Shown: positions 1 through 59,953 of the stretch, one piece after another
Layout: each line of letters begins with the position of its first letter
Position numbering within the stretch: position 1 is the stretch's first letter
Source of the DNA: Bacteroidales bacterium
GTDB lineage: Bacteria > Bacteroidota > Bacteroidia > Bacteroidales > 4484-276
Assembly (NCBI GenBank): GCA_029934065.1
Contig: JAOZMX010000002.1
Span: forward strand, 138-60,090
Direction of reading: 5' to 3'
Length of the DNA: 59,953 nucleotides
Notes under the pieces: model-generated
What the model was told of the DNA's origin: nothing
The model's database searches: none
What the model saw: only the letters and a program-made list of their open reading frames with translations
Position numbers and translations under genes: made by a program

Positions 1-110
1 AACTGTTTTTCCATCACATTTTTTGATCGTTCTGCAATAAGCCTTATTTTGACGGAAAAAACGAAGATTCTCTTTCGTTTGCATTTATATCCTTTCCGAA
101 AAAAATAGCG

Positions 111-118
111 TACTTTTG
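111..118 (+). promoter_or_regulatory. Candidate Bacteroidota-type -7 promoter box (TACTTTTG)
   Basis: Exact match to the TAnnTTTG -7 consensus known for Bacteroides/Flavobacterium promoters, 28 nt upstream of the ATG at 147. Motif-only call. Confidence 0.4.
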
Positions 119-146
119 AAGCCCAATATGCAATAAACCCAAATAA

Positions 147-3100
147 ATGATACTACGCTATTTTGCTATTCTGACAATAATCTTTTCAGGCATCACACTG
201 CCGGGGCAAACCCGATATACGCCATACGATTACATACCGGGGATCATCAGGGCCTACAAACCGGCTTACGATTCCGCATTCCCCGACTGGGGAAAAATGC
301 TCTACGAATACCCCGTAAATTATAATGAGATTTCCGGAAAATTCGAAAAATACATTTCACAACACAAGAGTGAAAAGAGCCCCATCATCCGCTATTATAA
401 AATCTGGGATCGCATTGTAGGCGGGTATGTTCAGGACAACGGCCATATCTCGCTGCCCGACATTGATGCCGTGTACACCAAAATGACAAAAACACAAATA
501 GCGGCAAAACCGGATAAAGCACCCGGTGATGCCGACTGGACTTTTCTAGGTCCGAAAGAGACCTTTTGGCTTAACACACAGAATTTCCCCGTTGCACCGC
601 TTTCATGCCCATGGCAGGTAAATGTCTATTCGTTCAACGTGGCTGCAAATGATCCCGGCGTTTTGTATTGCGGAACCGAAACCGGCTATATGAACAAAAC
701 CACCGATGCAGGATTAAACTGGCAATTACTTGCAAAAGAATACCCTTTCGGAGGCGGCATAACGGCGGTTGCCATTCACCCTGCAAACTCCGACATAGTT
801 TATGCCGCTGCCGGGAATCAAATCCACAAAACCACAGACGGGGGCTTGACATGGATTCCTTTGCTGCAAGACAAAACCCGGTTTTATCCCGTCCGGCTGC
901 TTATTGACGGCCAAAATCCTTCAAAGCTCTTTTCCGCATCAGCCGACGGTGTTCATGTGAGCACCGACGGAGGTGAAACGTGGATTAAAAAATGGAACTA
1001 CCAGTCATGGGATGTGGAAATCAAACCGGACAACCCCAGCATAATCTATGCGTTGAGCAAAAGCATTGCCTACTTCAGGCTTGCCGTTTCGTACGACGGT
1101 GGAGCGACTTTCGAAGAAGAAACCTCTTTTCCTTCGGGGATCATCGAATCCAGCGGCGGGTTGCTGGCTGTTACGCCGGCGGCACCCGACCGGCTGTATG
1201 TCATCCTGCTCAGTGCCGACAACACGCCGTATTTGTATCTCGGAACCATCGAAAACAGGGAATGGACTTGGGAATTGCTGGCAACGGGGCGGACGCCGTC
1301 GTTCGCCATGAACAACGGGCAAGGCTTTTTTGACCTTGCCATGGAAGTAGCTCCGGACAACCCGGAAATTATCCTCGTGGGAACCACTACACTGTACAAA
1401 TCCCTCAACGGAGGAAATTCTTTTACTGCCGTTGGCGGTTACACGGGAAACTTCAGCATCCACCCCGACATTCAGGATTTAAAAATGCTTCCCGACGGCA
1501 ACACCTGGGTTGCTACCGACGGCGGCATGAACCTGACGACGGATTATTTTGCCACGCAGGCCCACTATCATGTGCGTGTTAACGGGCTTACCGGTTCCGA
1601 CATGTGGGGGTTCGATCAGGGCTGGAACGAAGATATTGTCGTGGGCGGCCGGTACCACAACGGCAACACCGCCATTGCCGACTTTTACCAGCCCAAAGCT
1701 TTGCGAATGGGTGGCGCCGAATCACCCACAGGATGGGTATTGAAGGGCAAAAGCCGCCATGTGGCTTTCAATGATCTGGGTAACGGCTGGATACTGCCTG
1801 CCACGGCGGAAACGCCACCCGAGGGCCGTTTTTTGTTTACCAAATACCCCAATATGGACGAATACGGCGGCAGACGCGGAAATCTGGTCAGTCATCCCAA
1901 TTACTACGGAACGCTCTATCTGGGCGAAAACAACGGCTTCTGGAAAAGCACCGACATGGGAACCTCATGGGAGTTGTTGTACACCTTCCCCGGAAGGGTT
2001 CGGTACCTTCAGATCAGTTTCCGCAATCCGGATGTTTTTTATGCCGACATTGTCAACCAGGGTTTATACAAGAGTGAAGACGGCGGATACAACTGGGTGT
2101 TGAAACCGTCGCTGTGCAATGCACCATACGGCAGCAACTACTGGAAAGGGAAGCTGTTCTTCGCCGTTTCGCCATACGACGAAAACGTGCTCTATGCCTG
2201 TTTGCAAAACGGCACATGGTCGGCCGATATCGGAAAAGTTTTTCGTTCGCAAGACGGTGGAGACACATGGGAAGAATGGACGGGCACATTACAGGAGTAC
2301 ACCAAAAACCTTTGCATTCAGCCCTCTATCGAAGGGTCAGATATCGTTTACCTGTTCACCACTTCGCGGGAGGGCCTATCTGCAAATGTTTATTACCGCA
2401 CTGCGGAGATGGACGACTGGGCAGCATTCGGGACTGGCTACCCCGCCGGGATGTCGGTAAATCTGGCGTTGCCCTTTTTCAGAGACGGAAAGATCAGGGT
2501 TGCCGGTAATGCCGGCGTATGGGAATCGCCGCTGCTGGAGCCGGACTTCACGCCCATCGTCAATCCGTGGGTGGAGCGGCCCTTTTTCGATTGCATGGAC
2601 GATACCATCCGGCTTGACGATCACAGTATGCTGAATCACAACGGCGCCACATGGCACTGGGACATCATACCGGAGCCTGTTTACATGGAGGATGCAAACA
2701 TGAGGAACCCAAAAGTGGTACTCGGAAATCCGGGAGCTTTTTCGGTAACGCTTACCGTTACCAAAAACGGAGAAAGCTATTCCAAAACGATCCCCGGCAT
2801 GATCACAACCGAGACCTGTCCCTCGGTTGAAGACTGCGACAATCCGGCCGAGCTGCCCAAGGATGAGTGGGAATTGCTCTACGTTGACAGCGAAGAACTC
2901 AACTACCCGGGGCTGGCCGTCATGAGCTTCGACGACGATACGGAAACCATCTGGCATACCCAGTGGAGCAACGGCAGCACCCCTTACCCCCACGAAATTC
3001 AGATCGCCCTCGAAAAAACCTACCGCATCTACAGCTTCACCTACCTTACCCGTCAGGACGGCCAAAACGGAAGAATTAAAGACTACGAGTTATACATCGG

Positions 3101-3554
3101 AAAAGACCCGGACAACTGGGGAACACCTGTCACCACAGGTAGTTTCGTCAATACCGTCGCTCCCCAAACCATCGAATTCCCCGATGGTATCAACGGAAAC
3201 TGTTTCCGCCTGGTGGCACTCTCGGAAGTCAACGGAAATCCATGGGCATCGGCAGCAGAGTTTTCCCTCGTGGGATGCACCGATACCCTTCATACTTCCG
3301 TAAAAAAATATGTTCAAAGGCAAATCACCGCTTTTCCGGTACCAACTTCCGGAAACGTTTTTATCCCGCTTCCCGGCGGCAAAAGCTTCACCTATCAAAT
3401 CATTAACGCCTCCGGCCACCTTTTTGATTCGGGTACCATCACCGGAACAGGCAATTACGGTTTCGACTTCAGTCCCTATCCCCGCGGTATATACCTTATA
3501 AAACTCATGAATAACCAAGGAAATGTTTTTTTAGTGAAAATTTTAAAGGAGTGA
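147..3554 (+). CDS. Secreted BNR/Asp-box double-propeller protein (GH74-like or sortilin-like) with PKD-like and F5/8 type C (discoidin)-like domains and a T9SS sorting domain
   Basis: Uninterrupted 1135-codon ORF with ATG start and an N-terminal hydrophobic signal-like segment (FAILTIIFSGITLPGQ). About nine Asp-box-like motifs are spread over ~790 aa (TTDAGLNW, TTDGGLTW, STDGGETW, SYDGGATF, STDMGTSW, SEDGGYNW, SQDGGDTW). There is a PKD-like stretch (GAFSVTLTVTKNGESYS) and a discoidin-like stretch (IWHTQWSN...FRLVALSEVNGNPWASAAEFSLVGC). The C-terminal sorting pattern is listed separately. The glycoside hydrolase assignment is inference only. Confidence 0.85.
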   Translation: MILRYFAILTIIFSGITLPGQTRYTPYDYIPGIIRAYKPAYDSAFPDWGKMLYEYPVNYNEISGKFEKYISQHKSEKSPIIRYYKIWDRIVGGYVQDNGHISLPDIDAVYTKMTKTQIAAKPDKAPGDADWTFLGPKETFWLNTQNFPVAPLSCPWQVNVYSFNVAANDPGVLYCGTETGYMNKTTDAGLNWQLLAKEYPFGGGITAVAIHPANSDIVYAAAGNQIHKTTDGGLTWIPLLQDKTRFYPVRLLIDGQNPSKLFSASADGVHVSTDGGETWIKKWNYQSWDVEIKPDNPSIIYALSKSIAYFRLAVSYDGGATFEEETSFPSGIIESSGGLLAVTPAAPDRLYVILLSADNTPYLYLGTIENREWTWELLATGRTPSFAMNNGQGFFDLAMEVAPDNPEIILVGTTTLYKSLNGGNSFTAVGGYTGNFSIHPDIQDLKMLPDGNTWVATDGGMNLTTDYFATQAHYHVRVNGLTGSDMWGFDQGWNEDIVVGGRYHNGNTAIADFYQPKALRMGGAESPTGWVLKGKSRHVAFNDLGNGWILPATAETPPEGRFLFTKYPNMDEYGGRRGNLVSHPNYYGTLYLGENNGFWKSTDMGTSWELLYTFPGRVRYLQISFRNPDVFYADIVNQGLYKSEDGGYNWVLKPSLCNAPYGSNYWKGKLFFAVSPYDENVLYACLQNGTWSADIGKVFRSQDGGDTWEEWTGTLQEYTKNLCIQPSIEGSDIVYLFTTSREGLSANVYYRTAEMDDWAAFGTGYPAGMSVNLALPFFRDGKIRVAGNAGVWESPLLEPDFTPIVNPWVERPFFDCMDDTIRLDDHSMLNHNGATWHWDIIPEPVYMEDANMRNPKVVLGNPGAFSVTLTVTKNGESYSKTIPGMITTETCPSVEDCDNPAELPKDEWELLYVDSEELNYPGLAVMSFDDDTETIWHTQWSNGSTPYPHEIQIALEKTYRIYSFTYLTRQDGQNGRIKDYELYIGKDPDNWGTPVTTGSFVNTVAPQTIEFPDGINGNCFRLVALSEVNGNPWASAAEFSLVGCTDTLHTSVKKYVQRQITAFPVPTSGNVFIPLPGGKSFTYQIINASGHLFDSGTITGTGNYGFDFSPYPRGIYLIKLMNNQGNVFLVKILKE
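3325..3551 (+). other. T9SS type-A C-terminal sorting domain (CTD) of the 147-3554 product
   Basis: Terminal ~75 aa: ITAFPVPTSGNVFIPL...YQIINASGHLFDSGTI...GIYLIKLMNNQGNVFLVKILKE. This fits the Por-secretion-tail pattern (hydrophobic-P-N/V-P start, GIY-hydrophobic-K motif, K-I/V-hydrophobic-K end). Confidence 0.75.
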
Positions 3555-3846
3555 TTAACCGTGTGGAGAATAAATAAAACTTGAACACTACAAAAACCGC
3601 TAATATTGGGATTGAACTGAAGTAATATCAACATCGCTAACCCTGAATTTTATCAATTTCATGTGATTTACTTATCTCTTTGCCTGTCGGTTAAACTATC
3701 TCTTTGACCACCTATAATAACATCCGGATAATACTGTTCAAACAGGAAACATATCTCCAGAAAATTCTCGGACATCTCAAATCCTTTTCCCAGATAGTAA
3801 ATCTTTAATTGTTGAAATGACAGATTCTTTACACCCGAAAAATTCC

Positions 3847-4776
3847 CTAAACGCTATTCAGAAAGTTATCGGCAAATTCTTTGGAAATGTAGTTGTCGAA
3901 TCCTTTGCAAACTTCCCGGCTTAAAGCGATTCCTGTGCGGATCAGTTTTTCCCATTGTATGGCCGTCAGGCCGGGCAGGTCGCTGGCATGGATATTTTGC
4001 CGGAGAAGCGAAAAGATCAGCCCCGCATTGAAGTTGTCGCCGGCACCGATGGTGCTTTTAACCTTTGTGACGGGCACCCGATAGTGTCCTGTAAAGTGCT
4101 TTGAGATTACCTCCACAGGTTTTTCGCTGCGGGTGTAAATCAAAGCTGCATCACCTGCTTCCGCTGTGAGGGCAAAAGCTTCCCGGGCTGTTTTAACGTT
4201 GAATATCACCTGAAAGTCCTCGTGTGATGCCCTGACAATATGCGCCAGCGAAAGGTTTTCGCGGATCATGGAGAGTAGTCCGGGGATTTGTTTTTGATGC
4301 GGCTTGCGGATGTTGGGGTCGTAGATGATGAGGGCGCCCTGCTTTTCGGCATATTCAACGATTGTTTTCACCTTTTCCCGGATTTCGGGACTGATGGAAA
4401 AAAAGGAGCCGAACAGCACGATGTCGTTTGCCGAAACTTCCGGGAAGCGCTGCCGTAGCCTTTGGGGCGGATAATCTTTGTAAAAGGTGTAGCGGGCATT
4501 TTTGTCGGCATCGAGAAACGCCAGAGCCAATGGTGTGCGGCCTTCGTCAAACCGATGGAAATACTGTGTGCCGACATGGTTTGTGCGGAGAAATCCTGTG
4601 ATCAGCTCCCCAAGGTCATCATTCCCGGCTTCGCTGATGAAATGCACGTCCACACCCAGCCGTCCCAACGACACCGAGGTGTTCAGCATCGAACCTCCGG
4701 GTTTGCCCGCCTGAAGGACCCCGTCGCTGAAAATAATATCGTAAACCGTTTCTCCGATGGTAAATACCTTGCGCAT
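3847..4776 (-). CDS. PfkB-family carbohydrate kinase (fructokinase-like)
   Basis: 309-codon ORF with ATG start. N-terminal GETVYDII...GGSMLNTSVSLGRLG and C-terminal TIGAGDNFNAGLIF (the PfkB DTxGAGD-type anion-hole motif). Starts 14 nt after the stop of the upstream gene, suggesting an operon. Confidence 0.85.
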   Translation of the reverse strand: MRKVFTIGETVYDIIFSDGVLQAGKPGGSMLNTSVSLGRLGVDVHFISEAGNDDLGELITGFLRTNHVGTQYFHRFDEGRTPLALAFLDADKNARYTFYKDYPPQRLRQRFPEVSANDIVLFGSFFSISPEIREKVKTIVEYAEKQGALIIYDPNIRKPHQKQIPGLLSMIRENLSLAHIVRASHEDFQVIFNVKTAREAFALTAEAGDAALIYTRSEKPVEVISKHFTGHYRVPVTKVKSTIGAGDNFNAGLIFSLLRQNIHASDLPGLTAIQWEKLIRTGIALSREVCKGFDNYISKEFADNFLNSV

Positions 4777-4790
4777 GGATATCTGGATTT

Positions 4791-6608
4791 TTATTGTTTT
4801 TCCCGTGTTAGTGTAATTGATCTCAATAAGGGGTATCTCCCTGTTTTTTTTTTGGATTCTGCCAGCGGAACTTCCCGGTGGATATTCTTATCACAAAATT
4901 TCAATATCCTATCGGCAACATTGTCAACCTGCTCTTTGCTCACATCAAACACCTCCGCATCCAGGAGTCCCCATTTCCGGATAACGGCCTCCGTCAGATT
5001 TTTCCTTACAACCCACACCTGAGGTATTTCCGGTATTTTCATCAGTTGACCGACAGCGGCTGCCCACCCTTTGTCTTTCAGTTCCAGCGGGCCGATTTCG
5101 TCAACGAAAACGATATGGGCATCCTTCAGGTTTTCGGGCTTCAACAAAAAGTTACCGAATTGCTGTCCGGCGGCATAAAATCCGAAGGGCCCGATCTGTT
5201 CGCCCTGTTTGTTGCGGATGCTGCACAAGGGTTTTCTTTGTCCGGTTTGCAGGTCTTCGATATCGAATTCCGAACGCCGGTTGTTTTCAAACTTTCCCGG
5301 AGCAACAAATCCGCCGGGTGATAACCCGCTCTTTTTAAGCCGTCCGGCCAATGCAACGGCAAATGTGGTTTTGCCTTTATGCTGCTCACTGGTAAGGATA
5401 AAGACCTTGGGCTTGTCGAGGCTATGGGAAAACAACGTGAGCAAATCGTTGGCCTGCCACAACACATTGCTCATGGTGGTGACCGGCCGGCGCAGCAACT
5501 GCCGGGGTTTTGCCAGTTGGCCGATCACCGAAGGAAGTGCCGCAAACGCAAGTTCCAGCGAAAGGTAAAGCTGCGAAAATCCCCGCCGGAACAAAACCGA
5601 TTTGATGACCGGATTCCTCAGCTCAACACTGATGGCCGAAAACCCGACGACGATCAATATGGCGCGGACATTCATTTTGATCCCCGCCGTTAGTCCCGCG
5701 GGATCGAAAAAATCGCCGTACCTGAAACCGTTGTAAAACAGCATGGCCAGCATGGTGAGCACCACCACCTGTACCCAGAAAAAGGGCCGTTTCAGATGCC
5801 GCAGCGACCGTTTGTAATGAACGATGCAAAACGTCACATACGAAACGATGAAAACCGCCGCGGCAACGAACAGGTCGTTATTAAGCAATACGAGGCAAAC
5901 AGCGACGGCAAAAACATGCAGGAACAAAGCCCTGAGTGAAAATTTCTGATCCGGGTCCAAAACAAATATTTTTTCTCCCGTTTTGAGGCTAAGACCGCTT
6001 TGCCGATCTTTATTCAGCGGAATTTTTGCAGCCTTACGTCCGGGGATATAGCCCACCATTGCCGACAACATGCCGAGTAAAAAATAGATCCCCATCAAAA
6101 ACCAAAGTGCCGTTTCGGGTTGTAAATCGGGATATCCTATCTGCTTTACGGCATAGTCGTACAGGTTGAGCAAAACCGTTACAAAATCAAAACCGTAATA
6201 TACCAACAGGGTGATGATCCGGTGAATGATCGTACTCGAAAGCGCCAGCGCCCCGCCGATGAAATACCCCAGAAGGTTCCCGCCGAAGATGCGGGTGGCA
6301 AATTCCATCAGTAACGCCTCGGAAAAGATGCCCATCATGGGGCCCAGCAAAACGGCACTCGGCGAGATGGATTTCATCAGGGCGCAAATCAATCCCGCAC
6401 GCCAAAACAAGCCCTTTTCTTTCCAGACCTGATGAAATGCAACCATCAGTGCCACGCTGTTCATGGCAAGCAAAGTGCCGGCAAACGGAATGCCCACATT
6501 ATGGAAAAAACTCCCGAGGATGATCTCCACCGAAGCCCAGAGGCTTCCTATTACGCTGGCTTTCAACCAAACAGTACTAATTTTTTGTTGTTTCGGTAAT
6601 GTTGCCAT
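4791..6608 (-). CDS. Polytopic membrane protein fused to a C-terminal P-loop NTPase-like domain (THEP1/DUF2478-like by motif)
   Basis: 605-codon ORF with ATG start. The first ~390 aa contain many long hydrophobic segments (for example GSLWASVEIILGSFF, LLGYFIGGALALSSTIIHRIITLLVYY, FAVAVCLVLLNNDLFVAAAVFIVSYVTFCIV). The last ~200 aa carry a deviant Walker A (LTSEQHKGKTTFA) and a Walker B-like HIVFVDEIGPLE. Confidence 0.7.
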   Translation of the reverse strand: MATLPKQQKISTVWLKASVIGSLWASVEIILGSFFHNVGIPFAGTLLAMNSVALMVAFHQVWKEKGLFWRAGLICALMKSISPSAVLLGPMMGIFSEALLMEFATRIFGGNLLGYFIGGALALSSTIIHRIITLLVYYGFDFVTVLLNLYDYAVKQIGYPDLQPETALWFLMGIYFLLGMLSAMVGYIPGRKAAKIPLNKDRQSGLSLKTGEKIFVLDPDQKFSLRALFLHVFAVAVCLVLLNNDLFVAAAVFIVSYVTFCIVHYKRSLRHLKRPFFWVQVVVLTMLAMLFYNGFRYGDFFDPAGLTAGIKMNVRAILIVVGFSAISVELRNPVIKSVLFRRGFSQLYLSLELAFAALPSVIGQLAKPRQLLRRPVTTMSNVLWQANDLLTLFSHSLDKPKVFILTSEQHKGKTTFAVALAGRLKKSGLSPGGFVAPGKFENNRRSEFDIEDLQTGQRKPLCSIRNKQGEQIGPFGFYAAGQQFGNFLLKPENLKDAHIVFVDEIGPLELKDKGWAAAVGQLMKIPEIPQVWVVRKNLTEAVIRKWGLLDAEVFDVSKEQVDNVADRILKFCDKNIHREVPLAESKKKTGRYPLLRSITLTREKQ

Positions 6609-6616
6609 ACAAAAAT

Positions 6617-6624
6617 CAAAAGTA
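6617..6624 (-). promoter_or_regulatory. Candidate -7 promoter box (TACTTTTG on minus strand)
   Basis: Exact TAnnTTTG match 8 nt upstream of the ATG at 6608, which would imply a very short leader. Motif-only call. Confidence 0.35.
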
Positions 6625-6810
6625 GTCTTTATTTTTTAGCGGATGATTTTTTTGTCATTTTGACATTCCGGAAAAATTTCATCCTGTCCGACAACACTCC
6701 GGCACTGGTATTAACGCTTTTTAACTGACAATTTTTATGGGTATGGTTAAAATACAATCGGTTGGCATATAGATTGTTAAGCACGCAGAAAAAAGAAAGG
6801 AGGAAAAGTT

Positions 6811-7299
6811 ATGAAAAAAATCGTGTTTTTGATGCTGATACCTTTTTGGTTGACGGGGTGCAGCAATGCACAAATAACAGACAAAGACAACAAAAAGGCT
6901 AAAATTATGGAGTATCAGGAAGATACCATCAAGCCGAAAGTTGACATCAAGGTCAACAAGATCTATGATGATCAGGGGAACCTGATCCGGTACGACTCAA
7001 CCTATGTATGGTCGTATTCAAACATTGAAGGGGATTCGGTTTCGGTGCTCCCCGACAGTATTTTATTTGAGTTCAAACCGTTTATTCATCAGCAATTCCC
7101 CGATTTTGAGATCCCGGATTTCAATGATTTTCTTTACACCGATTCCACTTTCTATCACGACTTTTTCATGCCCGATTATTTTTATGACCGGTGGCATAAA
7201 AGTCTGATGGAAACAGACAGGATCTTCAGGGAGATGGATTCGTTGAAAAATCTTTTCTTCCAAAAAAGTTATCCGGGGTTGCAAAAACCGGAAAAGTAG
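6811..7299 (+). CDS. Hypothetical lipoprotein
   Basis: 162-codon ORF with ATG start. Signal peptide with lipobox (MKKIVFLMLIPFWLTGCSN). Followed directly by a strong hairpin plus T-tract. No family recognised. Confidence 0.7.
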   Translation: MKKIVFLMLIPFWLTGCSNAQITDKDNKKAKIMEYQEDTIKPKVDIKVNKIYDDQGNLIRYDSTYVWSYSNIEGDSVSVLPDSILFEFKPFIHQQFPDFEIPDFNDFLYTDSTFYHDFFMPDYFYDRWHKSLMETDRIFREMDSLKNLFFQKSYPGLQKPEK

Positions 7300-7316
7300 A
7301 AAGGGGAATTTTTTCA

Positions 7317-7363
7317 GGGGAGTAATACCGTGATCGTACAGGTTATTGCTCCCCGTTTTTTTT
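7317..7363 (+). terminator. Rho-independent terminator downstream of the lipoprotein gene
   Basis: GGGGAGTAATA (7317-7327) pairs with TATTGCTCCCC (7344-7354), giving an 11-bp stem with one G-U pair, followed by G+T8 (7355-7363). It overlaps the stop codon of the convergent alcohol dehydrogenase gene. Confidence 0.75.
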
Positions 7364-8504
7364 ATCCAAACATCAGATCAACAATGTTTTCAATATCGGG
7401 TTCCGACAATTTGTAATTCATTCCGTTGACTTTGTTTTTCTTCATGAGTGCAACAATATCACCTTTTTGATGTTCCCCGATATTCAACTCCTCCATCCTG
7501 ACCGGGCAGGATAATTCCGCGAACAAATCTTCAAAAGCCGCAATAGTTTCCTTGACCGTCTTCACGTCAAAGAGGTTTTTGCCAAGTTCCGTGATACGAT
7601 CTCCGGCGCGCTGTCGCATGAGTTTAAGCCATGCCGGATAGGCCACCGAAAGTGTTGCGCCGTGGGGCAGATCGTAGAGTAACGACAAAATATGACCCAG
7701 ATCGTGAACGCCCCAGTCGCCCGAGACGCGGCCGTAAGCGGTCAATCCGTTGAGGGCATTGGTGGCGGCATACATGATCTTTGCCCGCAGATCGTAATTG
7801 TTCAGGTCGTTGAGCAAAGCGGGGCCGAATTCCATGGCTTCTTTGATGACGGCGTACACAAATTTATCGGATAAGGTAGCGTCGCCGGCGCCAAAGAAAT
7901 TTTCCAGCGCATGAGCAATCAGGTCGGCAATGCCGTAAGCCGTATAATCGCGTGGAACCGACAGGGTGAATGAAGGATCGAGAAACGAATGTGCAGGAAA
8001 AATCAAGGGGTTTCCATATCCGATCTTGTGGCGTGTTTGCTCATTTTGCAACACGGCAAACTGATTCATCTCGGTGCCCGTGGCGGCAAGCGTCAGCACG
8101 GTTATCAAAGGTAATGCGGCCTGCGGTTTAGCTTTGCGTGTCATAATATCCCACGCCTTTGCTCCTGAAGGTATTGCCAGCGAAACGATCTTTGCCGTAT
8201 CAATGACGCTGCCGCCGCCAACGGCCAAAATCACTTCAACGTTGCGCATTCTTCCAAGAGCAACCGCAGCATCCGCATCATCGGTCACAGGATTGGGTTT
8301 GATGCCCGGATATTCCGCCACACGACACCCGGCGCCTTGAAGTTGCTCCGTCACCTGTTGGTAAATGCCGTTGCGCCTGATCGAACCTTTGCCGTATATC
8401 AGCAGTACATTTTTTCCGTACCGGGTAACGGTTTTTCCCAGTTCACCGGTCACACCCCTGCCGAAATGCAATGCCGTCGGATTGTGAATAATAAAATTTT
8501 CCAT
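7362..8504 (-). CDS. Iron-containing (group III) alcohol dehydrogenase, butanol dehydrogenase/YqhD-like
   Basis: The ORF track gives 7362-8552. I prefer the internal ATG at 8504 (MENFIIHNPTALHFGRG...), which is the usual N-terminus for this family and lies 50 nt downstream of a TAnnTTTG box. Motifs: LAVGGGSVIDTAK (GGGS NAD(P)-binding motif) and the histidine-rich metal-site region GVHDLGHILS...PHG. Confidence 0.85.
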   Translation of the reverse strand: MENFIIHNPTALHFGRGVTGELGKTVTRYGKNVLLIYGKGSIRRNGIYQQVTEQLQGAGCRVAEYPGIKPNPVTDDADAAVALGRMRNVEVILAVGGGSVIDTAKIVSLAIPSGAKAWDIMTRKAKPQAALPLITVLTLAATGTEMNQFAVLQNEQTRHKIGYGNPLIFPAHSFLDPSFTLSVPRDYTAYGIADLIAHALENFFGAGDATLSDKFVYAVIKEAMEFGPALLNDLNNYDLRAKIMYAATNALNGLTAYGRVSGDWGVHDLGHILSLLYDLPHGATLSVAYPAWLKLMRQRAGDRITELGKNLFDVKTVKETIAAFEDLFAELSCPVRMEELNIGEHQKGDIVALMKKNKVNGMNYKLSEPDIENIVDLMFG

Positions 8505-8553
8505 CGTATTATGTTTGATTTTATGAAAAAAAAAGCACATTTTGCCGAACACA

Positions 8554-8561
8554 CAAATGTA
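8554..8561 (-). promoter_or_regulatory. Candidate -7 promoter box (TACATTTG on minus strand)
   Basis: Exact TAnnTTTG match. It overlaps or abuts the longer ORF-track start (8552) and therefore supports the 8504 start. Confidence 0.4.
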
Positions 8562-8626
8562 GTTTTTTTATTTATCCTGTGAAGTATACCGGGATCGATG
8601 AGTTAAAATGAAAATCCGGTAACGCA

Positions 8627-10036
8627 TCAATAGAGTCTTTCGATCTCTTCCAGGGTTTTACCTTTGGTTTCGGGTACCATTTTCCAGACGAAGATTGCCG
8701 CCAGAATTCCCATCACGCCGTATATCCAGTAAGCAAAGCCGTGGTGGAATACACGGATGAGGGATGAGCTTTTGTCCATCATGGGGAAGGTCCACGAGAC
8801 AAGGTAATTTGAAATCCATTGTGCAGCCACCGCCACGGCCATTGCGCGCCCGCGGATCCGGTTGGGGAATATCTCGGAGAGCAACACCCATGTTACCGGC
8901 CCCCAGCTCACGGCAAAAGCAGCCACATAACCAAGCATGAAAATCAGTGCGGCGACACCCATCTTTTGGAAATAAAAGGTAAATCCCAATGCGAACATAA
9001 AAAAGGCCATCCCCAGGGCGCCGATGATCTGCAACGGTTTGCGGCCGAACTTATCCACCGTAAAAATGGCGATCACCGTAAAGGTAAGATTGACGGCACC
9101 CACCACAATGGTTTGCAACAATGCCGTATCGGTACGTGTCCCCATGTTTTTGAATATCTCGGGTGCGTAATAAAGTACGACATTGATGCCGACAAACTGT
9201 TGAAAAACGGAAAGCAAAATCCCGATGACGATGATTCCCACGCCGTAGGAGAACAGCTTGCCCGATTTGCTGACGAGGGTGGATTTGATCTCTTCGAGGA
9301 TGTGCGAAGCTTTTTCGGTTCCGTTGATCTTTTCGAGGACCCCGAACGCTTTTTCGGGCTGGGAACGCAACAGAAGATAACGCGGCGTTTCGGGCACAAA
9401 AAACAACAACACGAAAAACAGTGTGGCGGGGATGGTCTCCGAGGCGAACATCCAGCGCCAGCCGGTTCGGTTCAGCCAGTCTTCGTTGCCCTGCAAAGCA
9501 ATGAAGTAATTGACAAAATAGACGATGAGCATTCCGAAGATGATGGCAAACTGGTTCCACGAAACCAGCTTCCCGCGAATTTCGGGCGGCGACACTTCGG
9601 CAATGTACATGGGCGAGAGCATCGACGCCAAACCGACGCCGATGCCGCCGATGACACGGTAAAACACAAAAACGTAGATCAGGTTATGATCGCCCGTGCC
9701 TACGGGACGGATAAACATTTCGGGCATGGCCGAGCCGAGGGCCGAGATCAGGAAGAGCACGGCAGCGAGGATAAGCCCCTTTTTCCGACCCAGTTTCAAA
9801 CTGACGATACCACCCGACAATCCGCCGATGATGCAGCCGATCAGGGCGCTGGAAACCACAAACCCCAGCCTCGAATTGGCGGCACTCTCGGCAAGGCCGA
9901 AGGGTTCTATAAAAAATTTCCCGATGGAGCCCACCGTTCCCGAGATCACAGCGGTGTCGTATCCGAAAAGCAATCCGCCGAGTGTTGCAATGAGTGTAAG
10001 TTTGATGACGTAGCCTTGAGTTTTGTGTGTTTTCAT
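8627..10036 (-). CDS. xylE: MFS sugar-porter family transporter, probable D-xylose:H+ symporter
   Basis: 469-codon ORF with ATG start and 12 hydrophobic segments. Sugar-porter signatures GRKKGL, PETPRYL, PESPRxL-like and PETKGKTLEEIE. Last gene of a xylB-GH31-xylA cluster. Substrate is inferred from context. Confidence 0.75.
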   Translation of the reverse strand: MKTHKTQGYVIKLTLIATLGGLLFGYDTAVISGTVGSIGKFFIEPFGLAESAANSRLGFVVSSALIGCIIGGLSGGIVSLKLGRKKGLILAAVLFLISALGSAMPEMFIRPVGTGDHNLIYVFVFYRVIGGIGVGLASMLSPMYIAEVSPPEIRGKLVSWNQFAIIFGMLIVYFVNYFIALQGNEDWLNRTGWRWMFASETIPATLFFVLLFFVPETPRYLLLRSQPEKAFGVLEKINGTEKASHILEEIKSTLVSKSGKLFSYGVGIIVIGILLSVFQQFVGINVVLYYAPEIFKNMGTRTDTALLQTIVVGAVNLTFTVIAIFTVDKFGRKPLQIIGALGMAFFMFALGFTFYFQKMGVAALIFMLGYVAAFAVSWGPVTWVLLSEIFPNRIRGRAMAVAVAAQWISNYLVSWTFPMMDKSSSLIRVFHHGFAYWIYGVMGILAAIFVWKMVPETKGKTLEEIERLY

Positions 10037-10163
10037 AATTCCTTATTTCGGTAATTTATTAGTTGAGGAGCATGCAAAAAATCAAACATTATTTACTATT
10101 GTGATCGGCAAAAACAATGAAATATTGCCGATTGCAACCGGCAAAATCATGCATTTATCAATA

Positions 10164-11468
10164 TCAGATAAACCCGTTCAGCAACTGCTCGAACAGCTCC
10201 TGTTTTCCGCTGATTTGTTTCGGTTCGTTCAACGTTGAAGCAATTTGCCGAAGTTCTTCAAAAGTGAGTTTACCGTTTTCGAACTCCCGTCCTTTTCCCG
10301 AATCGAAAGAGGCATACCGGCGGTTTCTCATTTTCAGGTAATCCGATTCGTTGAGGATGCGATGGGCGGCGATGAGTGCTCGGGCAAAAACGTCCATGCC
10401 GGAAATGTGGGCGATGAAGATGTCTTCCGGATCGGTTGAGTTTCTTCGTGTTTTGGCGTCGAAATTGATGCCGCCGTTGCGGAACCCGCCGGCCTGTAAT
10501 ATTTCGAGCATGGCTTCGGTAACTTCATAAATGTCGGTGGGAAACTCATCGGTGTCCCAGCCGTTTTGGTAATCGCCTTTGTTGGCGTCGATGGAGCCGA
10601 ACAATCCGGCATCGCGTGCCGTGCGCAGCTCGTGGACAAAGGTATGTCCGGCCAGTGTGGCGTGATTCACTTCGATGTTAAGCTTGAAATCGCCGGCCAG
10701 ATCGTATTTGTTCAGAAAACCGATCACCGTGGCCGCATCAAAGTCGTACTGGTGTTTGGTGGGTTCCATGGGTTTGGGTTCGATAAGAAAAGTACCCGTA
10801 AAGCCCTGTTTCCGGCCGTAGTCGCGTGCCATGGAGAGGAACATGGCGAGATGTTCCAGCTCCCGTTTCATGTCGGTGTTGTGCAGGGTCATATATCCTT
10901 CGCGGCCGCCCCAGAAAACATAATTCGTCCCGCCGAGGAAAACGGTCGCGTCGATGGCATTTTTCACCTGCACGGCGGCGTTGGTCAACACATGGAAATC
11001 GGGATTGGTGGCCGCACCGTTCATGTAACGCGGGTTGGAAAAAACGTTGGCCGTCCCCCAAAGCAGTTTTGCACCGGTTTCCTCCTGGTGTTGCTTTAAC
11101 AACGGGAGTATTGTTCCCAGTCGTTTTTCAATTTCGAAAACGCTGCCCTCGCCCACGAGGTCGGTATCGTGGAAACAATAGTACGGGATTCCGGTTTTGT
11201 TTAAAAACTCAAAAGCCGCATCCGCCCTGGATTTGGCTTTATCAAGCGGATCGGAAGGTTTATCCCACGGAAAGTTTTTTGTGCCCGGCCCGAAGGGATC
11301 GCCGCCGGTGCCGCAAAAGGTATGCCAGTAAGCAACGGCAAATTTCAGGTGCTCTTTCATGGTTTTTCCGCCGATGATGCGGTTTTCGTCGTACCATTTA
11401 AAGGCCAGCGGGTTCTTCGAGTCCCGGCCTTCGAAATTTATTTTATGAATTCCTTTAAAATGCTCCAT
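10164..11468 (-). CDS. xylA: Xylose isomerase
   Basis: 434-codon ORF. N-terminus [24 protein letters not shown]...[23 protein letters not shown] and [43 protein letters not shown] are characteristic class II XylA blocks. Confidence 0.95.
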
Positions 11469-11498
11469 AATTCGATTTTTATTAAAGTCGGTAAATCA

Positions 11499-13928
11499 TC
11501 ATTTTTTCACTGTAATTGTTTCCCCGGTATATTTCACCGCCATGTCGGAATTTTCTTCCAGAGCAACACCCGTACCGTGATTTTTCATTATCCACACCAC
11601 ATGAAACGTCCTGTTTTTTAACATGCCCGGAAAGGTGCCTTTTCGGGCACCGATGGTCAGCGTTTGGGTTTGCTCGTTCCATGTTACGGGAATTTCGGCA
11701 TAAACACCTTTTTCGTAATTGTAGTTGTCGTTTTCGTCTTCGTAAATCACAAATGAGGCATCTGCACCGGTGTATATCCGCAGTTCGATGGGGTCTTCGG
11801 GTTTTTCCGTTGCATATTGCAGATACGGCCCCATCGGGATGATCGACCCGGCCCTAACGTATATGGGGATGATATCGATGGGTGTCTCTCTCGATATGAC
11901 CTTTCCGCCGGCAATTTTTTCGCCCGTCCAGAAGTCGTACCAGTCGTATCCTGCCGGTAAATAAACACTCCGGCTTTTCACATCCGACAAGCCTTGTTCT
12001 TTCGTTTTGTCCAACGGAAAATATTGCTCCCGGGCAACCGGGCAAATCATCAGCGCCGGGCCGAACATAAACTGATCCCTGATGTCGAAAGTTTCGGGGT
12101 CGCCGGTGAAATCCATTGCAAGACCCCGCATCATTGTGTAATCAGAATGCGTAACCTGCCATGCCAGCGAATAGATGTAGGGCAGGAGGCGGTAGCGCAG
12201 GTTGTCGTATTTGATCAAAGCATCATAAGCCCATTCACCCTTTTTGCCGAAGCGCCAAACCTCTCGGGGTGTATGTGTGCCGTGCGACCGGAAGACAGGA
12301 TTGAAAACTCCGTACTGAAACCATCTGACATAAAACTCGCGATAGGCATCCTGATCACATCCTTCGTACATCCCCGGGCCATGGCCGTGATCGTGACCGT
12401 GCAGGAAAAAGGCACCGATGTCGGTGGTCCAGTACGGAATGCCGGCCATGCAAAAATTAATGCCGGCGGTGATCTGCTCCCTGAACACCTGCCAGTTGGC
12501 ATTAACGTCGCCCGACCAGGTAACGGCGGCATTGCGCTGCTGGCCGGCAAAGGCGGAGCGCGTCAGGATAAAGACCCTCTTATCGGGAAAATCATGCCGC
12601 CAGTGATTGTAAACCCCCGTGGTGGTCATCAGCGAATAGGCATTCAGGTACCTTGCAAAAGTGCCCAGTGCCGTCCGTCCGAATTTTTTGATGTTGGTTT
12701 CGGAGACTTTAAACGTATGCTGGTCGCCCAGCTCCGGCTCGGTACCGTCCATCCAAAGGGCATCCACCCCTTTGTCCATCAATCCGCTTTTGATGTATTT
12801 CCAGTAAATATCACGGGCCTCTTTGTTGAAAGCGTCGTAAAGATAGCCCGAGCTCCAGTGCCGTGCGGGGTAGAGCAGCCCTTTGGCTTTCATTTCCTTG
12901 TAAATAGCCGTTTGCGGGCCCAGCGCCGGCCAGACGGAGATCATAAAATGCATCTTGTATTTTTGATGAACGGTGCGGATGGTAGCTTCCGGATCGGGGT
13001 AGGTGGAGGGATGAAACGACATGGAGCTCCAGTTTTTTTTGGCATTTACCCACACGCTGTCTTTGTCGGTAATGTCGCCCCAGTAGTTCCAGTCCTGCAC
13101 AATGTTGTCGATGGGAATTTTCAACCGGCGGTATTTCTTCACCACCGACATCAGATCGCCGGCATCCACATAACGCTCCTTGCTTTGCCAGTAACCGAAA
13201 GCCCACTTCCCGAACATGGGAGCCCTCCCGGTGATCTTGCGGTAGCCCGAGATGACCGAATCCATGTTTTCGCCGGCAACAAAATAATAATCGATCTTGT
13301 CGCCGACCTCGGACCAAAAAGATGCTCCCGTTTCATCATCCCGGAAAACGGTTTTTGAATAATTGTCCCACAAAATGCCGTAGCCGTGTGTGGAAACCAA
13401 AAAAGGGTTGACGGCAACGGTGTTGGTCTGGATCAACGTATCAACGCTATTGCGCAAATTAGAACGCCCGTTCTGAAGTTGTCCCAGTCCGTAAAGGGCT
13501 TCATCACCTGTCAGTTTCCAGCTTTGCAGCAGATGAAAGATATGCTCACCCATCACCGTGTCGGTGGTGAGTTGCCTGTGCTGTTCACTCAATAGCTTCT
13601 TTCCTGATTTTCCGGCAAAGGTGATATTGCCCGTTTCGATATTAAGCGTGGCCGTTAGAGAATGAGTGGCAACAATAATCTGCTGCCCGTCGCGGCGTGT
13701 GGTGAAATCAACGGGAGTCCAGTGATCCCGTGCTATCAGGCTTTTCCTTCCGGGAAACGAATCAGGAGGAGCGTATTCAACCCTGATGATCTTATCGGTA
13801 CATACCGTGAGTTTCAGGTTGGTGTTATCTTTTTTGAAAATGATGCCGTCCTCGGTTTTTTGGTAATTGCCGGTGCAGGATGCCAGTGCGATCAAAGCAA
13901 AGATCAAAGGCGAAAAGTATTTTTTCAT
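11499..13928 (-). CDS. Glycoside hydrolase family 31 enzyme, probable alpha-xylosidase
   Basis: The ORF track gives 11499-14045. I prefer the ATG at 13928 (MKKYFSPLIFALIALASCTG, signal peptide with lipobox-like Cys) because the longer form overlaps xylB. GH31-type blocks: GVDALWMDGTEPE (nucleophile region WxDxxEP), FILTRSAFAGQQR, WSGDVNANW and PVFRSHG. Alpha-xylosidase specificity is inferred from the xylose operon context. Confidence 0.8.
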   Translation of the reverse strand: MKKYFSPLIFALIALASCTGNYQKTEDGIIFKKDNTNLKLTVCTDKIIRVEYAPPDSFPGRKSLIARDHWTPVDFTTRRDGQQIIVATHSLTATLNIETGNITFAGKSGKKLLSEQHRQLTTDTVMGEHIFHLLQSWKLTGDEALYGLGQLQNGRSNLRNSVDTLIQTNTVAVNPFLVSTHGYGILWDNYSKTVFRDDETGASFWSEVGDKIDYYFVAGENMDSVISGYRKITGRAPMFGKWAFGYWQSKERYVDAGDLMSVVKKYRRLKIPIDNIVQDWNYWGDITDKDSVWVNAKKNWSSMSFHPSTYPDPEATIRTVHQKYKMHFMISVWPALGPQTAIYKEMKAKGLLYPARHWSSGYLYDAFNKEARDIYWKYIKSGLMDKGVDALWMDGTEPELGDQHTFKVSETNIKKFGRTALGTFARYLNAYSLMTTTGVYNHWRHDFPDKRVFILTRSAFAGQQRNAAVTWSGDVNANWQVFREQITAGINFCMAGIPYWTTDIGAFFLHGHDHGHGPGMYEGCDQDAYREFYVRWFQYGVFNPVFRSHGTHTPREVWRFGKKGEWAYDALIKYDNLRYRLLPYIYSLAWQVTHSDYTMMRGLAMDFTGDPETFDIRDQFMFGPALMICPVAREQYFPLDKTKEQGLSDVKSRSVYLPAGYDWYDFWTGEKIAGGKVISRETPIDIIPIYVRAGSIIPMGPYLQYATEKPEDPIELRIYTGADASFVIYEDENDNYNYEKGVYAEIPVTWNEQTQTLTIGARKGTFPGMLKNRTFHVVWIMKNHGTGVALEENSDMAVKYTGETITVKK

Positions 13929-13983
13929 AGAGTTATGGTTTGTATTTTTATTCAATAATTTTTCAACCGGTTCCCCGTAGTGT

Positions 13984-15459
13984 TTATCGAATGAGTGTCT
14001 GAAGCTGTTTTTCCCATCGCTGATAGGCCTCGACAATTTTTTCATCGTATTTCGGGGTGATCATCTTTTCGATTTTCAAATTGGCAAAAGCTTCATCGAA
14101 AGTTTTGTAAACTTTTGCTCCCAGACCTGCACCCCTTGCGGCGCCGGTACTTCCGTCGGTATTGTAAAGTTCAATGACGGTACCGGTGATGGCGGCCAAC
14201 GTTTCTCTGAAAACCGGACTTCTGAACATATTGACATTGCCCGCCCGGATCACCGAAGGATCGGCACCCGTTTGTTTCAGAATATCCATGCCGTATTTGA
14301 AGGCGAAAGCAATGCCCTCGTGTGCGGCTCTGGCAATGTGGTTTCCGGTATGGCGGTTGAGGTCGAGATTCAAAATGCGTGCACCGGGGTTTTTGTTTTG
14401 CAGCATGCGTTCGGCACCGTTACCGAAAGGCAAAACCACAAGGCCGTCGGCGCCGGGAGCAATTCCGGCCATTCCGCTGTTCATTTCTTCATAGCTTGCC
14501 GCTTTGATAAGTTTTTTCAGCCATGCATTCATGATGCCTGTTCCGTTGATGCAAAGCAATACGCCGAGTCTTGGTGTTTCGGAGGTGTGATTCACATGAG
14601 CAAAAGTATTCACCCTCGAAAGCGGGTCGTATTGCAGTTTGTCGCTCACCCCGTAAACAACGCCTGATGTGCCGGCCGTGGCGGCAATGTCGCCGGGGTT
14701 CAAAACGCCGAGCGAAAGGGCGTTGTTGGACTGGTCGCCGGCACGGTAGGTTACGGGAATGCCCGGCGATAGTCCGAGCCCGGCGGCGGCGGGGCGGGTG
14801 AGTTTTCCCTGCGGGCCGAAGGCAGGAACAACATCGGGCAGCAACGATTGCGGTATCCCGAAATATTCAAGTAACGGTTCGCAAATTCGGTTTTCTTTGA
14901 AATCCCAAAATATCCCCTCCGACAATCCGCCCACTGTCGTGTTGATCTCTCCGGTCATTTTCATGGCAATGTAATCGCCCGGAAGCATGATCTTCCGGAT
15001 TTTAGAGAAATTGTCCGGTTCGTTTTCCATCACCCATTTCAGCTTTGAAGCGGTGAAATTCCCGGGAGCGTTCAGGCAGTGTTCCAGACAATATTCACCA
15101 CCCAATTCGCCGAAAGCTTTTTCACCGATCTTCACGGCACGGCTGTCGCACCAGATGATGGCGGGCCGGACGGGTTGCAGGTTGCTGTCCACGGCAACAA
15201 GTCCGTGCATCTGATAAGCTATTCCGATGGCTTTGATTTGCGATTTGTCGAATGCTTGCTTCCTGCGCAATAGTCCTATCGCTTTCTTAATGCTTTCCCA
15301 CCATATTTCGGGGTCTTGCTCCGCCCAGCCGGGCTGTGGCGAGTGAATCTCAAGTTCGGTTTCGGGGTAAACGGCGGAGGAAATTACAATGCCGGTTTCG
15401 CCGTCAAGGAGCGTCGCTTTGACCGAAGAGCTGCCGATATCGAGGCCGAGGAGATGCAT
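13984..15459 (-). CDS. xylB: Xylulokinase (FGGY family)
   Basis: 491-codon ORF with ATG start. N-terminal LGLDIGSSSVKATLLD, later YQMHGLV, and C-terminal GGGA-type region (TDGSTGAARGAGLGA). First gene of the xylose operon. Confidence 0.9.
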   Translation of the reverse strand: MHLLGLDIGSSSVKATLLDGETGIVISSAVYPETELEIHSPQPGWAEQDPEIWWESIKKAIGLLRRKQAFDKSQIKAIGIAYQMHGLVAVDSNLQPVRPAIIWCDSRAVKIGEKAFGELGGEYCLEHCLNAPGNFTASKLKWVMENEPDNFSKIRKIMLPGDYIAMKMTGEINTTVGGLSEGIFWDFKENRICEPLLEYFGIPQSLLPDVVPAFGPQGKLTRPAAAGLGLSPGIPVTYRAGDQSNNALSLGVLNPGDIAATAGTSGVVYGVSDKLQYDPLSRVNTFAHVNHTSETPRLGVLLCINGTGIMNAWLKKLIKAASYEEMNSGMAGIAPGADGLVVLPFGNGAERMLQNKNPGARILNLDLNRHTGNHIARAAHEGIAFAFKYGMDILKQTGADPSVIRAGNVNMFRSPVFRETLAAITGTVIELYNTDGSTGAARGAGLGAKVYKTFDEAFANLKIEKMITPKYDEKIVEAYQRWEKQLQTLIR

Positions 15460-15515
15460 AAGTTGGTCTTGTTAAACAGTGCAATTCAAAAACGCAGGTC
15501 ATCTTTATTTCACGA

Positions 15516-15523
15516 CAAAAGTA
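15516..15523 (-). promoter_or_regulatory. Candidate -7 promoter box for the xylB operon (TACTTTTG on minus strand)
   Basis: Exact TAnnTTTG match 56 nt upstream of the xylB ATG and downstream of the terminator at 15596-15628. Confidence 0.45.
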
Positions 15524-15595
15524 GAAAATGACCGTTACAAAGGAAAAATTATTTTCGGATTCATATCCATGAACATCCATCGGAATAAGAATCAG

Positions 15596-15628
15596 AAAAA
15601 AACCCCGCACCGGCAATCCGGCGCAGGG
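15596..15628 (-). terminator. Rho-independent terminator of the 1751-codon gene
   Basis: On the minus strand, CCCTGCGCCGG-ATTG-CCGGTGCGGGG forms an 11-bp GC-rich stem with two G-U pairs and a 4-nt loop, followed immediately by T7. It lies 47 nt after the stop at 15675. Confidence 0.8.
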
Positions 15629-15674
15629 TTAATGATGGGGTAGCTGAAAAAACTTAATGAGAAAAGTTACAGAT

Positions 15675-18600
15675 TTATTCAACCATCACAGACTGAATAA
15701 AGGTTTTCTGATTACCTGATATCTTTACCATGTACAATCCGGCCGGCTTTCCCGTCAGGTTAACGGATGTATTGCTGTTGGATTGACCGTGGTATATCAA
15801 CTGTCCGGAAGCATTGGTGATTTCTATCGTTGTTTTGTCAACAATGCCGTCAATAAAGAGTATCCCATGTGTTGGACTGGGATAGACACTGATGGTGTAG
15901 CCGGCTGCATCTTCCATTCCGGTTGCCTCTGCTTTGAGGGCGGAGATCACCGAGATACCGTTGACGGCAAAATAGTTTGTTTCACCGGCATAAGCATCAT
16001 ACAACGGAACAAGGACAAATGTCTCACCGGTGGCGGGTCTGTAAAGACGCAAGGTCATCGGTTCGCCCGGTGTGAGGCCGTCGTTTGCTGCAGTGCCCGG
16101 ATCGTCGCCGAAAGCGGTGATGGAAATGCTTCCGCCGGTGTACTGTGCAAAGCCGCAACATGTATTTTCACTGTTGAACACCCCGATCCGGTCGCCCGGG
16201 AGCAGTGTTCCGGCAGCTACGTTTTCGGGAAGGGCAATCACATGGGAGGTGGGTGAATAGACCGGTTCCGGCCAGGGATCGGTATTTTCGGGACGCAGGG
16301 CATTGGCCTGCCCGGCACCCGATTTCTGACAAACACTGAAAGTGATCTCACAGGGCTCGTTCACTTTGATCAGGTATGCCAGTCCCGGCTCCAGTGTATT
16401 CAAGGTGGTGATGCCGTACTGGGGCCAGTAAACCCTTGTACCGGCAATATCTTTTACGATGTCCAGTTTGGAGTTGATCGGTGAAAAAACATCATCGGCA
16501 GCCACCGGGCAATGATCGAGCACGGGCAGATAATACCATCCCGGATTGAGATTAATACTTAAATCGTCAGGATGCAATCCGTCGAATTCAACGGTAGCCG
16601 CTTCCGTAAGTTTGATCTGTGCACCTAAATAAGTATTCCATTCTCCGTTGCTGTAGGTGTTGATCCCTTGTGCGGGCCAGTACATCTGTTCAAAATCATT
16701 GACGATGATCAGTTGAGAATTTATATACTGGAATATTTTCTCCACTTCGGCGTCCCAAACGTCGAGATAGGTGGAAAGTCCGCTCCATCCCGCAGGAATA
16801 TTAACGATTTGAGCATCGAGAACGATCAGATTGATGACATCGGTTTCGGCAATGCCGCAATTGTTTTCCACGTCGCACCAATATTCACCGGCATCATCAA
16901 GAGACAAAGAGGGGATGGTATAAGTATTTGCCGCACTTGTGTAAACCGGTTCGCCATCGTGATACCATGTGTAAGTAAGGGGTTCGGTACCGGTGGCGTC
17001 CACAAAGAACGTAAACTGGCTGTTCACGACACGTGCGTCATCCTGCGTTTGAGCAGTGATGACGGGTGCATAATCCACCTCAACGGGAATGGCTCCGGTC
17101 ATCATGTTTTCGCAATTTGTCGTTGCGTTGATCCCTTTCACGGTATAAGTTCCCGAGAGCGGAGTAGTGTAAAATTCGAGGTAGCTTCCCGTTCCGGCCA
17201 GCACATCACCCGTAAGGACGCCGTCGCGCATCAGGTAGTAATCCACACCGACCTCCGAGTTGGCGACCTCCACGATGGCTGCCAATACCCCATCGCAAAA
17301 ATGGCCGCCGAGGGTAAGCACGTAAGGAATGGGCAGCGGATTGACGGTAACGGTAACGTCGTCGGTTTCCCAGCAGCCGTTGCCGTCGGTGACGGTAAGG
17401 GTGTAGGTGGTTGTCTCGTCGGGATTGGCAGTGGGGTTGGCAATGCCGGGATCGCTCAATCCGGTGGCAGGCGTCCATGAATAGACGTAGCCGGGTTCGC
17501 CGCCCGAAGCACTGCCTTGCAGTACCGTGGAGCTGCCGTAACAAATTGCTTCGTCATCGCCGGCATCGGCATACAACTGCGGATATTGCTGTACAAAAAC
17601 CTGCGCCTCTCCCCTGCAACCGATGGAGTCGGTGATGGTTACGGTGTAAAGTGTCGGTACCGACGGATTGGCCAGCGGGTTGGCAATGGTGGGATCGCTC
17701 AACCCGGTTGCCGGCGACCAACTGTAGGTGAACGGATCGTTGCCTGTCAGGGGTGTTGCTTCGATCATGACCGATTCGTACTGGCAGAACCATGCTTCGG
17801 AAACCAGGTCGATCTCCACCGGTGTGCAAACACGGATGATGCGGGATGAGCCCTCATTGGTCTCGCACTGGTAAAACCCCCGTTCGTTGGCGGTAATGGA
17901 TGCAAAATTTAGTGTCGAACCCGTGGCACCTGTAATTTCCAAACCGTTTTTATACCACTGGTAACCGCCGGTTCCCAACATTGCCCAGAACTCCGACGGT
18001 GTGTTGACAGCATTGTCGTTCAAGATGTAGATGTCCTGATCGTCTTCCCCTTTCCAGTAATTTTTCCTGATTTCCCAAATGCCGTCGTTATAAACATGTC
18101 CCAATATTTCAGCATCCAGCTTGTAATTATCGCCGGGATGATTGATCACCGAGCCGTTATTTTCAAAAACACCCTCAAACCATTGGGTTGGATAACTGTT
18201 GATAACATCATCATTTTGCATGATGCCGTTTAATATACAGTCGGTAAATGTATTGGGCCTCAAATCAACTGTTCCGCTGATGGAGAGATGGTCGAAAATT
18301 GTTGTGTTGAGCGTACATTTTCCGGTGCAGACCACATCGGCATACTCCTCTCCTTCGCAAGTAACGATCGCATTTTTTATTGTACAGCCGTTGATATCCA
18401 GCAGGCCGAATTCCGGGAGATAGAGGTTTCGCCCACCGAAATCCAGCACGGCATTCAACAGATAGAGTTCGTTTTCCACGGTAACATCTCCCCCTTTGGT
18501 GCCGATTAATATATCGTCAATCTCAAAGGGATTACCGTTTTGCGATTCGATATAATGCATGTCATCACCGTTGAAGACAAGACTTTCGGTTTTCCATTCC

Positions 18601-20930
18601 CCGTTATTGACCACCCTGTCTTCCACATAGAATTCTATTCCGTAAGAGGTATTCCAGATAATGTGGCCGTTGTTGATAAAATCACCTGTTGAATAAATAT
18701 AGACATCATTGCTATATCCCGACCTGTGCGTGATGGTGTCGGTAAGTGTAACATCATGGAAAGCGTTGTTATTGCCGCCGAAATATATTTTCCCTTCGAT
18801 AAAGAGTTGTTCGAAAGTAACGTTCGTGGCGGTGCCGCCTCCGTCAACAATGATCTTATGCCCGTTACCTCCGATAATGATCCCGGTGAGGGCACCGCCC
18901 GTGATCATCAGATCATCATCCAGCAAATTGAATTTACCCCAGTTCAAATCCACATCACACCCGTTGAGTAAAACCGCACCTACGGCAAAAATATCACCGG
19001 CCGTTTTGGAAGAGGTGACATCTGTATCGGTAACCGGAAAATTCGGACTTTCGAAAAACTGATCGGCATCACCTGTGAAGTTAATTTTTTTGGCATTGAA
19101 TTTTCCGTAATTATAAAAGTTGCCTGCGATCTCAAAATTTATCTTGTAACCGTTTCCATAGGTAATGACGCCGTTGTTTGTAAAATCTCCGTCAACAACA
19201 AGGATGGGTGTGTGATTGGAAGTACTGTAATTTTGCAAAGTATCTTCCACCGTTACATCGGTAAAATGATTGTTGTCGCCCCATAGCTGACATTTTCCTT
19301 TTAATATTGTGCTGGCAACCTGCATTTCTTTAAGATAAGCCGTGCCATGTTGTTCAAAGTACCGGTTGTCCGAAACAAGGGTTCCGTTTAGGAGTTTTCC
19401 GTCCTGCATGGTCATGTTTCCGTTTGCAAGGGTCAATGTAGCTCCCGAAAGATCAATATCGGCATCTATAAAAGTAAAATCCGAACCGAGAATGATCGAA
19501 CTCGTAGGATCGGTATCGTAAACCTGGTCAACGTTGATCACGCTGTTCTTCGTTGTGGAATAAAGGTTCTGGTCGGAGGCTCCGGCAAAGATCAGGTCTT
19601 CGACATCCACCGGTCCGTTCACCTCAAAATCGCCGTAAAGCGTCATTTGCAAAGCATAGCCGTTGTATCTGATGATGATGCCGTTGTTGATCAGATCACC
19701 TTCAAAGGTTACCGGTATTTGGGAATTGGCATTATTTTTCTGTAAAGTATCAAGCACCACGGTTTCACCGGTAAACACACACCCTTTATAGCAAGTGAAG
19801 GCGCCACCGAGTTGTGCCTGGTGAATGACGGCATACCGGATGGAAGCATTGTCGCGGAGTGTGAGTTGATAACCGGAAACGTCAATCAACGCATTGCTCA
19901 TATCAATCAACGCATGATGAATTTCCCAGTTGTTGTCCAATACAATATCCGAAAGCGTATCCTGCCCGTAAATGTTGTTACAATATATCCATGTGTCCGG
20001 AGCAAAATCAACGTGCTGGTCGGATGTTCCGTTAAAATAAACGTCCGAGGAATTCCAAATTCCCGTATTGGTAACATCTCCCGTAAAAACCAAATGGAGA
20101 TGATTGTTGGTCTCGGTGATCAGTCCGTTGTTGGTGAAATTTCCGTTAACCTGAAAGGTGCGTGTTCCGTTAAGGAGGTTTTGCAGCGTATCTTCGTTAA
20201 CGATCTCACCGGAGGCCGTGTTGCCGGTACCCAGATTAAACAGTCCTTTCAAGACAAGGTTATCCAGCGTGCAATGATCCGTATAGGCTCCGCCGCTCAG
20301 TTTCAAGGCCGAATTGTTGCCGGTAATATTAGCATACCTGATGGCTTTGTCCGAAACCGCCACCTCTATATTGGGAGCAAATTCAACGGCCGTACCGTTC
20401 ATGATCATTTCGATATTGACAAATGTTACATCGGTAAGAAAACTAATCGGACTACCGGCATCCTCGTCTTCAAAGAAAACACCTGATCGTGTGGTATTGA
20501 AAATTTTCCCCGGGGTAGCCGAGATAGATTGTCCGGTACTGCCGATGAACGTAACCCTCGGGGAAGACCAAATGCCGTTCAGTTGTAAATTCCCTCCCAG
20601 CCTGATATAAAAATAATTGTTGGTATAGGTAACCGTACCGTCCACATAAAAGTTTCCCGTAATCACCAAAGTTCTGCTTCCGTTGACTTTGTTTTGGAGC
20701 GTGCCGGCGGGAGCAACATACAGGTGCATGCACGAATCTCCGTTCAGAATGTTGACCATGTGTTGCACCACAACACTGTCGGCAGAAGTGGGGGCAATGC
20801 CGCCTGCCCATGTGGCTCCGTTATTCCAGTCCCCGTCCTGGGCCGAAACAACTGTTGCTGCTTGCGCGTGTATCGAAATGGCGATCGTAGCCATTAAAGC
20901 AATCGCGAATTGTGTAAATATTTTTTTCAT
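15675..20930 (-). CDS. Giant secreted T9SS cargo protein. Order: six beta-helix-like repeats, Ig-like/Cys-containing repeats, shared C-terminal cassette, T9SS CTD
   Basis: The ORF track gives 15675-20954. The second ATG at 20930 starts a typical signal peptide (MKKIFTQFAIALMATIAISIHAQA). The reading frame stays open for 5.3 kb. Ig-like segments: YQWYKNGLEITGATGSTLNF...GFYQCE and LTYTWYHDGEPVY...DAGEYWCDV. Two PFTYSWSPATGLSDP/GYVYSWTPATGLSDP repeats. C-terminal cassette and CTD as described in the findings. Confidence 0.9.
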   Translation of the reverse strand: MKKIFTQFAIALMATIAISIHAQAATVVSAQDGDWNNGATWAGGIAPTSADSVVVQHMVNILNGDSCMHLYVAPAGTLQNKVNGSRTLVITGNFYVDGTVTYTNNYFYIRLGGNLQLNGIWSSPRVTFIGSTGQSISATPGKIFNTTRSGVFFEDEDAGSPISFLTDVTFVNIEMIMNGTAVEFAPNIEVAVSDKAIRYANITGNNSALKLSGGAYTDHCTLDNLVLKGLFNLGTGNTASGEIVNEDTLQNLLNGTRTFQVNGNFTNNGLITETNNHLHLVFTGDVTNTGIWNSSDVYFNGTSDQHVDFAPDTWIYCNNIYGQDTLSDIVLDNNWEIHHALIDMSNALIDVSGYQLTLRDNASIRYAVIHQAQLGGAFTCYKGCVFTGETVVLDTLQKNNANSQIPVTFEGDLINNGIIIRYNGYALQMTLYGDFEVNGPVDVEDLIFAGASDQNLYSTTKNSVINVDQVYDTDPTSSIILGSDFTFIDADIDLSGATLTLANGNMTMQDGKLLNGTLVSDNRYFEQHGTAYLKEMQVASTILKGKCQLWGDNNHFTDVTVEDTLQNYSTSNHTPILVVDGDFTNNGVITYGNGYKINFEIAGNFYNYGKFNAKKINFTGDADQFFESPNFPVTDTDVTSSKTAGDIFAVGAVLLNGCDVDLNWGKFNLLDDDLMITGGALTGIIIGGNGHKIIVDGGGTATNVTFEQLFIEGKIYFGGNNNAFHDVTLTDTITHRSGYSNDVYIYSTGDFINNGHIIWNTSYGIEFYVEDRVVNNGEWKTESLVFNGDDMHYIESQNGNPFEIDDILIGTKGGDVTVENELYLLNAVLDFGGRNLYLPEFGLLDINGCTIKNAIVTCEGEEYADVVCTGKCTLNTTIFDHLSISGTVDLRPNTFTDCILNGIMQNDDVINSYPTQWFEGVFENNGSVINHPGDNYKLDAEILGHVYNDGIWEIRKNYWKGEDDQDIYILNDNAVNTPSEFWAMLGTGGYQWYKNGLEITGATGSTLNFASITANERGFYQCETNEGSSRIIRVCTPVEIDLVSEAWFCQYESVMIEATPLTGNDPFTYSWSPATGLSDPTIANPLANPSVPTLYTVTITDSIGCRGEAQVFVQQYPQLYADAGDDEAICYGSSTVLQGSASGGEPGYVYSWTPATGLSDPGIANPTANPDETTTYTLTVTDGNGCWETDDVTVTVNPLPIPYVLTLGGHFCDGVLAAIVEVANSEVGVDYYLMRDGVLTGDVLAGTGSYLEFYTTPLSGTYTVKGINATTNCENMMTGAIPVEVDYAPVITAQTQDDARVVNSQFTFFVDATGTEPLTYTWYHDGEPVYTSAANTYTIPSLSLDDAGEYWCDVENNCGIAETDVINLIVLDAQIVNIPAGWSGLSTYLDVWDAEVEKIFQYINSQLIIVNDFEQMYWPAQGINTYSNGEWNTYLGAQIKLTEAATVEFDGLHPDDLSINLNPGWYYLPVLDHCPVAADDVFSPINSKLDIVKDIAGTRVYWPQYGITTLNTLEPGLAYLIKVNEPCEITFSVCQKSGAGQANALRPENTDPWPEPVYSPTSHVIALPENVAAGTLLPGDRIGVFNSENTCCGFAQYTGGSISITAFGDDPGTAANDGLTPGEPMTLRLYRPATGETFVLVPLYDAYAGETNYFAVNGISVISALKAEATGMEDAAGYTISVYPSPTHGILFIDGIVDKTTIEITNASGQLIYHGQSNSNTSVNLTGKPAGLYMVKISGNQKTFIQSVMVE
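15678..15900 (-). other. T9SS type-A C-terminal sorting domain of the 1751-codon product
   Basis: Terminal sequence YTISVYPSPTHGILFIDG...IEITNASGQLIYHGQ...GLYMVKISGNQKTFIQSVMVE fits the Por-secretion-tail pattern. Confidence 0.75.
18000..20858 (-). repeat. Six tandem protein repeats of ~146-171 aa (beta-helix-like) in the 1751-codon gene
   Basis: A recurrent block (D/G)TLQN...V.GDF.NNG.I...G...N.G.W....F.G..DQ has anchors at residues ~85, 256, 402, 572, 740 and 911 (numbered from the 20954 start). Examples: GTLQNKVNGSRTLVITGNFYVDGTVT, DTLQNLLNGTRTFQVNGNFTNNGLIT, DTLQNYSTSNHTPILVVDGDFTNNGVIT. Divergent at the DNA level. Confidence 0.7.
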
Positions 20931-20956
20931 AGTGGTAAATTTTTGGGTGATCATAA

Positions 20957-21127
20957 TTAGTCTTCGTCGTTTGTATCTTTCGGTTTTTTCTTGCCAAATG
21001 ATTGAATGATTTTCTTGAGGGCTTCCTGTTGTTGCTTGAGACGTTTCTTGGTCTCGGCGATTTCAAAGGAATCGTCCTCGTTTTTTTTTGTTGATTTTTT
21101 TTTCGATGGTTTTCTGCCGGGTTTCAT
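20957..21127 (-). CDS. Small lysine-rich hypothetical protein (56 aa) directly upstream of the 1751-codon gene
   Basis: ATG at 21127 (MKPGRKPSKKKSTKKNEDDSFEIAETKKRLKQQQEALKKIIQSFGKKKPKDTNDED). An exact TAnnTTTG box lies 20 nt upstream. The stop lies 26 nt before the preferred ATG of the giant gene (2 nt before the ORF-track start at 20954). No homology recognised, and the composition is low-complexity, so coding status is uncertain. Confidence 0.4.
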   Translation of the reverse strand: MKPGRKPSKKKSTKKNEDDSFEIAETKKRLKQQQEALKKIIQSFGKKKPKDTNDED

Positions 21128-21147
21128 TGCTGTGAATGGATTTTCAA

Positions 21148-21155
21148 CAAAAATA
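21148..21155 (-). promoter_or_regulatory. Candidate -7 promoter box (TATTTTTG on minus strand) for the small ORF plus 1751-codon gene
   Basis: Exact TAnnTTTG match 20 nt upstream of the ATG at 21127. It lies inside the longer ORF-track version (start 21178), which argues against that longer start. Confidence 0.45.
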
Positions 21156-21716
21156 ATCCGGCGGGCAGGCAAATACAAATTTGTGGCGTACTCAAAAGGC
21201 TACAACTCCGGGTTCAAAAAGTAGCAAAACGTGTATATAACTGGAAATCTATCCGATAAGAAGGTGATATATCGAAAAGGAATCTACACTTTTTACAATA
21301 CAAGCCTGAAAAAAAGCCGCTTTGCGGGAAGGCATTGACCTGTGAATTATCTTTTTTTTAATTTCCCAAATGAAGAATTTTTTGAAGAAGAGCCACGTTC
21401 AGATGATCGAATAAATGGATGGTTGGATGGTTGAGGTTCTTCTTTCTCGTTTTGTCAAGATTATTGCTGATTCAAAAGGTTGCCGGTTGTATCGAGGCTA
21501 TTACGGTTTAGAAAAAATTCTATTAGTACGTAGGCCGCATTCGATGCTTTTGCTTACTTTTTTGGCCATTCAAAAAAGTAAGAGAATGAGGGAAATCTGA
21601 AAGCAGTGTAGTTGCTGGCGCAAAAACTCGCCGGTTGTTCATCGTCAAAGGTCTCTATTGTTAGTTTTGCTTCCCAAGAGGCTATGGCATCTCAAATAAT
21701 ATATTCTCAACGACCA

Positions 21717-24680
21717 TCAATTCTCCGGTTTCATCACCACACCGATTTTCTTTTTTCCGTCGATCTTGATGATCAGCGGCTTTTCAAAGCGGACATGCCG
21801 GATAAATTGGTCTTCGTATTCCGCTTCCATTTGATTCAGGTAATCAATATCGTAAAAGCCGTCGTTGATATATGGGTTGATGGTTAAATATCCCACTCTG
21901 AAGGAGGTGAGGTTCTGGAAAAAATGGGTTCCCTGACTGGGGTCAATGCGGTAATTTTTCAGCCCGGATTCAACAATAAGCCGTGCTGCCGATATTTGGG
22001 GCCATTTCACGGGGATGCCCAGCCACGGGTCGGCGGACCCCCATCTGCCGGGTCCCACGAGGATAAAATTTTTGCCTCCGGACAGGAAAGTGTCATTGAG
22101 TTTTCCGATGGTTTCGGCAATTTCGCGTGTGTGTGAGGCGTCAAAACCATCGGGCTTTACGTAAACAAAATCAACGATGTTGTCAATGATCCCGTTCCCC
22201 AGGGCATTTGCCGCCCAAATGACAGTTTCCTGTGGTTTTATCTTTTGCAGGTCCTCATCAATGGTTTCGGTACTGTTGACAATGGGCCGGATTTGAAGCA
22301 GATAAAATATCACCGGCTTGCCTTTCGGAACGTTCAGGTCAACGGCAAATTCAATCTCAATTCCGTTGTTCATCTCACGCTGGCCGATCTCAAGGATATC
22401 GCGGAGGATTTCCGCCAACGGAAAGACCTCATGTTTCAGGATGTTTGAGAAAGTGATCAGTTTTTTGCCCGGATAATTCACGCCGTCCCGGATGATGTTG
22501 CTGTTGTAATCGTAGGTTGAAGCCACCCATTTCAGGGAGCGGTCTTTTTCGGCCTCGCTGATGCGCAGTTTCAGCAAATTAACGGAATCGTCAACACAGG
22601 ATTTGAAATGTTCGGCATTGAGGTCGAGGGCATAAAAAGCTCGTTGCGTCTCCCGCAGGGCCATATCGGGCGATGACAGTTGAAGGATTTTTTTCGGATA
22701 TTTCGGCGAAAACCGCAATGTATTTCCTCCGTCCACGATGTATTTTCCCAGACCCAGCGCAATGTTGGCAATGCCGTCCTCGGATTGCTCGGGCGGGATG
22801 GGATAGAAATTGATCGAACGGGCAACACCCGATAAAGTGGGATAAAACCGGTCGCCGTATTGCGACCCGCAAACTTCCTGCAAAACAATCGCCATCTTTT
22901 CTTCGTCAATCACATTGAGCGTGGCATTCATGTAAGCCTTGCTGTCTTTGTAAAATGCGGAAGCATAAACGCTTTTGATGGCCATGCTCAGGTTGGTGAT
23001 CATCAGCCGTTCGTCATCCTCAACATTGGGGATCATGTAGGTGGAATAAATGCCGGCAAAGGGCTGGTAATGCGAGTCTTCGAGCAGGCTGGAGGAACGG
23101 ATGGCAATGGGGTTGTGTATCACAGAGATGAAAGCATAAAGGTCTTCGTGAATGCGAAACGGCAATCTTGCCGCAACGAAAGCATCGAGGATCTCACGGT
23201 CGGAACGGTCGGAAAGCGCAATGTCGTACAGATGATTTTCTTCCATAAATTCGTCGAACACATCGGTACACAAAACCGTGGTTCGCGGTATGGAAACGAT
23301 GATATTGTCGTATTTGTCGAACAGGTTGTTGCGTTTGATCAAAGAATCAATAAATGCCAGACCGCGGGCTTTTCCTCCGAGCGAACCATCTCCGATACGC
23401 GAAAAATTGAGGTATTCGTCAAACTGATCACGGTGAAATTCGGCAATCACACCCCGTCCTTTGTACATCCTGTACTTGGCAATGGCATCGTAAAGGTACC
23501 TTCGGATTTCGTCCAGATTGCTGAAGTCTTCGGTGGTGAATTGTTTGAATAGATCGGCCAAAGGAAAAAGCGCCCTGGCACGCAGCCATTTCGAGATGTG
23601 ATTCCGTGTGATATGGTACGAAAGCGAATCGTCGGGAATTTGGAAAAGTATTTCCTGCAAAGTCTTCAGATCGGGAGCCCGGGCAATCTCTTTCCCGGTT
23701 TTCGGATTGATAAACACAAAATCGCCGAAAGCAAAAAACCCCGTGATGAATTTGCGCAACTGCAGTGAGAGTGTTTTTGAATTTTTATTGATGAATCCCA
23801 CCTTCAGGGCTTTTGCAATCTCTTTGGCATCGTCGTCCGACGACTGAAGAAGCAGGGGCATGTACTTGTTGTCCTTTTTCACCATCTCGCACAAATGCTT
23901 TCCGGCAAATTTGTCATGAACACCGTTTCGGGTATAGCTCAAATCGGTGATGATGCCCAGCATGTTGTTTTTGTATTTGTGGTAAAATTCTTCCGCTTCC
24001 TCATAGGAAGTTGCCAGCAATATCTTCGGGCGTCCTCTCATCCTCAACATCTTCTGGTGTTCGTTCAAACCTTCCATCATAAAGGTTTTGGACTGTTTGA
24101 AAATGATCTTGTAAATATTGGGCAGATAAGACGAATAAAACCTCACCGAATCTTCCACCAGCATGATGACCTGCACACCCACTTTATTTACGTCGTGTTC
24201 CACATTCATCTTGTCTTCAATCAGTTTGATGATGGCAAGCAGGATGTCGGAATTGCCCAGCCAATTGAATACATAATCAATGTTTTTCAACCTCCCCGAA
24301 TAGAGCTTCATGGAAAACTCGCGCGAAAACGGTGTGAGCAAAACCGCCGGTATGTCCGGATATTTTTGTTTGATCTTATCAATGATCATTTCGTCGAAAG
24401 CACTCAACATCAGAATGATCAGGTCAATATTTTCCTCCTCCAGGATCTTTTCGGCTTCGGCATGTGTATTGGCCACAAGAAACTGCGGCGGATAACGAAG
24501 ATTCAGCGAAACATATTCGTTAAAAATCTGTTCGTCAATCCTGCCGTCGTCTTCAATGATGAAGGTGTCGTATTTGGTTGCGACCAACAGCACATGGTAG
24601 ATCCTTTTGTGCATCAAACTGTTGAACGAAGTATCGCTGAAAAGGTATTTTCTGGTTAATGTTTTTGTTTTTTCCGACAT
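21717..24680 (-). CDS. Receiver-domain-containing PEP/pyruvate-binding (PPDK_N ATP-grasp-like) protein
   Basis: 987-codon ORF with ATG start and no signal peptide. Two CheY-like stretches are present (HVLLVATKYDTFIIEDD...DLIILMLS and VIMLVEDSVRFYSSYLP...LGIITDLSY...PLLLQSS). The central block GDGSLGGKARGLAFIDSLI resembles the GGKAxxL motif of PPDK/PEP synthase nucleotide-binding domains. The C-terminal block is LVGPGRWGSADPWLGIPVKW...PSQGTHFFQN. I did not see a canonical phosphohistidine swivel or PEP-binding TIM-barrel. Confidence 0.75.
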   Translation of the reverse strand: MSEKTKTLTRKYLFSDTSFNSLMHKRIYHVLLVATKYDTFIIEDDGRIDEQIFNEYVSLNLRYPPQFLVANTHAEAEKILEEENIDLIILMLSAFDEMIIDKIKQKYPDIPAVLLTPFSREFSMKLYSGRLKNIDYVFNWLGNSDILLAIIKLIEDKMNVEHDVNKVGVQVIMLVEDSVRFYSSYLPNIYKIIFKQSKTFMMEGLNEHQKMLRMRGRPKILLATSYEEAEEFYHKYKNNMLGIITDLSYTRNGVHDKFAGKHLCEMVKKDNKYMPLLLQSSDDDAKEIAKALKVGFINKNSKTLSLQLRKFITGFFAFGDFVFINPKTGKEIARAPDLKTLQEILFQIPDDSLSYHITRNHISKWLRARALFPLADLFKQFTTEDFSNLDEIRRYLYDAIAKYRMYKGRGVIAEFHRDQFDEYLNFSRIGDGSLGGKARGLAFIDSLIKRNNLFDKYDNIIVSIPRTTVLCTDVFDEFMEENHLYDIALSDRSDREILDAFVAARLPFRIHEDLYAFISVIHNPIAIRSSSLLEDSHYQPFAGIYSTYMIPNVEDDERLMITNLSMAIKSVYASAFYKDSKAYMNATLNVIDEEKMAIVLQEVCGSQYGDRFYPTLSGVARSINFYPIPPEQSEDGIANIALGLGKYIVDGGNTLRFSPKYPKKILQLSSPDMALRETQRAFYALDLNAEHFKSCVDDSVNLLKLRISEAEKDRSLKWVASTYDYNSNIIRDGVNYPGKKLITFSNILKHEVFPLAEILRDILEIGQREMNNGIEIEFAVDLNVPKGKPVIFYLLQIRPIVNSTETIDEDLQKIKPQETVIWAANALGNGIIDNIVDFVYVKPDGFDASHTREIAETIGKLNDTFLSGGKNFILVGPGRWGSADPWLGIPVKWPQISAARLIVESGLKNYRIDPSQGTHFFQNLTSFRVGYLTINPYINDGFYDIDYLNQMEAEYEDQFIRHVRFEKPLIIKIDGKKKIGVVMKPEN

Positions 24681-24703
24681 GTAATTGCGTTATGGATTTT
24701 TGA

Positions 24704-24724
24704 GCAAATTTATTGAAAATTTGC
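24704..24724 (-). promoter_or_regulatory. Candidate promoter (-7 box TAAATTTG at 24705-24712) embedded in a perfect palindrome GCAAATTT-N5-AAATTTGC
   Basis: An exact TAnnTTTG match on the minus strand lies 24 nt upstream of the ATG at 24680. The 8-bp arms (24704-24711 and 24717-24724) are perfect reverse complements, giving an operator-like geometry. Confidence 0.4.
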
Positions 24725-25070
24725 TTTGATGATTTCAAATATTTAATATGGATTGAACCTCAGCAATATAACAGAAGTGCTGAGGTTGAAAAACCAACAA
24801 AAACCGCAGTTTGGAAAAGTTTACTAATAATTTACCCGGGCCTGAGGACATTACAGGTTGATTCCGGGCCCGGAGAGCTATGCAAAACTTTCTGTTTTTC
24901 TTCGGAGGAAACGGCTTGAACAGAGCATGATCCGCCGGATTTTGGGAGTGTCTAATACCAATCCAAAAGGAACGCTCTTTTGCCAAATTCAAAACTCATT
25001 ATCACCCGGCGGATAATAATTGAACCTCTGCAAATAATAATTTGTCCATCGCGGTTCAGTTTTTCCATTC

Positions 25071-25078
25071 TAATTTTA
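25071..25078 (+). promoter_or_regulatory. Near-consensus -7 box (TAATTTTA) upstream of the 1570-codon gene
   Basis: Seven of eight positions match TAnnTTTG (last G is A). It lies 37 nt upstream of the ATG at 25116. Weak, motif-only call. Confidence 0.25.
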
Positions 25079-25115
25079 TTGAGAAAAAAACAAAATAACT
25101 TAAATACTTATTCTT

Positions 25116-28100
25116 ATGAAAACATTATTTACGTCATTCGTTTTGCTGGCATTAACAGCAATTGCGTTACAGGCACACAATCCTTACGGTAAAGGGTTGT
25201 ACGGAAAATCATGCAAAACAACCGAAAGCATGTTGTTTTCGCCTGCGGGGTCGGCCCCAACGGGTGTTTCGTGCATTGACAATCACAACGGAACGGTTGA
25301 TGTCCATTGGACACCGCCGGCAGACCTCACCAACTTTACGGGTTATGCCGTTTACCGCAGCGAGCTGGAAAATTTCGCACCGTCCGCTTATAATCTGATG
25401 ATACAAAACGTTGGCGACACCTTGTGGGAGGACAACACTGTTGAAGACTTTCACACCTATTACTACATCGTTTCGTCCAACTACGGCGGAGGGGAAGAAT
25501 ATTTCTCGGAATGTTCGGCGGGAGTACTTGTCAACAACACAAGTCAAACCACGGTATTGGGATATGCCTATCTTGAAGGCGAGAACAACCATGCCGGCAT
25601 CAAAGTGAGTTTTGTCCCGGAATCCCCGTCGGCGGTTGCCGACAGCATTTACACCAATGCTTTGGGATATTTCGAAACCCACGATCTGATTGCAGGTGTT
25701 TATTCGGTTTGGCTGAGTAAGCCCGGATATCAGTCCACCGTCATTCTTGAGGGAGCAACGGTGATTGACGATCTTGACCTGGGGGAAACGACGATCAACC
25801 GGGTGGGGACGATCGTTTCGGGAAATGTTTCGGGTACCTGGAGCAACTATGTCACCGTCACCGGCGACATCACGGTAGAGGCCGGCGACTCGCTGATTAT
25901 CGAAGCCGGAACAAAGATCAGGTTTCTCGGTTATTACCGTTTTTACATTCACGGCTATGTCGCTGCCGGAGGAACGGAAGCGGATACGATATTGATGACG
26001 TCGGCGCCCGAAAATCAGGTTCAGCAAGCCGGTCAGTGGTTCGGTATTGCCTTTTACGACGACACCGACGACCATTCGTTTTTTAATTATACCAAACTGG
26101 AATATGCCTTCGACGGCGTTTACGCCGAATATTCCGCCCCGGTCTTTACGCATTGTTTCTTCCGGGATTGTAGTTCTCACGCTGCCATTATCAGGCATTA
26201 TGCCAATCCGGAATTTTATTACTGCACCATGGACAATACCAATTACGGATTTTATTTGAACGATCATTGCGATGTTTTGATTGACGGATGTACCATAACA
26301 CACCAATCCAATGACGGGTTCCTTATCGAAAGTAACTGGAATTACGGAAAGATCCGTAACAGCAAGATGATTCAAAACAGCCGTTACGGGATTTTTCTGA
26401 ATAACGATTCGTCACCCGAGATTACCGGAAACCTTTTTGAGCAAAATAATTACGGCATTCGTTTCAAACATAATTGTGATGCCTTTGTTACCGGAAACCG
26501 GTTTATCAACAATTCCTACGGCATTGTTTTCGAGTCGGACAACAATTCGGATGTGGTGATCAGCCGGAATATATTTGCATACAATACAAACGACGGGATT
26601 TACAAAAATGCCAACGATCAAAACCTCACCATCACTTACAATACAATTTGCTGTAACGGGGGTGACGGCATTGAGATCGGAAACAACGGAACCGAATCGG
26701 TAACCAACAACATCATTTACAACAACGGTCAATACGGCCTAAGGAGCAATGCATATATCGAGACTTTCGAAAACAATGATATTTACAACAACGGTGCAGG
26801 TGAGATTTCCAATACGGCAAATCTGCCACTTGAAACCTGGAACTTTGTTTCGGTCAATCCGAATACGGGGGCAAGTTGCGATATTTACCGCAACATATCG
26901 GAAGACCCGTTGTTTGTTTTTTCCGATTCGCTGGATTTTAATTTGACTTACGGCTCAAAATGCACTAACGGAGGCGCTGTGGACATTACCGATCCCGACG
27001 GAACAATTTCCGACATCGGTGCCGTACCTTTCGATCACGGCAATCCGCACAGGATTTTTGTAACGGGTACCGGCAACCAAACCGTTTCATTAATGTGGCA
27101 TGATGTTGACAACGACTCGCTGGTTGCTTATAAAGTTTATTACAAAGTTGCCGGCGGCAAAGACGATTATACTTTCTTCGCATCAACACCTGATACCGCA
27201 ATTGATGTTACGGGACTTACCGACAACACCTTTTACGATTTTACCGTTACGGGAAGCTATGCGGTATATGAATCGGGTTATGCTCCTCCGGTGAGTGAGG
27301 CGCCCGGGATTCCGCAATTGGCTTATGATCCGGGAAGTTATGTTGTAACGATCCCGCAATCGGAAGACTCGGCGGTGGAGAATTTAACGCTGACCAACAA
27401 CGGTACGCGAGACCTTTCGGTAAGTTTTCCGTTTGCCAACAGCCACGCTGCTTATGCTGTTTTCGACGGAAGCGGCGATTATGTAACCTACGGGAATCCG
27501 CCACAACTTCAGGGAATGGATGCGCTCACGCTGGAATGCTGGGTTTACATGGAAGGAAACAACACTTGTTCATTCGTGAGCCGTAATCATCGTTATTATG
27601 AATTGAGTTACGACAGTTATTGGCACAGGCTGCGTTTTGTTAAAGGCTATGCCAACTCGGGAAATATATCAACACAGAACTGGCTGACAAACCTGCATAT
27701 CAATACGAATCAATGGTATCATATTGCCGTTGCATGGGAAGGAAACGTCGTTAAATTATATGCCGACGGTGAGCAAATTTGGGAAACCGATGATGCCGTG
27801 GCAGCCGAAATCCCACCCTACCGGTGGTACACCTTTGATCTCGGAAGAAGAGGTGGCGAAAACGGCTATTATCTCAACGGAAGGATTGCGGAAGTCAGGC
27901 TATGGAACATTGCCCGTACCGGAGAAGAGATCAGACAAAATATGTTCATGTCGCTTTCGGGCAACGAAGAGGGCCTTGCAGGATACTGGCCTTTACAGGA
28001 AGATTATAACGACCACTCGGTTTACGGTGCAACACCGACGGTTTATGGAGAGACACATTTCGGCCAGGGAACTCACCCCGCTTTTGTTTATTACACCGTA

Positions 28101-29828
28101 CCGCAAAGCAATTACCTCATCAATCCCGGACAAAGTGAAGTTGTCCCGCTGACATTTTACAACAGGGATGATATGACGTCGGTATTTTTCACCACTTCCT
28201 TCAGCAGCAACGATAATTCCCTTCCCCGGGCCGATATCGATGTTTTCCTTCAATACGGAACTCCCATACCAACCACGCCGGTCTATTTCGATCCCGTCGA
28301 TCCTACCGGAAAACCTTACACCATTGTGATAAAAGATGCCGAAATCGACGGCGAGACCATCGTAACGGGCGATGAGATCGGCGTGTTCGACGGCAATTTA
28401 TGCGTGGGCGCCGGCATTTTCGACGGTACCTTCAACTTTGCGATCACCGCCTGGGAAAGCGATCCCGGACAGGGTTTGGCGGGCTTCACGGCAGGGCACA
28501 ACATGGTCTTCAGAATTTACGACGCTTCCGTCGATCTGGAAACCAACATTGCCGAAGAGACCTATTTCATCGGCGACGACACCTTCGGCTACGGCACTTT
28601 TTCGGCACTCTCGCTCGAAGCATCGGTATTTAACTTCCAAAACATCTCCGTCACCGGCGGGCAATACAATCTGATTTCGTTCAACTTGCTGCCCCGCTAC
28701 CCCGACGCATGGGATGTGTTCGGCGGATTGGAAAATCTGCAGATCGTGTACAACGACGACGGGGGTATGCTGATCCCGCAATACAACATCAACACCATCG
28801 GCGACATTAACTTTCTGGACGGATTTTACCTTTTCACCGATACCGGCGTCACCTTATCCTACGAAGGCACACGTGTGCATGTGGAAGACTGGGGCATCAC
28901 CCTTGCGCCAAGCAAATGGAATTACATTTCGGTGTTGAGCCAAAATCCCGTGGCGGTCGAAGATGTTTTTTCCGGACTGGAAAATACAATTGATATCGTG
29001 CAGTCGGCATCGGGCGAATCATGGATTCCCTCACTGGGCATCAATACCCTTGGAGATATGCAACCCGGCCGGGGCTACAAAGTTGCTTTGGATGTGGATA
29101 CGGCGGTAACATTTTATTATCCCGCCGGATCGAAAAACACTGCATCACAGCCTTCCCCCGGTCGTCCCGAGGCAACGGCTCCCGTTGACAACACCTTTTT
29201 CGAATCTGTGGAAACAGGATTACCGTGGGCTGTCGTACTAACGGTTAAATCACCACAGGAAACGCCCGGGTATTTGCTGCCCGGTGACGAGATCGGCCTG
29301 TTCGACGGAAACCTTTGTGTCGGAGCAGCCGTGTATCAGGGCGGAGAGCAGTTGCTGATCACCGCATGGGAAAAGGACGACATGCAGAATCTGCCGGGAT
29401 TTACTCCCGGGAATACACTGTCCGCCAGGGTTCACAAGCCGGCCGCAGCACAGTCCGTCATGCTTCGTGTTGCGGATTATTCGGGCAACAGGCCTCTTTT
29501 CGGCCAGAGCAATTACGGCAACTTTGTCCTCGAAACCCTTCCCATCGTTGAAGATCCGTTTAAATTCGGCATCATCCCCAATCCTTTCAAAGAGACCACC
29601 ACCGTAATTTTTGATTTGCATGAAGACGATTTGGTAAAAGTGAATGTCTTCGACGGTTCCGGAAGGCTTGTCAAATTGCTGACCGACCAAAGATATGCTG
29701 CCGATGAGCACCGTTTAACCTGGGACGGAACCGACATGTACGGCAAAAAACTATGCCCCGGCATCTATTTCGTCACGGCCGAAACCACTCACGGTGTTTA
29801 CATCCGGAAAGCAGTGATCCTGAAATAA
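25116..29828 (+). CDS. Giant secreted T9SS cargo protein. Order: FN3-like, carboxypeptidase-regulatory-like, parallel beta-helix (PbH1) repeats, FN3-like, Ig-like domain with nested LamG, shared cassette, T9SS CTD
   Basis: 1570-codon ORF with ATG start and signal peptide MKTLFTSFVLLALTAIALQA. FN3-like: GTVDVHWTPPADLTNFTGYAVYRS and VSLMWHDVDNDSLVAYKVYYKV. PbH1-like repeats at ~25830-26990: NSRYGIFLNNDSSPEITGNLFEQNNYGIRFKHNCDAFVTGNRFINNSYGIVFES...NNIIYNNGQYGLRS. LamG-like domain ends in GRIAEVRLWNIARTGEEIRQNM. Confidence 0.9.
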   Translation: MKTLFTSFVLLALTAIALQAHNPYGKGLYGKSCKTTESMLFSPAGSAPTGVSCIDNHNGTVDVHWTPPADLTNFTGYAVYRSELENFAPSAYNLMIQNVGDTLWEDNTVEDFHTYYYIVSSNYGGGEEYFSECSAGVLVNNTSQTTVLGYAYLEGENNHAGIKVSFVPESPSAVADSIYTNALGYFETHDLIAGVYSVWLSKPGYQSTVILEGATVIDDLDLGETTINRVGTIVSGNVSGTWSNYVTVTGDITVEAGDSLIIEAGTKIRFLGYYRFYIHGYVAAGGTEADTILMTSAPENQVQQAGQWFGIAFYDDTDDHSFFNYTKLEYAFDGVYAEYSAPVFTHCFFRDCSSHAAIIRHYANPEFYYCTMDNTNYGFYLNDHCDVLIDGCTITHQSNDGFLIESNWNYGKIRNSKMIQNSRYGIFLNNDSSPEITGNLFEQNNYGIRFKHNCDAFVTGNRFINNSYGIVFESDNNSDVVISRNIFAYNTNDGIYKNANDQNLTITYNTICCNGGDGIEIGNNGTESVTNNIIYNNGQYGLRSNAYIETFENNDIYNNGAGEISNTANLPLETWNFVSVNPNTGASCDIYRNISEDPLFVFSDSLDFNLTYGSKCTNGGAVDITDPDGTISDIGAVPFDHGNPHRIFVTGTGNQTVSLMWHDVDNDSLVAYKVYYKVAGGKDDYTFFASTPDTAIDVTGLTDNTFYDFTVTGSYAVYESGYAPPVSEAPGIPQLAYDPGSYVVTIPQSEDSAVENLTLTNNGTRDLSVSFPFANSHAAYAVFDGSGDYVTYGNPPQLQGMDALTLECWVYMEGNNTCSFVSRNHRYYELSYDSYWHRLRFVKGYANSGNISTQNWLTNLHINTNQWYHIAVAWEGNVVKLYADGEQIWETDDAVAAEIPPYRWYTFDLGRRGGENGYYLNGRIAEVRLWNIARTGEEIRQNMFMSLSGNEEGLAGYWPLQEDYNDHSVYGATPTVYGETHFGQGTHPAFVYYTVPQSNYLINPGQSEVVPLTFYNRDDMTSVFFTTSFSSNDNSLPRADIDVFLQYGTPIPTTPVYFDPVDPTGKPYTIVIKDAEIDGETIVTGDEIGVFDGNLCVGAGIFDGTFNFAITAWESDPGQGLAGFTAGHNMVFRIYDASVDLETNIAEETYFIGDDTFGYGTFSALSLEASVFNFQNISVTGGQYNLISFNLLPRYPDAWDVFGGLENLQIVYNDDGGMLIPQYNINTIGDINFLDGFYLFTDTGVTLSYEGTRVHVEDWGITLAPSKWNYISVLSQNPVAVEDVFSGLENTIDIVQSASGESWIPSLGINTLGDMQPGRGYKVALDVDTAVTFYYPAGSKNTASQPSPGRPEATAPVDNTFFESVETGLPWAVVLTVKSPQETPGYLLPGDEIGLFDGNLCVGAAVYQGGEQLLITAWEKDDMQNLPGFTPGNTLSARVHKPAAAQSVMLRVADYSGNRPLFGQSNYGNFVLETLPIVEDPFKFGIIPNPFKETTTVIFDLHEDDLVKVNVFDGSGRLVKLLTDQRYAADEHRLTWDGTDMYGKKLCPGIYFVTAETTHGVYIRKAVILK
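27450..28005 (+). other. LamG/concanavalin-A-like domain nested within an Ig-like (choice-of-anchor-D-like) domain spanning 27325-28258
   Basis: Host-domain first half: YVVTIPQSEDSAVENLTLTNNGTRDLSVSF. Then the LamG-like insert (AVFDGSGDYVTYG...WYHIAVAWEGNVVKLYADG...GRIAEVRLWNIARTGEEI...GYWPLQED). Then the host second half: FVYYTVPQSNYLINPGQSEVVPLTFYN...SSNDNSLPRADIDVFLQYG. Confidence 0.6.
29560..29825 (+). other. T9SS type-A C-terminal sorting domain of the 1570-codon product
   Basis: FKFGIIPNPFKETTTVIFDLHEDDLVKVNVFDGSGRLVKLL...GIYFVTAETTHGVYIRKAVILK fits the Por-secretion-tail pattern. Confidence 0.75.
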
Positions 29829-29847
29829 ACCCTTTTCATTTTGCACA

Positions 29848-29889
29848 TTTTCCGCTGCCACTCAAAAACAGCGGGGAAACAGTTTTTTT
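29848..29889 (+). terminator. Terminator-like hairpin plus T7 between the 1570- and 5387-codon genes
   Basis: CCGCTG (29852-29857) pairs with CAGCGG (29869-29874) and is extendable with G-U pairs. The loop is 11 nt and T7 lies at 29883-29889. The T-tract is 8 nt from the stem, so this is not a textbook terminator. Confidence 0.4.
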
Positions 29890-29913
29890 GAACAAACGAA
29901 AAAATTTAAAACG

Positions 29914-32900
29914 ATGGATACAAAAAATAAAACCGGATATTTCAGGCACTTCGGAATAATCGTTTTGCTGATCGCCTTGCTTAACATTCAAGGATTGGTT
30001 ACTGCACAAAACGAACCTTTCGAGCCGGTACCTCCGACAGGTTTGCCATACGGCATTGTTTTGACCAACCTCAACATCAACGGTGAAACGCTTCCCGTGG
30101 GAACACAAATCGGTGTGTTTGACGGTGAACTGTGCGTCGGCGTCGTTGATTTCGACGGCAGCGACACCCTGAACCTTATTGCCTGGGAGGGCGACACCTC
30201 GCAGAACCTTGCCGGATATACCGCCGGCAATCCCATGTCGTTCAAGTTTCATGTCTTATGGCATTCGGAATATCAAAACTTTGATGCCGAAGCAAATTAT
30301 TCCGTCGGCGACGGCACCTTCGGATACGGAAATTATTCGGCGGTAACATTGTGGGTTACAACCGGTCTGATTCCTCATTGTTGGGTTTCCGATACGTTAT
30401 TGATGTTCAATATGGTTCCCGTTAACCAAAGCAGGAGCCTGCCGGTTGTTTTTCATAACGGGGGAACGGCCAAACTTGCCGTTACCGGCATTGAAAACGG
30501 CGACAGCCATTTCACCTGTTCATCTTCGTCGCTGCTGATTGATCCGGCGGAACAAGATACATTGTGGGTTACCTTCATACCCACCGAAACGATCACCTAT
30601 TCCGATGTGCTCACCATGCAAACCGACGATCCCGATCTCCCCGCATTGTCGATCCCGTTGTACGGGGCGGGCATTCCGCAGGCACAGCCTCATATCGTCG
30701 TGAATCCGGCGGCGCTGCATTTCGGAAGCATTGCCCACGGTACAACCTCCTCATTGATCCTGAACTTGTTCAATAACGGAGATGCAACCCTTGAAATAAC
30801 GGAGATCACATCGTCAAACGATGCTTTTGCGCTTTTCGGAAACACCCCGTTCACTGTCGAACCCGGGAAAAACACCGACATTTCCGTTTTATTCTCTCCC
30901 GCTCAAACGGGCTCTTATTACGGCACCCTCACCATTCAAAACAACGATCATCCGGTGGTTGTCCCCCTTACGGGAACGGCCGCACAAGGTCATTTTTCCT
31001 GTGTGGAGCCCACCGGAAAACCCTATCCCGTTTTGATTGATACCATTATGATGGACGGGTATTTCCCTTCGCCCGAAAACGAGATTGCCGTTTTCGACGG
31101 AACGTTGTGCGTCGGTACGGGAACTTTCATCAGCAGCAACAACGACAAAAGCCTTTCACTTGACGGTGACAACGATTATCTGACCAACGAAAATTCCACC
31201 GAATTCGACCTTCAGCAACTGACCCTCTCGGCATGGGTGTTTTCCGAAAATTTTAACCAAAACGGTTTTATCTTTGAGAAAGGAGCCAAAAACACTCAAT
31301 ACTCATTGTTTTTTCAGGGAGATCAAATCTTTTTCGGTACCAAACCCGAAGGGACATCAGGATATGACAATTTTGCGGTCAATTCCGCTTCGGCGGGAAT
31401 CACCGACGGACAGTGGCATTTTATTACGGCTACCTACGACGGTTTACAGAAAAAAATATATGTGGACGGCACACTCGCCGGCACACAGAACTACAGTCAA
31501 CCCCTTCATACCGGAGAACAGGGTCAGATCATCGGCGCTTACGGTGCCACAGGAGGGCACGGTTATTATTTCAACGGTCTGATCGACGAGGTCAGGGTTT
31601 GGAATGTTGCCCGCACCGGGGAAGAAATCAGGGCGGGTATGCTGTTTTCCCTTCATCCCAACACCCTGGGTTTGGTCGGATACTGGAATTTCGGGGACGG
31701 CAGCATCAACAATCTTGCTTTCGGAGCCACACCTTCGGTATTGCACGGTGATGCCGTTGCCGACGGGGAACAATTCGGCGGCATCTTTTCGGAGATTTTG
31801 ATCACGGCGTGGGAAAAGGACGATGCCCTGGGATTGCCCGGATTTACACCCGGTAACCCCATGAGTTTCAAAATCTGGTGTGATGTTTTCGATACGTGGG
31901 CCGAAACAAATGCCACGGCTGAATTTATTACGGGAAACGGGAATTTCGGCGCCGGACAGATCAGCGTCGTCGATCTCTCGGGCAATGCAGGCATTGCTCC
32001 CCATATGGGGCTCCCGGCAGAAGAGCTTTTTGTCGGTCAGGTGGAGCCCGGCAACACGGCCGTCAATGAATTCACGGTATTCAATACCGGAAACGCTCCG
32101 TTGCACCTGATTGTATCGGAAAATGCCGAAGCCTTCGATGTGTCGGTTTCCAATGCGGTGATAGACCCGGCGGATTCCTTGCAGATCGGGATCACATTTT
32201 CACCCGATGCACCGGGCGGCTACTCCGCAGACATGAAACTTTACAGCAACGATCCCGACAACCCCGTCACGGCTATTCTGCTCAACGGTTTTGCCATCCC
32301 TTCGGGAGAACCCGGCATTGCCACGTCGATGGATCATATCGGTTTTTTCAACGTTGTGGTCGATTCCGTTAAAACATTGTCGTTTTACGTAATCAATACC
32401 GGAACACTGCCATTGACGGTAACGGAAATGAAGACCTCCTGTGCGCAGTTTTCGGTATCTCCCTCCGCATTCACCCTCGAAAACACCAACGATTTGAAAG
32501 AGGTCTTCGTGAGTTTCACCCCCGACGCAAAGGGATTGTTTACCGATACACTGACCATCGTTTCCAACGCACCGGACCATCAACTGGAACTTTTCGGAAC
32601 GGGGTTCGAAAATCATTTCAATCCCGTTGATCCCACGGGAAAACCCTATCCCATCGTGGTGAACGAGACCAATTTGGGGACAACCATCACACCCGGCGAC
32701 GAATTGTCGGTTTTCGACGGAAACACCTGCGTGGGCATGGCGGCGGGAATGGAAGGTTATTTTGGAAAGGCGGCCGTTTTTTCCGCAGGGGCGGATTATA
32801 TCACTGTTGACGAGCCGGGAGAATTCACCGAATTCACCGTTGAATTCTGGCGCAAATCCACCGGCAACGGCATTTCCAACAATCCGCGCATGATCTCCAT

Positions 32901-35900
32901 GTGGAAAACCGCTCCCAACAACAGCTCCGATGATGCCCTCGTCATTGAGCATACCAACAGCAATCAAAATACGGTTACCGTATGGTTTTCGCCCGACGGC
33001 GACAACAAACAGATCGGCGACATCAATCTGTCGCAGCAGCAGTGGCACCATCTTGCTTTTACCTTCGACGGCACAACGGCAAAAGTGTATGCCGACGGCG
33101 AACTGAAAGCTTCGGAAACGTATGCCCCCGATCCCGGATTAACGTTCCACTGTTTGCAGATCGGCGGCGACGAACCCATGAACCGCTATTTCAACGGCCT
33201 GATGGATGAAGTCAGGCTCTGGAATGTGGCGAAGACGGAAGAACAGATCCGCAGCTTGTTCCGTTTCAGGCTTAAGGGCGATGAAGAGGGTCTGACGGGC
33301 TACTGGCCGTTTGACGAAGACATGAACGATCATTCGCCGTTGCAGCATGCCACACAGGCCTTTGGCGATGTTTCGTTGACCGGCGATGTGCCGTTGCTTT
33401 TCAAAAACGGAAATTTAGCATTGACGGCATGGGAAAAGGATGTTGCCAACGGCCTGCCGGGTTTTACCCCAGGCAATCCGATGTCGTTTAAGCTTTGGAC
33501 CGAAATCAACGGCATAGCCTCGGAACTGGATGCCGAACCCGATTACCTTGTGGGGGACGGCACTTTCGGTTACGGACAGCTAACGGTAGTTAATCTGGCC
33601 TTCGGACTGCCGCAGATAGCCGTTGACCCGGAGGAGTTTTTCGTTGCCCTCGAAGAGCCCGATTCCACGGAAGTTGTGTTGCACATTTCCAATCCGGGCG
33701 TTGATGATCTGGGATTTGTAATTTCAAAGGCGCCGGAAAACGGTCAAGCACCGTGGCTTGCCGTGTCGGACACCTCCGGGACGATCGCACCTTCCGCTTC
33801 CACCGAAATCACAGTGAAATTATACTCCGAAGGGCTCAACGACGGCCTTTACGAAACGTCATTGTTGATCACCAACAACACCATCGACCATTCACCCTTT
33901 GCCGTTCCGGTGTCGCTCAACGTTACAGGAAATCCGCAAATCGCCGCCCAACCCGATTCGCTTTGCATGGGTGAAGTTGTTATCGGCGAATCGGGGGAAG
34001 ATACCCTGACGCTCGTTAATATCGGAACGAAAGCGCTTATCATCGACGATATGGCCATTCTGCACAGCGTAACTTCGGGTTTTGATTTTTCGTTACCCGC
34101 AAAAGACTTTCCCGTTGTTTTGCCTCCCGGAGGCAATCTAAAAGTTATCCTACTGTTTGCCCCGTCTTCAACGGGCTTCGTTACAGACACCCTTACGGTA
34201 AGCTCCAATGCGGTGAATGACCCCGGGATGCAGGTTATCCTGTCGGGCCGCGGGGTTACTCCTGCCGACATTTACATTCCCGAAACCGTATTTGGTTACA
34301 CCGTTGTCTGCGGTGGTACTTACTCCGATTCTTTGAAAATCCACAACCTCGGACAACAGACTCTTGAGTTTGCCTTGCAAAGCAATGCCGCATGGTTGGA
34401 GGGTTATCCGCAGGAGGCCGTAATACCCGGCGGCGACAGCATCACCGTTCATTTGAATATTTCGGCAGTTGATCTTTACGCCGGAAACTATGAATCCGTG
34501 TTGACCGTAAACTCCAACGACCCCGACGACCCCGTTGCAGAGCTCTTTAGCACACTGACGGTTACCGGCGATCCGGAAATCATCTCCACCGACTATTTTG
34601 ACATGGGTACCGCATACCTCGGCGACACCCTGACCGGTGAATTAGCCGTAGCAAACAACGGCTGCGATACGTTAAAGGTTTTTTCCGTTTCCGTCGAAAG
34701 TCAATATCCGGTATTTATTATTGACAATTCTCCTTTTGCCATCCCTCCGGGTGAGGATAAGCCGTTGCTCATCACTTTTGTTCCGCTCGACATCCGGCAA
34801 TATTCCGCCATTGTTATTCTCAATTCCAACGATCCGGTTACTCCGGAGCTTCAGGTGGTGATCGCGGCAACGGGAGCGGAACATCCCGACATGACCGTAA
34901 CACCTCAAAATTTCGAAATTACCTTGCAATCGGGTGAAAACACGCAGGAACCGTTTACGGTAGAAAACACCGGAGGCGAGTCCCTGATCTATCAGTCGGA
35001 GGTTTCACCCATGAACAGCTACATGCTGAACTTTGACGGCGATGGCGACTACATCAATGTGTTGAACGACAACTCGCTCAACTCCGGAGACGCACTTACC
35101 GTCGAACTGTGGCTCTATCCTTCGGAAAACGCCGATCAGTTCATCCTCGGAAAGGAAAATTCCGTTGAAGGGACGTACCGCTTGCGGATCAACGGCGATC
35201 AACATTACGAATTCAGACTGAACCGGCAGTTTTCGGTTATTTCCAACACACCGGCAACCGCCGACCAGTGGACACATGTTGCCGCCACTTTCGACGGCAG
35301 TACCATGCGTCTGTTCATCAACGGCATTTTGGATGCGGAACAAACCTTCGCCCCCTTCACCATTGAATCGAGCAGCGATAACGTCCGCATCGGAAGGTCT
35401 TACAAATACAAATATTTTAAAGGAAAAATGGATGAAATACGCATCTGGAACATCGCACGCAACGAATCCGAAATTCAGTCGGCCATGGGGCTTACCCTGT
35501 CGGGAGACGATCCGGAACTGATGCTGTATTTTCCTTTTACAAAATCGTCGGGCAGCATTGTCAACGACGCCTCCGCCAACGGCAACAACGGCATTCTTTA
35601 CGGAAACCCGTTCCGTCAGCAGTCAACGGCCCCCTACGACGATTTTCTTTCGCTCATTAACGGCAACGGAAGCGTTGAGCCGGGAGAACAACAGTCCGTA
35701 ATTTTATCCGTCAATTCATCGGGATTCCCGGCAGGCGGTTACCAACGCTCCGTCGTCGTTACCTCCAATTCCGTCAACAATCCTTCGGATACGGTTTCAT
35801 TGGTCGTCAATATCGAAGGATCGGGAATTATCAATCCGGTACCTGCACAACTGACCTTTGACAATATTTTCACGGGACAAACGGATACGCTGATGCTGAC

Positions 35901-38900
35901 ATTGAAAAATACCGGTGCGCTTGCCGTCGAAGTAAATGGTGTTTCATTCAGTGATCCCGATTTTCATACTGTCGATGTTATTGATAAAATCTTTCCCTTT
36001 GCTCAAAAACAATTACGGGTGGTTTTTGCTCCGTCGGTGGTTAAAACCTATGAGGCAACACTCACGTTACTGCTCGAAAATGCAACGTCACCCACTTTGG
36101 AAATCCCGCTCACGGGGCAAGGATTAACACCTCCGGTTCCCGTGTTCACTCCAACGCAAATAGACTTCGGCGATGTGCTTGTCAATAATACGGCCACCGA
36201 AAACGCCGTCCTTTCGAATGACGGAAATGCGCTTCTCGAAGTCTATTCGGCAACATTCGATAACGGGACCTTCCTCACCGACGATTTAATATTGCCTCAA
36301 ACCATCGGGTTTGGCGAGCAGATTGCGTTTCATATTTTCTTTCTTCCTTTGAATTACGAAACCGTCGTCGATCACCTGCTATTCAGTACCAACATGGGTT
36401 TGTTGAGTCTGCCGGTTTCGGGTACCGGTATTCCTCCCGATAACGACCTTTCGGTGATTGCCGTGGAAACTCCGCATGACGGCTGCGGCCTATCCGATAA
36501 TGAGTCCCTCACGATAACGATCAAGAATTTCGGGCAGTTTTCACAAAGTAATTTCAACGTCGGTTTTTCGCTGAACAATGCCGCACCGGTGATCGAAACG
36601 GTGAGCACCACCTTACCATCCGGCGAATCCACCGGATACACTTTTGCGCAAACCCTCGATCTGTCTGTTTTCGGAAATTATAGCATCGAAACTTTTACGT
36701 TGCTTGGCGACGATCAAAATACATGGAACGACACGCTGGCTTACAGTCTATCCAATTATCCTCCCGTAGGGGAAGTAACGGGCCTTTCGCCTGCCGACAG
36801 TTCATTCGGATGTGTCGAACCGGTTACGTTTTCATGGAATGCGGTTGATAATGCTTCCTTTTACGACTTGTATCTGTGGCGTACCAATCAGCAAAAACCC
36901 GAAGAACCGTCCGTGGAAGGATTAACAGCCACCTCTTATACATGGTATGCTTATCTGAACAAAAACTACCTTTACAACTGGCAAATCGTTGCCCGCAACG
37001 AATGTTCGCAGAGCGAGAGCGAGGTATTCGTATTTTCTTTCAACATCTTTTCCGACCTTACCGTACACAACATCGTGATCCCCGATACGGTGCAGGCGGG
37101 AGCAACCGTTGATGTCTCTTTCACCGTAACAAACAACGGTACCGGCGGAACGGGCATCATCCCCTGGAAAGACCGTTTGTATATTTCTCCGTCGCCGGTT
37201 TTTATTCCCGGTGAGGTGCAATTGCTGGCGGAAGTACAGAATGTAAAAGCCCTTTCGCAGGGAGAAAGTTACACCGATACGGTGAGCGTTGCCATAGGGG
37301 AATTGCTCGAAGGAGCCCAATACGTTTTTGTTTTTGCCGATGCGGGCAACATCATTCAGGAAACCGATGAAGAGAACAATCTCGGCGTGTCGCAGGGAAC
37401 AATGGAAGTGCTTTTGCCTCCCTATCCCGACCTGTCGGTTGAAGATGTGCAGTCCCTGACCGGGAATATCACCCCCGGCACCAACACTTCGGTAGGATGG
37501 ATGACGAAAAATATCGGCGATGCTCCGGCAATCGGAGGATGGAGTTGCAAAATATCCCTGGTTTCCGGCGAGCAACGTTTAATTCTCGGATACGTTCAAT
37601 ACACGGACACATTGGAGACGGGCGGTTTCATTACGCAAGCCGGCACTTTTGCCGTGCCCGAATACCCTGCCATGGAAGGAGAGGTGTATTTGGAAGTTGC
37701 CCTTACGCCTTATCCGGGTCTTGTCGAAAAGCCCAACGCCACGGCCAACAACACGGCCTTATCGGCCGAAAGCGTAACCCTTGAAAAACGGCTGTACATC
37801 TCCATTCCGCAACCGGTAATTGAAGAAAATGCCGTCAGCCCGTTGTGGTGCAATGTCTTCAGAAGCGGAAGCCGGGCCGAGGAACTTACCGTTACGCTCA
37901 ATGTTTCGGAAGAAAACAGGTTGATCCTTCCGGAAACGGTCAGCATTCCGGCCGAACAATCCGGTGCGGCATTTGCCGTGTCTCCCGTCAACAACGAATT
38001 GATAGAAGGTGATGTAACGGTGGAAATCGCGGCGCAGGCCGGAGATTACCCCGGCACCGCAGATACGCTGACGATCGTTGACGACGAAATGCCTTCGCTG
38101 AACGTGGAAATTACACCCGATGAGGCTGTTGAAGGAGAAATCGTAGATGTTACGGTAACGCGTGATCTGGTTACCTCGCAAGCATTGACGGTTTATCTCG
38201 TCGCCGGCATGTCTGATCAGTTGGAGTTGCCCGGTTCGGTTGAGATTCAGGGAAATCAGGCTTCGGCAACCATTGAGGTCCCTGTGATTGATGACAATGT
38301 CCCCGAACTCACCGTTGAGGTAACCGTAAGTGCTTTGCTGACGGGATACCTCACCGGAACGGACTCATTAACCATATCGGATGACGATATTCCCGCAATT
38401 TCATTCACGATCAATCCCGATACCGTCTCCGAAGCGGGCGGGCCCTATGCCTCATGGGGAACGATACAGTTGCAGGAGCCGGCCGACGGCACGCTGACGA
38501 TCCAACTGTCGGCAGACCCGCCCGGTGATATTTTCTTCCCGCAAATGATTACCATTGCCAACGGCATGACACAAAAGCAATTCAACATCGGAGCCGTGGA
38601 TAACGGTGTACTTGACGGTGACCGGGTAGTAGAACTTACGGCATCGGTATTTATCGAATCATGCAGTTGCGGTGCTCCTCCAACGAGTGGCGGCACAACA
38701 ACAAAAGAAATTACCGTACTTGACAACGACGGCCCTTCGCTTGCCGTCTCGGCGGAACCTTTTGTCGTTCCCGAAAACCTTGTGAATGCAGGGATACTGA
38801 CCGTTACACGAAATACCAACGGCGGTGATGCCGTGGAAATCACATTGCAAAACAATTCCCCCGACGAAATATCCTTGCCGGCAACGGCGGTGATTCCCGA

Positions 38901-41900
38901 AGGTGAAGATCAGGTGGAGGTACCTTTCGGCACAATTGACGACGATATTGAAGACGGCGACCAGATCGTGATGATCACCGTTTCAGCCGAAGGCTATGGA
39001 AGCGGTACCTGCTGGGTGATGGTTACCGACCTAAACCTGCCGGATTATACCATCCCGGATATTTCGCTTTCGCAAAACGACATTCTGATCAACGAAACCA
39101 TCACGGTAAACCTGTTCGTGAAAAATACCGGCTTTGCCGTTGCGCCCAACGGAGCCACTGTGAATATTTACCGTTCCGACGACACCATTCCCGACGATGA
39201 TGATCTGCTGCTCGATTCGCAAATCACACAAGACGGTCTTGATATCGGCGACTCGCTGGAAATTTCCTCGGAGATCACTTTTACCGGCGAAGTAGGGGAT
39301 TTTTACATCATTGCCACGGTAAACGAAAATAACAACCGCCCCGAATTGTTGAGTATCAACAACACTTCACTTGCATTGCCCCTCAGCGTTCAACCGGATT
39401 ATACGGCTACGGTAACCGTTGAGGAAGAGGTGTTCAACGGCCGTACACCCATTCCTATCCACGGCGTTACGCAAACGGTAAACAAAGCCCCCGTACCCGA
39501 TAAACCGGTTGATGTTTACATCATCGTTGACGGTGTGCGCAGGGTTCATCAGGTGATCAGCGACGAAAACGGAGAATTTGAATACCTCTTTATCCCTGTC
39601 AACGGCGAAGCAGGTAAGTATGATGTGGGTGCCTGCTATCCCGGCCAGGGCCTCACCGATGCCCAGGATGAGTTTACCATCCTCGGAGCCAAACATACCG
39701 AAACGGGCGATATTCTTTGGAACCTAACACTCGGGGAAACACAGCAGAAATTTCTTGAAATCAAAAATTTTACCGATTTACCGCTGCATAATCTTCAGGT
39801 GGAAGTCGAATGGGCTCCGGCGGGTTGTACGGTGAATTTCGTGCCGGTGGTCAATCTTCCCGGCAACGGTTATGCCACGATAAATTACAGCGTTGAAGCA
39901 ACGGCGGTAACACAAGGCGACCAGTATCAGCAGGTGAAACTATCTCTTGTTTCGGACGAAGGTACCCGTTTTGAATTCGTCACCTGGTTTTATGCCACGG
40001 CGCCCATAGGAAATCTCAAGCTTGACCCGGTGGTTTTGAATGCCACCATGGTACAAAATGAAATCAACTACGTTGAGTTTGAAGTGCAAAACAACGGACT
40101 GGACACCACCGGGCCGGTGAGCATCCTGTTACCGGAGCTCGACTGGCTGTCGCCGGCAAGCCCCGACACCATCCCGTCGCTGCAGCCGGGCGAAAGTGCC
40201 ACGGTAACGTTGAGCCTCACCCCGGGCGACGACTTGCAGCTCAACAATCCCGTTACCGGGCAACTGGTGCTTACCGGAACCAACAGCAACAGTGTGTTGT
40301 TGCCGTTCAGCTTCGAGCCCATTTCGCTCGAAACAGGCAACCTGCTGGTGGATGTGGTGGACGAGTACACCTACAACACGACGGCTGCACCTCACGTGGA
40401 GGGAGCTACCGTCATACTCAAGCATCCATACACCGGCGAAATTATTGCCGAAGGACAATCCGATGAAAACGGCCATTTCCTTGCCGAGGATATCAACGAA
40501 GGGTATTACGTCCTGAAAGTGGAAGCCCCGCAGCACATCGGATACCAGGATTATATCTACATCGACAAAGGCATTGTCAACGAGGTGGTAACATTTATTA
40601 CCTTTCAGGCCATCACCTACACATGGAATGTTGTTCCTACCGAAATCGAAGACCAATACGCCGTAACGCTCATCACACAGTTCGAGACCAATGTACCGGC
40701 TCCGGTGGTGATCATGGACATGCCCGACACGCTACCTCATCTTGAGCAAGGCGAATATTTCCCCTTTCTGGTAAATCTTACCAATGTGGGTTTGATCACC
40801 GCCGAGGATGTGGAAATCACTTTTCCGGATGATCCCGAATACATGTTTACCACAACGGTGGATCAGTTCGACATTTTGCCCAATCAAACCATACAGGTTC
40901 CTGTTGTGATGGAGGTTCGCCCGCCGGAGAAATCCGGTGACGGCAAGAAACTGGTTTGCGCCGATATCACCATTGCCAAATACCAGTTCGATTGTGGCCC
41001 CGACGGTAAACTGAGGGTTGTTGCCGCATGGAGTTTTTATCTCGGCAGGGTTTGCGGTGAATCCGGGACGCCGAGCAACATTTTTTCGCAACTGCCGAGT
41101 TTCGGCCCGGGCGGCCCCGGTGGAGGAGGGGGAAGCCTTAACAGCCCAGGCTGGTCTCCGGAGTATCAGGAACCGACACCTTATCAGGGAACCTACATTG
41201 CATGCGACACCTGTCTGGTGGATGCGATGAACTGCCTGCTGGATTGTATCAACCCGATCCCCGGGCCGTTGGATTGCGGTGCCGATCTGCTATCCAACAA
41301 ATTGAATTTACAAAATTATATTTCATGTATCCTCTCCGTGGTAGATGCTTTAACCGACGGAAAACTGGGCTGTTTCTACTGCATCGGAACCACCGCAGGT
41401 TGTTTCCTTACGGTACCGTTTCCCTCACCTCCCATTATTCCCATGGGAAACAAAGGATACTCGGAGCTTTCGGAAATGGAACAAATCTTTAACGACATGA
41501 TCTGGCTTAACAAGGGATACGGAGCCCTGGCCGATTATACCGTTGAAATTCTCGGAAACGAAAGTTTTCTCGAAAAAGAATACCTCGGCGAGTTCAGAGA
41601 TTCGGTTGCCGTATTTCTGGATGAAAAGATACCGGTTGATACGGTAACCCGCAACAATCTGGTGGTTGCCTTCGAAGATACCGACATCAGCGAGGAAGAA
41701 ATTCTGGACTTTGTTGATCATTGGAATACTACCATGGAAGCATGGAGCAACGGTATTTATTCTCCCACGCAGGAATATCCCGATATTGCTGATACTTTGC
41801 TATTGCATGAATACCAGTTGAATTACGATTCAACCATTCAATACACGCATACACGCGGTTATCCTTCGTTCGATTCGCTCTACAATGCCGATATGGTCAT

Positions 41901-44900
41901 CATGAGAGCTTATCTTGATAATGAATCCCAATCGGTATGTGCCACGGTAACGGTAGAGTTTTCGCAAACGCTGACCATGACCCGTGAGGCTTTCGAGGGA
42001 ACCCTGACCATTTTCAACGGACACGAAACCGATGCCATGCAAAACATCCAGCTTAACCTTGAAGTACGCGACGAAGAAGGGATCATCCGGAACGATCTCT
42101 TCCAGATCAATACCTTGTTGCTGGATGAAATAACGGCCATAGACGGCTCGGGGATTCTGGACGCCCAAACGGAAGGAAGTGTGGTGATACAATTTATCCC
42201 CGAACGCAGTGCCGCACCCACCGTGCCGAAGTATTATTCTTTCGGCGGAACACTGACCTATCTGGATCCTTTTACGGGAGAAATCTACGAACAACCGCTC
42301 TTTCCGGTAACCCTTCAGGTGAATCCCAGTCCGAATCTTTACATCGACTGTTTCATGCAACGCAATATCTTCGGCGACGATGCCCTCACCGAGCCCATCG
42401 AGCCCATGATTCCGGCGGAGCTTGCCGTGATGATCGACAATCAGGGCATGGGCACGGCCAAAAATGTTTCGCTCGAATCGGCACAACCGGTCATCATCGA
42501 CAACGACAAGGGCCTGTTGATCGACTTTGAGATCATCGGGTCGAACCTCGGCGGGCAACCCATGCAACTGGGCCTTTACAATGTTCAGTTCGGGGATATT
42601 CCCGGCGGTGAAACGGCTGTAGGCCAATGGTGGTTCACCAGCACTTTGCTCGGACATTTCGTCTCGTATGAAGCATCGGTAAATCATCTCGACAGCTACG
42701 GCAACCCCGACCTGAGTCTTGTGAGCGGCATACAGATTCATGAGTTGATCAAAAGTATCCGTGTTTACGGTGCGCTCGACGATAGCATCAACGATTTTCT
42801 CGTGAACGACATACCCGACGCAAATGATATTCCCGATGCTTTGTATTATTCCAACGGAGCCGTAGCCGAAGTTTTTGAGGCCGGGAGTATTCAGGCCGAC
42901 GGCGTGGTAACGCTCAACGATACGATCATTCAGATCACGGTGACGCCTTCCGAAGCAGGTTGGAACTACGCTTTGACGGATGATCCCGGAAACGGTTTGT
43001 ACAGGTTGGTGAGCTGCACACGCAGTGACGGGCAGGTGATTCCCGAAGAAAACATCTGGCTTACCTACTGCACCATTCCCGACGGTGATGAGCCGATTTA
43101 TGAAAACAAGCTTCATTTTGTGGATAATTTCGAAGCCACCGATTCGGGTGGTGCGGAACCGGCAGATTATACGGTAGTGTTTGAAGCCATCGATCAGGAT
43201 GTGCCCAAAGTGGTTGCCGTACTCGGTGTTCCCGAAGAGCCGGCTGATTATCCGGTGGAAAATGTTCAGGTCGTCTTCAGCGAACCCATCGAACCCACGA
43301 CGTTCGATTATCAGGACATGGTACTGAAAAATCAGGGAGGTCCCAATCTGATGGATACGCTTGTGACGGTAACTCCTGTTAACGATTCCGTCTTCGATGT
43401 GGACATCTCCGACAAAACTTCCAAAAACGGCTATTACACCCTTACCGTTCAGGCTTCGGGTGTGGCTGACCTCAGCGGAAACTACGGCAACGAAGGATTG
43501 CAGGTGTCGTGGATACAAGCCATTCAGGCGCCGGCCATTGATTATTTCTTCGGTGTTCCCGAAGAACCCGGCGAGCCGATAGATACGATCCTCGTATTGT
43601 TCAACATGCCCATTTACGAAATCACCTTTACCACCGATCAGCTGGAACTGACCGGCACCGACGGAAATCCGCTTCCCACAGGCAGCCTTGTGATCACTTC
43701 CGAAAGCCCCAACAGCGTGCTCTTCAAGATCAGCGGACTGGAAGCGCTTTGCGGTGATGACGGCACTTATCTGTTGACGGTAAAAGTAACGGAGATACAA
43801 GGAGTAACGGGATTGGCCGGTGTGCTTGACCAATCGGTAGGATGGACGGTGTGTCAAATCCCGTTTCCCACGGCTTTTGCAGGCAATGATGCTACCGTAT
43901 GTGCCGGAGCCGCTTATCCGCTCAACGGTACGGCGGAAAATGTAAGCTCGGTTTTATGGACAACTTCCGGAACGGGTACTTTCGACAACGAACAATCGTT
44001 GACGGCAGTTTATACTCCCGGAACGGAAGATTTGGCTGCAGGGTCTGTTGAAATTACGCTCAACGCACTGCCGCTCAATGACTGTGCGCCTTCCGCAACT
44101 TCATCCGTCACCCTTTCATTCGAAAACAATACAACTGTCAATGCCGGTGAAGATGCTGAAGTTTGCGAGAACGGAACGCATACTCTGTTCGGCATGGTAA
44201 CCAATGCAGAAAGTTTCGAATGGATCACCTCGGGCGACGGCATCTTTGATGATAACGGTATATTGACACCGGAATATTCTCCCGGCCCCTATGATGTTGA
44301 AACGGGATTTGCAATATTGTCGCTGGTGGCATATCCCGCAAGTCCGTGTACGATGCCCGACACTTCGTCGATAATGTTGACTGTAAAACACCTTCCCGAA
44401 GCTTCGGTAACGCCGGATACGACCATTTGTGAGGACGAAACACTTCAGCTTGATGCACAGGCATCCGACTACAGTTCATCGTTCTGGATTACCTTCGGAG
44501 ATGGTACATTCAGCTCGCAGCAGGTTCTAAATCCGGTTTATACGCCGGGTGCAGAGGATTTGCAAAAAGGCTCGGTATTTTTGGTGCTTGTTGTTTTGCC
44601 CGAAAGTCCCTGTTACACAAATGTCATTGTTCCGGCTCATGTTGCCTTTGCAAGGTTGCCAGAGGTGTATGCCGGGGAGGATTCTCCCGCAAGCGAATAC
44701 CAGCCCTATCAGCTTTCGGGCTTTGTGGATAATGCACTCTCTTTTATCTGGACAACTCTGGGCGACGGTGTTTTCGACGACCCCAACCGGATTGATGCGG
44801 TTTATTCCTTCGGCACCAACGACCTGACGGCGGGAGAAGTAACACTGACCCTGACGGCAGAACCGCTGAGCCCTTGCGTAAGTTCGGTGTCGGATGATAT

Positions 44901-46077
44901 CCATTTAACCGTTACACAATGTCAGAATTATGTCCTGCAAAGCGGCTGGACGGGAATTTCGTCTTTCGTGGAACCTGAGGAGAGCAATGTGGAGGTTATT
45001 TTTGAAAATGTGGTTGAAAACCTTGTTATCCTCCAGTCGCAAACCGGTTTTTACTGGCCTCCACAAAATGTCAACACCATCGGCAACTGGAACCTGACGG
45101 AAGGCTACAGCATCAAGGTGAACAACAAAACCAACCTCACCATCAGCGGAACAAAAACCGTTGTAAACACCTTGCAACTTAATCCGGGATGGAACCTGAT
45201 TCCGGTGTTGACTCCTTGCAGTGTTGACGTTGAACAATTGTTCCAGGGGTTGGATATGGTAATCGTCAAAGAAGATGCCGGCTGGGGAATTTACTGGCCC
45301 GAAATGAATGTCAACACCCTGGGGGAACTTACCCCCGGAAAAGCTTACTTTGTGCTGATGAACAATTTTGCGGAAATCCTCTTCCCGGATTGTACATCCG
45401 ACACCAAAGCGGGAAGCATCAACCCCCTGCCCGATATCAACGGATTGTTGCAAACGGCATCATGGAACGGCATTACCAATACTCCAGTGACACATATCGT
45501 GGCCATACCCCTCCGGGCCGTTGATCCCTCGCTTATCGCAACGGGAGATATCATCGGTGTGTTCGACGGTTTCGGCAACTGCTTCGGCGCCACGGTGTGG
45601 GAAGATGAAAATACGGCAATCACCTTGTTCGGTGAAGATATGCTTACCGCGGCCAACGACGGATTCGACGAGTTGGACAATTTGTACTTTAAAATTTTCG
45701 ACCCCTCGTCGGGAACGATTTTCGAACCGGAAGTAACATGGGATGAGGAAATGCCTGACCACGACGGCCTGTTTCATGCCGACGGACTATCGGCAATACA
45801 AAGTTTTTATCAAATTACAAACGTAAACCAGGAGACGGCCGGACAACAGCAAGTAAGGATTTATCCCAACCCTGCCACCGACAGACTGTTTATTGAATTT
45901 TCGCAACAACAGGATGTCACGGTGGATCTGTTTGATATTCACGGGCAGCAGATTCTTACAAAAGAGATATCCGGCGTTGCCGGACAATTGGATATTTCCG
46001 GACTGACAAGCGGGATTTATCTTGTGAAAATTGAAGGAGAAAAAACCAGCATTGTCAAAAGGGTCATAAAGCGGTAA
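29914..46077 (+). CDS. Giant (5387 aa) secreted T9SS cargo protein with multi-domain adhesin-like architecture
   Basis: Single uninterrupted 16,164-nt ORF with ATG start and signal peptide (FGIIVLLIALLNIQGLVTAQ). Recognised by motif: four copies of the GVFDG...TAWE module (two carrying nested LamG). At least ten choice-of-anchor-D/ASH-like Ig domains (pattern F.P...G.....L.I.SND...P...V.L.G.G). A third nested LamG (KGKMDEIRIWNIARNESEIQSAM). CARDB-like domains (SDLTVHNIVIPDTVQAGATVDVSFTVTNNG and PDYTIPDISLSQNDILINETITVNLFVKNTG). Four Calx-beta-like units. A carboxypeptidase-regulatory-like unit. A Cys/Gly-rich hinge and a ~750-aa unassigned core. Two SbsA-type Ig-like units. Four ~87-aa Cys-containing repeats. 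The shared cassette and T9SS CTD. Confidence 0.9.
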   Translation: MDTKNKTGYFRHFGIIVLLIALLNIQGLVTAQNEPFEPVPPTGLPYGIVLTNLNINGETLPVGTQIGVFDGELCVGVVDFDGSDTLNLIAWEGDTSQNLAGYTAGNPMSFKFHVLWHSEYQNFDAEANYSVGDGTFGYGNYSAVTLWVTTGLIPHCWVSDTLLMFNMVPVNQSRSLPVVFHNGGTAKLAVTGIENGDSHFTCSSSSLLIDPAEQDTLWVTFIPTETITYSDVLTMQTDDPDLPALSIPLYGAGIPQAQPHIVVNPAALHFGSIAHGTTSSLILNLFNNGDATLEITEITSSNDAFALFGNTPFTVEPGKNTDISVLFSPAQTGSYYGTLTIQNNDHPVVVPLTGTAAQGHFSCVEPTGKPYPVLIDTIMMDGYFPSPENEIAVFDGTLCVGTGTFISSNNDKSLSLDGDNDYLTNENSTEFDLQQLTLSAWVFSENFNQNGFIFEKGAKNTQYSLFFQGDQIFFGTKPEGTSGYDNFAVNSASAGITDGQWHFITATYDGLQKKIYVDGTLAGTQNYSQPLHTGEQGQIIGAYGATGGHGYYFNGLIDEVRVWNVARTGEEIRAGMLFSLHPNTLGLVGYWNFGDGSINNLAFGATPSVLHGDAVADGEQFGGIFSEILITAWEKDDALGLPGFTPGNPMSFKIWCDVFDTWAETNATAEFITGNGNFGAGQISVVDLSGNAGIAPHMGLPAEELFVGQVEPGNTAVNEFTVFNTGNAPLHLIVSENAEAFDVSVSNAVIDPADSLQIGITFSPDAPGGYSADMKLYSNDPDNPVTAILLNGFAIPSGEPGIATSMDHIGFFNVVVDSVKTLSFYVINTGTLPLTVTEMKTSCAQFSVSPSAFTLENTNDLKEVFVSFTPDAKGLFTDTLTIVSNAPDHQLELFGTGFENHFNPVDPTGKPYPIVVNETNLGTTITPGDELSVFDGNTCVGMAAGMEGYFGKAAVFSAGADYITVDEPGEFTEFTVEFWRKSTGNGISNNPRMISMWKTAPNNSSDDALVIEHTNSNQNTVTVWFSPDGDNKQIGDINLSQQQWHHLAFTFDGTTAKVYADGELKASETYAPDPGLTFHCLQIGGDEPMNRYFNGLMDEVRLWNVAKTEEQIRSLFRFRLKGDEEGLTGYWPFDEDMNDHSPLQHATQAFGDVSLTGDVPLLFKNGNLALTAWEKDVANGLPGFTPGNPMSFKLWTEINGIASELDAEPDYLVGDGTFGYGQLTVVNLAFGLPQIAVDPEEFFVALEEPDSTEVVLHISNPGVDDLGFVISKAPENGQAPWLAVSDTSGTIAPSASTEITVKLYSEGLNDGLYETSLLITNNTIDHSPFAVPVSLNVTGNPQIAAQPDSLCMGEVVIGESGEDTLTLVNIGTKALIIDDMAILHSVTSGFDFSLPAKDFPVVLPPGGNLKVILLFAPSSTGFVTDTLTVSSNAVNDPGMQVILSGRGVTPADIYIPETVFGYTVVCGGTYSDSLKIHNLGQQTLEFALQSNAAWLEGYPQEAVIPGGDSITVHLNISAVDLYAGNYESVLTVNSNDPDDPVAELFSTLTVTGDPEIISTDYFDMGTAYLGDTLTGELAVANNGCDTLKVFSVSVESQYPVFIIDNSPFAIPPGEDKPLLITFVPLDIRQYSAIVILNSNDPVTPELQVVIAATGAEHPDMTVTPQNFEITLQSGENTQEPFTVENTGGESLIYQSEVSPMNSYMLNFDGDGDYINVLNDNSLNSGDALTVELWLYPSENADQFILGKENSVEGTYRLRINGDQHYEFRLNRQFSVISNTPATADQWTHVAATFDGSTMRLFINGILDAEQTFAPFTIESSSDNVRIGRSYKYKYFKGKMDEIRIWNIARNESEIQSAMGLTLSGDDPELMLYFPFTKSSGSIVNDASANGNNGILYGNPFRQQSTAPYDDFLSLINGNGSVEPGEQQSVILSVNSSGFPAGGYQRSVVVTSNSVNNPSDTVSLVVNIEGSGIINPVPAQLTFDNIFTGQTDTLMLTLKNTGALAVEVNGVSFSDPDFHTVDVIDKIFPFAQKQLRVVFAPSVVKTYEATLTLLLENATSPTLEIPLTGQGLTPPVPVFTPTQIDFGDVLVNNTATENAVLSNDGNALLEVYSATFDNGTFLTDDLILPQTIGFGEQIAFHIFFLPLNYETVVDHLLFSTNMGLLSLPVSGTGIPPDNDLSVIAVETPHDGCGLSDNESLTITIKNFGQFSQSNFNVGFSLNNAAPVIETVSTTLPSGESTGYTFAQTLDLSVFGNYSIETFTLLGDDQNTWNDTLAYSLSNYPPVGEVTGLSPADSSFGCVEPVTFSWNAVDNASFYDLYLWRTNQQKPEEPSVEGLTATSYTWYAYLNKNYLYNWQIVARNECSQSESEVFVFSFNIFSDLTVHNIVIPDTVQAGATVDVSFTVTNNGTGGTGIIPWKDRLYISPSPVFIPGEVQLLAEVQNVKALSQGESYTDTVSVAIGELLEGAQYVFVFADAGNIIQETDEENNLGVSQGTMEVLLPPYPDLSVEDVQSLTGNITPGTNTSVGWMTKNIGDAPAIGGWSCKISLVSGEQRLILGYVQYTDTLETGGFITQAGTFAVPEYPAMEGEVYLEVALTPYPGLVEKPNATANNTALSAESVTLEKRLYISIPQPVIEENAVSPLWCNVFRSGSRAEELTVTLNVSEENRLILPETVSIPAEQSGAAFAVSPVNNELIEGDVTVEIAAQAGDYPGTADTLTIVDDEMPSLNVEITPDEAVEGEIVDVTVTRDLVTSQALTVYLVAGMSDQLELPGSVEIQGNQASATIEVPVIDDNVPELTVEVTVSALLTGYLTGTDSLTISDDDIPAISFTINPDTVSEAGGPYASWGTIQLQEPADGTLTIQLSADPPGDIFFPQMITIANGMTQKQFNIGAVDNGVLDGDRVVELTASVFIESCSCGAPPTSGGTTTKEITVLDNDGPSLAVSAEPFVVPENLVNAGILTVTRNTNGGDAVEITLQNNSPDEISLPATAVIPEGEDQVEVPFGTIDDDIEDGDQIVMITVSAEGYGSGTCWVMVTDLNLPDYTIPDISLSQNDILINETITVNLFVKNTGFAVAPNGATVNIYRSDDTIPDDDDLLLDSQITQDGLDIGDSLEISSEITFTGEVGDFYIIATVNENNNRPELLSINNTSLALPLSVQPDYTATVTVEEEVFNGRTPIPIHGVTQTVNKAPVPDKPVDVYIIVDGVRRVHQVISDENGEFEYLFIPVNGEAGKYDVGACYPGQGLTDAQDEFTILGAKHTETGDILWNLTLGETQQKFLEIKNFTDLPLHNLQVEVEWAPAGCTVNFVPVVNLPGNGYATINYSVEATAVTQGDQYQQVKLSLVSDEGTRFEFVTWFYATAPIGNLKLDPVVLNATMVQNEINYVEFEVQNNGLDTTGPVSILLPELDWLSPASPDTIPSLQPGESATVTLSLTPGDDLQLNNPVTGQLVLTGTNSNSVLLPFSFEPISLETGNLLVDVVDEYTYNTTAAPHVEGATVILKHPYTGEIIAEGQSDENGHFLAEDINEGYYVLKVEAPQHIGYQDYIYIDKGIVNEVVTFITFQAITYTWNVVPTEIEDQYAVTLITQFETNVPAPVVIMDMPDTLPHLEQGEYFPFLVNLTNVGLITAEDVEITFPDDPEYMFTTTVDQFDILPNQTIQVPVVMEVRPPEKSGDGKKLVCADITIAKYQFDCGPDGKLRVVAAWSFYLGRVCGESGTPSNIFSQLPSFGPGGPGGGGGSLNSPGWSPEYQEPTPYQGTYIACDTCLVDAMNCLLDCINPIPGPLDCGADLLSNKLNLQNYISCILSVVDALTDGKLGCFYCIGTTAGCFLTVPFPSPPIIPMGNKGYSELSEMEQIFNDMIWLNKGYGALADYTVEILGNESFLEKEYLGEFRDSVAVFLDEKIPVDTVTRNNLVVAFEDTDISEEEILDFVDHWNTTMEAWSNGIYSPTQEYPDIADTLLLHEYQLNYDSTIQYTHTRGYPSFDSLYNADMVIMRAYLDNESQSVCATVTVEFSQTLTMTREAFEGTLTIFNGHETDAMQNIQLNLEVRDEEGIIRNDLFQINTLLLDEITAIDGSGILDAQTEGSVVIQFIPERSAAPTVPKYYSFGGTLTYLDPFTGEIYEQPLFPVTLQVNPSPNLYIDCFMQRNIFGDDALTEPIEPMIPAELAVMIDNQGMGTAKNVSLESAQPVIIDNDKGLLIDFEIIGSNLGGQPMQLGLYNVQFGDIPGGETAVGQWWFTSTLLGHFVSYEASVNHLDSYGNPDLSLVSGIQIHELIKSIRVYGALDDSINDFLVNDIPDANDIPDALYYSNGAVAEVFEAGSIQADGVVTLNDTIIQITVTPSEAGWNYALTDDPGNGLYRLVSCTRSDGQVIPEENIWLTYCTIPDGDEPIYENKLHFVDNFEATDSGGAEPADYTVVFEAIDQDVPKVVAVLGVPEEPADYPVENVQVVFSEPIEPTTFDYQDMVLKNQGGPNLMDTLVTVTPVNDSVFDVDISDKTSKNGYYTLTVQASGVADLSGNYGNEGLQVSWIQAIQAPAIDYFFGVPEEPGEPIDTILVLFNMPIYEITFTTDQLELTGTDGNPLPTGSLVITSESPNSVLFKISGLEALCGDDGTYLLTVKVTEIQGVTGLAGVLDQSVGWTVCQIPFPTAFAGNDATVCAGAAYPLNGTAENVSSVLWTTSGTGTFDNEQSLTAVYTPGTEDLAAGSVEITLNALPLNDCAPSATSSVTLSFENNTTVNAGEDAEVCENGTHTLFGMVTNAESFEWITSGDGIFDDNGILTPEYSPGPYDVETGFAILSLVAYPASPCTMPDTSSIMLTVKHLPEASVTPDTTICEDETLQLDAQASDYSSSFWITFGDGTFSSQQVLNPVYTPGAEDLQKGSVFLVLVVLPESPCYTNVIVPAHVAFARLPEVYAGEDSPASEYQPYQLSGFVDNALSFIWTTLGDGVFDDPNRIDAVYSFGTNDLTAGEVTLTLTAEPLSPCVSSVSDDIHLTVTQCQNYVLQSGWTGISSFVEPEESNVEVIFENVVENLVILQSQTGFYWPPQNVNTIGNWNLTEGYSIKVNNKTNLTISGTKTVVNTLQLNPGWNLIPVLTPCSVDVEQLFQGLDMVIVKEDAGWGIYWPEMNVNTLGELTPGKAYFVLMNNFAEILFPDCTSDTKAGSINPLPDINGLLQTASWNGITNTPVTHIVAIPLRAVDPSLIATGDIIGVFDGFGNCFGATVWEDENTAITLFGEDMLTAANDGFDELDNLYFKIFDPSSGTIFEPEVTWDEEMPDHDGLFHADGLSAIQSFYQITNVNQETAGQQQVRIYPNPATDRLFIEFSQQQDVTVDLFDIHGQQILTKEISGVAGQLDISGLTSGIYLVKIEGEKTSIVKRVIKR
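31144..31788 (+). other. LamG-like domain 1 nested inside GVFDG...TAWE module copy G2 (30994-31983)
   Basis: Module first half: CVEPTGKPYPVLI...ENEIAVFDGTLCVGTGTFISSNN. Then LSLDGDNDYL...WHFITATYDGLQKKIYVDG...GLIDEVRVWNVARTGEEIRAGM...GYWNFGDG. Then module second half: ILITAWEKDDALGLPGFTPGNPMSFKIW...GNGNFGAGQISVVDL. Confidence 0.65.
32752..33408 (+). other. LamG-like domain 2 nested inside GVFDG...TAWE module copy G3 (32614-33606)
   Basis: Module first half: FNPVDPTGKPYPIVV...GDELSVFDGNTCVGMAAGMEGYF. Then AVFSAGADYITV...WHHLAFTFDGTTAKVYADG...GLMDEVRLWNVAKTEEQIRSLF...GYWPFDED. Then module second half: LALTAWEKDVANGLPGFTPGNPMSFKLW...GDGTFGYGQLTVVNL. Confidence 0.65.
35020..35540 (+). other. LamG-like domain 3 nested inside an Ig-like (choice-of-anchor-D-like) domain spanning 34891-35825
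   Basis: Host first half: VTPQNFEITLQSGENTQEPFTVENTGGESLIYQSEVS. Then YMLNFDGDGDYINV...WTHVAATFDGSTMRLFING...GKMDEIRIWNIARNESEI...LMLYFPF. Then host second half: FLSLINGNGSVEPGEQQSVILSVNSSGFPAGGYQRSVVVTSNSVNNPSDTVSLVVNIEG. Confidence 0.6.
37790..39045 (+). repeat. Four tandem Calx-beta-like units (~100 aa each; tentative)
   Basis: Four successive segments share a common layout. Each has a short strand, then an E/N-rich site and a T/V-R-x-G-like turn, then an 'L/I-P..V.I..G....F.V..V/I.D' block, and ends in TIVDDEMPSL, TISDDDIPAI, TVLDNDGPSL or MVTDLNLP. The DY signature of canonical Calx-beta is absent, so the call is tentative. Confidence 0.5.
43873..44920 (+). repeat. Four tandem ~87-aa Cys-containing repeats (A.AG.D...C...L.G......W.T.GDG.F......Y.PG..D...G.V.L.L......C)
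   Basis: Repeat starts: AFAGNDATVCAGAAYPLNGTAENVSSVLWTTSGTGTFDN, VNAGEDAEVCENGTHTLFGMVTNAESFEWITSGDGIFDD, SVTPDTTICEDETLQLDAQASDYSSSFWITFGDGTFSS, VYAGEDSPASEYQPYQLSGFVDNALSFIWTTLGDGVFDD. This repeat style is common in large Bacteroidota surface proteins. Confidence 0.7.
45853..46074 (+). other. T9SS type-A C-terminal sorting domain of the 5387-codon product
   Basis: VRIYPNPATDRLFIEFSQQQDVTVDLFDIHGQQILTKEISGVAGQLDISGLTSGIYLVKIEGEKTSIVKRVIKR is a near-textbook Por-secretion-tail sequence. Confidence 0.85.
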
Positions 46078-46447
46078 AACATTTTTAACCTCCATTGCAG
46101 CAATAGACGGTAAAAAAGAAAAGAATACATCAACAGCCCGAAAAGTTGTTGAAAATTGCAAAGTGGTTTTGCCGGCGGAGTTGCAATGGGGGTTAATAAA
46201 AGTTACTTAATGGAAATGGGGTGAACCATATTTATGATTTGAACAACCGAAAGCCCGAGATTATTGAATGTCCCGGTTAAAATCGTGAACAGGAGCGTCA
46301 CCTTGTATCACTTGTGAACAATTCTCTTTAAAAATTCCTTCACAAATATAAATTCGTGAACAAAATACGTTATTAACCGTTATTGGAAATAGTATTTTAA
46401 GGAGAATTGAAATCAAGTTATCATCAATCATTAAAAGTTGAATTACT

Positions 46448-47158
46448 ATGAGAGCAAAATTTTTACTTTTATTTGTTGTATCCTGTTTTGTTTTTCAGGG
46501 GGTTGAAGGTCAAAATAATCAGAATAAAAAATTTTACTTTACTTCCGGAGGTGAAATGATTTTTTCGTTTGCCAGCATTGATGACAACGGCAATACGGAA
46601 GGGAACCCCATGCGCTGGACCCCGTGGTTCAATGTACAGAGCCTTGTCAATTACGATCCGACCAGGGTATTCGGACTGTTTTCGGGGGTTAATGTGCGAA
46701 ACATCGGTTTTATTTACGACAACTATGTCAGTCCGGTTACCGGTGACAAGGTAAAAAAGAAATTCAGAACTTACGATGTGGGCATCCCCATAGGATTTAA
46801 ACTTGGCAACCTTGACGGTTTCATGTTCTTTGGCGGGTACGAAATCGAGTTTCCCATCACCTACAAAGAGAAAACATTTCAAAACGAAAAGAAAACCGAA
46901 AAGTTCACCGTCTGGTTCAGTAAACGTGTGCCCACGGTTTATCACACGCTCATGGCAGGCGTTCAATTTCCTTACGGTTTTAACCTGAAATTCAAGTATT
47001 ACCTGACCAATTTTCACAATAAAGATTACGCCGAAACCATTAACGGAACGGAATACAAACCGTACGAGAACCTGAATGCCAATGTGTTTTACTTTTCATT
47101 GAGTTTCAATTTGTTTAAGGACACAAAATTTTATTATACCGAATCCGACATTAAATAA
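46448..47158 (+). CDS. Hypothetical secreted protein, probable outer-membrane beta-barrel
   Basis: 236-codon ORF with ATG start and signal peptide MRAKFLLLFVVSCFVFQGVEG. Alternating hydrophobic/aromatic strands (GVQFPYGFNLKFKYYLTNF, ANVFYFSLSFNLF). No family recognised. Confidence 0.65.
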   Translation: MRAKFLLLFVVSCFVFQGVEGQNNQNKKFYFTSGGEMIFSFASIDDNGNTEGNPMRWTPWFNVQSLVNYDPTRVFGLFSGVNVRNIGFIYDNYVSPVTGDKVKKKFRTYDVGIPIGFKLGNLDGFMFFGGYEIEFPITYKEKTFQNEKKTEKFTVWFSKRVPTVYHTLMAGVQFPYGFNLKFKYYLTNFHNKDYAETINGTEYKPYENLNANVFYFSLSFNLFKDTKFYYTESDIK

Positions 47159-47174
47159 TTTCAACCCTGAAAAA

Positions 47175-47957
47175 TTGAAAACACATCATCTGCTTCTTTT
47201 ATTTTTTTATTTTTTCTTGAGCCAAAACATTTTGCCGCAGCAGGATTCGGCACAATACAAGAACACTCCCTGGAGCAATCACTGGGAATATGATTATAAA
47301 AATGTTGCAAAAATCAGTTTAACGGCTTTGGCCTTCAGTAATATTTCCCTCTCCTACGAAAGGAGCTTCCGGCCGAGATGGACGATAAGCCTTAATGCGG
47401 GATACAAATTTTCGGGGGGTACGACCAATTTGTTAGGGATGGATTCCACCAGCATCTCCATTTCAACGGCTGGCATCAAAGGTTTTTCCGTTACACCCGA
47501 ACTGAGGTATTATATTAAAAGCTGTGAGAATCAGTCGCCAAACGGTTTTTATGCCGGAATATATTTGCGTTACGTCCATTACCAATCGGAAGCGTTCTTT
47601 AATCATTATCCCAATTATCCCGACAAAGACGTTGTTGATTATTTCACTTCCGACATCCGGCTGGATCAATATGGAGCAGGATTGATGATCGGTTATCAGT
47701 TATTGATCAAAAACCGGTTCATATTCGATTTTATCATCTTGGGGCCGCGAACTTCCCGGGTACAAATGATTTACAAATTCGATGACAATGTTACGGATGA
47801 ATTTTTATCCGATCTGCAATCGAACCTTCAGCAAATCGTTGACCGTTACGGGTTGGATTATCAGGTGGAGGTCAGCCAGAGCAATTCAAGAGAAGTACGT
47901 TATTCATTTGGTTTTACCGATATCCGGTTTTCCATCTCCATCGGATATGCATTTTAG
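47175..47957 (+). CDS. Outer-membrane beta-barrel protein, DUF3575-like
   Basis: 260-codon ORF that starts with TTG in the ORF track, with no in-frame ATG near the signal peptide (LLLLFFYFFLSQNILPQQ). Blocks NVAKISLTALAFSNISLSYERSF, FSVTPELRYYIK and GFYAGIYLRYVHY resemble DUF3575. C-terminal aromatic residue (IGYAF) is typical of OM barrels. Confidence 0.6.
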   Translation: MKTHHLLLLFFYFFLSQNILPQQDSAQYKNTPWSNHWEYDYKNVAKISLTALAFSNISLSYERSFRPRWTISLNAGYKFSGGTTNLLGMDSTSISISTAGIKGFSVTPELRYYIKSCENQSPNGFYAGIYLRYVHYQSEAFFNHYPNYPDKDVVDYFTSDIRLDQYGAGLMIGYQLLIKNRFIFDFIILGPRTSRVQMIYKFDDNVTDEFLSDLQSNLQQIVDRYGLDYQVEVSQSNSREVRYSFGFTDIRFSISIGYAF

Positions 47958-48041
47958 TCTCCGGATTAAAACAAAAAGAATGGTACAATGTTTGATACAC
48001 TTAGGGTTTCAATACATTTAATTTTAAATTAAAAATATTTA

Positions 48042-48665
48042 ATGATCACTCGAAAAATTTATTTTATATCGCTGGGCTTTTTTATCTTGTTTTTTGCCTG
48101 TTCGTCACCGATGAACGTGCAGTCGGACTATGATCACAATGTGGACTTTACCCAATACAAAACATACAATTTCATCCCGCAGCCTGTTGATTCGATAACG
48201 GGCAAGCCGTTGGTGCCATACAAAACACAAAGACGTCTGGAAGCCGGCATCGAGTATCAACTCCAAAAAAAGGGTTACCATTACATTTATACCGAGAATC
48301 CCGATTTTTGGATATCCTATTATGTGAAAGTCAATCAGGAAGAACGCCCGGGAAATGTTTACGTCATGGTTGCCCCACCCTATTATTTGTATAACAATCC
48401 GGCATATAACATGCATTACGGCAACCAGTATTATTCCGGAAATCCTTACACCGGAGGGTATTACGGCTGGGCCGGTGCCAGTGTTTCATCCTATACCTAT
48501 ACCACCGGGGCTTTGGCCGTTGACATTGTTGACGGAAAAACGGGAAAACTTGTATGGTATGGACGCGCAGGGGGAGAAATCAGCTCTAATCCCGGTGATA
48601 TTCAAAAAAATATAGACAAAGCTTGTGGTGATATTTTTGAAAAATTTAACTGGACTGCGAAATAA
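48042..48665 (+). CDS. DUF4136-like lipoprotein with a Tyr/Asn/Gly-rich insert
   Basis: 207-codon ORF with ATG start and lipobox (FFILFFACSS). DUF4136-like blocks: VQSDYDHNVDFTQYKTYNFIP and GALAVDIVDGKTGKLVWYGRAGGEI. Insert YYLYNNPAYNMHYGNQYYSGNPYTGGYYGW at 48381-48478. Confidence 0.7.
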   Translation: MITRKIYFISLGFFILFFACSSPMNVQSDYDHNVDFTQYKTYNFIPQPVDSITGKPLVPYKTQRRLEAGIEYQLQKKGYHYIYTENPDFWISYYVKVNQEERPGNVYVMVAPPYYLYNNPAYNMHYGNQYYSGNPYTGGYYGWAGASVSSYTYTTGALAVDIVDGKTGKLVWYGRAGGEISSNPGDIQKNIDKACGDIFEKFNWTAK

Positions 48666-48759
48666 AAGATTTACTTTTGCATTCGTTAAAAAAGCAACTA
48701 AATAAATTAAAGCAAACAATTGAAATAATATTTTATTAATCATTAACTTATTAAAGACT

Positions 48760-49452
48760 ATGGAAAAAAAAGTAAGATTAACATTGGCGTTGGTATTTTT
48801 AGCCTTTGCGGGAATGTTCATCACATCCTGCTATCCGACGGACAATGTGAATTATGAAGACCTCGATCTGGTAGCCACCGTTTACGACAAGAGCGAAAAC
48901 TTTGAAGCCCTCAGTAGTTTTGCACTGCCCGATACGATTGTGCATTTGAAAGACACTACAAATCCCGATAATGACGTGGATTTAAGCAGGCAATACGACA
49001 GTTTTATTTTGAACCTTATCCGGGAAAATATGGTCAATTACGGGTATGAATTTATTGAAAATCCCGATACATCCAACAGACCTGATGTAGTGCTGACCGT
49101 ATCAGCCATGGGGACAAAGAATTATTCGGTATGGTACTGGTATCCCGATTACTGGTACTGGTATCCATGGTATCCCTGGTACGGTAAATCAAGCGAAAAT
49201 ACCGACTGGTATTGGTATCCCAGCTATCCCTGGTATCCGGGCGGCAGTTATGTTACCTCCTATTCGGTGGGAACACTGATTATGATGATGCACGATATTA
49301 CCGATGTCCAGCAGGAAACCGATACCATTCCAGTTGTTTGGTTAGGTACCATCAACGGATTGCTCGGCAGTAATTCAAACGATACTAAAAACCGTCTTGA
49401 ATACAACATCAATGAAGCGTTTAAACAATCGCCTTACCTCGACACCAAATAA
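48760..49452 (+). CDS. DUF4136-like lipoprotein with a Trp/Tyr/Pro-rich insert
   Basis: 230-codon ORF with ATG start and lipobox (FAGMFITSCY). Blocks LVATVYDKSENFEALSSFALPD and VGTLIMMMHDIT...IPVVWLGTINGLL parallel the preceding gene. Insert WYWYPDYWYWYPWYPWYGKSSENTDWYWYPSYPWYPGGSY at 49132-49250. Confidence 0.7.
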   Translation: MEKKVRLTLALVFLAFAGMFITSCYPTDNVNYEDLDLVATVYDKSENFEALSSFALPDTIVHLKDTTNPDNDVDLSRQYDSFILNLIRENMVNYGYEFIENPDTSNRPDVVLTVSAMGTKNYSVWYWYPDYWYWYPWYPWYGKSSENTDWYWYPSYPWYPGGSYVTSYSVGTLIMMMHDITDVQQETDTIPVVWLGTINGLLGSNSNDTKNRLEYNINEAFKQSPYLDTK

Positions 49453-49491
49453 ATCAATATTAAAATCATAAATTTTAAAATAAATCATATT

Positions 49492-50085
49492 ATGAAAAAA
49501 ATATTTTTAGCCGTTTTATTAGGACTGTTTTCGCTGCCGATGTTTGCGCAGCAGGAAAATAGCGGAGCATTGTGGTCGTTCACTTACGATATGGCTTTCC
49601 CCATGGGAGCGACCAAAGATTACACCGGCAAAGCAAGTTTCAGGGGAATGATGCTGGACGGCCGCGGATTTGTTGACAATAACATTACTCTCGGAGGAAA
49701 TTTCGGTTGGAACGTTTTTTACGAAAAAGCCGACAAAGAAACCGTAGAAGTAGATAATATTACTTTGACGGGAACACAATATAAATACATCAATGCTTTC
49801 CCGATGTTTTTCAATGCAGCTTATTATTTCAATGAAGGAAGCTATGTCAGACCGTATGTTGCTGCAAATATCGGTGTGATTTACGATATACAACGCACCG
49901 ACATTGGTTTGTATTCGTTTGATTACGACAACTGGAAATTTGCTTTTGCACCTGAAGTGGGGCTTGCTTTCCAAACCGACAGCGGTGTAGGGCTGATGGT
50001 TAACCTGCGGTACAACTACGGATTGGAAACATCAGACATTGATGCGTTGAGTTATCTCGGACTCAACATCGGATTGTTGTGGTAA
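49492..50085 (+). CDS. Small outer-membrane beta-barrel protein (OmpW/porin-family-like)
   Basis: 197-codon ORF with ATG start and signal peptide MKKIFLAVLLGLFSLPMFAQ. Amphipathic strands and a terminal aromatic residue (LGLNIGLLW). Confidence 0.7.
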   Translation: MKKIFLAVLLGLFSLPMFAQQENSGALWSFTYDMAFPMGATKDYTGKASFRGMMLDGRGFVDNNITLGGNFGWNVFYEKADKETVEVDNITLTGTQYKYINAFPMFFNAAYYFNEGSYVRPYVAANIGVIYDIQRTDIGLYSFDYDNWKFAFAPEVGLAFQTDSGVGLMVNLRYNYGLETSDIDALSYLGLNIGLLW

Positions 50086-50111
50086 AGTAAATCACTTCAC
50101 AATAAAAATAT

Positions 50112-50151
50112 AAACGGAAGACCATTAAACGGGTTTTCCGTTTTTTTTTTT
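50112..50151. terminator. Bidirectional rho-independent terminator between the OM cluster and the convergent sulfatase gene
   Basis: AAACGGAA (50112-50119) pairs with TTCCGTTT (50136-50143), followed by a long T-run to 50151. The flank on the other strand is A/T-rich. Confidence 0.7.
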
Positions 50152-50204
50152 GAATTAATCTCCATCGGGACAAAACGGTTTACCAAATTTCACAACGGTA
50201 ACCC

Positions 50205-52280
50205 TTACCTGACAATGATCTCGTCGGCGAACAGCCAGGCTTTACCGCCGGCGCCTTTGTGCCATGCGGGGCAGTGGCCGATGTTTTTGGCATGTACCCT
50301 GACATAACGTGCACGAACGTTTTCGCAATCCGTCATAAAAACTACCCGTTCTTTTCCCGAGAGGTCTTCGGCAGTTTCCCGGTTGATCTTTTTCAAAACG
50401 GTAAAAGTCTTGTTGTCGTCCGATACGGCAAACTCAACCCACACCGGCGAAAAGATCCATGAATCAATGTCCTGAAGAAAACCGGCGGATATGGATTTGA
50501 TGTCGGTGTTGTGTTGCAGATCGATGGTGGCAATCATATCGTTTTCTTCAAAGCCTTGCCAAACGCCAAGGTCTTTGGTTTTGGTCAGCTCTTTGGATGC
50601 CATCCGGCCGTCGGTCAGTGCATTGTTGCCTCCTCCGGGATATTTCCGCGAAAAGGGATATTCCAACGATACGGGCTTCCCCACAGCAATATGACCGATG
50701 GTTTCGAAAGCCTTTCCGGGCAGAAACTGATCCGCTCCGTCGTCCCGGTATTCTTTTCGCAGTTCCTTCAGTTGCTTTTTCAGTTGAATGACCTTTTCGC
50801 TGTATGCCGGATCGTTGTAAACATTTTTCATTTCATGGGGATCGTTTTTCAGATCGAACAACTCCCATTCGTCAATATCATAATAGTAGTGGATCAATTT
50901 GAAATCGTGCGTCCGGATGCCGTAATGGCGTTTCACGAAATGTTCGCACGGGTATTCGTAATAATGGTAGTAGATGGCATCACGCCAATCGCCGGGAGTT
51001 TTTCCCGCAAGGATATCCTTGAAGGATTTGCCCTGCATTTCACCCGGAACGGAAATGCCCGCAAAATCCAAAAATGTGGGGGCAAAATCGAGGTTCAACA
51101 CCATATCGTTGCTCACCGACCCTTTTTTCACCTCCCGGGGATACCTGACCAGCAAAGGTATTTTCAGCGATTCTTCGTACATAAACCGCTTGTCGAACCA
51201 GCCGTGTTCGCCGAGGAAAAACCCCTGATCGGAGGTGTAAACCACGATGGTATTTTCCGACAAGCCGTGCTTGTCGAGGTAATTGAGCACGGCGCCGACA
51301 CTTTCGTCAACCGACTGAATGGTGCCGAGATAATCTTCCTGATAGCGACGGAATTTCCAGCGGGCAAGTGCCTTACCCTCCGGGTTCTTCCGGTAGAAAT
51401 CGTTGTTTTTGTTTCGGTAAGCGCTGTCCCATGCCCGGCGCTGTTGCGGCGTCATCCGGTCGAAAGCACGGGTACTCAAGTCATTGACGACTTGTGTGGA
51501 ATCAAAACCGGTGGTCAGTTTCAGGTCGTAACCCAAATACATGTCTTTCCATACCGACATTTTCTGGGCTTTGGCCGCTGTACTTCTGTTTTTGTAATCG
51601 TCAAAGTAGTTGAAGGGAACGGGAATGTCGGTGGAGTCGAAATCGTTGATATGATCTATGTCGGGCATCCATGTGCGATGTGGGGCTTTGTGATGCATCA
51701 TCAGGCAAAACGGCCTGGTGGTGTCGCGTTCATCAAGCCAGTCGAGGGTGAGCTGCGTGATGATATCCGTTACGTAACCTTCGTATTTTTTGTTTTCACC
51801 CATTTCGATAAAACCGGGATTGTAATAATTGCCCTGCCCCCGCAGGATGTTCCAGTAATCGAATCCCGTGGGTGCACTTTTCAGGTGCCATTTTCCGATC
51901 ATGGCGGTTTGATAATCGTTATCACGAAGAATCTTGGGAAAGGTTTCCTGACTGCCGTCAAATTTTTGGGTGTTGTCAACCACGCCGTTGAGGTGGCTGT
52001 ATTTTCCGGTCAGGACAACTGCCCTCGACGGCGCACAAATGGCGTTGGTGCAAAAACTTTGGTCAAAACGCATCCCTTCGTCGGCAAGCCGGTCGATATT
52101 GGGCGTTTTGTTTACGGAATTGCCGTAACAACTGATGGCATTGGCGGCATGGTCGTCGCTCATGATAAAGATAATGTTGGGCCTGTCGTCTTTGCCGTTA
52201 CGTTGATCTTTGGTATTGTTGCAGCTTTGTAAAACCATTGCAACTGCAAACAATAAAGACATTGCAAATAAATTTTTCAT
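50205..52280 (-). CDS. Sulfatase (formylglycine-dependent, N-acetylglucosamine-6-sulfatase-like) with a C-terminal F5/8 type C-like domain
   Basis: 691-codon ORF with ATG start and signal peptide (LLFAVAMVLQSCNN). Sulfatase signature PNIIFIMSDDH and CAPSRAVVLTGKY (the C-x-P-x-R formylglycine motif). The C-terminal ~150 aa are discoidin-like (ARYVRVHAKNIGHCPAWHKGAGGKAWLFADEIIV). Confidence 0.9.
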   Translation of the reverse strand: MKNLFAMSLLFAVAMVLQSCNNTKDQRNGKDDRPNIIFIMSDDHAANAISCYGNSVNKTPNIDRLADEGMRFDQSFCTNAICAPSRAVVLTGKYSHLNGVVDNTQKFDGSQETFPKILRDNDYQTAMIGKWHLKSAPTGFDYWNILRGQGNYYNPGFIEMGENKKYEGYVTDIITQLTLDWLDERDTTRPFCLMMHHKAPHRTWMPDIDHINDFDSTDIPVPFNYFDDYKNRSTAAKAQKMSVWKDMYLGYDLKLTTGFDSTQVVNDLSTRAFDRMTPQQRRAWDSAYRNKNNDFYRKNPEGKALARWKFRRYQEDYLGTIQSVDESVGAVLNYLDKHGLSENTIVVYTSDQGFFLGEHGWFDKRFMYEESLKIPLLVRYPREVKKGSVSNDMVLNLDFAPTFLDFAGISVPGEMQGKSFKDILAGKTPGDWRDAIYYHYYEYPCEHFVKRHYGIRTHDFKLIHYYYDIDEWELFDLKNDPHEMKNVYNDPAYSEKVIQLKKQLKELRKEYRDDGADQFLPGKAFETIGHIAVGKPVSLEYPFSRKYPGGGNNALTDGRMASKELTKTKDLGVWQGFEENDMIATIDLQHNTDIKSISAGFLQDIDSWIFSPVWVEFAVSDDNKTFTVLKKINRETAEDLSGKERVVFMTDCENVRARYVRVHAKNIGHCPAWHKGAGGKAWLFADEIIVR

Positions 52281-52299
52281 AAAATCATCAATTTGCTGT

Positions 52300-52307
52300 C
52301 AAAAATA
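52300..52307 (-). promoter_or_regulatory. Candidate -7 promoter box (TATTTTTG on minus strand) for the sulfatase gene
   Basis: Exact TAnnTTTG match 19 nt upstream of the ATG at 52280. Confidence 0.45.
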
Positions 52308-52372
52308 ATCATTTGTGAAAACTGCGGCGGGAGGTTTGTCGGCAACATGTTCCGGGGAAAATGTCCCGGTCT

Positions 52373-52816
52373 TCAGTACGCCGATTGTTCTTTGGCTTGT
52401 TTTTCACTTTGTCTTATTATTTTTATGTCAATGAGGAACAATGGGATAATGATTGAAACATAAGCCAAAAAATCCCACGGGTCAAATGTAGCATCATAGA
52501 GTTTAAAATATTGTGCGGTTTCAAATGCCACACACACCAATAGAAAAATAGTTACGGTTCTTTTCGGAGTGAAAAACCGGGTCCATGCATTGTTTGCTTT
52601 GTTCGTAAAAAGCCCTCTGAATAAAATGTAATTCCATGCCGGCCCAACCATATCCAGCACATAACCTTTCCAAAAGCCTCCCGAATCAAGCCAGATTGTC
52701 AAAATGCCGACGGCCCAAAATATGACGAGGGCTGCTGCCCAGTACGGCGCATATTTGTTATGCTGATTTTGTAGTGTTGATTGATTTTTCAATTTCTTCT
52801 GGATTACCTTCATCAT
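52373..52816 (-). CDS. Hypothetical small membrane protein
   Basis: 147-codon ORF with ATG start and about four hydrophobic segments (YWAAALVIFWAVGILTIWL, VTIFLLVCVAFETA, FLAYVSIIIPLFLIDI). No family recognised. Confidence 0.55.
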   Translation of the reverse strand: MMKVIQKKLKNQSTLQNQHNKYAPYWAAALVIFWAVGILTIWLDSGGFWKGYVLDMVGPAWNYILFRGLFTNKANNAWTRFFTPKRTVTIFLLVCVAFETAQYFKLYDATFDPWDFLAYVSIIIPLFLIDIKIIRQSEKQAKEQSAY

Positions 52817-52972
52817 TTAAATTCAAATTAACATTTGCTAAAAACTATTCTTTTATTTCTCTCGTCTGGCTATACCAGACAAATCACTACTAATTCCATC
52901 AATCTTACCATCATTTACATCATTATTTTTAATATTATCTATATTTTGTCTGGATTCTCCAGAAGGTTTAAA

Positions 52973-53320
52973 TTACCCAAAGAAACAATGCAAAGCATCC
53001 TCAGCCACTAAATCGAAAAAGTCTGAAATGGTTTTTACATAAGGAACCGGCTCGTAGTGATACCATTTCAGGTTGCTACGCATCCAATAAATCTTCCATT
53101 GGTTTTGCGATTTAACGTAGGTGGTTTTGGCAACCGGGGTTTCTGTTTTCACCTCGGGCTTATCCCAACGTGGCCTTATTTCAAACAGATATACATTTTG
53201 CCCTTCAATACGATAACCCAAATCAAGCTTATCCCGAATTTCCAACGGCGGCCTGTTGTAATACATGTATTTGGCTGCTGCCTTTTCTATTTCTGTTATT
53301 TGCTCTTTTGTTAGTGCCAT
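52973..53320 (-). CDS. DUF3024-like protein
   Basis: 115-codon ORF with ATG start. Blocks LDLGYRIEGQNVYLFEIRPRWD, VAKTTYVKSQNQWKIYWMRSNLKWYHYEP and AEDALHCFFG match my recollection of DUF3024. Confidence 0.65.
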   Translation of the reverse strand: MALTKEQITEIEKAAAKYMYYNRPPLEIRDKLDLGYRIEGQNVYLFEIRPRWDKPEVKTETPVAKTTYVKSQNQWKIYWMRSNLKWYHYEPVPYVKTISDFFDLVAEDALHCFFG

Positions 53321-53519
53321 AATTATTGATGTTTTTTCAAAGCAAAATGCTTTGGGTTCTTTAACTTTCCAAAATAACTTTTAAAATATCCGGGCTTTTT
53401 TCTTTAAACATACCCATTCGTTTTGCTACCTCGTTGTTGGGATCTGTCCATCTTTGGTGCAGTAATATCATTAAAGTTTTATGTTTTTGATTTAGATTCA
53501 CGCTTATTAACTAATACTT

Positions 53520-54032
53520 TTAGGAATAGTTGTGTTTTGGTTTTAAATCATCGTTTATTCGAATAAGCTGTTCAAGATGAGTGTATGAGAGTTTCGTTAT
53601 AATCAATTTTCCGAGCACTCTGTTTTTAAGATTATCTGAAACGGTGGTCAGTGACCCCTGTTTTTTATATTCAGGTAATTGAGTTGGCAATACTTCTATA
53701 TTGAGGTTAATCAAATTGGTGGTCGCTGACCCCCGAATTGAAGTTTCATTTAAAAACATTCCAATTTGTGGATAATATTTATAAAACAAGCGAAAATTCC
53801 TAAAAGACCTTTCATCCAATCCTTTTGTATTTTTAAATTCAAAAGCAAGCTTTGAAAGCAATTTCGTGCCATATTTTGCTCTGTCATTACCATTTTGCTC
53901 GTATTCAACAATATAAAATCCAATTAACCAATTACGAATAGTTAATGCTTGATTAACTGCATTGATAGCTTGTTTTTGAAGCTGCTGGTGTATAGCAGCA
54001 ATAGAATTTATTAATTGTTTAAAATTTTTCAT
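53520..54032 (-). CDS. DUF1016/YhcG-family protein, N-terminal domain only (probably a 3'-truncated remnant)
   Basis: 170-codon ORF. AINAVNQALTIRNWLIGFYIVEYEQNGNDRAKYG...LSKLAFEF...ERSFRNFRLFYKYYP...LSYTHLEQLIRINDDLK follows the YhcG N-terminal pattern. The ORF stops where the family normally continues into a ~200-aa PD-(D/E)xK nuclease domain. Confidence 0.6.
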   Translation of the reverse strand: MKNFKQLINSIAAIHQQLQKQAINAVNQALTIRNWLIGFYIVEYEQNGNDRAKYGTKLLSKLAFEFKNTKGLDERSFRNFRLFYKYYPQIGMFLNETSIRGSATTNLINLNIEVLPTQLPEYKKQGSLTTVSDNLKNRVLGKLIITKLSYTHLEQLIRINDDLKPKHNYS

Positions 54033-54218
54033 TTACTAATTCGCTATTAAAAACCATGTAATTAAATCGAAATTTTCAGGCTTGAATAAATATATCGTTT
54101 TTCATCGGTCAATACCTTGTTGCAAATATGTTATTATCAGTTTTGTTCTTTTTGCTTGCCCCTAATCTATTAGCAATGCATCAATTGTCATATCACAAAG
54201 GTACAAAAAACGAAAGAA

Positions 54219-57200
54219 TCAATCCAGATTCTGGTTCAGCAAACGGGCAACTTCATTCACCTCCGTATTTTTGCGCCGGCTGTAGTCTTCCAATTGGTCT
54301 TTTTGTATTTTTCCCACGTTGAAATACTTTGCTTCGGGATGGGCAAAGTAATAGCCGCTCACCGAAGCGGCCGGGATCATGGCAAAATTCTCCGTCAGCG
54401 ATATGCCGGCCGAATTTTCGGCATCGAGCAGTTGGAACAGGGTCTGTTTTTCGGAATGGTCGGGACAGGCGGGATAACCCGGCGCCGGTCTGATGCCGCG
54501 GTATTTTTCGCGCAGGATCTCTTCCATGGGCAACACCTCTCCGGGAGCATACCCCCAGAGTTCCTTTCTGACCTTTTGGTGCAGCAGTTCGGCAAAAGCT
54601 TCGGCAAACCTGTCGGCAAGGATTTTCATCATGATGGCCGAGTAGTCGTCGTTCCGGCTTTGGTAATGCGCAACCCATTTGTCCACGCCGATGCCTGCCG
54701 TCACGGCAAACAGTCCGATATGATCGGTTTGTTTTGCCGTAAGGGGAGCAATAAAATCGGCCAGCGAAAGATTCGGTTCTCCGGCGGTTTTTACCTCCTG
54801 ATTGCGCAAAAAATGAAGGGTGGCGATTTTACGGGTGTGCTGTTCGTCGCCGAATAAAACCACATCATCGCCAACCGATGCGGCAGGGTAAAAACCGACG
54901 GCAGCATTGGCCTGCAACTTTTTCTCCCGGATGATCTCGTCCAGCATCCTGTTGGCGTCGTCAAACAATTTTTTGGCTTCCTCACCTTTCACCGGATCGT
55001 TGAAGATGGCCGGGTATTTTCCGTTGAGCCGCCAGGCATGAAAGAAAAATGTCCAGTCGATGTAAGGGCGGATTTCCGACAAAGGATAATCGAAGAGAGT
55101 TTTCCTGCCGGTAAATGCCGGTTTTGTGAAATGAGGTTTTTCGATGCGGATTTTCAGTTTGTTTGCCCGGGCTTCGGCAAGCGAAAGGTAACGTTTCCGG
55201 GTTTTGCGTTGTTGATGTCCGCTGCGCAGTACCGCATATTTTTCCTCCACCTCACGGACATAATCTTCCTTTTGGCTGTCGGAGAGCAATGCTGCGATTA
55301 CGCCGACGCTTTTGGAGGCGTCTTTCACATGGATGACCGGTGCCGGATAGTTGGGCGCTATTTTAACGGCGGTATGGATTTCGGAGGTGGTGGCGCCGCC
55401 GATAACAAGAGGAATGTTCAAATTCCTGCGCTGCATCTCTTTGGCCACGTGTACCATCTCTTCGAGCGACGGTGTGATCAACCCGCTCAACCCGATGATG
55501 TCGGCATTTTCGGAAAGTGCCGTTTCGAGGATCTTCTCCGCCGGCACCATCACCCCGATGTCGATTACCTCGAAATTGTTGCAGGCCAGCACCACACCCA
55601 CGATGTTTTTTCCGATGTCGTGCACATCGCCTTTTACGGTGGCAAGCAATATTTTCCCTGCCGTGCCGGTTTCTCCGGCGGCTGTTTTCTCGGCTTCAAT
55701 GTAAGGCAACAACACGGCCACGGCTTTTTTCATCACGCGGGCGCTTTTGATCACCTGCGGCAAAAACATCTTTCCCGAACCGAACAATTCACCCACGCGA
55801 TTCATTCCCTCCATCAGCGGGCCTTCTATCACATCAAGAGCCCGGGCATGTTGCTTTCTTGCCGCTTCAACATCCTCCTCCACAAAATCCGTGATTCCTT
55901 TTACCAAAGCATGTATCAATCTTTCTTTGACATCGGTGTTGCGCCATTCTTCAGCTTTCGCAGTTTTTTTGTCCTGTGGTTTCACCTTTTCGGCATAGGC
56001 AACAAGCCTGTCGGTGGCGTCTTTCCGCCGGTTCAAAACCACATCTTCCGTCAGTTGCAGCAAGTCGCGGGGTATCTCGTCGTAAATCTGCAACATTCCG
56101 GGATTTACAATTCCCATGTCCATTCCGGCTTTGACGGCATGATAGAGAAACACCGAATGCATGGCTTCGCGTACGGTGTTGTTGCCTCTGAACGAGAACG
56201 ACAGATTGCTCACACCGCCGCTTACGTGGACATGAGGCAGGTTTTCCTTGATCCAGCGTGTGGCGTTGATGTATTCCACAGCAAGGTTGTTGTGTTCGTT
56301 CATCCCCGTGGCGATGGTGAGGATGTTGGGATCGAAAATAATGTCTTCAGCAGGAAAGCCCACCTCTTGAGTAAGTATCCGGTAGGCACGGCTGCAAATT
56401 TCGGTTTTTCTTTCGGAAGTCGTTGCCTGTCCTTTTTCGTCGAAAGCCATGACCACGGTGGCGGCGCCGTATTTTCGGATGAGTTTTGCGCGTTGTTTAA
56501 AAACCGTTTCACCCTCTTTCAGGCTGATGGAATTAACGATGGCCTTGCCCTGCAAACATTTCAATCCGGCTTCGATGACTTTCCAGTCCGACGAATCGAT
56601 CATCACCGGCAAGCGGGCGATATCGGGGTCGGACATCAGCATGTTCAGGAATTTAACCATCTCCGTTTCGGCATCCAGCATGGCATCGTCGAGGTTCACA
56701 TCAATGATCTGTGCCCCTCCTTCAACCTGGTTGCGGGCCACCGAGAGCGCTTCCTCGTATTTACCTTCGCGGATGAGCCGGGCAAACTTCCTCGACCCGC
56801 TCACATTGGTTCGTTCGCCGATATTGATAAAATTACTTCCGGGAAAGACCACGAGGGGGTCCATGCCGCTCAGGCGCAGCAACGGTTCGGTTTTGGGAAT
56901 TTTCCTCGGTTTTCCTTCCGCAGCAACCTGCGCGAATTTTTCAATGTGTTCGGGTGTAGTGCCGCAGCATCCGCCGATGATGTTGGTGAAACCGCTTTCC
57001 ACAAAATCTTTTAACTGGGCGGCCATCCTGTCGGGCAATTCGTCGTATTCGCCCATCTCGTTGGGCAGTCCGGCATTGGGATAAACGCTGACGAAAAACG
57101 GCGCTTTGGCCGAAAGTTCTTCGAGGTACGGGCGCATCTGTTTTGCTCCCATGGCGCAGTTGAGCCCCACACTCAACAAAGGGGCATGCGAAACGGAGAT

Positions 57201-57896
57201 CAGAAAAGCCTCGGTGGTTTGTCCCGAAAGTGTCCTGCCGCTGGCATCGGTGATGGTTCCCGAGATCATCACCGGCAAACGCCGGCCTTTTTCTTCAAAT
57301 GCCTTTTCGATGCCAAACAGCGCCGCTTTGGCGTTGAGCGTGTCGAAGATGGTTTCGACCAGCAGCAAATCGGCACCGCCGTCAATCAAACCTTCGGCCT
57401 GTTCCCGGTAATTTTCGGCCAGCTCGTCGAAAGTGACGGCACGGAAACCGGGATTGTTCACCTGGGGCGACATGGATGCCGTTTTGTTGGTGGGGCCCAT
57501 GGAACCGGCAACAAACCTCGGCTTTTCGGGGTTTTCTGCCGTAAACCGTTGTGCCGCTTGCACGGCAAGTTCCGCCGAACGTTTGTTGATCTCATAAACG
57601 TAGTCTTCCAGCCCGTAATCGGCCATGGAGATCCTCGTGGCATTGAAGGTGTTGGTCTCGATAATATCGGCACCTGCGGAAAGGTATTGCTCGTGTATCC
57701 CGCTGATGATGTCGGGCCGGACCAGGGAAAGCAGGTCGTTGCAGCCCATCAGGTTGACCGGATGGTTTTTGAACCGTTCTCCCCGGAAATCATTTTCCGT
57801 CAGCAAATGGCGTTGGATCATTGTCCCCATGGCACCGTCGAGCACCAGAATGCGTTTTTGCAGAAGGTCGGTTATTTTTTCGTGTTGATTTTTCAT
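54219..57896 (-). CDS. metH: Cobalamin-dependent methionine synthase
   Basis: The ORF-track start at 57917 is a TTG. The ATG at 57896 ([28 protein letters not shown]) lies 29 nt downstream of a TAnnTTTG box. All MetH modules are readable: Hcy-binding ([11 protein letters not shown]), pterin-binding, B12-binding with the [10 protein letters not shown] (DxHxxG) motif, and the C-terminal AdoMet-activation domain ([12 protein letters not shown]). Confidence 0.95.
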
Positions 57897-57925
57897 ATCC
57901 CGCAGGTTGATTTTCAATTGGCTTG

Positions 57926-57933
57926 CAAAATTA
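57926..57933 (-). promoter_or_regulatory. Candidate -7 promoter box (TAATTTTG on minus strand) for metH
   Basis: Exact TAnnTTTG match. It is only 8 nt from the TTG at 57917 but 29 nt from the ATG at 57896. Confidence 0.45.
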
Positions 57934-57957
57934 AATCAAATTAAAAGACCTTTGGGC

Positions 57958-58005
57958 TAAAAATAAAGCCCGGACAAAAGCAGGGGGTGTTTTGCCTTTG
58001 TCCGG
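57958..58005 (-). terminator. Rho-independent terminator ending the ECF sigma/anti-sigma/DUF4252 operon
   Basis: CCGGACAAA (minus-strand reading of 57997-58005) pairs with TTTGTCCGG (57970-57978), giving a 9-bp stem, followed on the minus strand by GCTTTATTTTT. Confidence 0.6.
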
Positions 58006-58077
58006 ACGGTGAATGGGAATGATCCTTACACAAAGTTCCGAAATCTTTTTCTTAACGGGAATCGGAACATTCGGGGA

Positions 58078-58647
58078 TTAGTCGTCGTCCTCTTCTTTTT
58101 CTTTGTTCATCTTTTCCAGTTGCTCCAGTCCGTCAATGTTCATTGCCTTCGAAAGTTTGGCAATGGATTTCAGATCAATGTTTCCGGTGATGCTGATGAA
58201 TCCGGCTTCGTCTTTCTGATTGATCAGCAGAAGCAACTCCTTGATGTTCTTTCCGTTTTTACGGATCAAAAACTTAACTGTTTCGCCGGGTTCGGAGACC
58301 GTCATCAGCTCGGCAAAATTTTTCAACTGGACTTTTTTCAGGTCGTCCTTGAATTCCCGAAATATTCCGGGATCAGCATATTCGTTGTCGTTGCTGTTTT
58401 CGTACATCAATATTCTGATGTAATCCAGGCCATTGATCACGTTTTTCAAATCCGAAGCATCCTCGTCATCCGATTCTTCGGCAATTTCGCCGAACAAACT
58501 AAAAAGTTCCTTGGTAATGTGTACCGTTGTAAAACCGTCTTTTGCGCCGTATTTTTCGAAGAGGTCGTCGGTAGTGCTTTGCGAGAATGTTCTTAATGGA
58601 ATGAGTAACATTATCATGGCTGCCGTTGTTAAAATGAATTTTTTCAT
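58078..58647 (-). CDS. DUF4252-like secreted protein
   Basis: 189-codon ORF with ATG start and signal peptide (MKKFILTTAAMIMLLIPLRTFSQ). Blocks DLFEKYGAKDGFTTVHITKELFSLF and acidic C-terminus are as in DUF4252 proteins, which typically follow ECF sigma/anti-sigma pairs in Bacteroidota. Confidence 0.75.
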   Translation of the reverse strand: MKKFILTTAAMIMLLIPLRTFSQSTTDDLFEKYGAKDGFTTVHITKELFSLFGEIAEESDDEDASDLKNVINGLDYIRILMYENSNDNEYADPGIFREFKDDLKKVQLKNFAELMTVSEPGETVKFLIRKNGKNIKELLLLINQKDEAGFISITGNIDLKSIAKLSKAMNIDGLEQLEKMNKEKEEDDD

Positions 58648-58661
58648 TGCTTAATAATTTA

Positions 58662-59273
58662 TTATGGTTTGATAATGATTGAAAATTTCGAAATCTTACT
58701 GATATTGTCCATACCTTGTTCAACTTTGTTTATATTGTTGTTCAGCATCTCCAGGTTCTGGTTCAGTTTATCCAATTGCACCATCGGCATGATCCCGTCG
58801 GTGTTGATCCGGTTCATTCGTTGCAGGGGTGTGATCCCCCGGTTCAATTTTGCCGAAACAAAATCCAATACCTCTCTGGTCTGGTCATAGGCCAATTGTT
58901 TTTCCTGCATGGTGTAACGGGTTGCACTAACATTTCCGGTATTCAGGTTTTTCGACAATTTGCTTTGGTGGAAAAAGGCGAAAACAAGAAGTATGCTTGC
59001 GGCAATTCCCGTGAAATAATACCAAAAGCGGCGGTTGCGGAAAAAAGCCATTTGCGTTTGCCGGTGAATGTTTTCCGAAATTCGTGCTTCAAGTTCGGAG
59101 GGCATTTTTGCCTGTTTCTCTTTTTCAAAATAGGTAAACAATCCGGCATAAGCTTTGAACTGTTCCGGAACATCATCTGTAGAAAAATAGGTTTTCAATA
59201 TCCTTTCTTCATCCAGCGATGTTTCTCCATCGAGATATTTGTCGAGCAATATTTCAATTTCCCTGGTATTCAT
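58662..59273 (-). CDS. Putative anti-sigma factor (single-pass membrane protein)
   Basis: 203-codon ORF whose ATG overlaps the sigma-factor gene by 20 nt. N-terminal LLDKYLDGETSLDEERILKTYF resembles Bacteroidota anti-sigma N-termini. One TM segment (FWYYFTGIAASILLVFAFF). Confidence 0.65.
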   Translation of the reverse strand: MNTREIEILLDKYLDGETSLDEERILKTYFSTDDVPEQFKAYAGLFTYFEKEKQAKMPSELEARISENIHRQTQMAFFRNRRFWYYFTGIAASILLVFAFFHQSKLSKNLNTGNVSATRYTMQEKQLAYDQTREVLDFVSAKLNRGITPLQRMNRINTDGIMPMVQLDKLNQNLEMLNNNINKVEQGMDNISKISKFSIIIKP

Positions 59274-59769
59274 ACATCTGATTTTTTATCACCTGTTCTT
59301 TGATTGATTTGCGTGCCCGCGAAAGTGCCACCCTTACAGCATTGGGCTTCATCTGCATAATTTCGGCTATTTCGTCGAATTCCATCCCTTCGATATCCCG
59401 CAACTGAATGATGATCCGCGATTGCTCGGGCAACCGGCTGATCAGGGCATGCACCATGCCGATTTCATCTTTCAGCTCGACGATCTTTTCGGGCGATCTG
59501 TGATCCGCCGGCGTGTTCCATTCTCCGATGGGTTCATTGCGGTAGCCCTTTGCCTTGATCCTGTCGAGACAAAGATTTTTGGTCACCGTCATGGCAAAGG
59601 CCTCAATGCTCCGGTACCCCGAAATTTCCTCTTTGCGCTCCCACAATTTGTAAAAGACCTCCTGAATGACATCTTCCGCATCTTCGATATCATTTAAAAT
59701 TCTTTTTGCCAACCGGAAAATTTTATCCTTCACCGGTAAAACATGTATTTTAAATTCCGCTGTTGTCAT
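59254..59769 (-). CDS. ECF-type RNA polymerase sigma-70 factor
   Basis: 171-codon ORF with ATG start. Region 2 block DAEDVIQEVFYKLWE and region 4 HTH block LPEQSRIIIQLRDIEGMEFDEIAEIMQMKPNAVRVALSRARKSI. Confidence 0.9.
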   Translation of the reverse strand: MTTAEFKIHVLPVKDKIFRLAKRILNDIEDAEDVIQEVFYKLWERKEEISGYRSIEAFAMTVTKNLCLDRIKAKGYRNEPIGEWNTPADHRSPEKIVELKDEIGMVHALISRLPEQSRIIIQLRDIEGMEFDEIAEIMQMKPNAVRVALSRARKSIKEQVIKNQMYEYQGN

Positions 59770-59953
59770 TCGTTTTCAAGACGAGATTATGAGGTGAATA
59801 TTACAACCGGCTCCTGATTTTCCCCCGTTCATTCCGGCAGTTAAATTTAAACCGAATCATTAGCACATTTATTTTCAATGCATTAATAAAATATTTTCAC
59901 CCCGGATTTGCACGCATCCAAATTTATTTATTTTTGTACGGTTAATTCTTGGG

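Follow-up and report, generated by a model that had tools for sequence, protein, structure and literature searches.

Giant genes for adhesin-like T9SS cargo are routine in the Bacteroidota. In the cargo adhesins with a type-A C-terminal sorting domain (CTD), such as RemA of Flavobacterium johnsoniae and other TIGR04183/PF18962 proteins, a Sec signal peptide and a long lectin- or Ig-like passenger precede a type-A beta-sandwich sorting domain of ~75 aa; engagement of the PorV/SprA pathway is established for type-A CTDs, and Porphyromonas and Flavobacterium are known to cleave the CTD and to anchor such cargo through lipid or LPS. The type-A pathway is currently thought to offer release or static anchoring only; type-B CTDs, which need longer signals, dictate final localisation with PorP/SprF shuttles. 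In RgpB of Porphyromonas gingivalis (e.g., 5ag8), a single Ig-like domain (IgSF) forms a beta-rich element between the passenger and the cleavable CTD, near the surface anchor. PorX-type T9SS response regulators fuse a receiver to a non-DNA-binding output of enzymatic type, that is, a PglZ/alkaline-phosphatase-like domain. SprB and other giant, repetitive, T9SS-exported adhesins of the gliding/adhesion type carry type-B CTDs, and their final localisation is set by the CTD-adjacent region together with a dedicated partner; a type-A CTD alone suffices for secretion, via PorV (PMC12618676).

The locus described here lies in a 59,953-nt stretch of DNA (the window) from an uncultured, Lentimicrobiaceae-like member of the Bacteroidales. 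Its 30,403 nt contain three separate genes for very large type-A T9SS cargo (A, B and C) and one gene with receiver and PPDK_N domains (R). Compared with RemA-type cargo, the three proteins add a cassette of ~300 aa (D1-D2-GD) before the CTD that descriptions of the model cargo do not mention, and C, with its 5387 aa, is extremely large. They are giant and repetitive in the manner of SprB; however, their CTDs are type A and not type B (TIGR04131), and no porP/sprF-like gene lies downstream. The cassette occupies the same place as the IgSF domain of RgpB and is likewise beta-rich, but its three lobes are predicted as one rigid unit, and comparison with the RgpB constructs gave no sequence or Foldseek similarity past the CTD. 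R shares the general plan of PorX; however, its output is PPDK_N (ATP-grasp), a search for PglZ in R gave no match, and the genes conserved next to it code for redox enzymes or for a small histidine kinase and not for T9SS components. Our main reading, to which we assign a probability of about 0.7, is that the three proteins are giant adhesin-like T9SS cargo of an ordinary kind, with an undescribed base module ahead of the CTD.

Three giant cargo genes with different passengers

The initial annotation placed A on the minus strand and B and C on the plus strand, divergently around R; this layout is correct, and the three ORFs are intact (Table 1) and account for 26,133 nt of the span. The type-A CTD is present in each protein, with TIGR04183 scores (60.6 bits for C) above the curated cut-off for this type A sorting domain, which is 23 bits; with PF18962, A scores 39.7 bits, C 58-60 bits and B 24.6-26.6 bits, the last slightly below the Pfam cut-off of 27, and the CTD of B also matches FlgD_ig. 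Inspection of the translations by eye reveals signal-peptide-like N-termini, with an n-region, an h-region and an A-x-A-like pattern: MKKIFTQFAIALMATIAISIHAQA/A in A, MKTLFTSFVLLALTAIALQA/H in B and ...FGIIVLLIALLNIQGLVTAQ/N in C. Genes for the T9SS machinery (SprA/Sov, PorV, PorU, PorK-N) are absent from the 60-kb window.

The passengers consist of non-enzymatic repeat, Ig-like, lectin-like (LamG) and beta-helix domains, an adhesin-like make-up for surface proteins. In A, whose ORF also contains an earlier ATG at 20954, the putative signal peptide is followed by ~170-aa repeats, Ig/PKD-like domains (Pfam matches to Ig_3, Ig_2, K319L PKD and Por_Secre_tail), the cassette and the type-A CTD; the repeat array had been counted as six beta-helix-like units, of which five are complete and the sixth is partial (E = 1e-55 to 1e-70 each with an HMM iterated on A), and the repeats have no Pfam match at E<=1, including none to Beta_helix/NosD. 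Protein searches identify full-length orthologues of A (42-58% identity); a metagenome scan with its N-terminal 1300 aa, using the single protein as query, gave no confirmed relatives. B contains, in order, the putative signal peptide, a right-handed beta-helix (aa 310-570; PF13229 E = 1.8e-32, PF05048 E = 2.3e-23, confirming the predicted PbH1 helix), fn3, LamG_3 (aa 784-939), an extra GD module, the cassette and the CTD. C combines choice-of-anchor D domains (seven stretches with NF012200, and also PF22544 and ASH/Cep192-type matches) and CARDB, as first proposed, with three LamG_3 domains, BACON_2, Big_5 and PKD-like repeats; the Calx-beta domains also proposed for C are not found at E<=1e-3, nor at E<=1 for aa 2701-4636. 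Orthologues of C (52-73% identity) occur at five other loci (L097, L098, L100, L103 and L111).

Table 1. Coordinates of genes and modules in the window and the evidence for each
Feature	Residues (aa)	Position	Strand	Evidence
Gene A	1751	15675..20930	-	ORF; Pfam; TIGR04183 44 bits; orthologues
A, five ~170-aa repeats and partial sixth	89-916; 917-1028	17847..20666	-	iterated HMM
A, cassette D1 + D2	1385-1544	16299..16778	-	GWrep HMM E = 1e-32, 2e-34
A, cassette GD module	1559-1672	15915..16256	-	GDmod HMM E = 4.7e-40
A, type-A T9SS CTD	1682-1750	15681..15887	-	PF18962 E = 6e-10; TIGR04183 E = 1.7e-11
Gene R	987	21717..24680	-	PPDK_N E = 3e-39; weak Response_reg
Gene B	1570	25116..29828	+	ORF; Pfam; TIGR04183 29 bits; L176 orthologue
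B, extra GD module, abutting D1 directly	1063-1193	28302..28694	+	GDmod HMM E = 5e-56
B, cassette D1 + D2	1191-1348	28686..29159	+	GWrep HMM E = 1.6e-30, 1.7e-32
B, cassette GD module	1366-1488	29211..29579	+	GDmod HMM E = 2.7e-50
B, CTD (FlgD_ig/Por_Secre_tail type)	1486-1568	29571..29819	+	Pfam; TIGR04183
Gene C	5387	29914..46077	+	ORF; Pfam and NCBIfam maps; orthologues
C, N-terminal GD module	41-169	30034..30420	+	GDmod HMM E = 6.7e-56
C, choice-of-anchor D / HYDIN-VesB-type Ig array with interspersed LamG_3 and BACON_2	~161-2175	30394..36438	+	NF012200 E = 1e-73
C, split GD with nested LamG_3	N-half 366-410; LamG ~417-610; C-half 627-698	31009..32007	+	HMM
C, second split GD with nested LamG	N-half 907-944; LamG ~954-1155; C-half 1163-1229	32632..33600	+	HMM
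C, four ~88-aa PKD-like repeats before cassette	4637-5002	43822..44919	+	self-BLAST 33-44% identity; weak PKD_4
C, cassette D1 + D2	5015-5164	44956..45405	+	GWrep HMM E = 3e-31, 1.4e-30; AF2 pLDDT >90
C, cassette GD module	5188-5315	45475..45858	+	GDmod HMM E = 7e-42; AF2 pLDDT >90
C, type-A CTD	5316-5387	45859..46074	+	TIGR04183 E = 1e-16; Foldseek

The cassette and its predicted structure

The C-terminal block that the three proteins were said to share aligns over A1385-1749, B1192-1567 and C5010-5385 (BLAST E 1e-16 to 1e-47); in the all-vs-all alignment ~300 aa of it lie outside the CTD, so the shared region is more than a generic sorting domain. Using all-vs-all BLAST and sub-HMMs (GWrep for D1 and D2, GDmod for GD), we delimit the same architecture in A, B and C: two homologous domains of ~78 aa each (D1 and D2; hhalign probability 99%), a linker, a GD module of ~125 aa with the motif ‘GD-IGVFD’, a short flexible linker and the CTD, with the cassette ending about 75-95 aa from the C-terminus; hhalign detects no relationship of GD or the CTD to D1/D2. 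The ~110-aa module noticed earlier as reused in these proteins is GD, both inside and outside the cassettes (Table 1); the extra copy in B is 44% identical to C36-169, and in the first split copy of C the HMM positions 1-46 and 46-117 fall on either side of the LamG match.

AlphaFold (AF2) predicts the cassette alone as one compact unit (pLDDT 91.9, pTM 0.89); with the CTD included, pTM is 0.74 and a linker with pLDDT <50 precedes the CTD. In the model of C5005-5387, the only one of the three proteins compared in this way, the CTD resembles solved T9SS CTDs in Foldseek, that is, those of NucA in the translocon (8glk_D, TMt 0.79), mirolase (8qb1_A, 0.72) and RgpB (5ag8_A). For the cassette, in contrast, Foldseek against PDB and BFVD returns generic beta-sandwich noise (best E = 0.02 and 0.002, TM <=0.2), and profile searches against PDB sequences found nothing, so that these comparisons gave no fold assignment; with Pfam and NCBIfam also giving no named family, the cassette, including the GD module that could not be assigned at first, has none in any of these databases.

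Distribution of the cassette

Found on thousands of unrelated passengers, the cassette is ancient and widespread, and it has so far gone unnamed. Of the 9,547 cluster representatives that its profile identifies at E<=1e-3, 2,038 also reach E<=1e-30; the latter are nearly all from uncultured bacteria. Among the best 146 matches, 135 have the full cassette; in 129 of these it ends 65-105 aa from the C-terminus, and 132 have a CTD-profile match. A metagenome scan with 12 sequences gave 82 cassette ORFs at 79 loci, in which the median tail after the cassette is 85 aa. The passengers elsewhere include PKD, Ig_7, Cohesin, GEVED, SprB repeats and GH18, and minimal stand-alone forms of ~450 aa exist. 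The initial annotation regarded the cassette as what links the members of this locus; as a module of thousands of otherwise unrelated type-A cargo proteins, it is not locus-specific.

Between A, B and C the cassettes share 24-31% identity, vs 55-72% with proteins from other contigs, in agreement with the earlier statement that the three are not simple paralogues; because these local copies come from different deep subfamilies, the genes are not local duplicates. No long DNA repeats were found between the three genes, and a search across 15-47 kb for signs of phase variation or cassette shuffling found no DNA repeats, invertible-promoter-like inverted repeats or tandem repeats.

Recurrent neighbors of cassette genes are a TPR/HisKA_3 kinase, a LuxR-type regulator and a 348-aa protein that has no Pfam match and is beta-helix-like by eye; we rejected them as partners, as they are seen in a minority of loci (5-6 of 79). 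Also rejected as partners of the giant genes were the downstream DUF3575/DUF4136/OMP genes and the upstream sugar-utilisation genes, neither of which recurs beside orthologues of A, B or C or beside cassette genes.

Gene R and conservation of the neighborhood

R is a conserved Bacteroidales gene outside the cargo set. It encodes a degenerate receiver-like region, REC, PPDK_N and a C-terminal region of ~170 aa; of the two domains first assigned to it, PPDK_N is confirmed, and Response_reg is weak, that is, under the cut-off here but recorded in most orthologues. R has >8000 homologues, the best with 65-82% identity over the full length. We searched the surroundings of R orthologues (63-82% identity) for the proposed synteny between R and the cassette, and no cassette gene lies within 10 kb in any of 80 species-representative genomes or two long, close metagenome contigs; homologues of A, B and C and of any other window gene are likewise absent within 10 kb at these 82 loci. 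The commonest neighbor of R is instead an FeS/FAD/molybdopterin oxidoreductase of ~1240 aa (21 loci), and a small histidine kinase is found in six loci. A promoter/terminator scan of the flanks of R gave results no better than shuffled sequence. R is probably a metabolic regulator of phospho-relay type, or an enzyme, that merely lies between the cargo genes.

A gap of 85 nt separates B from C, which follows on the same strand, and in one other contig (L176) an orthologue of B (53% identity over the full length) is followed after 83 nt by a C-like gene that is 52% identical to C33-215 and is cut by the contig end. B and C are a co-oriented pair that recurs elsewhere, in this single additional contig only, and A, whose orthologues are solitary and in other gene contexts, and R are independent neighbors of the pair. 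An apparently split B gene in L002 is a scaffolding artefact; the DNA there matches the window at 99% identity, and the joined pieces overlap. Apart from the B-C pair, the neighborhood is largely not conserved, because orthologues of R and A lack the context of the window, the cassette is not locus-specific and the local copies differ.

These observations bear on the proposal of a single co-evolved cell-surface system in which R is the dedicated regulator of A, B and C and the cassette links the members. The divergent giant genes on both sides of R invite it, as do the three cassette genes in 30 kb here vs none in ~1.5 Mb of related R-containing loci, the clustering of cassette genes in 8 of 73 metagenome loci, and a locus (L113) in which an R-like gene, 40% identical, adjoins two cassette genes. 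However, that R-like gene is the only one at 79 cassette loci, approximately the chance level for such a common family; also, none of the 82 R-orthologue loci has a cassette gene or other window gene, the recurrent neighbors of R are the oxidoreductase or the histidine kinase, the orthologues of A and of B occur without R, and each of the three cassettes has closer relatives elsewhere than in the other two. We consider such a system highly improbable: the initial annotation was right to see modular T9SS proteins, surface-bound or secreted, in A, B and C, but the evidence does not support one system organized around the REC/PPDK_N gene. As originally described, the locus is unremarkable.

Possible roles of the cassette

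If A, B and C are ordinary giant cargo with a base module, Sec would carry them to the periplasm, where the CTD would engage the PorV/SprA pathway. Cleavage would then remove the CTD within the low-confidence linker that follows GD, predicted in C at about aa 5303-5311 (residues 299-307 of the model), and the newly exposed C-terminus would be joined to the cell surface, by analogy with Porphyromonas and Flavobacterium rather than with members of this lineage. Since the CTD would be removed after GD and the new C-terminus attached to the surface, the rigid D1-D2-GD unit would become the membrane-proximal base of each mature protein. From its invariant position, its predicted rigidity and its independence from the passenger, we infer that the cassette may be a common pedestal or retention module that keeps the passenger at a distance from the outer membrane and that might dock to a surface partner shared among the proteins, or to other cassettes. 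Some GD copies lie a long way from the C-terminus, namely C41-169 and the split ones in C; they suggest that GD has a function of its own, e.g., binding, and is not a base only.

The invariant position next to the CTD would also fit an extended secretion or folding determinant, that is, a part of the signal required for T9SS recognition, export competence or folding of very large type-A cargo. The compact beta-rich fold and the association with type-A CTDs (9 of 9 sampled proteins and 30 of 31 alignment members) are consistent with this role, which would parallel the IgSF domain ahead of the RgpB CTD or the longer signals of type-B CTDs. We nevertheless consider it unlikely: most T9SS cargo lacks the cassette, including that encoded at 147-3554 in the window; the cassette is found in small 450-aa proteins as well as in giants; the N-terminal GD of C and the internal copies of B and C are in no position to serve as a C-terminal signal; and type-A CTDs of ~100 aa are necessary and sufficient for heterologous secretion (PMC12618676). 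Somewhat easier to entertain, though still doubtful, is that the cassette, or at least GD, binds glycans or surface ligands, with the passengers as accessories and the cassette-only proteins as small adhesins or lectins. The ~450-aa stand-alone proteins are little beyond cassette and CTD, further GD copies lie away from the C-terminus, two of them with a LamG lectin-like domain nested inside, and the window flanks encode sugar utilisation (GH31, FGGY and pfkB kinases, an MFS sugar transporter and a sulfatase); conserved aromatic and Asn/Thr-rich motifs in the alignments (YWP..NxNT.G, PGKAY) would fit as well, an argument by inference only. However, neither sequence nor fold resembles a CBM or lectin family, and a membrane-proximal binding tip on proteins of 1,500-5,400 aa would be an awkward geometry.

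Returning to the base module, we extend its role by analogy, with low confidence: D1-D2-GD might mark an unrecognised sub-class of type-A cargo and act as a destination or assembly determinant that docks diverse passengers to a shared partner or to each other, in which case passengers of 350 to >6000 aa may assemble on one outer-membrane or surface partner. The closest analogy for such a destination-specifying role is the SprB/type-B system; if the extension were true, the type-A pathway would have an extra sorting layer. With or without it, the cassette is a confidently folded ~300-aa module ahead of the type-A CTD in at least 2,000 protein clusters that has no Pfam, NCBIfam or PDB counterpart. 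Naming it would improve the annotation of thousands of ‘hypothetical’ metagenomic proteins and offer a testable candidate for what determines how type-A cargo fares at the cell surface once the CTD has been removed. In one protein from elsewhere (P0163), SprB repeats, the cassette and a type-A CTD are found together.

T9SS cargo genes A, B and C

We show that A, B and C, three giant genes of the window, code for T9SS cargo of type A: their modular passengers are adhesin-like, and they have in common a rigid, passenger-independent cassette that precedes the C-terminal sorting domain (CTD). Their ORFs agree exactly in coordinates, strand and codon count with the initial annotation and cover 26,133 nt out of a 30,403-nt span; the locus is present in six public metagenome assemblies at 99-100% DNA identity and is therefore no assembly artefact. 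Judged by eye, each N-terminus is basic, then hydrophobic, and then has an A-x-A-like site. The type-A CTD proposed for all three is borne out by TIGR04183 (A, 44 bits; B, 29; C, 60.6; NCBIfam curated cut-off, 23; Pfam counterpart, PF18962). For the C-terminal 383 residues of C, AlphaFold gives a model with a pLDDT of 91, whose CTD matches solved T9SS CTDs (8glk_D, NucA in the translocon; 8qb1, mirolase; 5ag8, RgpB). Upstream of A, a Lys-rich ORF (MKPGRKPSKKKINKKK...) stops 2 nt short of the alternative ATG of A; gene callers predict this ORF in the identical metagenome contigs too. In contigs L093 and L094, they predict a 52-aa ORF ~900 nt upstream of the A orthologue.

Features of the window and of related contigs (window positions unless a contig is named)
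Feature	Position	Strand	Description
Fourth type-A T9SS cargo	147-3554	+	BNR/sortilin-like beta-propeller, F5/8 type C, CTD
Gene A	15675-20930	-	1751 aa; open frame reaches earlier ATG at 20954
Lys-rich ORF	20957-21127	-	56 codons
Gene R	21717-24680	-	987 aa; between A and B
Gene B	25116-29828	+	1570 aa
B-C spacer	29829-29913		CCGCTG...CAGCGG, then T-run
Gene C	29914-46077	+	5387 aa
Split GD 1 with nested LamG_3	31009-32007	+	N-part aa 366-410, rest aa 627-698
Split GD 2 with nested LamG_3	32632-33600	+	N-part aa 907-944, rest aa 1163-1229
Envelope genes	46448-50085	+	236-aa ORF without Pfam match, DUF3575, two DUF4136 lipoprotein-like genes, OMP beta-barrel
Low-GC stretch	52000-54100		GC 0.37; between sulfatase and metH
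DUF1016 fragment	53520-54032	-	truncated, N-terminal; in low-GC stretch
Spacer after B orthologue	L176 6605-6686		15-bp stem
Peptidase_S74 and cassette-plus-CTD genes	L093 15608-19584; L094 9486-13462		861 aa; 457 aa

In A, five ~170-aa repeats (aa 89-916), putatively beta-helix-like but none with a Pfam match, are followed by Ig and PKD-like domains; a sixth repeat, also claimed initially, is only partial. The passenger of B contains the expected right-handed (PbH1) beta-helix (PF13229, E = 2e-32; NosD), fn3 and LamG_3. In C, the choice-of-anchor D (HYDIN-VesB-type Ig; NF012200, E = 1e-73, 7 stretches) and CARDB domains of the initial annotation are found, but our domain search detected no Calx-beta; three LamG_3, BACON_2, Big_5 and four ~88-aa PKD-like repeats are also present, and ~2,000 residues have scant annotation.

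Anatomy and distribution of the cassette

The common C-terminal block that had been proposed was recovered by all-vs-all BLAST: A1385-1749, B1192-1567 and C5010-5385 align at 26-34% identity (E 1e-16 to 1e-47). Alignment and sub-HMMs divide it into four parts, that is, D1 and D2 (~78 aa apiece; motifs GW..IPV, YWP..NxNT.G and PGKAY), a variable Pro/Gly-rich linker, the ~125-aa GD module (motif GD-IGVFD..C.G) and the CTD; the first three constitute the cassette. By hhalign, D1 is homologous to D2 (probability 99%), and neither GD nor the CTD is related to D1/D2. GD is also the reused, unassigned ‘~110-aa module’ of the initial annotation, with additional copies at B1063-1193 and C41-169. Two more copies in C are each split around a complete LamG_3, a domain nested within a domain: the N-part spans profile positions 1 to 40-46, and the remaining positions follow LamG_3. 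The insertion point lies past the ‘FDG.LCVG’ strand and ahead of the ‘ITAWEKD’ strand; in B and in a C-like gene of metagenome contig L176, LamG is beside GD, not inside it.

AlphaFold predicts the cassette as one compact unit (pLDDT 91.9, pTM 0.89); adding the CTD lowers the pTM to 0.74, with a linker of ~10 disordered residues between GD and the CTD. For 31 family members, only CTD-type families match in Pfam/NCBIfam, even at E<=1; no relative was found among PDB sequences, and Foldseek gave no match in either PDB (best E = 0.02) or BFVD (best E = 0.002), with TM <=0.2. A profile built from the three local copies and searched against 1.84 billion cluster representatives yielded 9,547 matches at E<=1e-3, of which 2,038 reach E<=1e-30. 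Nearly all members of the family are metagenomic and either nameless or just ‘hypothetical protein’. Of 146 top matches that were checked, 132 have a CTD-profile match and 135 the full cassette; in 129 of the 135, a stretch of 65-105 aa (median 84) lies between the end of the cassette and the C-terminus; for 82 cassette ORFs from 79 metagenome loci, the median tail is 85 aa. The host proteins are 344 to 6,114 aa long. Some are minimal proteins of ~450 aa in which hardly anything is added to a signal peptide, the cassette and the CTD; others have PKD, Ig_7, Cohesin, GEVED or SprB-repeat passengers, and one is a GH18-containing giant. The fourth type-A cargo of the window is without the cassette, which thus marks only a subset of the organism's cargo.

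Possible roles of the cassette

According to PMC12618676, a type-A CTD by itself is both required and sufficient for a protein to be exported, PorV handles it, and export ends in either release or static anchoring of the cargo. Translocation itself would not need the cassette. The CTD would be removed within the flexible linker, so that in the mature protein the cassette would form the end nearest the cell, where it may be a common base, that is, a spacer, retention or docking element. Two other roles are less likely: the cassette could be an auxiliary export or folding element, or it could itself be a unit that binds. The binding role is favored by the stand-alone cassette proteins and by the GD copies away from the terminus. 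Giant T9SS surface proteins are already a known kind, and the locus is ordinary in the general nature of its genes; new here are the widespread, unannotated D1-D2-GD cassette and the nesting of LamG in GD.

Genome context of R and of the cassette genes

The initial annotation placed R, a REC/PPDK_N gene, at the center of a system with A, B and C; the synteny does not agree. We collected R loci from 80 species-representative genomes (at least 3 kb of flank upstream of R in 62 and downstream in 71) and from the two metagenome contigs nearest to the window copy (81-82% identity); up to 10 kb from R, these contain no cassette genes, A/B/C homologues or other window genes. Full-length A orthologues (42-58% identity) have different surroundings, in which R, B and C are all missing. 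An R-centered system is largely excluded; the gene arrangement of the locus is not conserved.

R is a member of a family that is very well conserved in Bacteroidales/Lentimicrobiaceae and has >8,000 homologues, with 65-82% identity over the full length for the best of them. By inspection, a degenerate receiver-like region comes first, then a receiver whose acceptor position holds an Asp, then PPDK_N and finally a C-terminal extension. Its commonest neighbor, directly upstream in 21 of the 80 genomes (including L017, L020, L025, L031, L047, L053-L055, L061, L063-L065, L076, L082 and L085), is a ~1240-aa 2Fe-2S/4Fe-4S/FAD/molybdopterin oxidoreductase (Fer2_4, Fer4_20, Pyr_redox_2, Fer4, Molybdopterin) on the same strand with a gap of ~0.1-1.5 kb; this recurrent pairing may point to a redox or metabolic function of the uncharacterized, regulator-like family. 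In the closest relatives, the neighbor is a small HisKA/HATPase kinase.

The cassettes of A, B and C are mutually 24-31% identical and closer to cassettes on contigs outside the locus (66%, 72% and 55%), in accord with the earlier view that the genes are not simple paralogues. No DNA-level repeats connect them; they are therefore neither local duplicates nor undergoing homogenization. The adjacency of cassette genes is a weaker signal of organization: they adjoin one another in 8 of 73 informative metagenome loci and in the P0165 and P0129 loci, and their density is three in 30 kb here vs none in ~1.5 Mb of R loci. Co-oriented neighbors are frequent, as in L113, L145/L163, L150, L159, L166, L167 (up to three in a row) and L175, in L089/L090 and in L093/L094. 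In L093/L094, a Peptidase_S74 gene (intramolecular chaperone/tail-spike-type) and a cassette-plus-CTD gene adjoin a 58%-identical A paralogue/orthologue, which derives from the two metagenome samples that also contain the window locus. Further genes near the cassette genes of some loci code for a sensor kinase of the TPR/HisKA_3 type (6 loci), a response regulator of the LuxR type (5 loci) or a 348-aa protein without a Pfam match (6 loci).

A second weaker signal comes from L176, where a 53%-identical B orthologue is followed after 83 nt by the C-like gene, whose region of signal peptide, LamG and GD is 52% identical to C33-215; B followed by C is thus probably conserved as a unit. Each of the two B-C spacers carries a GC-rich hairpin, which may act as a terminator or attenuator within the gene pair.

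The envelope genes directly 3′ of C are absent beside C orthologues and other cassette genes and so are probably unrelated to the giant genes. The low-GC stretch with its DUF1016 fragment is possibly the remnant of a mobile or defense element.

What the first reader, a model, noticed from the sequence alone, without database searches (positions are those of the whole stretch)
30994..33606. Every LamG-like domain in the locus is a nested insertion inside another beta-sandwich domain
Seen in sequence: copy G1 of the GVFDG...TAWE module (30016-30357) is contiguous (GVFDGELCVGVVDFDGSDTLNLIAWEGD). Copies G2 (30994-31983) and G3 (32614-33606) are split at exactly that loop by ~215-aa LamG-like inserts (31144-31788 and 32752-33408). 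The module then resumes at ILITAWEKDD and LALTAWEKDV.

The other two LamG-like domains are flanked in the same way by the two halves of a choice-of-anchor-D-like Ig domain. These are 35020-35540 in the giant gene and 27450-28005 in the 1570-codon gene.

Four of four LamG domains being domain-in-domain insertions is an unusual and systematic architecture.

Inference: the host domains may act as rigid stalks that present the lectin-like LamG units.
Basis: partly seen in the sequence, partly recalled or inferred. Interest (0 to 1): 0.7.

Follow-up and report, generated by a model that had tools for sequence, protein, structure and literature searches.

The report
LamG domains nested inside split host domains
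Two huge secreted surface proteins carry four lectin-like LamG domains, each spliced into a loop of another small all-beta domain; this "split domain" design is already known from giant RTX adhesins, but here it uses a different secretion system and a host domain family that is in no database I could search.

Summary
A profile built from three uninterrupted GVFDG…TAWE modules matches G2 and G3 as two complementary pieces on either side of a LamG. AlphaFold2 gives the same seven strands for intact G1 and for G2. In G2 the LamG sits in the β3–β4 hairpin.

The other two LamGs interrupt an Ig-like domain. With the LamG removed, the giant's flanks match Pfam PF22544 above threshold in one stretch across the junction. 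The p1570 flanks match only below threshold.

No other LamG is found in the window.

The architecture is inherited. Among 150 related proteins there are 22 split modules, each with one LamG at the same hairpin, and 23 to about 38 Ig-hosted LamGs.

It is not new in principle. RTX adhesins project ligand-binding domains from "split domains" (PMC12077191).

New here:
- T9SS cargo rather than T1SS.
- LamG as the projected unit.
- A host module with 3,193 cluster representatives but no Pfam, NCBIfam, PDB or Foldseek match.
- Module-hosted LamGs far more divergent than their hosts.

Binding function is inferred, not shown.

The parts
25116..29828 (+). Gene p1570 (1570 aa). Order of domains: signal peptide, beta-helix, fn3, Ig with nested LamG, module A, two unannotated repeats, module B, T9SS C-terminal domain.
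   Evidence: ORF; translation; Pfam
27306..27443 (+). p1570 host Ig, N-terminal half (aa 731-776)
   Evidence: The spliced sequence matches PF22544 only weakly (18.1 bits).
27444..28073 (+). p1570 LamG insert with linkers (aa 777-986)
   Evidence: Pfam Laminin_G_3 at aa 784-939; own HMM at aa 775-980
28074..28259 (+). p1570 host Ig, C-terminal half (aa 987-1048)
28269..28625 (+). Intact GVFDG…TAWE module A (p1570 aa 1052-1170)
   Evidence: 202.5 bits
29181..29540 (+). Intact module B (p1570 aa 1356-1475), directly upstream of the T9SS C-terminal domain
29914..46077 (+). Giant gene (5387 aa), with a signal peptide and a T9SS type A C-terminal domain
30007..30360 (+). Intact module G1 (giant aa 32-149)
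   Evidence: AlphaFold2 gives pLDDT 95.7, pTM 0.89 and seven strands.
30988..31125 (+). G2 host module, N-terminal half (aa 359-404, strands β1-β3)
   Evidence: HMM positions 5-57; model strands 16-27, 36-41, 44-50
31126..31794 (+). G2 LamG insert with linkers of about 7-8 residues (aa 405-627)
   Evidence: Pfam; own HMM; Foldseek matches to the PAPP-A LamG domain and to pentraxins
31795..31983 (+). G2 host module, C-terminal half (aa 628-690, strands β4-β7)
   Evidence: (model strands 274-280, 297-304, 307-319, 330-337)
32611..32742 (+). G3 host module, N-terminal half (aa 900-943)
   Evidence: HMM positions 5-49, E 1.7e-14
32743..33411 (+). G3 LamG insert (aa 944-1166). It is an orphan subtype: its best relative is only 31-33% identical.
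33412..33606 (+). G3 host module, C-terminal half (aa 1167-1231)
   Evidence: HMM positions 56-116, E 3.5e-17
34879..35010 (+). Giant host Ig, N-terminal half (aa 1656-1699)
35011..35631 (+). Giant third LamG with linker (aa 1700-1906)
   Evidence: Pfam Laminin_G_3 at aa 1708-1855; own HMM at aa 1698-1887
35632..35823 (+). Giant host Ig, C-terminal half (aa 1907-1970)
   Evidence: The spliced sequence matches PF22544 at 32.4 bits in one stretch across the junction.
45493..45789 (+). Divergent module copy (giant aa 5194-5292), just upstream of the T9SS C-terminal domain
   Evidence: 17.9 bits, E 2.4e-7

Best explanation
Both genes encode very large cell-surface proteins exported by the type IX secretion system. 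Each is a string of Ig-like and other all-beta domains.

Four LamG (Laminin_G_3, concanavalin-A-like) domains are spliced into surface loops of other domains:
- Two sit in the β3-β4 hairpin of a seven-stranded, previously undescribed module (GVFDG…TAWE).
- Two sit in a loop near the middle of a HYDIN/ASH-type Ig domain.

In each case the host chain leaves, builds a complete LamG, and returns through a short linker to finish the host fold. The LamG therefore hangs sideways off the chain of domains.

This is the same design as the "split domain plus ligand-binding domain" units of RTX adhesins. The most likely role is to display lectin-like binding units on a fibre-like surface protein.

Shown: the nested topology and its conservation in relatives. 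Inferred: the sideways projection, the rigidity, and any ligand binding.
For: **Topology**
- Complementary HMM halves flank each LamG.
- Intact G1 and split G2 have the same seven-strand pattern. Confidence is high across both G2 halves (pLDDT 89.5, pTM 0.80 for all 341 residues).
- The spliced Ig flanks match a full-length Pfam Ig model in one stretch. So do 18 of 25 spliced flanks when orthologues are included.
- The [module-Ig-Ig] unit repeats with periods of 327 and 541 aa. The difference of 214 aa is the size of the LamG.

**Conservation**
- 22 split modules in 14 distinct cluster representatives, each with one LamG at HMM position about 50-57.
- 23 Ig-hosted LamGs with both halves detected and about 15 more with one half, beyond the two in the window.
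- A partial homologue annotated Candidatus Marinimicrobia has the same nested arrangement.

**Surface location**
- Signal peptides and T9SS type A C-terminal domains.

**LamG as the binding unit**
- Foldseek matches to the PAPP-A LamG domain and to pentraxins.
- The inserts diverge faster than their hosts: 29% against 44% mean identity, with host above insert in 270 of 276 pairs.

**Known analogue**
Against: - No atomic coordinates were available. Contact between the two host halves, and the orientation of the LamG, are inferred from pLDDT, pTM and the strand pattern only.
- No structure was predicted for the Ig-hosted LamGs.
- The p1570 spliced Ig matches Pfam only below threshold.
- No ligand is known, and no binding-site residues were examined.
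- The host module occurs alone with a dockerin (P0001), so it may have a function of its own rather than being only a stalk.
- p1570 carries a beta-helix, and the neighbouring genes are glycan-degrading enzymes. The proteins could therefore serve substrate capture rather than adhesion.
Confidence: 0.7

Rival explanations
1. The segments that flank each LamG are independent small domains or linkers, not two halves of one fold.
For: No coordinates could be inspected. The p1570 spliced Ig scores below the Pfam threshold.
Against: - The halves map to complementary, non-overlapping parts of the intact-module HMM, with E-values from 6e-13 to 3.5e-17.
- The seven strands are the same in the intact and split copies, and pLDDT is high in both halves.
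- The spliced Ig of the giant gives a single Pfam match across the junction.
- The split site is the same in 22 relatives.
Confidence: 0.03
2. The GVFDG…TAWE module is itself a binding domain rather than a passive stalk. Module and LamG together form a two-lobed binding unit, or the LamG modulates the module.
For: - The module occurs as the only domain besides a dockerin in P0001, and as the N-terminal domain of P0085.
- Its motifs are strongly conserved: GDEIGVFDG.LCVG, TAWE.D, GFT.GN, GDGTFG.
- One copy sits directly before the T9SS C-terminal domain in both proteins.
Against: - No similarity to any known binding domain.
- 409 intact copies in 150 proteins, often several per protein, look like a repeated building block.
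- The host is conserved while the insert varies, which suits a scaffold.
Confidence: 0.2
3. The proteins are not adhesins. They are surface machines for capturing or processing polysaccharide, and the LamGs act like carbohydrate-binding modules that target substrate.
For: - p1570 has a right-handed beta-helix / NosD region.
- The window also encodes GH31, a sulfatase with an F5/8 type C domain, a BNR/sortilin T9SS protein and an FGGY kinase.
Against: - No catalytic domain was found in the giant over 5387 aa.
- The neighbouring enzymes lie on the other strand or several kb away.
- This rival keeps the same nested-presentation mechanism and differs only in the target.
Confidence: 0.25
4. The split arrangement is an assembly or gene-calling artefact.
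For: None found. The window's own proteins are not on record in the public collection.
Against: - The reading frame is uninterrupted over 16 kb.
- The same architecture appears in at least 14 independent cluster representatives that are under 50% identical to one another, and in an NCBI MAG protein.
Confidence: 0.01

Closest known systems
Split domain plus ligand-binding domain units of RTX adhesins, such as Aeromonas hydrophila AhLap and Vibrio cholerae FrhA (PMC12077191, PMC10865825, bioRxiv 10.1101/2025.09.30.679566; Graham et al. 2024, Proteins 92:933, as cited in those papers)
   Same: - A beta-sandwich domain in a giant surface protein is interrupted by a complete binding-type domain, and the chain returns to finish the host.
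- There are several such units per protein.
[quoted passage not shown] The preprint reports 20-56% identity; here the figure is about 29%.
   Different: - Those are T1SS substrates with an N-terminal retention module, BIg extenders and a C-terminal RTX beta-roll. These are T9SS cargo with a type A C-terminal domain and no RTX repeats.
- Their projected domains are CBM, PA14, vWFA, peptide-binding or beta-roll types, not LamG.
- Their insertion is after the first strand or before the last two strands. Here it is in the β3-β4 hairpin of a seven-strand module, or mid-domain in an ASH/HYDIN-type Ig.
- One host family here is undescribed.
Fibrillar adhesins: a stalk of tandem repeats plus an adhesive domain (bioRxiv 10.1101/2020.12.07.414375; PMC9210967)
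   Same: Long secreted surface proteins built from tandem Ig-like domains with lectin-like units.
   Different: In the classical picture the adhesive domain sits at the tip. Here the candidate adhesive domains are nested laterally within the first about 2000 residues. Adhesion is not shown.
LamG / pentraxin fold (PAPP-A LamG domain, PTX3, CRP; Foldseek)
   Same: Same concanavalin-A-like jelly-roll fold (E-values 2.6e-10 to 1e-7). Pfam Laminin_G_3 matches well above threshold.
   Different: - Identity is only 14-20%.
- Among 188 shorter LamG homologues, LamG lies within 60 residues of a protein end in 168 of 226 domains, which would make nesting impossible there. Some of these proteins are partial sequences.
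- Here LamG is nested.
Prealbumin/CnaB-like seven-strand sandwiches (pilin CnaB domains, transthyretin; Foldseek)
   Same: The host module is all-beta with seven strands. The weak top matches are all sandwiches of this size.
   Different: No match at E <= 0.001, and query-normalised TM-scores are only 0.27-0.50. This does not establish a relationship.

Membership tests
Laminin_G_3 (PF13385), concanavalin-A-like | Pfam match above the gathering score | tested here: met
   279 bits in the giant (three stretches) and 83.1 bits in p1570, against a threshold of 27.6
Laminin_G_3 (PF13385), concanavalin-A-like | Jelly-roll fold similar to solved LamG or pentraxin structures | tested here: met
   Foldseek of the G2 model: PAPP-A, PTX3 and CRP at E 2.6e-10 to 1e-7, with 388 hits at E <= 0.001
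HYDIN/CFA65/VesB-like Ig (PF22544), for the host of LamG 3 and 4 | The two flanks joined together match the full-length model above the gathering score | tested here: met
   Giant: 32.4 bits against 25.5, residues 9-100 matching profile positions 7-96 of 100, across the junction at 44/45. 18 of 25 spliced flanks (window plus orthologues) match at E <= 0.01.
HYDIN/CFA65/VesB-like Ig (PF22544), for the host of LamG 3 and 4 | The same test for the p1570 host | tested here: inconclusive
   18.1 bits, below the threshold of 25.5, although the match spans the junction
Choice-of-anchor D (NCBIfam NF012200) | The host Ig matches the NCBIfam model | tested here: not met
   The spliced hosts give no match even at E <= 10. 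The intact Ig pair at giant aa 151-359 scores 93.8 bits.
RTX-adhesin split-domain unit | A binding-type domain leaves and re-enters a beta-sandwich host within a giant surface protein | tested here: met
RTX-adhesin split-domain unit | T1SS substrate with RTX nonapeptide beta-roll, retention module and BIg extenders | tested here: not met
   Pfam finds a T9SS Por_Secre_tail and no RTX or haemolysin-type repeats
RTX-adhesin split-domain unit | The N and C termini of the projected domain lie next to each other, with the binding site distal to the junction | not testable with these tools
   Model coordinates are not returned. Only short linkers of about 7-8 residues can be read.
T9SS type A cargo | C-terminal sorting domain (TIGR04183 / PF18962) plus an N-terminal signal peptide | tested here: met
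   Giant: TIGR04183 at 61.1 bits against 23. p1570: PF18962 at 24.6 bits (below the 27-bit threshold) plus FlgD_ig at 32.3 bits. Signal peptides are visible.
Fibrillar adhesin | A demonstrated adhesive domain and surface attachment | not testable with these tools
   Needs binding and localisation experiments
Any described family, for the GVFDG…TAWE module | A match in Pfam, NCBIfam, PDB sequences or PDB/BFVD folds | tested here: not met
   - Pfam: none of 89 members matches consistently.
- NCBIfam: none.
- PDB by sequence: best E 0.24.
- Foldseek: no hit at E <= 0.001 in PDB or BFVD.

The most novel reading that the evidence does not exclude
The GVFDG…TAWE module may be a new, widespread domain family (3,193 cluster representatives). 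Its β3-β4 hairpin would serve as a dedicated docking site where LamG cassettes are exchanged between lineages. That would let T9SS giant surface proteins re-tool their binding specificity while the scaffold stays constant.

The hint is the mismatch between host and insert. G3's host halves are 60-64% identical to their orthologues, but its LamG is only 27-29% identical to theirs and has no relative above 33%. G2's LamG is 50-52% identical to LamGs in unrelated small proteins.
Probability: 0.3. Interest if true: 0.6.

Novelty: new variant of a known kind. Interest (0 to 1): 0.42.

Why it matters
The split-domain rule was worked out on T1SS RTX adhesins of Proteobacteria. Finding it in T9SS megaproteins of an uncultured relative of Bacteroidota or Marinimicrobia suggests it is a general solution for displaying binding units sideways on fibre-like surface proteins.

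It gives a practical rule for these mostly unannotated giants: look for interrupted host domains to find the candidate ligand-binding units.

It also defines a large host domain family with no entry in Pfam or NCBIfam and no structural neighbour. That family deserves a database entry.

Finally, it points to four specific constructs for binding studies: giant aa 355-695, 895-1235 and 1650-1975, and p1570 aa 728-1050.

Tried and rejected
- **Word-index homologue search with one intact module:** one hit only. The exhaustive profile search was needed to reach the family.
- **MAFFT of nested and intact copies together:** it aligned the C-halves of the intact modules onto the LamG. I did not use this alignment and built separate ones instead (A3, A4).
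- **jackhmmer from the intact Ig at aa 1232-1336:** found only itself. I replaced it with spliced-flank searches.
- **The search for related loci with G2 against genome contigs:** no relative found.
- **MetH used for taxonomy:** best identity only 66-67%, to Bacteroidales MAGs. The taxon stays unresolved. One partial nested homologue is labelled Candidatus Marinimicrobia.
- **The look-up of encoding contigs for p1570:** not on record.
- **Domain-insertion survey (PMC13114784):** LamG and the Ig families are mentioned in neither the text nor the supplements.
- **Foldseek of the nested model:** returned only LamG-type hits, so it could not test how the host halves pack.
- **Assembly artefact and independent flanks:** both rejected (see the rival explanations).


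Full report
**What is in the window.**
Two adjacent genes on the + strand encode p1570 (25116-29828) and a 5387-aa giant (29914-46077). Both start with a signal peptide. Both end in a type IX secretion sorting domain (Por_Secre_tail / TIGR04183).

Pfam finds Laminin_G_3 three times in the first 2000 residues of the giant and once in p1570. It finds none in the giant's C-terminal half or in the eight other large ORFs. A LamG HMM built from the four copies and run over every six-frame ORF of at least 60 aa finds only those four. "Four of four" is the right count for this window.

**The module and its split copies.**
The GVFDG…TAWE module is contiguous in giant aa 32-149 (G1) and in p1570 aa 1052-1170 and 1356-1475. 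An HMM of these three copies (120 positions) matches the other two copies in pieces:
- G2: positions 5-57 at aa 359-411 and about 55-116 at aa 626-688.
- G3: positions 5-49 at aa 900-943 and 56-116 at aa 1167-1228.
- Domain E-values run from 6e-13 to 3.5e-17.

The pieces are complementary and the gap holds the LamG. The starts of G1, G2 and G3 (aa 32, 359, 900) give periods of 327 and 541 aa for a [module-Ig-Ig] unit. The difference of 214 aa is the size of the insert. A seventh, divergent copy lies at giant aa 5194-5292.

**Structure prediction.**
G2 (aa 355-695) was modelled with an alignment of 24 nested units. It gave mean pLDDT 89.5 and pTM 0.80. Intact G1 was modelled with 89 intact homologues and gave pLDDT 95.7 and pTM 0.89.

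| Model | Strands |
|---|---|
| G1 | 18-28, 38-43, 46-52, 58-65, 82-89, 92-104, 114-121 |
| G2, before the insert | 16-27, 36-41, 44-50 |
| G2, after the insert | 274-280, 297-304, 307-319, 330-337 |

These are the same seven strands. The LamG replaces the five-residue β3-β4 turn and is joined by linkers of about 7-8 residues. The host residues on both sides are predicted with high confidence, and pTM is high for the whole unit. This argues that the halves pack into one domain.

I could not inspect coordinates, so this step is strong inference rather than direct observation. Foldseek of the nested model returns the PAPP-A LamG domain and pentraxins, which confirms the fold of the insert.

**The Ig-hosted LamGs.**
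With the LamG removed, the giant's flanks (aa 1656-1699 + 1907-1975) align across the junction to the intact Ig at aa 1233-1340. They match Pfam PF22544 (HYDIN/CFA65/VesB-like Ig) at 32.4 bits, against a threshold of 25.5. The match is one stretch, residues 9-100, with the junction at 44/45.

The p1570 flanks behave the same way but score only 18.1 bits. Of 25 spliced flank pairs (23 of them from orthologues), 18 match PF22544 at E <= 0.01, with a best E of 7e-12.

The host Ig does not match NCBIfam choice-of-anchor D. The intact Ig pair at aa 151-359 does.

**Relatives.**
The word-indexed search found almost nothing with the module alone. The exhaustive profile search found 3,193 cluster representatives at E <= 0.001 and 1,334 at E <= 1e-10.

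In the best 150 representatives:
- There are 409 intact module matches and 22 split pairs.
- Every split pair has exactly one LamG in a gap of 172-232 aa.
- Every split is at HMM position about 50-57.

A census of the 78 LamGs in those proteins plus the window gives:

| Context | Count |
|---|---|
| Inside a module, both halves detected | 22 |
| Inside a module, one half detected | 4 |
| Inside an Ig, both halves detected | 25 |
| Inside an Ig, one half detected | 15 |
| Other | 12 |

About eleven of the "other" LamGs start at aa 21-37, directly after the signal peptide of orthologues of the giant. Those are free N-terminal LamGs, and they are absent here. Nesting is an inherited family trait, not a peculiarity of this window, and it is not obligatory.

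A partial protein annotated Candidatus Marinimicrobia has the same nested module. Among 188 shorter LamG homologues, LamG lies within 60 residues of an end in 168 of 226 domains. Some of those proteins are partial sequences.

**Host versus insert evolution.**
Across the 24 nested units, the host halves average 44% identity and the inserts 29%. The host is the more conserved of the two in 270 of 276 pairs.

The pairs fall into two kinds:
- Concordant: G2 against P0138a, 61% host and 59% insert.
- Discordant: G3 against P0138b, 64% host and 27% insert; G3 against P0135b, 60% and 29%.

G3's LamG has no relative above 33%. G2's LamG is 50-52% identical to LamGs of unrelated small proteins. The Ig-hosted LamGs are 42-61% identical among orthologues. 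This fits either rapid divergence or replacement of LamG cassettes at the module hairpin. I did not test the two against each other.

**What the host module is.**
No described family fits it:
- Pfam: nothing consistent in 89 members.
- NCBIfam: no match.
- PDB by sequence: best E 0.24.
- Foldseek on a pLDDT-95.7 model: no hit at E <= 0.001 in PDB or BFVD. Only weak resemblance to CnaB- or transthyretin-like sandwiches, with query-normalised TM-scores of 0.27-0.50.

It is all-beta with seven strands. "Beta-sandwich" is reasonable but is not backed by a significant structural match. The module also occurs as the only domain besides a dockerin in P0001. It sits directly before the T9SS C-terminal domain in both window proteins.

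**Comparison with what is known.**
Domain insertion is common, at about 20% of multidomain proteins (PMC13114784, abstract).

[quoted passage not shown] The adjacent N and C termini of the projected domain are described as a typical feature (PMC12077191; see also PMC10865825). Projected domains are reported as highly variable even within one protein (bioRxiv 10.1101/2025.09.30.679566).

The present case works like that but is not a member of that family:
- It is T9SS cargo, not T1SS.
- It has no RTX repeats.
- The projected domain is LamG.
- The insertion sites differ.
- One host family is new.

LamG, T9SS and concanavalin are not mentioned in those papers where I searched.

**Verdict.**
The structural interpretation is supported. 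"Unusual" is overstated. The stalk-and-present function is the best reading by analogy, but it is untested. Novelty: a new variant of a known kind. Interest is moderate and rests mainly on three things: the extension of the split-domain rule to T9SS megaproteins, the undescribed host family, and the possible exchange of LamG cassettes.

Noticed in passing
window 30007-30360, 28269-28625, 29181-29540 (and the split copies): The GVFDG…TAWE module is a large domain family (3,193 cluster representatives at E <= 0.001). It has no Pfam, NCBIfam or PDB match and no significant Foldseek neighbour, although its AlphaFold2 model reaches pLDDT 95.7.
   Followed up: yes
window 32743-33411 (G3 LamG): The LamG of G3 is an orphan: its best relative is 31-33% identical. 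Its host halves are 60-64% identical to their orthologues. Ig-hosted LamGs are 42-61% conserved among orthologues. This suggests cassette replacement or fast evolution at the module hairpin.
   Followed up: partly
window 30007-33606: There is a supra-repeat of [module-Ig-Ig], starting at giant aa 32, 359 and 900. The periods are 327 and 541 aa. The difference of 214 aa equals the LamG insert.
   Followed up: partly
window 29181-29819 and 45493-46068: In both proteins a module copy sits directly upstream of the T9SS C-terminal sorting domain. In the giant this copy is divergent (17.9 bits).
   Followed up: no
P0001; P0085: Small secreted proteins consist of a signal peptide plus one intact module, followed by a dockerin (P0001) or by an unrelated domain of about 170 aa (P0085). 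The module can therefore stand alone.
   Followed up: no
window about 28650-29170 (p1570 aa about 1180-1350): Between modules A and B lie two repeats of about 75 aa (pattern N.IS..P..DVF.GLEN…G..IP..INT.GD) with no Pfam match.
   Followed up: no
Orthologues P0133-P0146, P0163, P0169: Orthologues of the giant carry an extra LamG that is not nested, directly after the signal peptide (start aa 21-37, end about 231-249, before the first module near aa 250). It is missing from the window's giant and from its closest relative, P0129.
   Followed up: partly
window 37714-46074: The C-terminal 2,800 residues of the giant have only six Pfam hits (CARDB, Big_5, NPCBM_assoc, CarboxypepD_reg, PKD_4 and the C-terminal sorting domain). 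Most of this region is unannotated.
   Followed up: no
window 147-3554 (+), 15675-20954 (-), 25116-29828 (+), 29914-46077 (+): Four T9SS-cargo genes lie in one 60-kb window. Near them are GH31 (11499-14045), a sulfatase with an F5/8 type C domain (50205-52280) and an FGGY kinase (13984-15459). The MetH gene is only 66-67% identical to its best match in a collection of one genome per species, a Bacteroidales MAG, so the source lineage is poorly represented there.
   Followed up: partly

Follow-up and report, generated by a model that had tools for sequence, protein, structure and literature searches.

A favoured C-terminal order of three separable modules in giant T9SS-exported surface proteins from an uncultured member of the Bacteroidales

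The three giant surface-protein ORFs in the window, a 59,953-nt stretch of DNA from an uncultured Bacteroidales bacterium, all close with the same order of modules: a doubled unit (DU), a 'GVFDG' module (GV) and a T9SS sorting domain (CTD). This cassette combines three separable modules that tend to occur in this order and is not one indivisible extended sorting signal, because the DU occurs without a CTD, the GV occurs in other contexts and a CTD protein occurs without the cassette. A preliminary description of the same DNA had recognized the common domain order, which HMM placement of the modules and the CTD matches bear out.

Three giant ORFs and their sorting domains

The ORFs encode proteins of 5387 aa (29914-46077, plus strand), 1570 aa (25116-29828, plus strand) and 1759 aa (15675-20954, minus strand), the last counted from its first ATG; the 1751 aa reported earlier reflect a start at the second Met of this ORF, just upstream of the signal peptide. 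Formal alignment by BLASTP confirmed that the similarity seen by eye is significant outside the CTD, as the C-terminal regions without that domain match between the 5387-aa and 1759-aa proteins (E 1e-47, 31% identity, 307 aa), the 1570-aa and 1759-aa proteins (E 7e-31) and the 5387-aa and 1570-aa proteins (E 2e-20). The similarity is confined to the protein level, as had been proposed: codon-aligned cassette copies show 40-45% nucleotide identity, 30-33% identity at third codon positions and exact nucleotide runs of at most 11-14 nt. At so low a DNA identity the copies are old paralogues, and the codon-level comparison upholds the attribution of their conservation to selection and not to recent duplication.

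In T9SS export, the CTD carries the protein through the outer-membrane translocon; the PorU sortase then cleaves off the CTD, and anionic LPS is attached to the C-terminus so exposed. The last ~75 aa of all three giant proteins match Por_Secre_tail / TIGR04183, and the final module is a bona fide type A T9SS CTD in each. That of the 5387-aa protein (45859-46074, plus strand) scores 60 bits against PF18962 (cut-off 27) and 57.8 bits against TIGR04183 (cut-off 23), and by Foldseek resembles the RgpB CTD 5ag8 and the T9SS substrate CTDs 8glk_D and 8gl6_D. The CTD of the 1759-aa protein (15684-15887, minus strand) reaches 41.5 bits with PF18962 and 43.1 bits with TIGR04183, and that of the 1570-aa protein (29571-29819, plus strand) is a FlgD_ig-like type A variant, matched by TIGR04183 (30.1 bits, cut-off 23) and PF13860 (E 9e-9) and scoring slightly below the PF18962 cut-off of 27 (25.5 bits). 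The window encodes a fourth T9SS cargo (147-3554), which carries a CTD but neither DU nor GV.

The doubled unit, the GV module and their linker

The DU is a compact domain of ~160 aa with two homologous halves, and the doubling first read by eye proved genuine when the profiles of half 1 and half 2 were compared with hhalign (probability 99%, E 7e-18, 30% identity). The copy in the 5387-aa protein (44917-45396, plus strand; half 1 ~44917-45162, half 2 ~45163-45396) matches the DU HMM over its full length (i-E 1.3e-71), and its AF2 model is very confident (pLDDT 96.8, pTM 0.90). The 1759-aa protein has its DU at 16329-16811 on the minus strand (i-E 2.3e-53; BLASTP E 1e-47 against the 5387-aa copy), and the DU of the 1570-aa protein (28638-29114, plus strand; i-E 1.4e-29, with BLASTP and alignment agreeing) is a divergent copy that lacks the Cys pair of the family. 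DU and GV borders were taken from HMMs built from homologues and fall within a few codons of those first described. The two Cys covary across the family (both in 173 sequences, only one in 4, neither in 58), implying that the DU forms a disulfide and is extracytoplasmic; in the 5387-aa DU the predicted bond would join the Cys of 'LTPC' to that of the terminal 'FPDC'. Searches of Pfam, NCBIfam and PDB sequences with the DU gave no match, and Foldseek found no PDB match to its model. The DU family is very large, new, undescribed and unannotated, and its members also close thousands of other proteins.

The GV is a beta-sandwich of ~110 aa, likewise with no match in Pfam, NCBIfam or PDB sequences. 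C-type GVs lie at 45478-45813 (plus strand; i-E 2e-43; all-beta in AF2, pLDDT >90) in the 5387-aa protein and at 15936-16256 (minus strand; i-E 4.1e-32) in the 1759-aa protein. The 1570-aa protein has two N-type GVs, one after the DU, with an HMM-matched core at 29268-29483 (plus strand; i-E 2.3e-17) and a likely full extent of 29218-29545, as first described, and an additional one ('GDEIGVFDGNLCVGA'; 28308-28610, plus strand; i-E 2.6e-22) directly upstream of the DU.

DU and GV are joined by a variable tether, at 45397-45477 (plus strand) in the 5387-aa protein, where pLDDT drops to 69 at cassette residues 161-170. This linker measures 14-95 aa in 136 homologues (mode 20-21) and is weakly conserved, and its variation in length and sequence speaks against DU and GV forming an obligatory rigid unit. 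The AF2 model of the 386-aa cassette chain has a pLDDT of 93.4 and a pTM of 0.77, a summary statistic that would exceed expectation for a freely floating 160-aa DU. The GV-to-CTD gap is constant at 7-13 aa.

The original module list, right in its DU, GV, CTD order, missed the GV at 28308-28610 and three further GVs at the N-terminus of the 5387-aa protein, all on the plus strand. The first follows the signal peptide directly (30043-30348; i-E 2.3e-23) and is the distal end of the protein if the C-terminus is the anchor. The second (31021-31974) is apparently divided by a nested Laminin_G_3 (E 4.8e-27; ~31162-31629) into pieces at 31021-31197 and 31789-31974, matched by the GV HMM weakly over h5-61 (i-E 0.61) and over h44-108 (i-E 1.9e-11). 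The third (32638-33594) is split in the same way (Laminin_G_3 E 6.7e-27; ~32788-33249) into 32638-32862 (i-E 7.3e-9) and 33400-33594 (i-E 1.2e-12). Elsewhere, GVs form signal peptide-GV-dockerin proteins and also directly precede CTDs without a DU. As the GV thus occurs at an N-terminal tip, with nested LamG domains, and beside dockerins, it is not merely anchor-proximal and may itself be a ligand-binding module.

Occurrence of the modules beyond the window

It had been suggested that the cassette may be an extended secretion, anchoring or assembly unit specific to this protein set. Specificity is contradicted by the DU profile, which matches 12,890 protein clusters in a 1.84-billion-protein library, and by the DU proteins examined, 128 of 231 of which end in DU-GV-CTD behind very different N-terminal parts. 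An extended secretion unit, in the sense of one always placed before a CTD, is not supported in view of 79 of the 231, gingipain-like proteases among them, which stop within 12 aa after the DU and have no CTD, of the GV contexts described above and of the window's own CTD protein without the cassette.

Most members of the family come from uncultured Bacteroidales and Lentimicrobiaceae. A genome holds many paralogues (at the highest, 19 DU ORFs in loci of one MAG), and the DU-GV-CTD and DU-terminal forms are found side by side in single MAGs, often within T9SS cargo gene arrays. The N-terminal passengers are unrelated and diverse, including Peptidase_C25 with propeptide, C10, reprolysin, CBM20/48, LRR+BACON, beta-helix, LamG, Ig/PKD and cohesin domains. 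Many clusters hold passenger-less proteins of ~457 aa, in which a signal peptide and ~50 aa precede DU-GV-CTD, implying a function for the cassette by itself. The DU nearly always occupies the last or third-last place in the domain order and in this behaves like a sorting module. A few proteins have it N-terminally or in five copies (P0053, P0085).

A putative docking and anchoring arrangement

An anchoring or assembly role is still the most plausible reading of the cassette, and we infer only putative functions for DU and GV, a docking or assembly role of the DU included. Our overall explanation, offered tentatively and at somewhat less than even confidence, is that the cassette is a preferred arrangement of three independent modules, placed where T9SS-exported surface proteins lie closest to the cell; there the DU would dock and GV-CTD would anchor. 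After the PorU cut, the chain would finish at the end of the GV, and because this end would be left LPS-linked, GV-CTD would constitute a covalent anchor unit. The DU, held to it by the variable ~20-aa linker, would be a module used in common for docking or assembly at the cell surface, making the same contact regardless of passenger, either with another surface protein, for which GV modules are the obvious candidate, or with a surface glycan. Proteins ending at the DU would dock non-covalently in place of a covalent anchor. Counting against docking is the route by which these DU-terminal proteins, equipped with a Sec signal peptide only, would cross the outer membrane.

Also against this explanation are the variable linker, the GVs far from the anchor, the few proteins with N-terminal or fivefold DUs and the DU residues themselves, which are alike with or without a following GV, so that no GV-interface signature is visible. 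In its favour are the CTD matches, the recurrence of the two C-terminal forms, the position of the DU behind varied passengers, the passenger-less proteins, the Cys pair, the two spacings and the compactness of the cassette model. Favouring it too, conserved DU residues are the same in DU-terminal and cassette proteins. The two classes interleave, the nearest neighbour being a cassette DU for 19 of 74 terminal DUs, and at one locus (L039) a single in-frame TAA turns a cassette into a GV-DU protein and a GV-CTD protein.

Shared ends of three giant proteins

Three giant proteins of the window, of 5387 aa (29914-46077, + strand), 1570 aa (25116-29828, +) and 1759 aa (15675-20954, -; 1759 aa from the first ATG, 1751 aa from the signal-peptide Met), close with the same order of modules, as the preliminary description had read by eye: a doubled unit of ~160 aa (DU), a 'GVFDG' module of ~110 aa (GV) and a T9SS type A sorting domain (CTD), which together form the cassette. 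When the last ~590 translated residues of each giant ORF were compared with the sorting domain taken off, all three pairs aligned significantly by BLASTP (5387 vs 1759 aa, E 1e-47, with 31% identity over 307 aa; 1570 vs 1759 aa, E 7e-31; 5387 vs 1570 aa, E 2e-20). The DNA of these tails is 40-45% identical when codon-aligned and 30-33% identical at third positions, with a longest exact shared stretch of 11-14 nt, so the tails are old paralogues under selection and not the outcome of a recent duplication, in agreement with the earlier interpretation. These figures also refute the notion, to which we give practically no credence, that the likeness is an artefact, whether of chance, of low-complexity sequence or of the recent copying nearby of one gene's 3' end: the BLASTP E values are composition-corrected, the third positions are random, and thousands of homologues occur elsewhere.

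Profile HMMs built from a first homology search (160 positions for the DU, 112 for the GV) and scanned on the six frames of the window place a single DU in each giant protein, at 44917-45396 (+) in the 5387-aa protein, 28638-29114 (+) in the 1570-aa protein and 16329-16811 (-) in the 1759-aa protein, followed by a GV at 45478-45813 (+), 29268-29483 (+) and 15936-16256 (-), respectively. The GV HMM also matches just ahead of the DU in the 1570-aa protein (28308-28610, +) and after the signal peptide of the 5387-aa protein (30043-30348, +). Two more N-terminal GVs of the 5387-aa protein are each split by a nested Laminin_G_3 domain (31021-31974, +, insert at ~31162-31629; 32638-33594, +, insert at ~32788-33249), a domain-in-domain insertion at what is presumably the distal end. 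The remainder of the giants consists of Ig-like, LamG, CARDB, beta-helix and fn3 repeats, a make-up typical of surface fibres.

Of the three modules of the cassette, the CTD alone is a known sorting signal. It spans the terminal ~75 aa of all three giants, where matches to T9SS type A models (Por_Secre_tail PF18962 / TIGR04183) stop 0-2 residues short of the stop codon; TIGR04183, whose cut-off is 23 bits, scores 57.8, 43.1 and 30.1 bits, and PF18962 scores 60 and 41.5 bits, with the 1570-aa protein at 25.5 bits, slightly below the cut-off of 27. Foldseek aligned the cassette model with solved CTDs (5ag8_A, E 2.5e-5; 8glk_D, TMt 0.79; 8gl6_D, TMt 0.78; 8qb1_A, TMt 0.72), among which 5ag8 is the CTD structure of RgpB from P. 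gingivalis (PMC4804311). The last domain of the giants is a member of the type A CTDs and, judging by the model, is predicted to adopt the seven-stranded beta-sandwich fold of the solved structures. Its extreme C-terminal place, its HMM score above the cut-off and its beta-sandwich are those of a type A CTD. The DU and GV account for ~300 of the cassette's 380 aa; neither is related to that family by profile, nor is the DU by fold.

The N-termini of the giants are hydrophobic and form putative Sec signal peptides, for example MKTLFTSFVLLALTAIALQA, and no genes for T9SS machinery (SprA/Sov, PorU, PorV etc.) were found within the 60-kb window. A fourth T9SS cargo (147-3554, +), composed of BNR/sortilin-like and F5_F8_type_C domains and a CTD, carries neither DU nor GV, and the cassette is thus optional for CTD proteins in the source organism.

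A duplicated domain and a beta-sandwich module

The DU is an internally duplicated domain of a family not described in Pfam or NCBIfam. Its doubling, proposed earlier by eye, is genuine: profile residues 1-82 and 83-160 are homologous (hhalign probability 99%, E 7e-18). An AlphaFold2 model from a 28-sequence alignment (pLDDT 96.8, pTM 0.90) is mostly beta by DSSP, with one short helix in each half. Across clusters at 50% identity, ~35 positions are at least 80% identical, and many invariant aromatic and Asn/Thr positions (W11, W58, Y64, W92, W127, Y144 and the 'NxNT' motif) are spread over both halves. A pair of cysteines, in 'LSxC' and in the terminal 'FPxC', is complete in 173 of 235 copies and wholly missing from 58, with a single cysteine in 4; this near-perfect covariation points to a disulfide and hence to an extracytoplasmic DU.

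Both modules lie outside the described Pfam and NCBIfam families. The DU region of the three giants matched no Pfam or NCBIfam family at E <= 1; among 28 DU sequences no family recurred in more than one at E <= 10, and 18 GV sequences gave no consistent Pfam family at the same threshold. The Pfam/NCBIfam scans of the tails, the 28 DUs and the 18 GVs matched only the CTD and upstream PKD/Ig domains, and neither the DU nor the GV profile matched a PDB sequence at E <= 10. We found no literature describing either module; a paper on LPS anchoring deals with the CTD proper (PMC12860637).

By structure, the DU model found nothing in the PDB at E <= 0.001 (best E 0.59, TM <= 0.27), and the DU was accordingly rejected as a known CBM or lectin fold; the Foldseek search with the whole cassette returned mainly matches to the CTD and to generic pairs of Ig domains and is uninformative on the DU. 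The sole structural match of the DU model, in BFVD, is A0A8D9C8P8 (E 6e-3, TMq 0.64, 10% identity), a 587-aa entry of an uncultured marine phage named 'putative hemin binding protein'. It may represent a remote relative of the DU, in a protein of either a marine Bacteroidota or a phage; its name suggests an annotation carried over from a CTD protein such as HBP35. No relationship between a DU half, the GV and the CTD was detected by hhalign (probability <= 2%; ~1% for DU vs CTD), and the DU had no Foldseek match to solved CTDs. Dockerins are recognized by a PF00404 match and by duplicated calcium-binding loop-helix segments of ~22 aa, and the DU, with no PF00404 match, 160 aa and a mainly beta structure by DSSP, was rejected as one.

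The GV is all-beta in the cassette model (pLDDT 93.4, pTM 0.77) and, having no PF00963 match, was rejected as a cohesin. Alignment separates two subtypes. The C-type ('SHxIAxP ... GDxIGxF ... FGDDxxT ... KDGF') lies between DU and CTD in the proteins examined. The N-type ('GDEIGVFDGxLCVGA ... AWExD') lies just ahead of the DU with a gap of 1-6 aa, directly N-terminal to the CTD without a DU (homologues P0230 and P0231, and a 684-aa ORF in genome locus L082), or together with a true dockerin in small secreted proteins (P0232, P0236, P0241), one of them from Zixibacteria.

Architectures and candidate roles

A search with the DU profile of 1.84 billion representative proteins matched 12,890 clusters (at 50% identity) at E <= 1e-3, 6,043 at <= 1e-10 and 1,336 at <= 1e-30. 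Of the 231 DU proteins examined, 128 end DU-GV-CTD, with 212-268 aa beyond the DU; 79 stop within 12 aa of the DU, mostly 0-2 aa past 'FPxC(E/D/N)', and have no CTD; 8 end DU-GV and 16 show other arrangements. The cassette is therefore, contrary to what had been proposed, not specific to the proteins of the window, nor does the DU always sit ahead of a T9SS CTD. Most of the proteins examined have one DU; reiterated forms include DU-GV-DU-GV-CTD and one protein with five DUs, and the DU is N-terminal in P0053 and P0172.

The passengers, that is, the N-terminal parts ahead of the cassette, are mutually unrelated, and cassette proteins span from ~457 aa to fibres of >5000 aa. The proteins that stop right after the DU (DU-terminal proteins) carry Sec signal peptides and passengers as different as Peptidase_C25 with propeptide and Ig-like C-domain (P0120, P0156, P0029), Peptidase_C10 (P0051), a reprolysin-like protease (P0192), a starch-binding multi-CBM array of CBM20/CBM48/X25 (P0143), LRR+BACON (P0130), Fib_succ_major+LamG (P0099), a beta-helix (P0022), AhpC/TSA peroxiredoxin (P0046) and a true cohesin (P0080). 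The DU behaves as a common C-terminal module across many paralogues with differing passengers, and the DU and GV are non-catalytic C-terminal modules of T9SS surface proteins. At the small end of the range, the passenger-less proteins P0008-P0020, of ~457 aa, together with P0023 and P0026, consist of a signal peptide, ~50 aa and DU-GV-CTD or the DU alone; the ~50-aa segment keeps '...SLSWTLGE...ILTQGFQQP' and has no Pfam match. Around the gene for P0005, a small cassette protein, lie only housekeeping genes. Two candidates were set aside: P0061, a 163-aa 'DU-only' protein, is a contig-end fragment, and the N-domain of a 351-aa DU-terminal family did not match the P0080-like cohesin (hhalign E 0.23).

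We consider it very improbable that the DU itself acts in export or sorting, whether as a T9SS signal of another kind or by binding an adaptor through which CTD-less proteins could use the T9SS, for example riding on a CTD protein. The DU does take the CTD's place on usual T9SS cargo (P0120, P0156, P0029, P0051 and BACON/LRR proteins) that begins with Sec signal peptides and ends 0-2 residues past 'FPxC(E/D/N)', and the last beta-hairpin of each DU half (45100-45160, +, 'GYSIKVNNKTNLTISG', and 45330-45390, +, 'GKAYFVLMNNFAEILF') looked by eye like motif D/E of the type A CTD (46000-46074, +, 'GIYLVKIEGEKTSIVKRVIK'). By profile, however, the hairpin and motif D/E are not significantly similar (hhalign P ~0.05, probability 1%), and the DU as a whole resembles the CTD neither by profile nor in Foldseek; most DUs are internal with a canonical CTD after them, which a sorting signal would not need, and some are N-terminal (P0053, P0172). 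Moreover, 22 DU-terminal genes, followed over 3.5 kb each, have unrelated genes and no conserved gene downstream, unlike the pairs of type B CTD and PorP-like proteins. Type B T9SS CTDs attach proteins non-covalently to the surface through a cognate PorP/SprF-like anchor protein (PMC9143113), and the DU may be compared with them, by analogy, as an alternative C-terminal module for such attachment; in having no neighbouring partner gene and no TIGR04131-type similarity in the NCBIfam scan, and in being mostly internal, it differs from them, and the type B CTD/PorP pairing was rejected for the DU as a misfit.

The spacing of the modules bears on a second alternative, which we also doubt: that the DU and GV are passive, ligand-free stalks or spacers, or folding and stability modules, that keep passengers off the membrane. 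The GV lies at a constant 7-13 aa from the CTD, as a pre-CTD Ig-like domain would; both modules are compact, beta-rich and modelled with high confidence; and the giants are largely Ig-like repeats. The gingipain RgpB has the domain order catalytic-IgSF-CTD, and its IgSF domain would be the analogue: like it, the GV is a small beta-sandwich at a fixed short distance N-terminal to the CTD, and it would be anchor-proximal once the CTD is removed, but no sequence similarity was found between the two, and the GV is mobile, occurring with dockerins, at N-terminal tips and around nested LamG domains. Nor would one expect a spacer to close 79 of 231 proteins as their very last domain, to form nearly the whole of mature ~457-aa proteins, to keep ~35 positions at >=80% identity, far above generic Ig-like spacers, or to occur once per protein in most members examined instead of in a repeat array.

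The linker between DU and GV, by contrast with the constant GV-to-CTD gap, varies from 14 to 95 aa (mode 20-21) and is poorly conserved save for 'PW' close to the start of the GV. Comparing DUs with and without a following GV revealed no class-specific residues; the same ~35 positions are kept. For 19 of 74 terminal DUs the nearest neighbour is a cassette DU, an interleaving which indicates that switching between the two forms happened repeatedly. In one locus of an uncultured Bacteroidales MAG (L039, 2192-3859 of CBDUSM010000100.1), a single in-frame TAA past '...TITFP' interrupts a would-be GV-DU-GV-CTD protein, leaving a GV-DU ORF (P0030) and, beyond it, the linker, GV and CTD; this places the cassette and DU-terminal forms one mutation apart. 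The TAA might reflect a nonsense mutation or a sequencing error, or the cassette may truly exist there as two genes.

T9SS cargo is currently pictured as 'passenger plus CTD', anchored covalently to A-LPS or held through PorP-like partners. We tentatively favour, with rather less than even confidence, a reading in which many proteins share the DU as a module for docking or assembly that would make one common contact at the cell surface, its partner being the GV modules of neighbouring molecules or an envelope glycan, and in which that contact would replace the covalent anchor in DU-terminal proteins. The CTD mediates outer-membrane translocation and is then removed by PorU, which swaps in A-LPS (PMC4560394, PMC4804311); in cassette proteins the CTD would likewise carry the protein across before its exchange by PorU, and the GV would then be the anchor-proximal domain. 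The docking reading is suggested by the position of the DU, by the richness in paralogues and by the passenger-less forms, by the equal conservation of the DU in both architectures and the occurrence of the GV on either side of it, and, weakly as befits a summary statistic, by the fairly high pTM that the three-domain model attains. The variable DU-GV linker would count against it, as would the presence of GVs at a distal tip and with dockerins. The cassette is conserved and plausibly serves anchoring or assembly, and to that extent the extended secretion, anchoring or assembly unit envisaged in the preliminary description is supported; an indivisible extension of the secretion signal it is not.

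A rather unlikely alternative, and yet the one among the rivals that we weigh most seriously, holds that the DU, the GV or both are new carbohydrate-binding (lectin- or CBM-like) modules for external substrates or other cells, making the cassette an adhesive and not an assembly unit. The invariant aromatics and Asn/Thr in both DU halves would suit glycan binding, as would the GVs at the distal end of the giant of 5387 aa, which host nested LamG, a concanavalin-like lectin domain. The small signal peptide-GV-dockerin proteins have a format (signal peptide-module-dockerin) that is common among cellulosomal CBM proteins, and some DU-terminal proteins are starch-binding and multi-CBM (P0143). Yet the DU matches no PDB structure, CBM and lectin folds included, and most passengers are not carbohydrate-active (proteases, LRR, Ig/PKD fibres, a peroxiredoxin); on fibres of 1500-5400 aa the DU adjoins the membrane anchor, badly placed for external substrates, and passenger-less cassette proteins are common.

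The docking reading has a more specific variant, which we think improbable: that DU and GV dock with each other as a new pair, dockerin/cohesin-like though unrelated, that links dozens of paralogues into a surface coat. Proteins anchored by GV-CTD would offer the GV, the DU would plug into the GVs of neighbouring molecules, and CTD-less DU proteins, gingipain-like proteases included, would be displayed docked on CTD-anchored partners; DU-terminal proteins might even cross through the T9SS riding on such partners. Like a dockerin (PF00404), the DU is a duplicated C-terminal module on many unrelated secreted proteins per genome, and like a cohesin (PF00963), the GV is a beta-sandwich adjoining a cell-surface anchor; the GV is moreover fused to true dockerins (P0232, P0236, P0241) and the DU to a true cohesin (P0080). 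Against the parallel, there is no homology: a dockerin has ~70 aa, is helical and binds calcium, while the DU has ~160 aa, is beta-rich and bears a disulfide. DU and GV are, besides, mostly on one chain, and any binding between them would make the pair a functional analogue.

The DU family stands just inside the CTD in over half of the members examined and replaces it in about a third, on gingipain-like proteases among others. Should the DU serve docking or assembly, the Bacteroidota would have a third means of holding proteins on their surface, and one would have to ask how DU proteins without a CTD get out of the periplasm. The DU, with no solved structural relative, and the GV, a beta-sandwich, can be defined as two new domain families, and defining them would better annotate thousands of 'hypothetical' giants of anaerobic Bacteroidales and Lentimicrobiaceae.

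Genomic occurrence

When species-representative genomes were scanned for the DU motif GWNLIPVLS (alignment of 7 sequences), 162 loci emerged; nearly all of the best 80 belong to MAGs of uncultured Bacteroidales and Lentimicrobiaceae. Among these best 80, single MAGs hold 13, 10, 7, 7 and 6 loci, and cassette and DU-terminal forms share MAGs, often in tandem with other CTD genes; one MAG has at least 19 DU ORFs within the loci retrieved. DU-GV-CTD genes also turned up in MAGs labelled 'Clostridia bacterium INTA.CYC.150' (SABY01...; loci L042, L048, L080 and L082) and on a 1.2-kb contig (DYPW01000718.1, locus L032) of a 'Caldilinea aerophila' MAG; these Clostridia- and Chloroflexi-labelled MAGs with genes of Bacteroidota type are probably mislabelled or contaminated bins. 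A DU query for the source genome in the genome collection gave 2 weak loci. The MetH of the window is at most 66-67% identical to homologues from uncultured Bacteroidales MAGs, which marks the source as an uncultured, Bacteroidales-like organism. In a composition profile over 15001-30000 and 45001-54000, GC is ~0.50-0.51 across most of the giant genes, lower (0.44-0.45) in the 5' portions of the genes for the 1759-aa and 1570-aa proteins (18-27 kb), and 0.41-0.42 at 45-54 kb, downstream of the 5387-aa gene.
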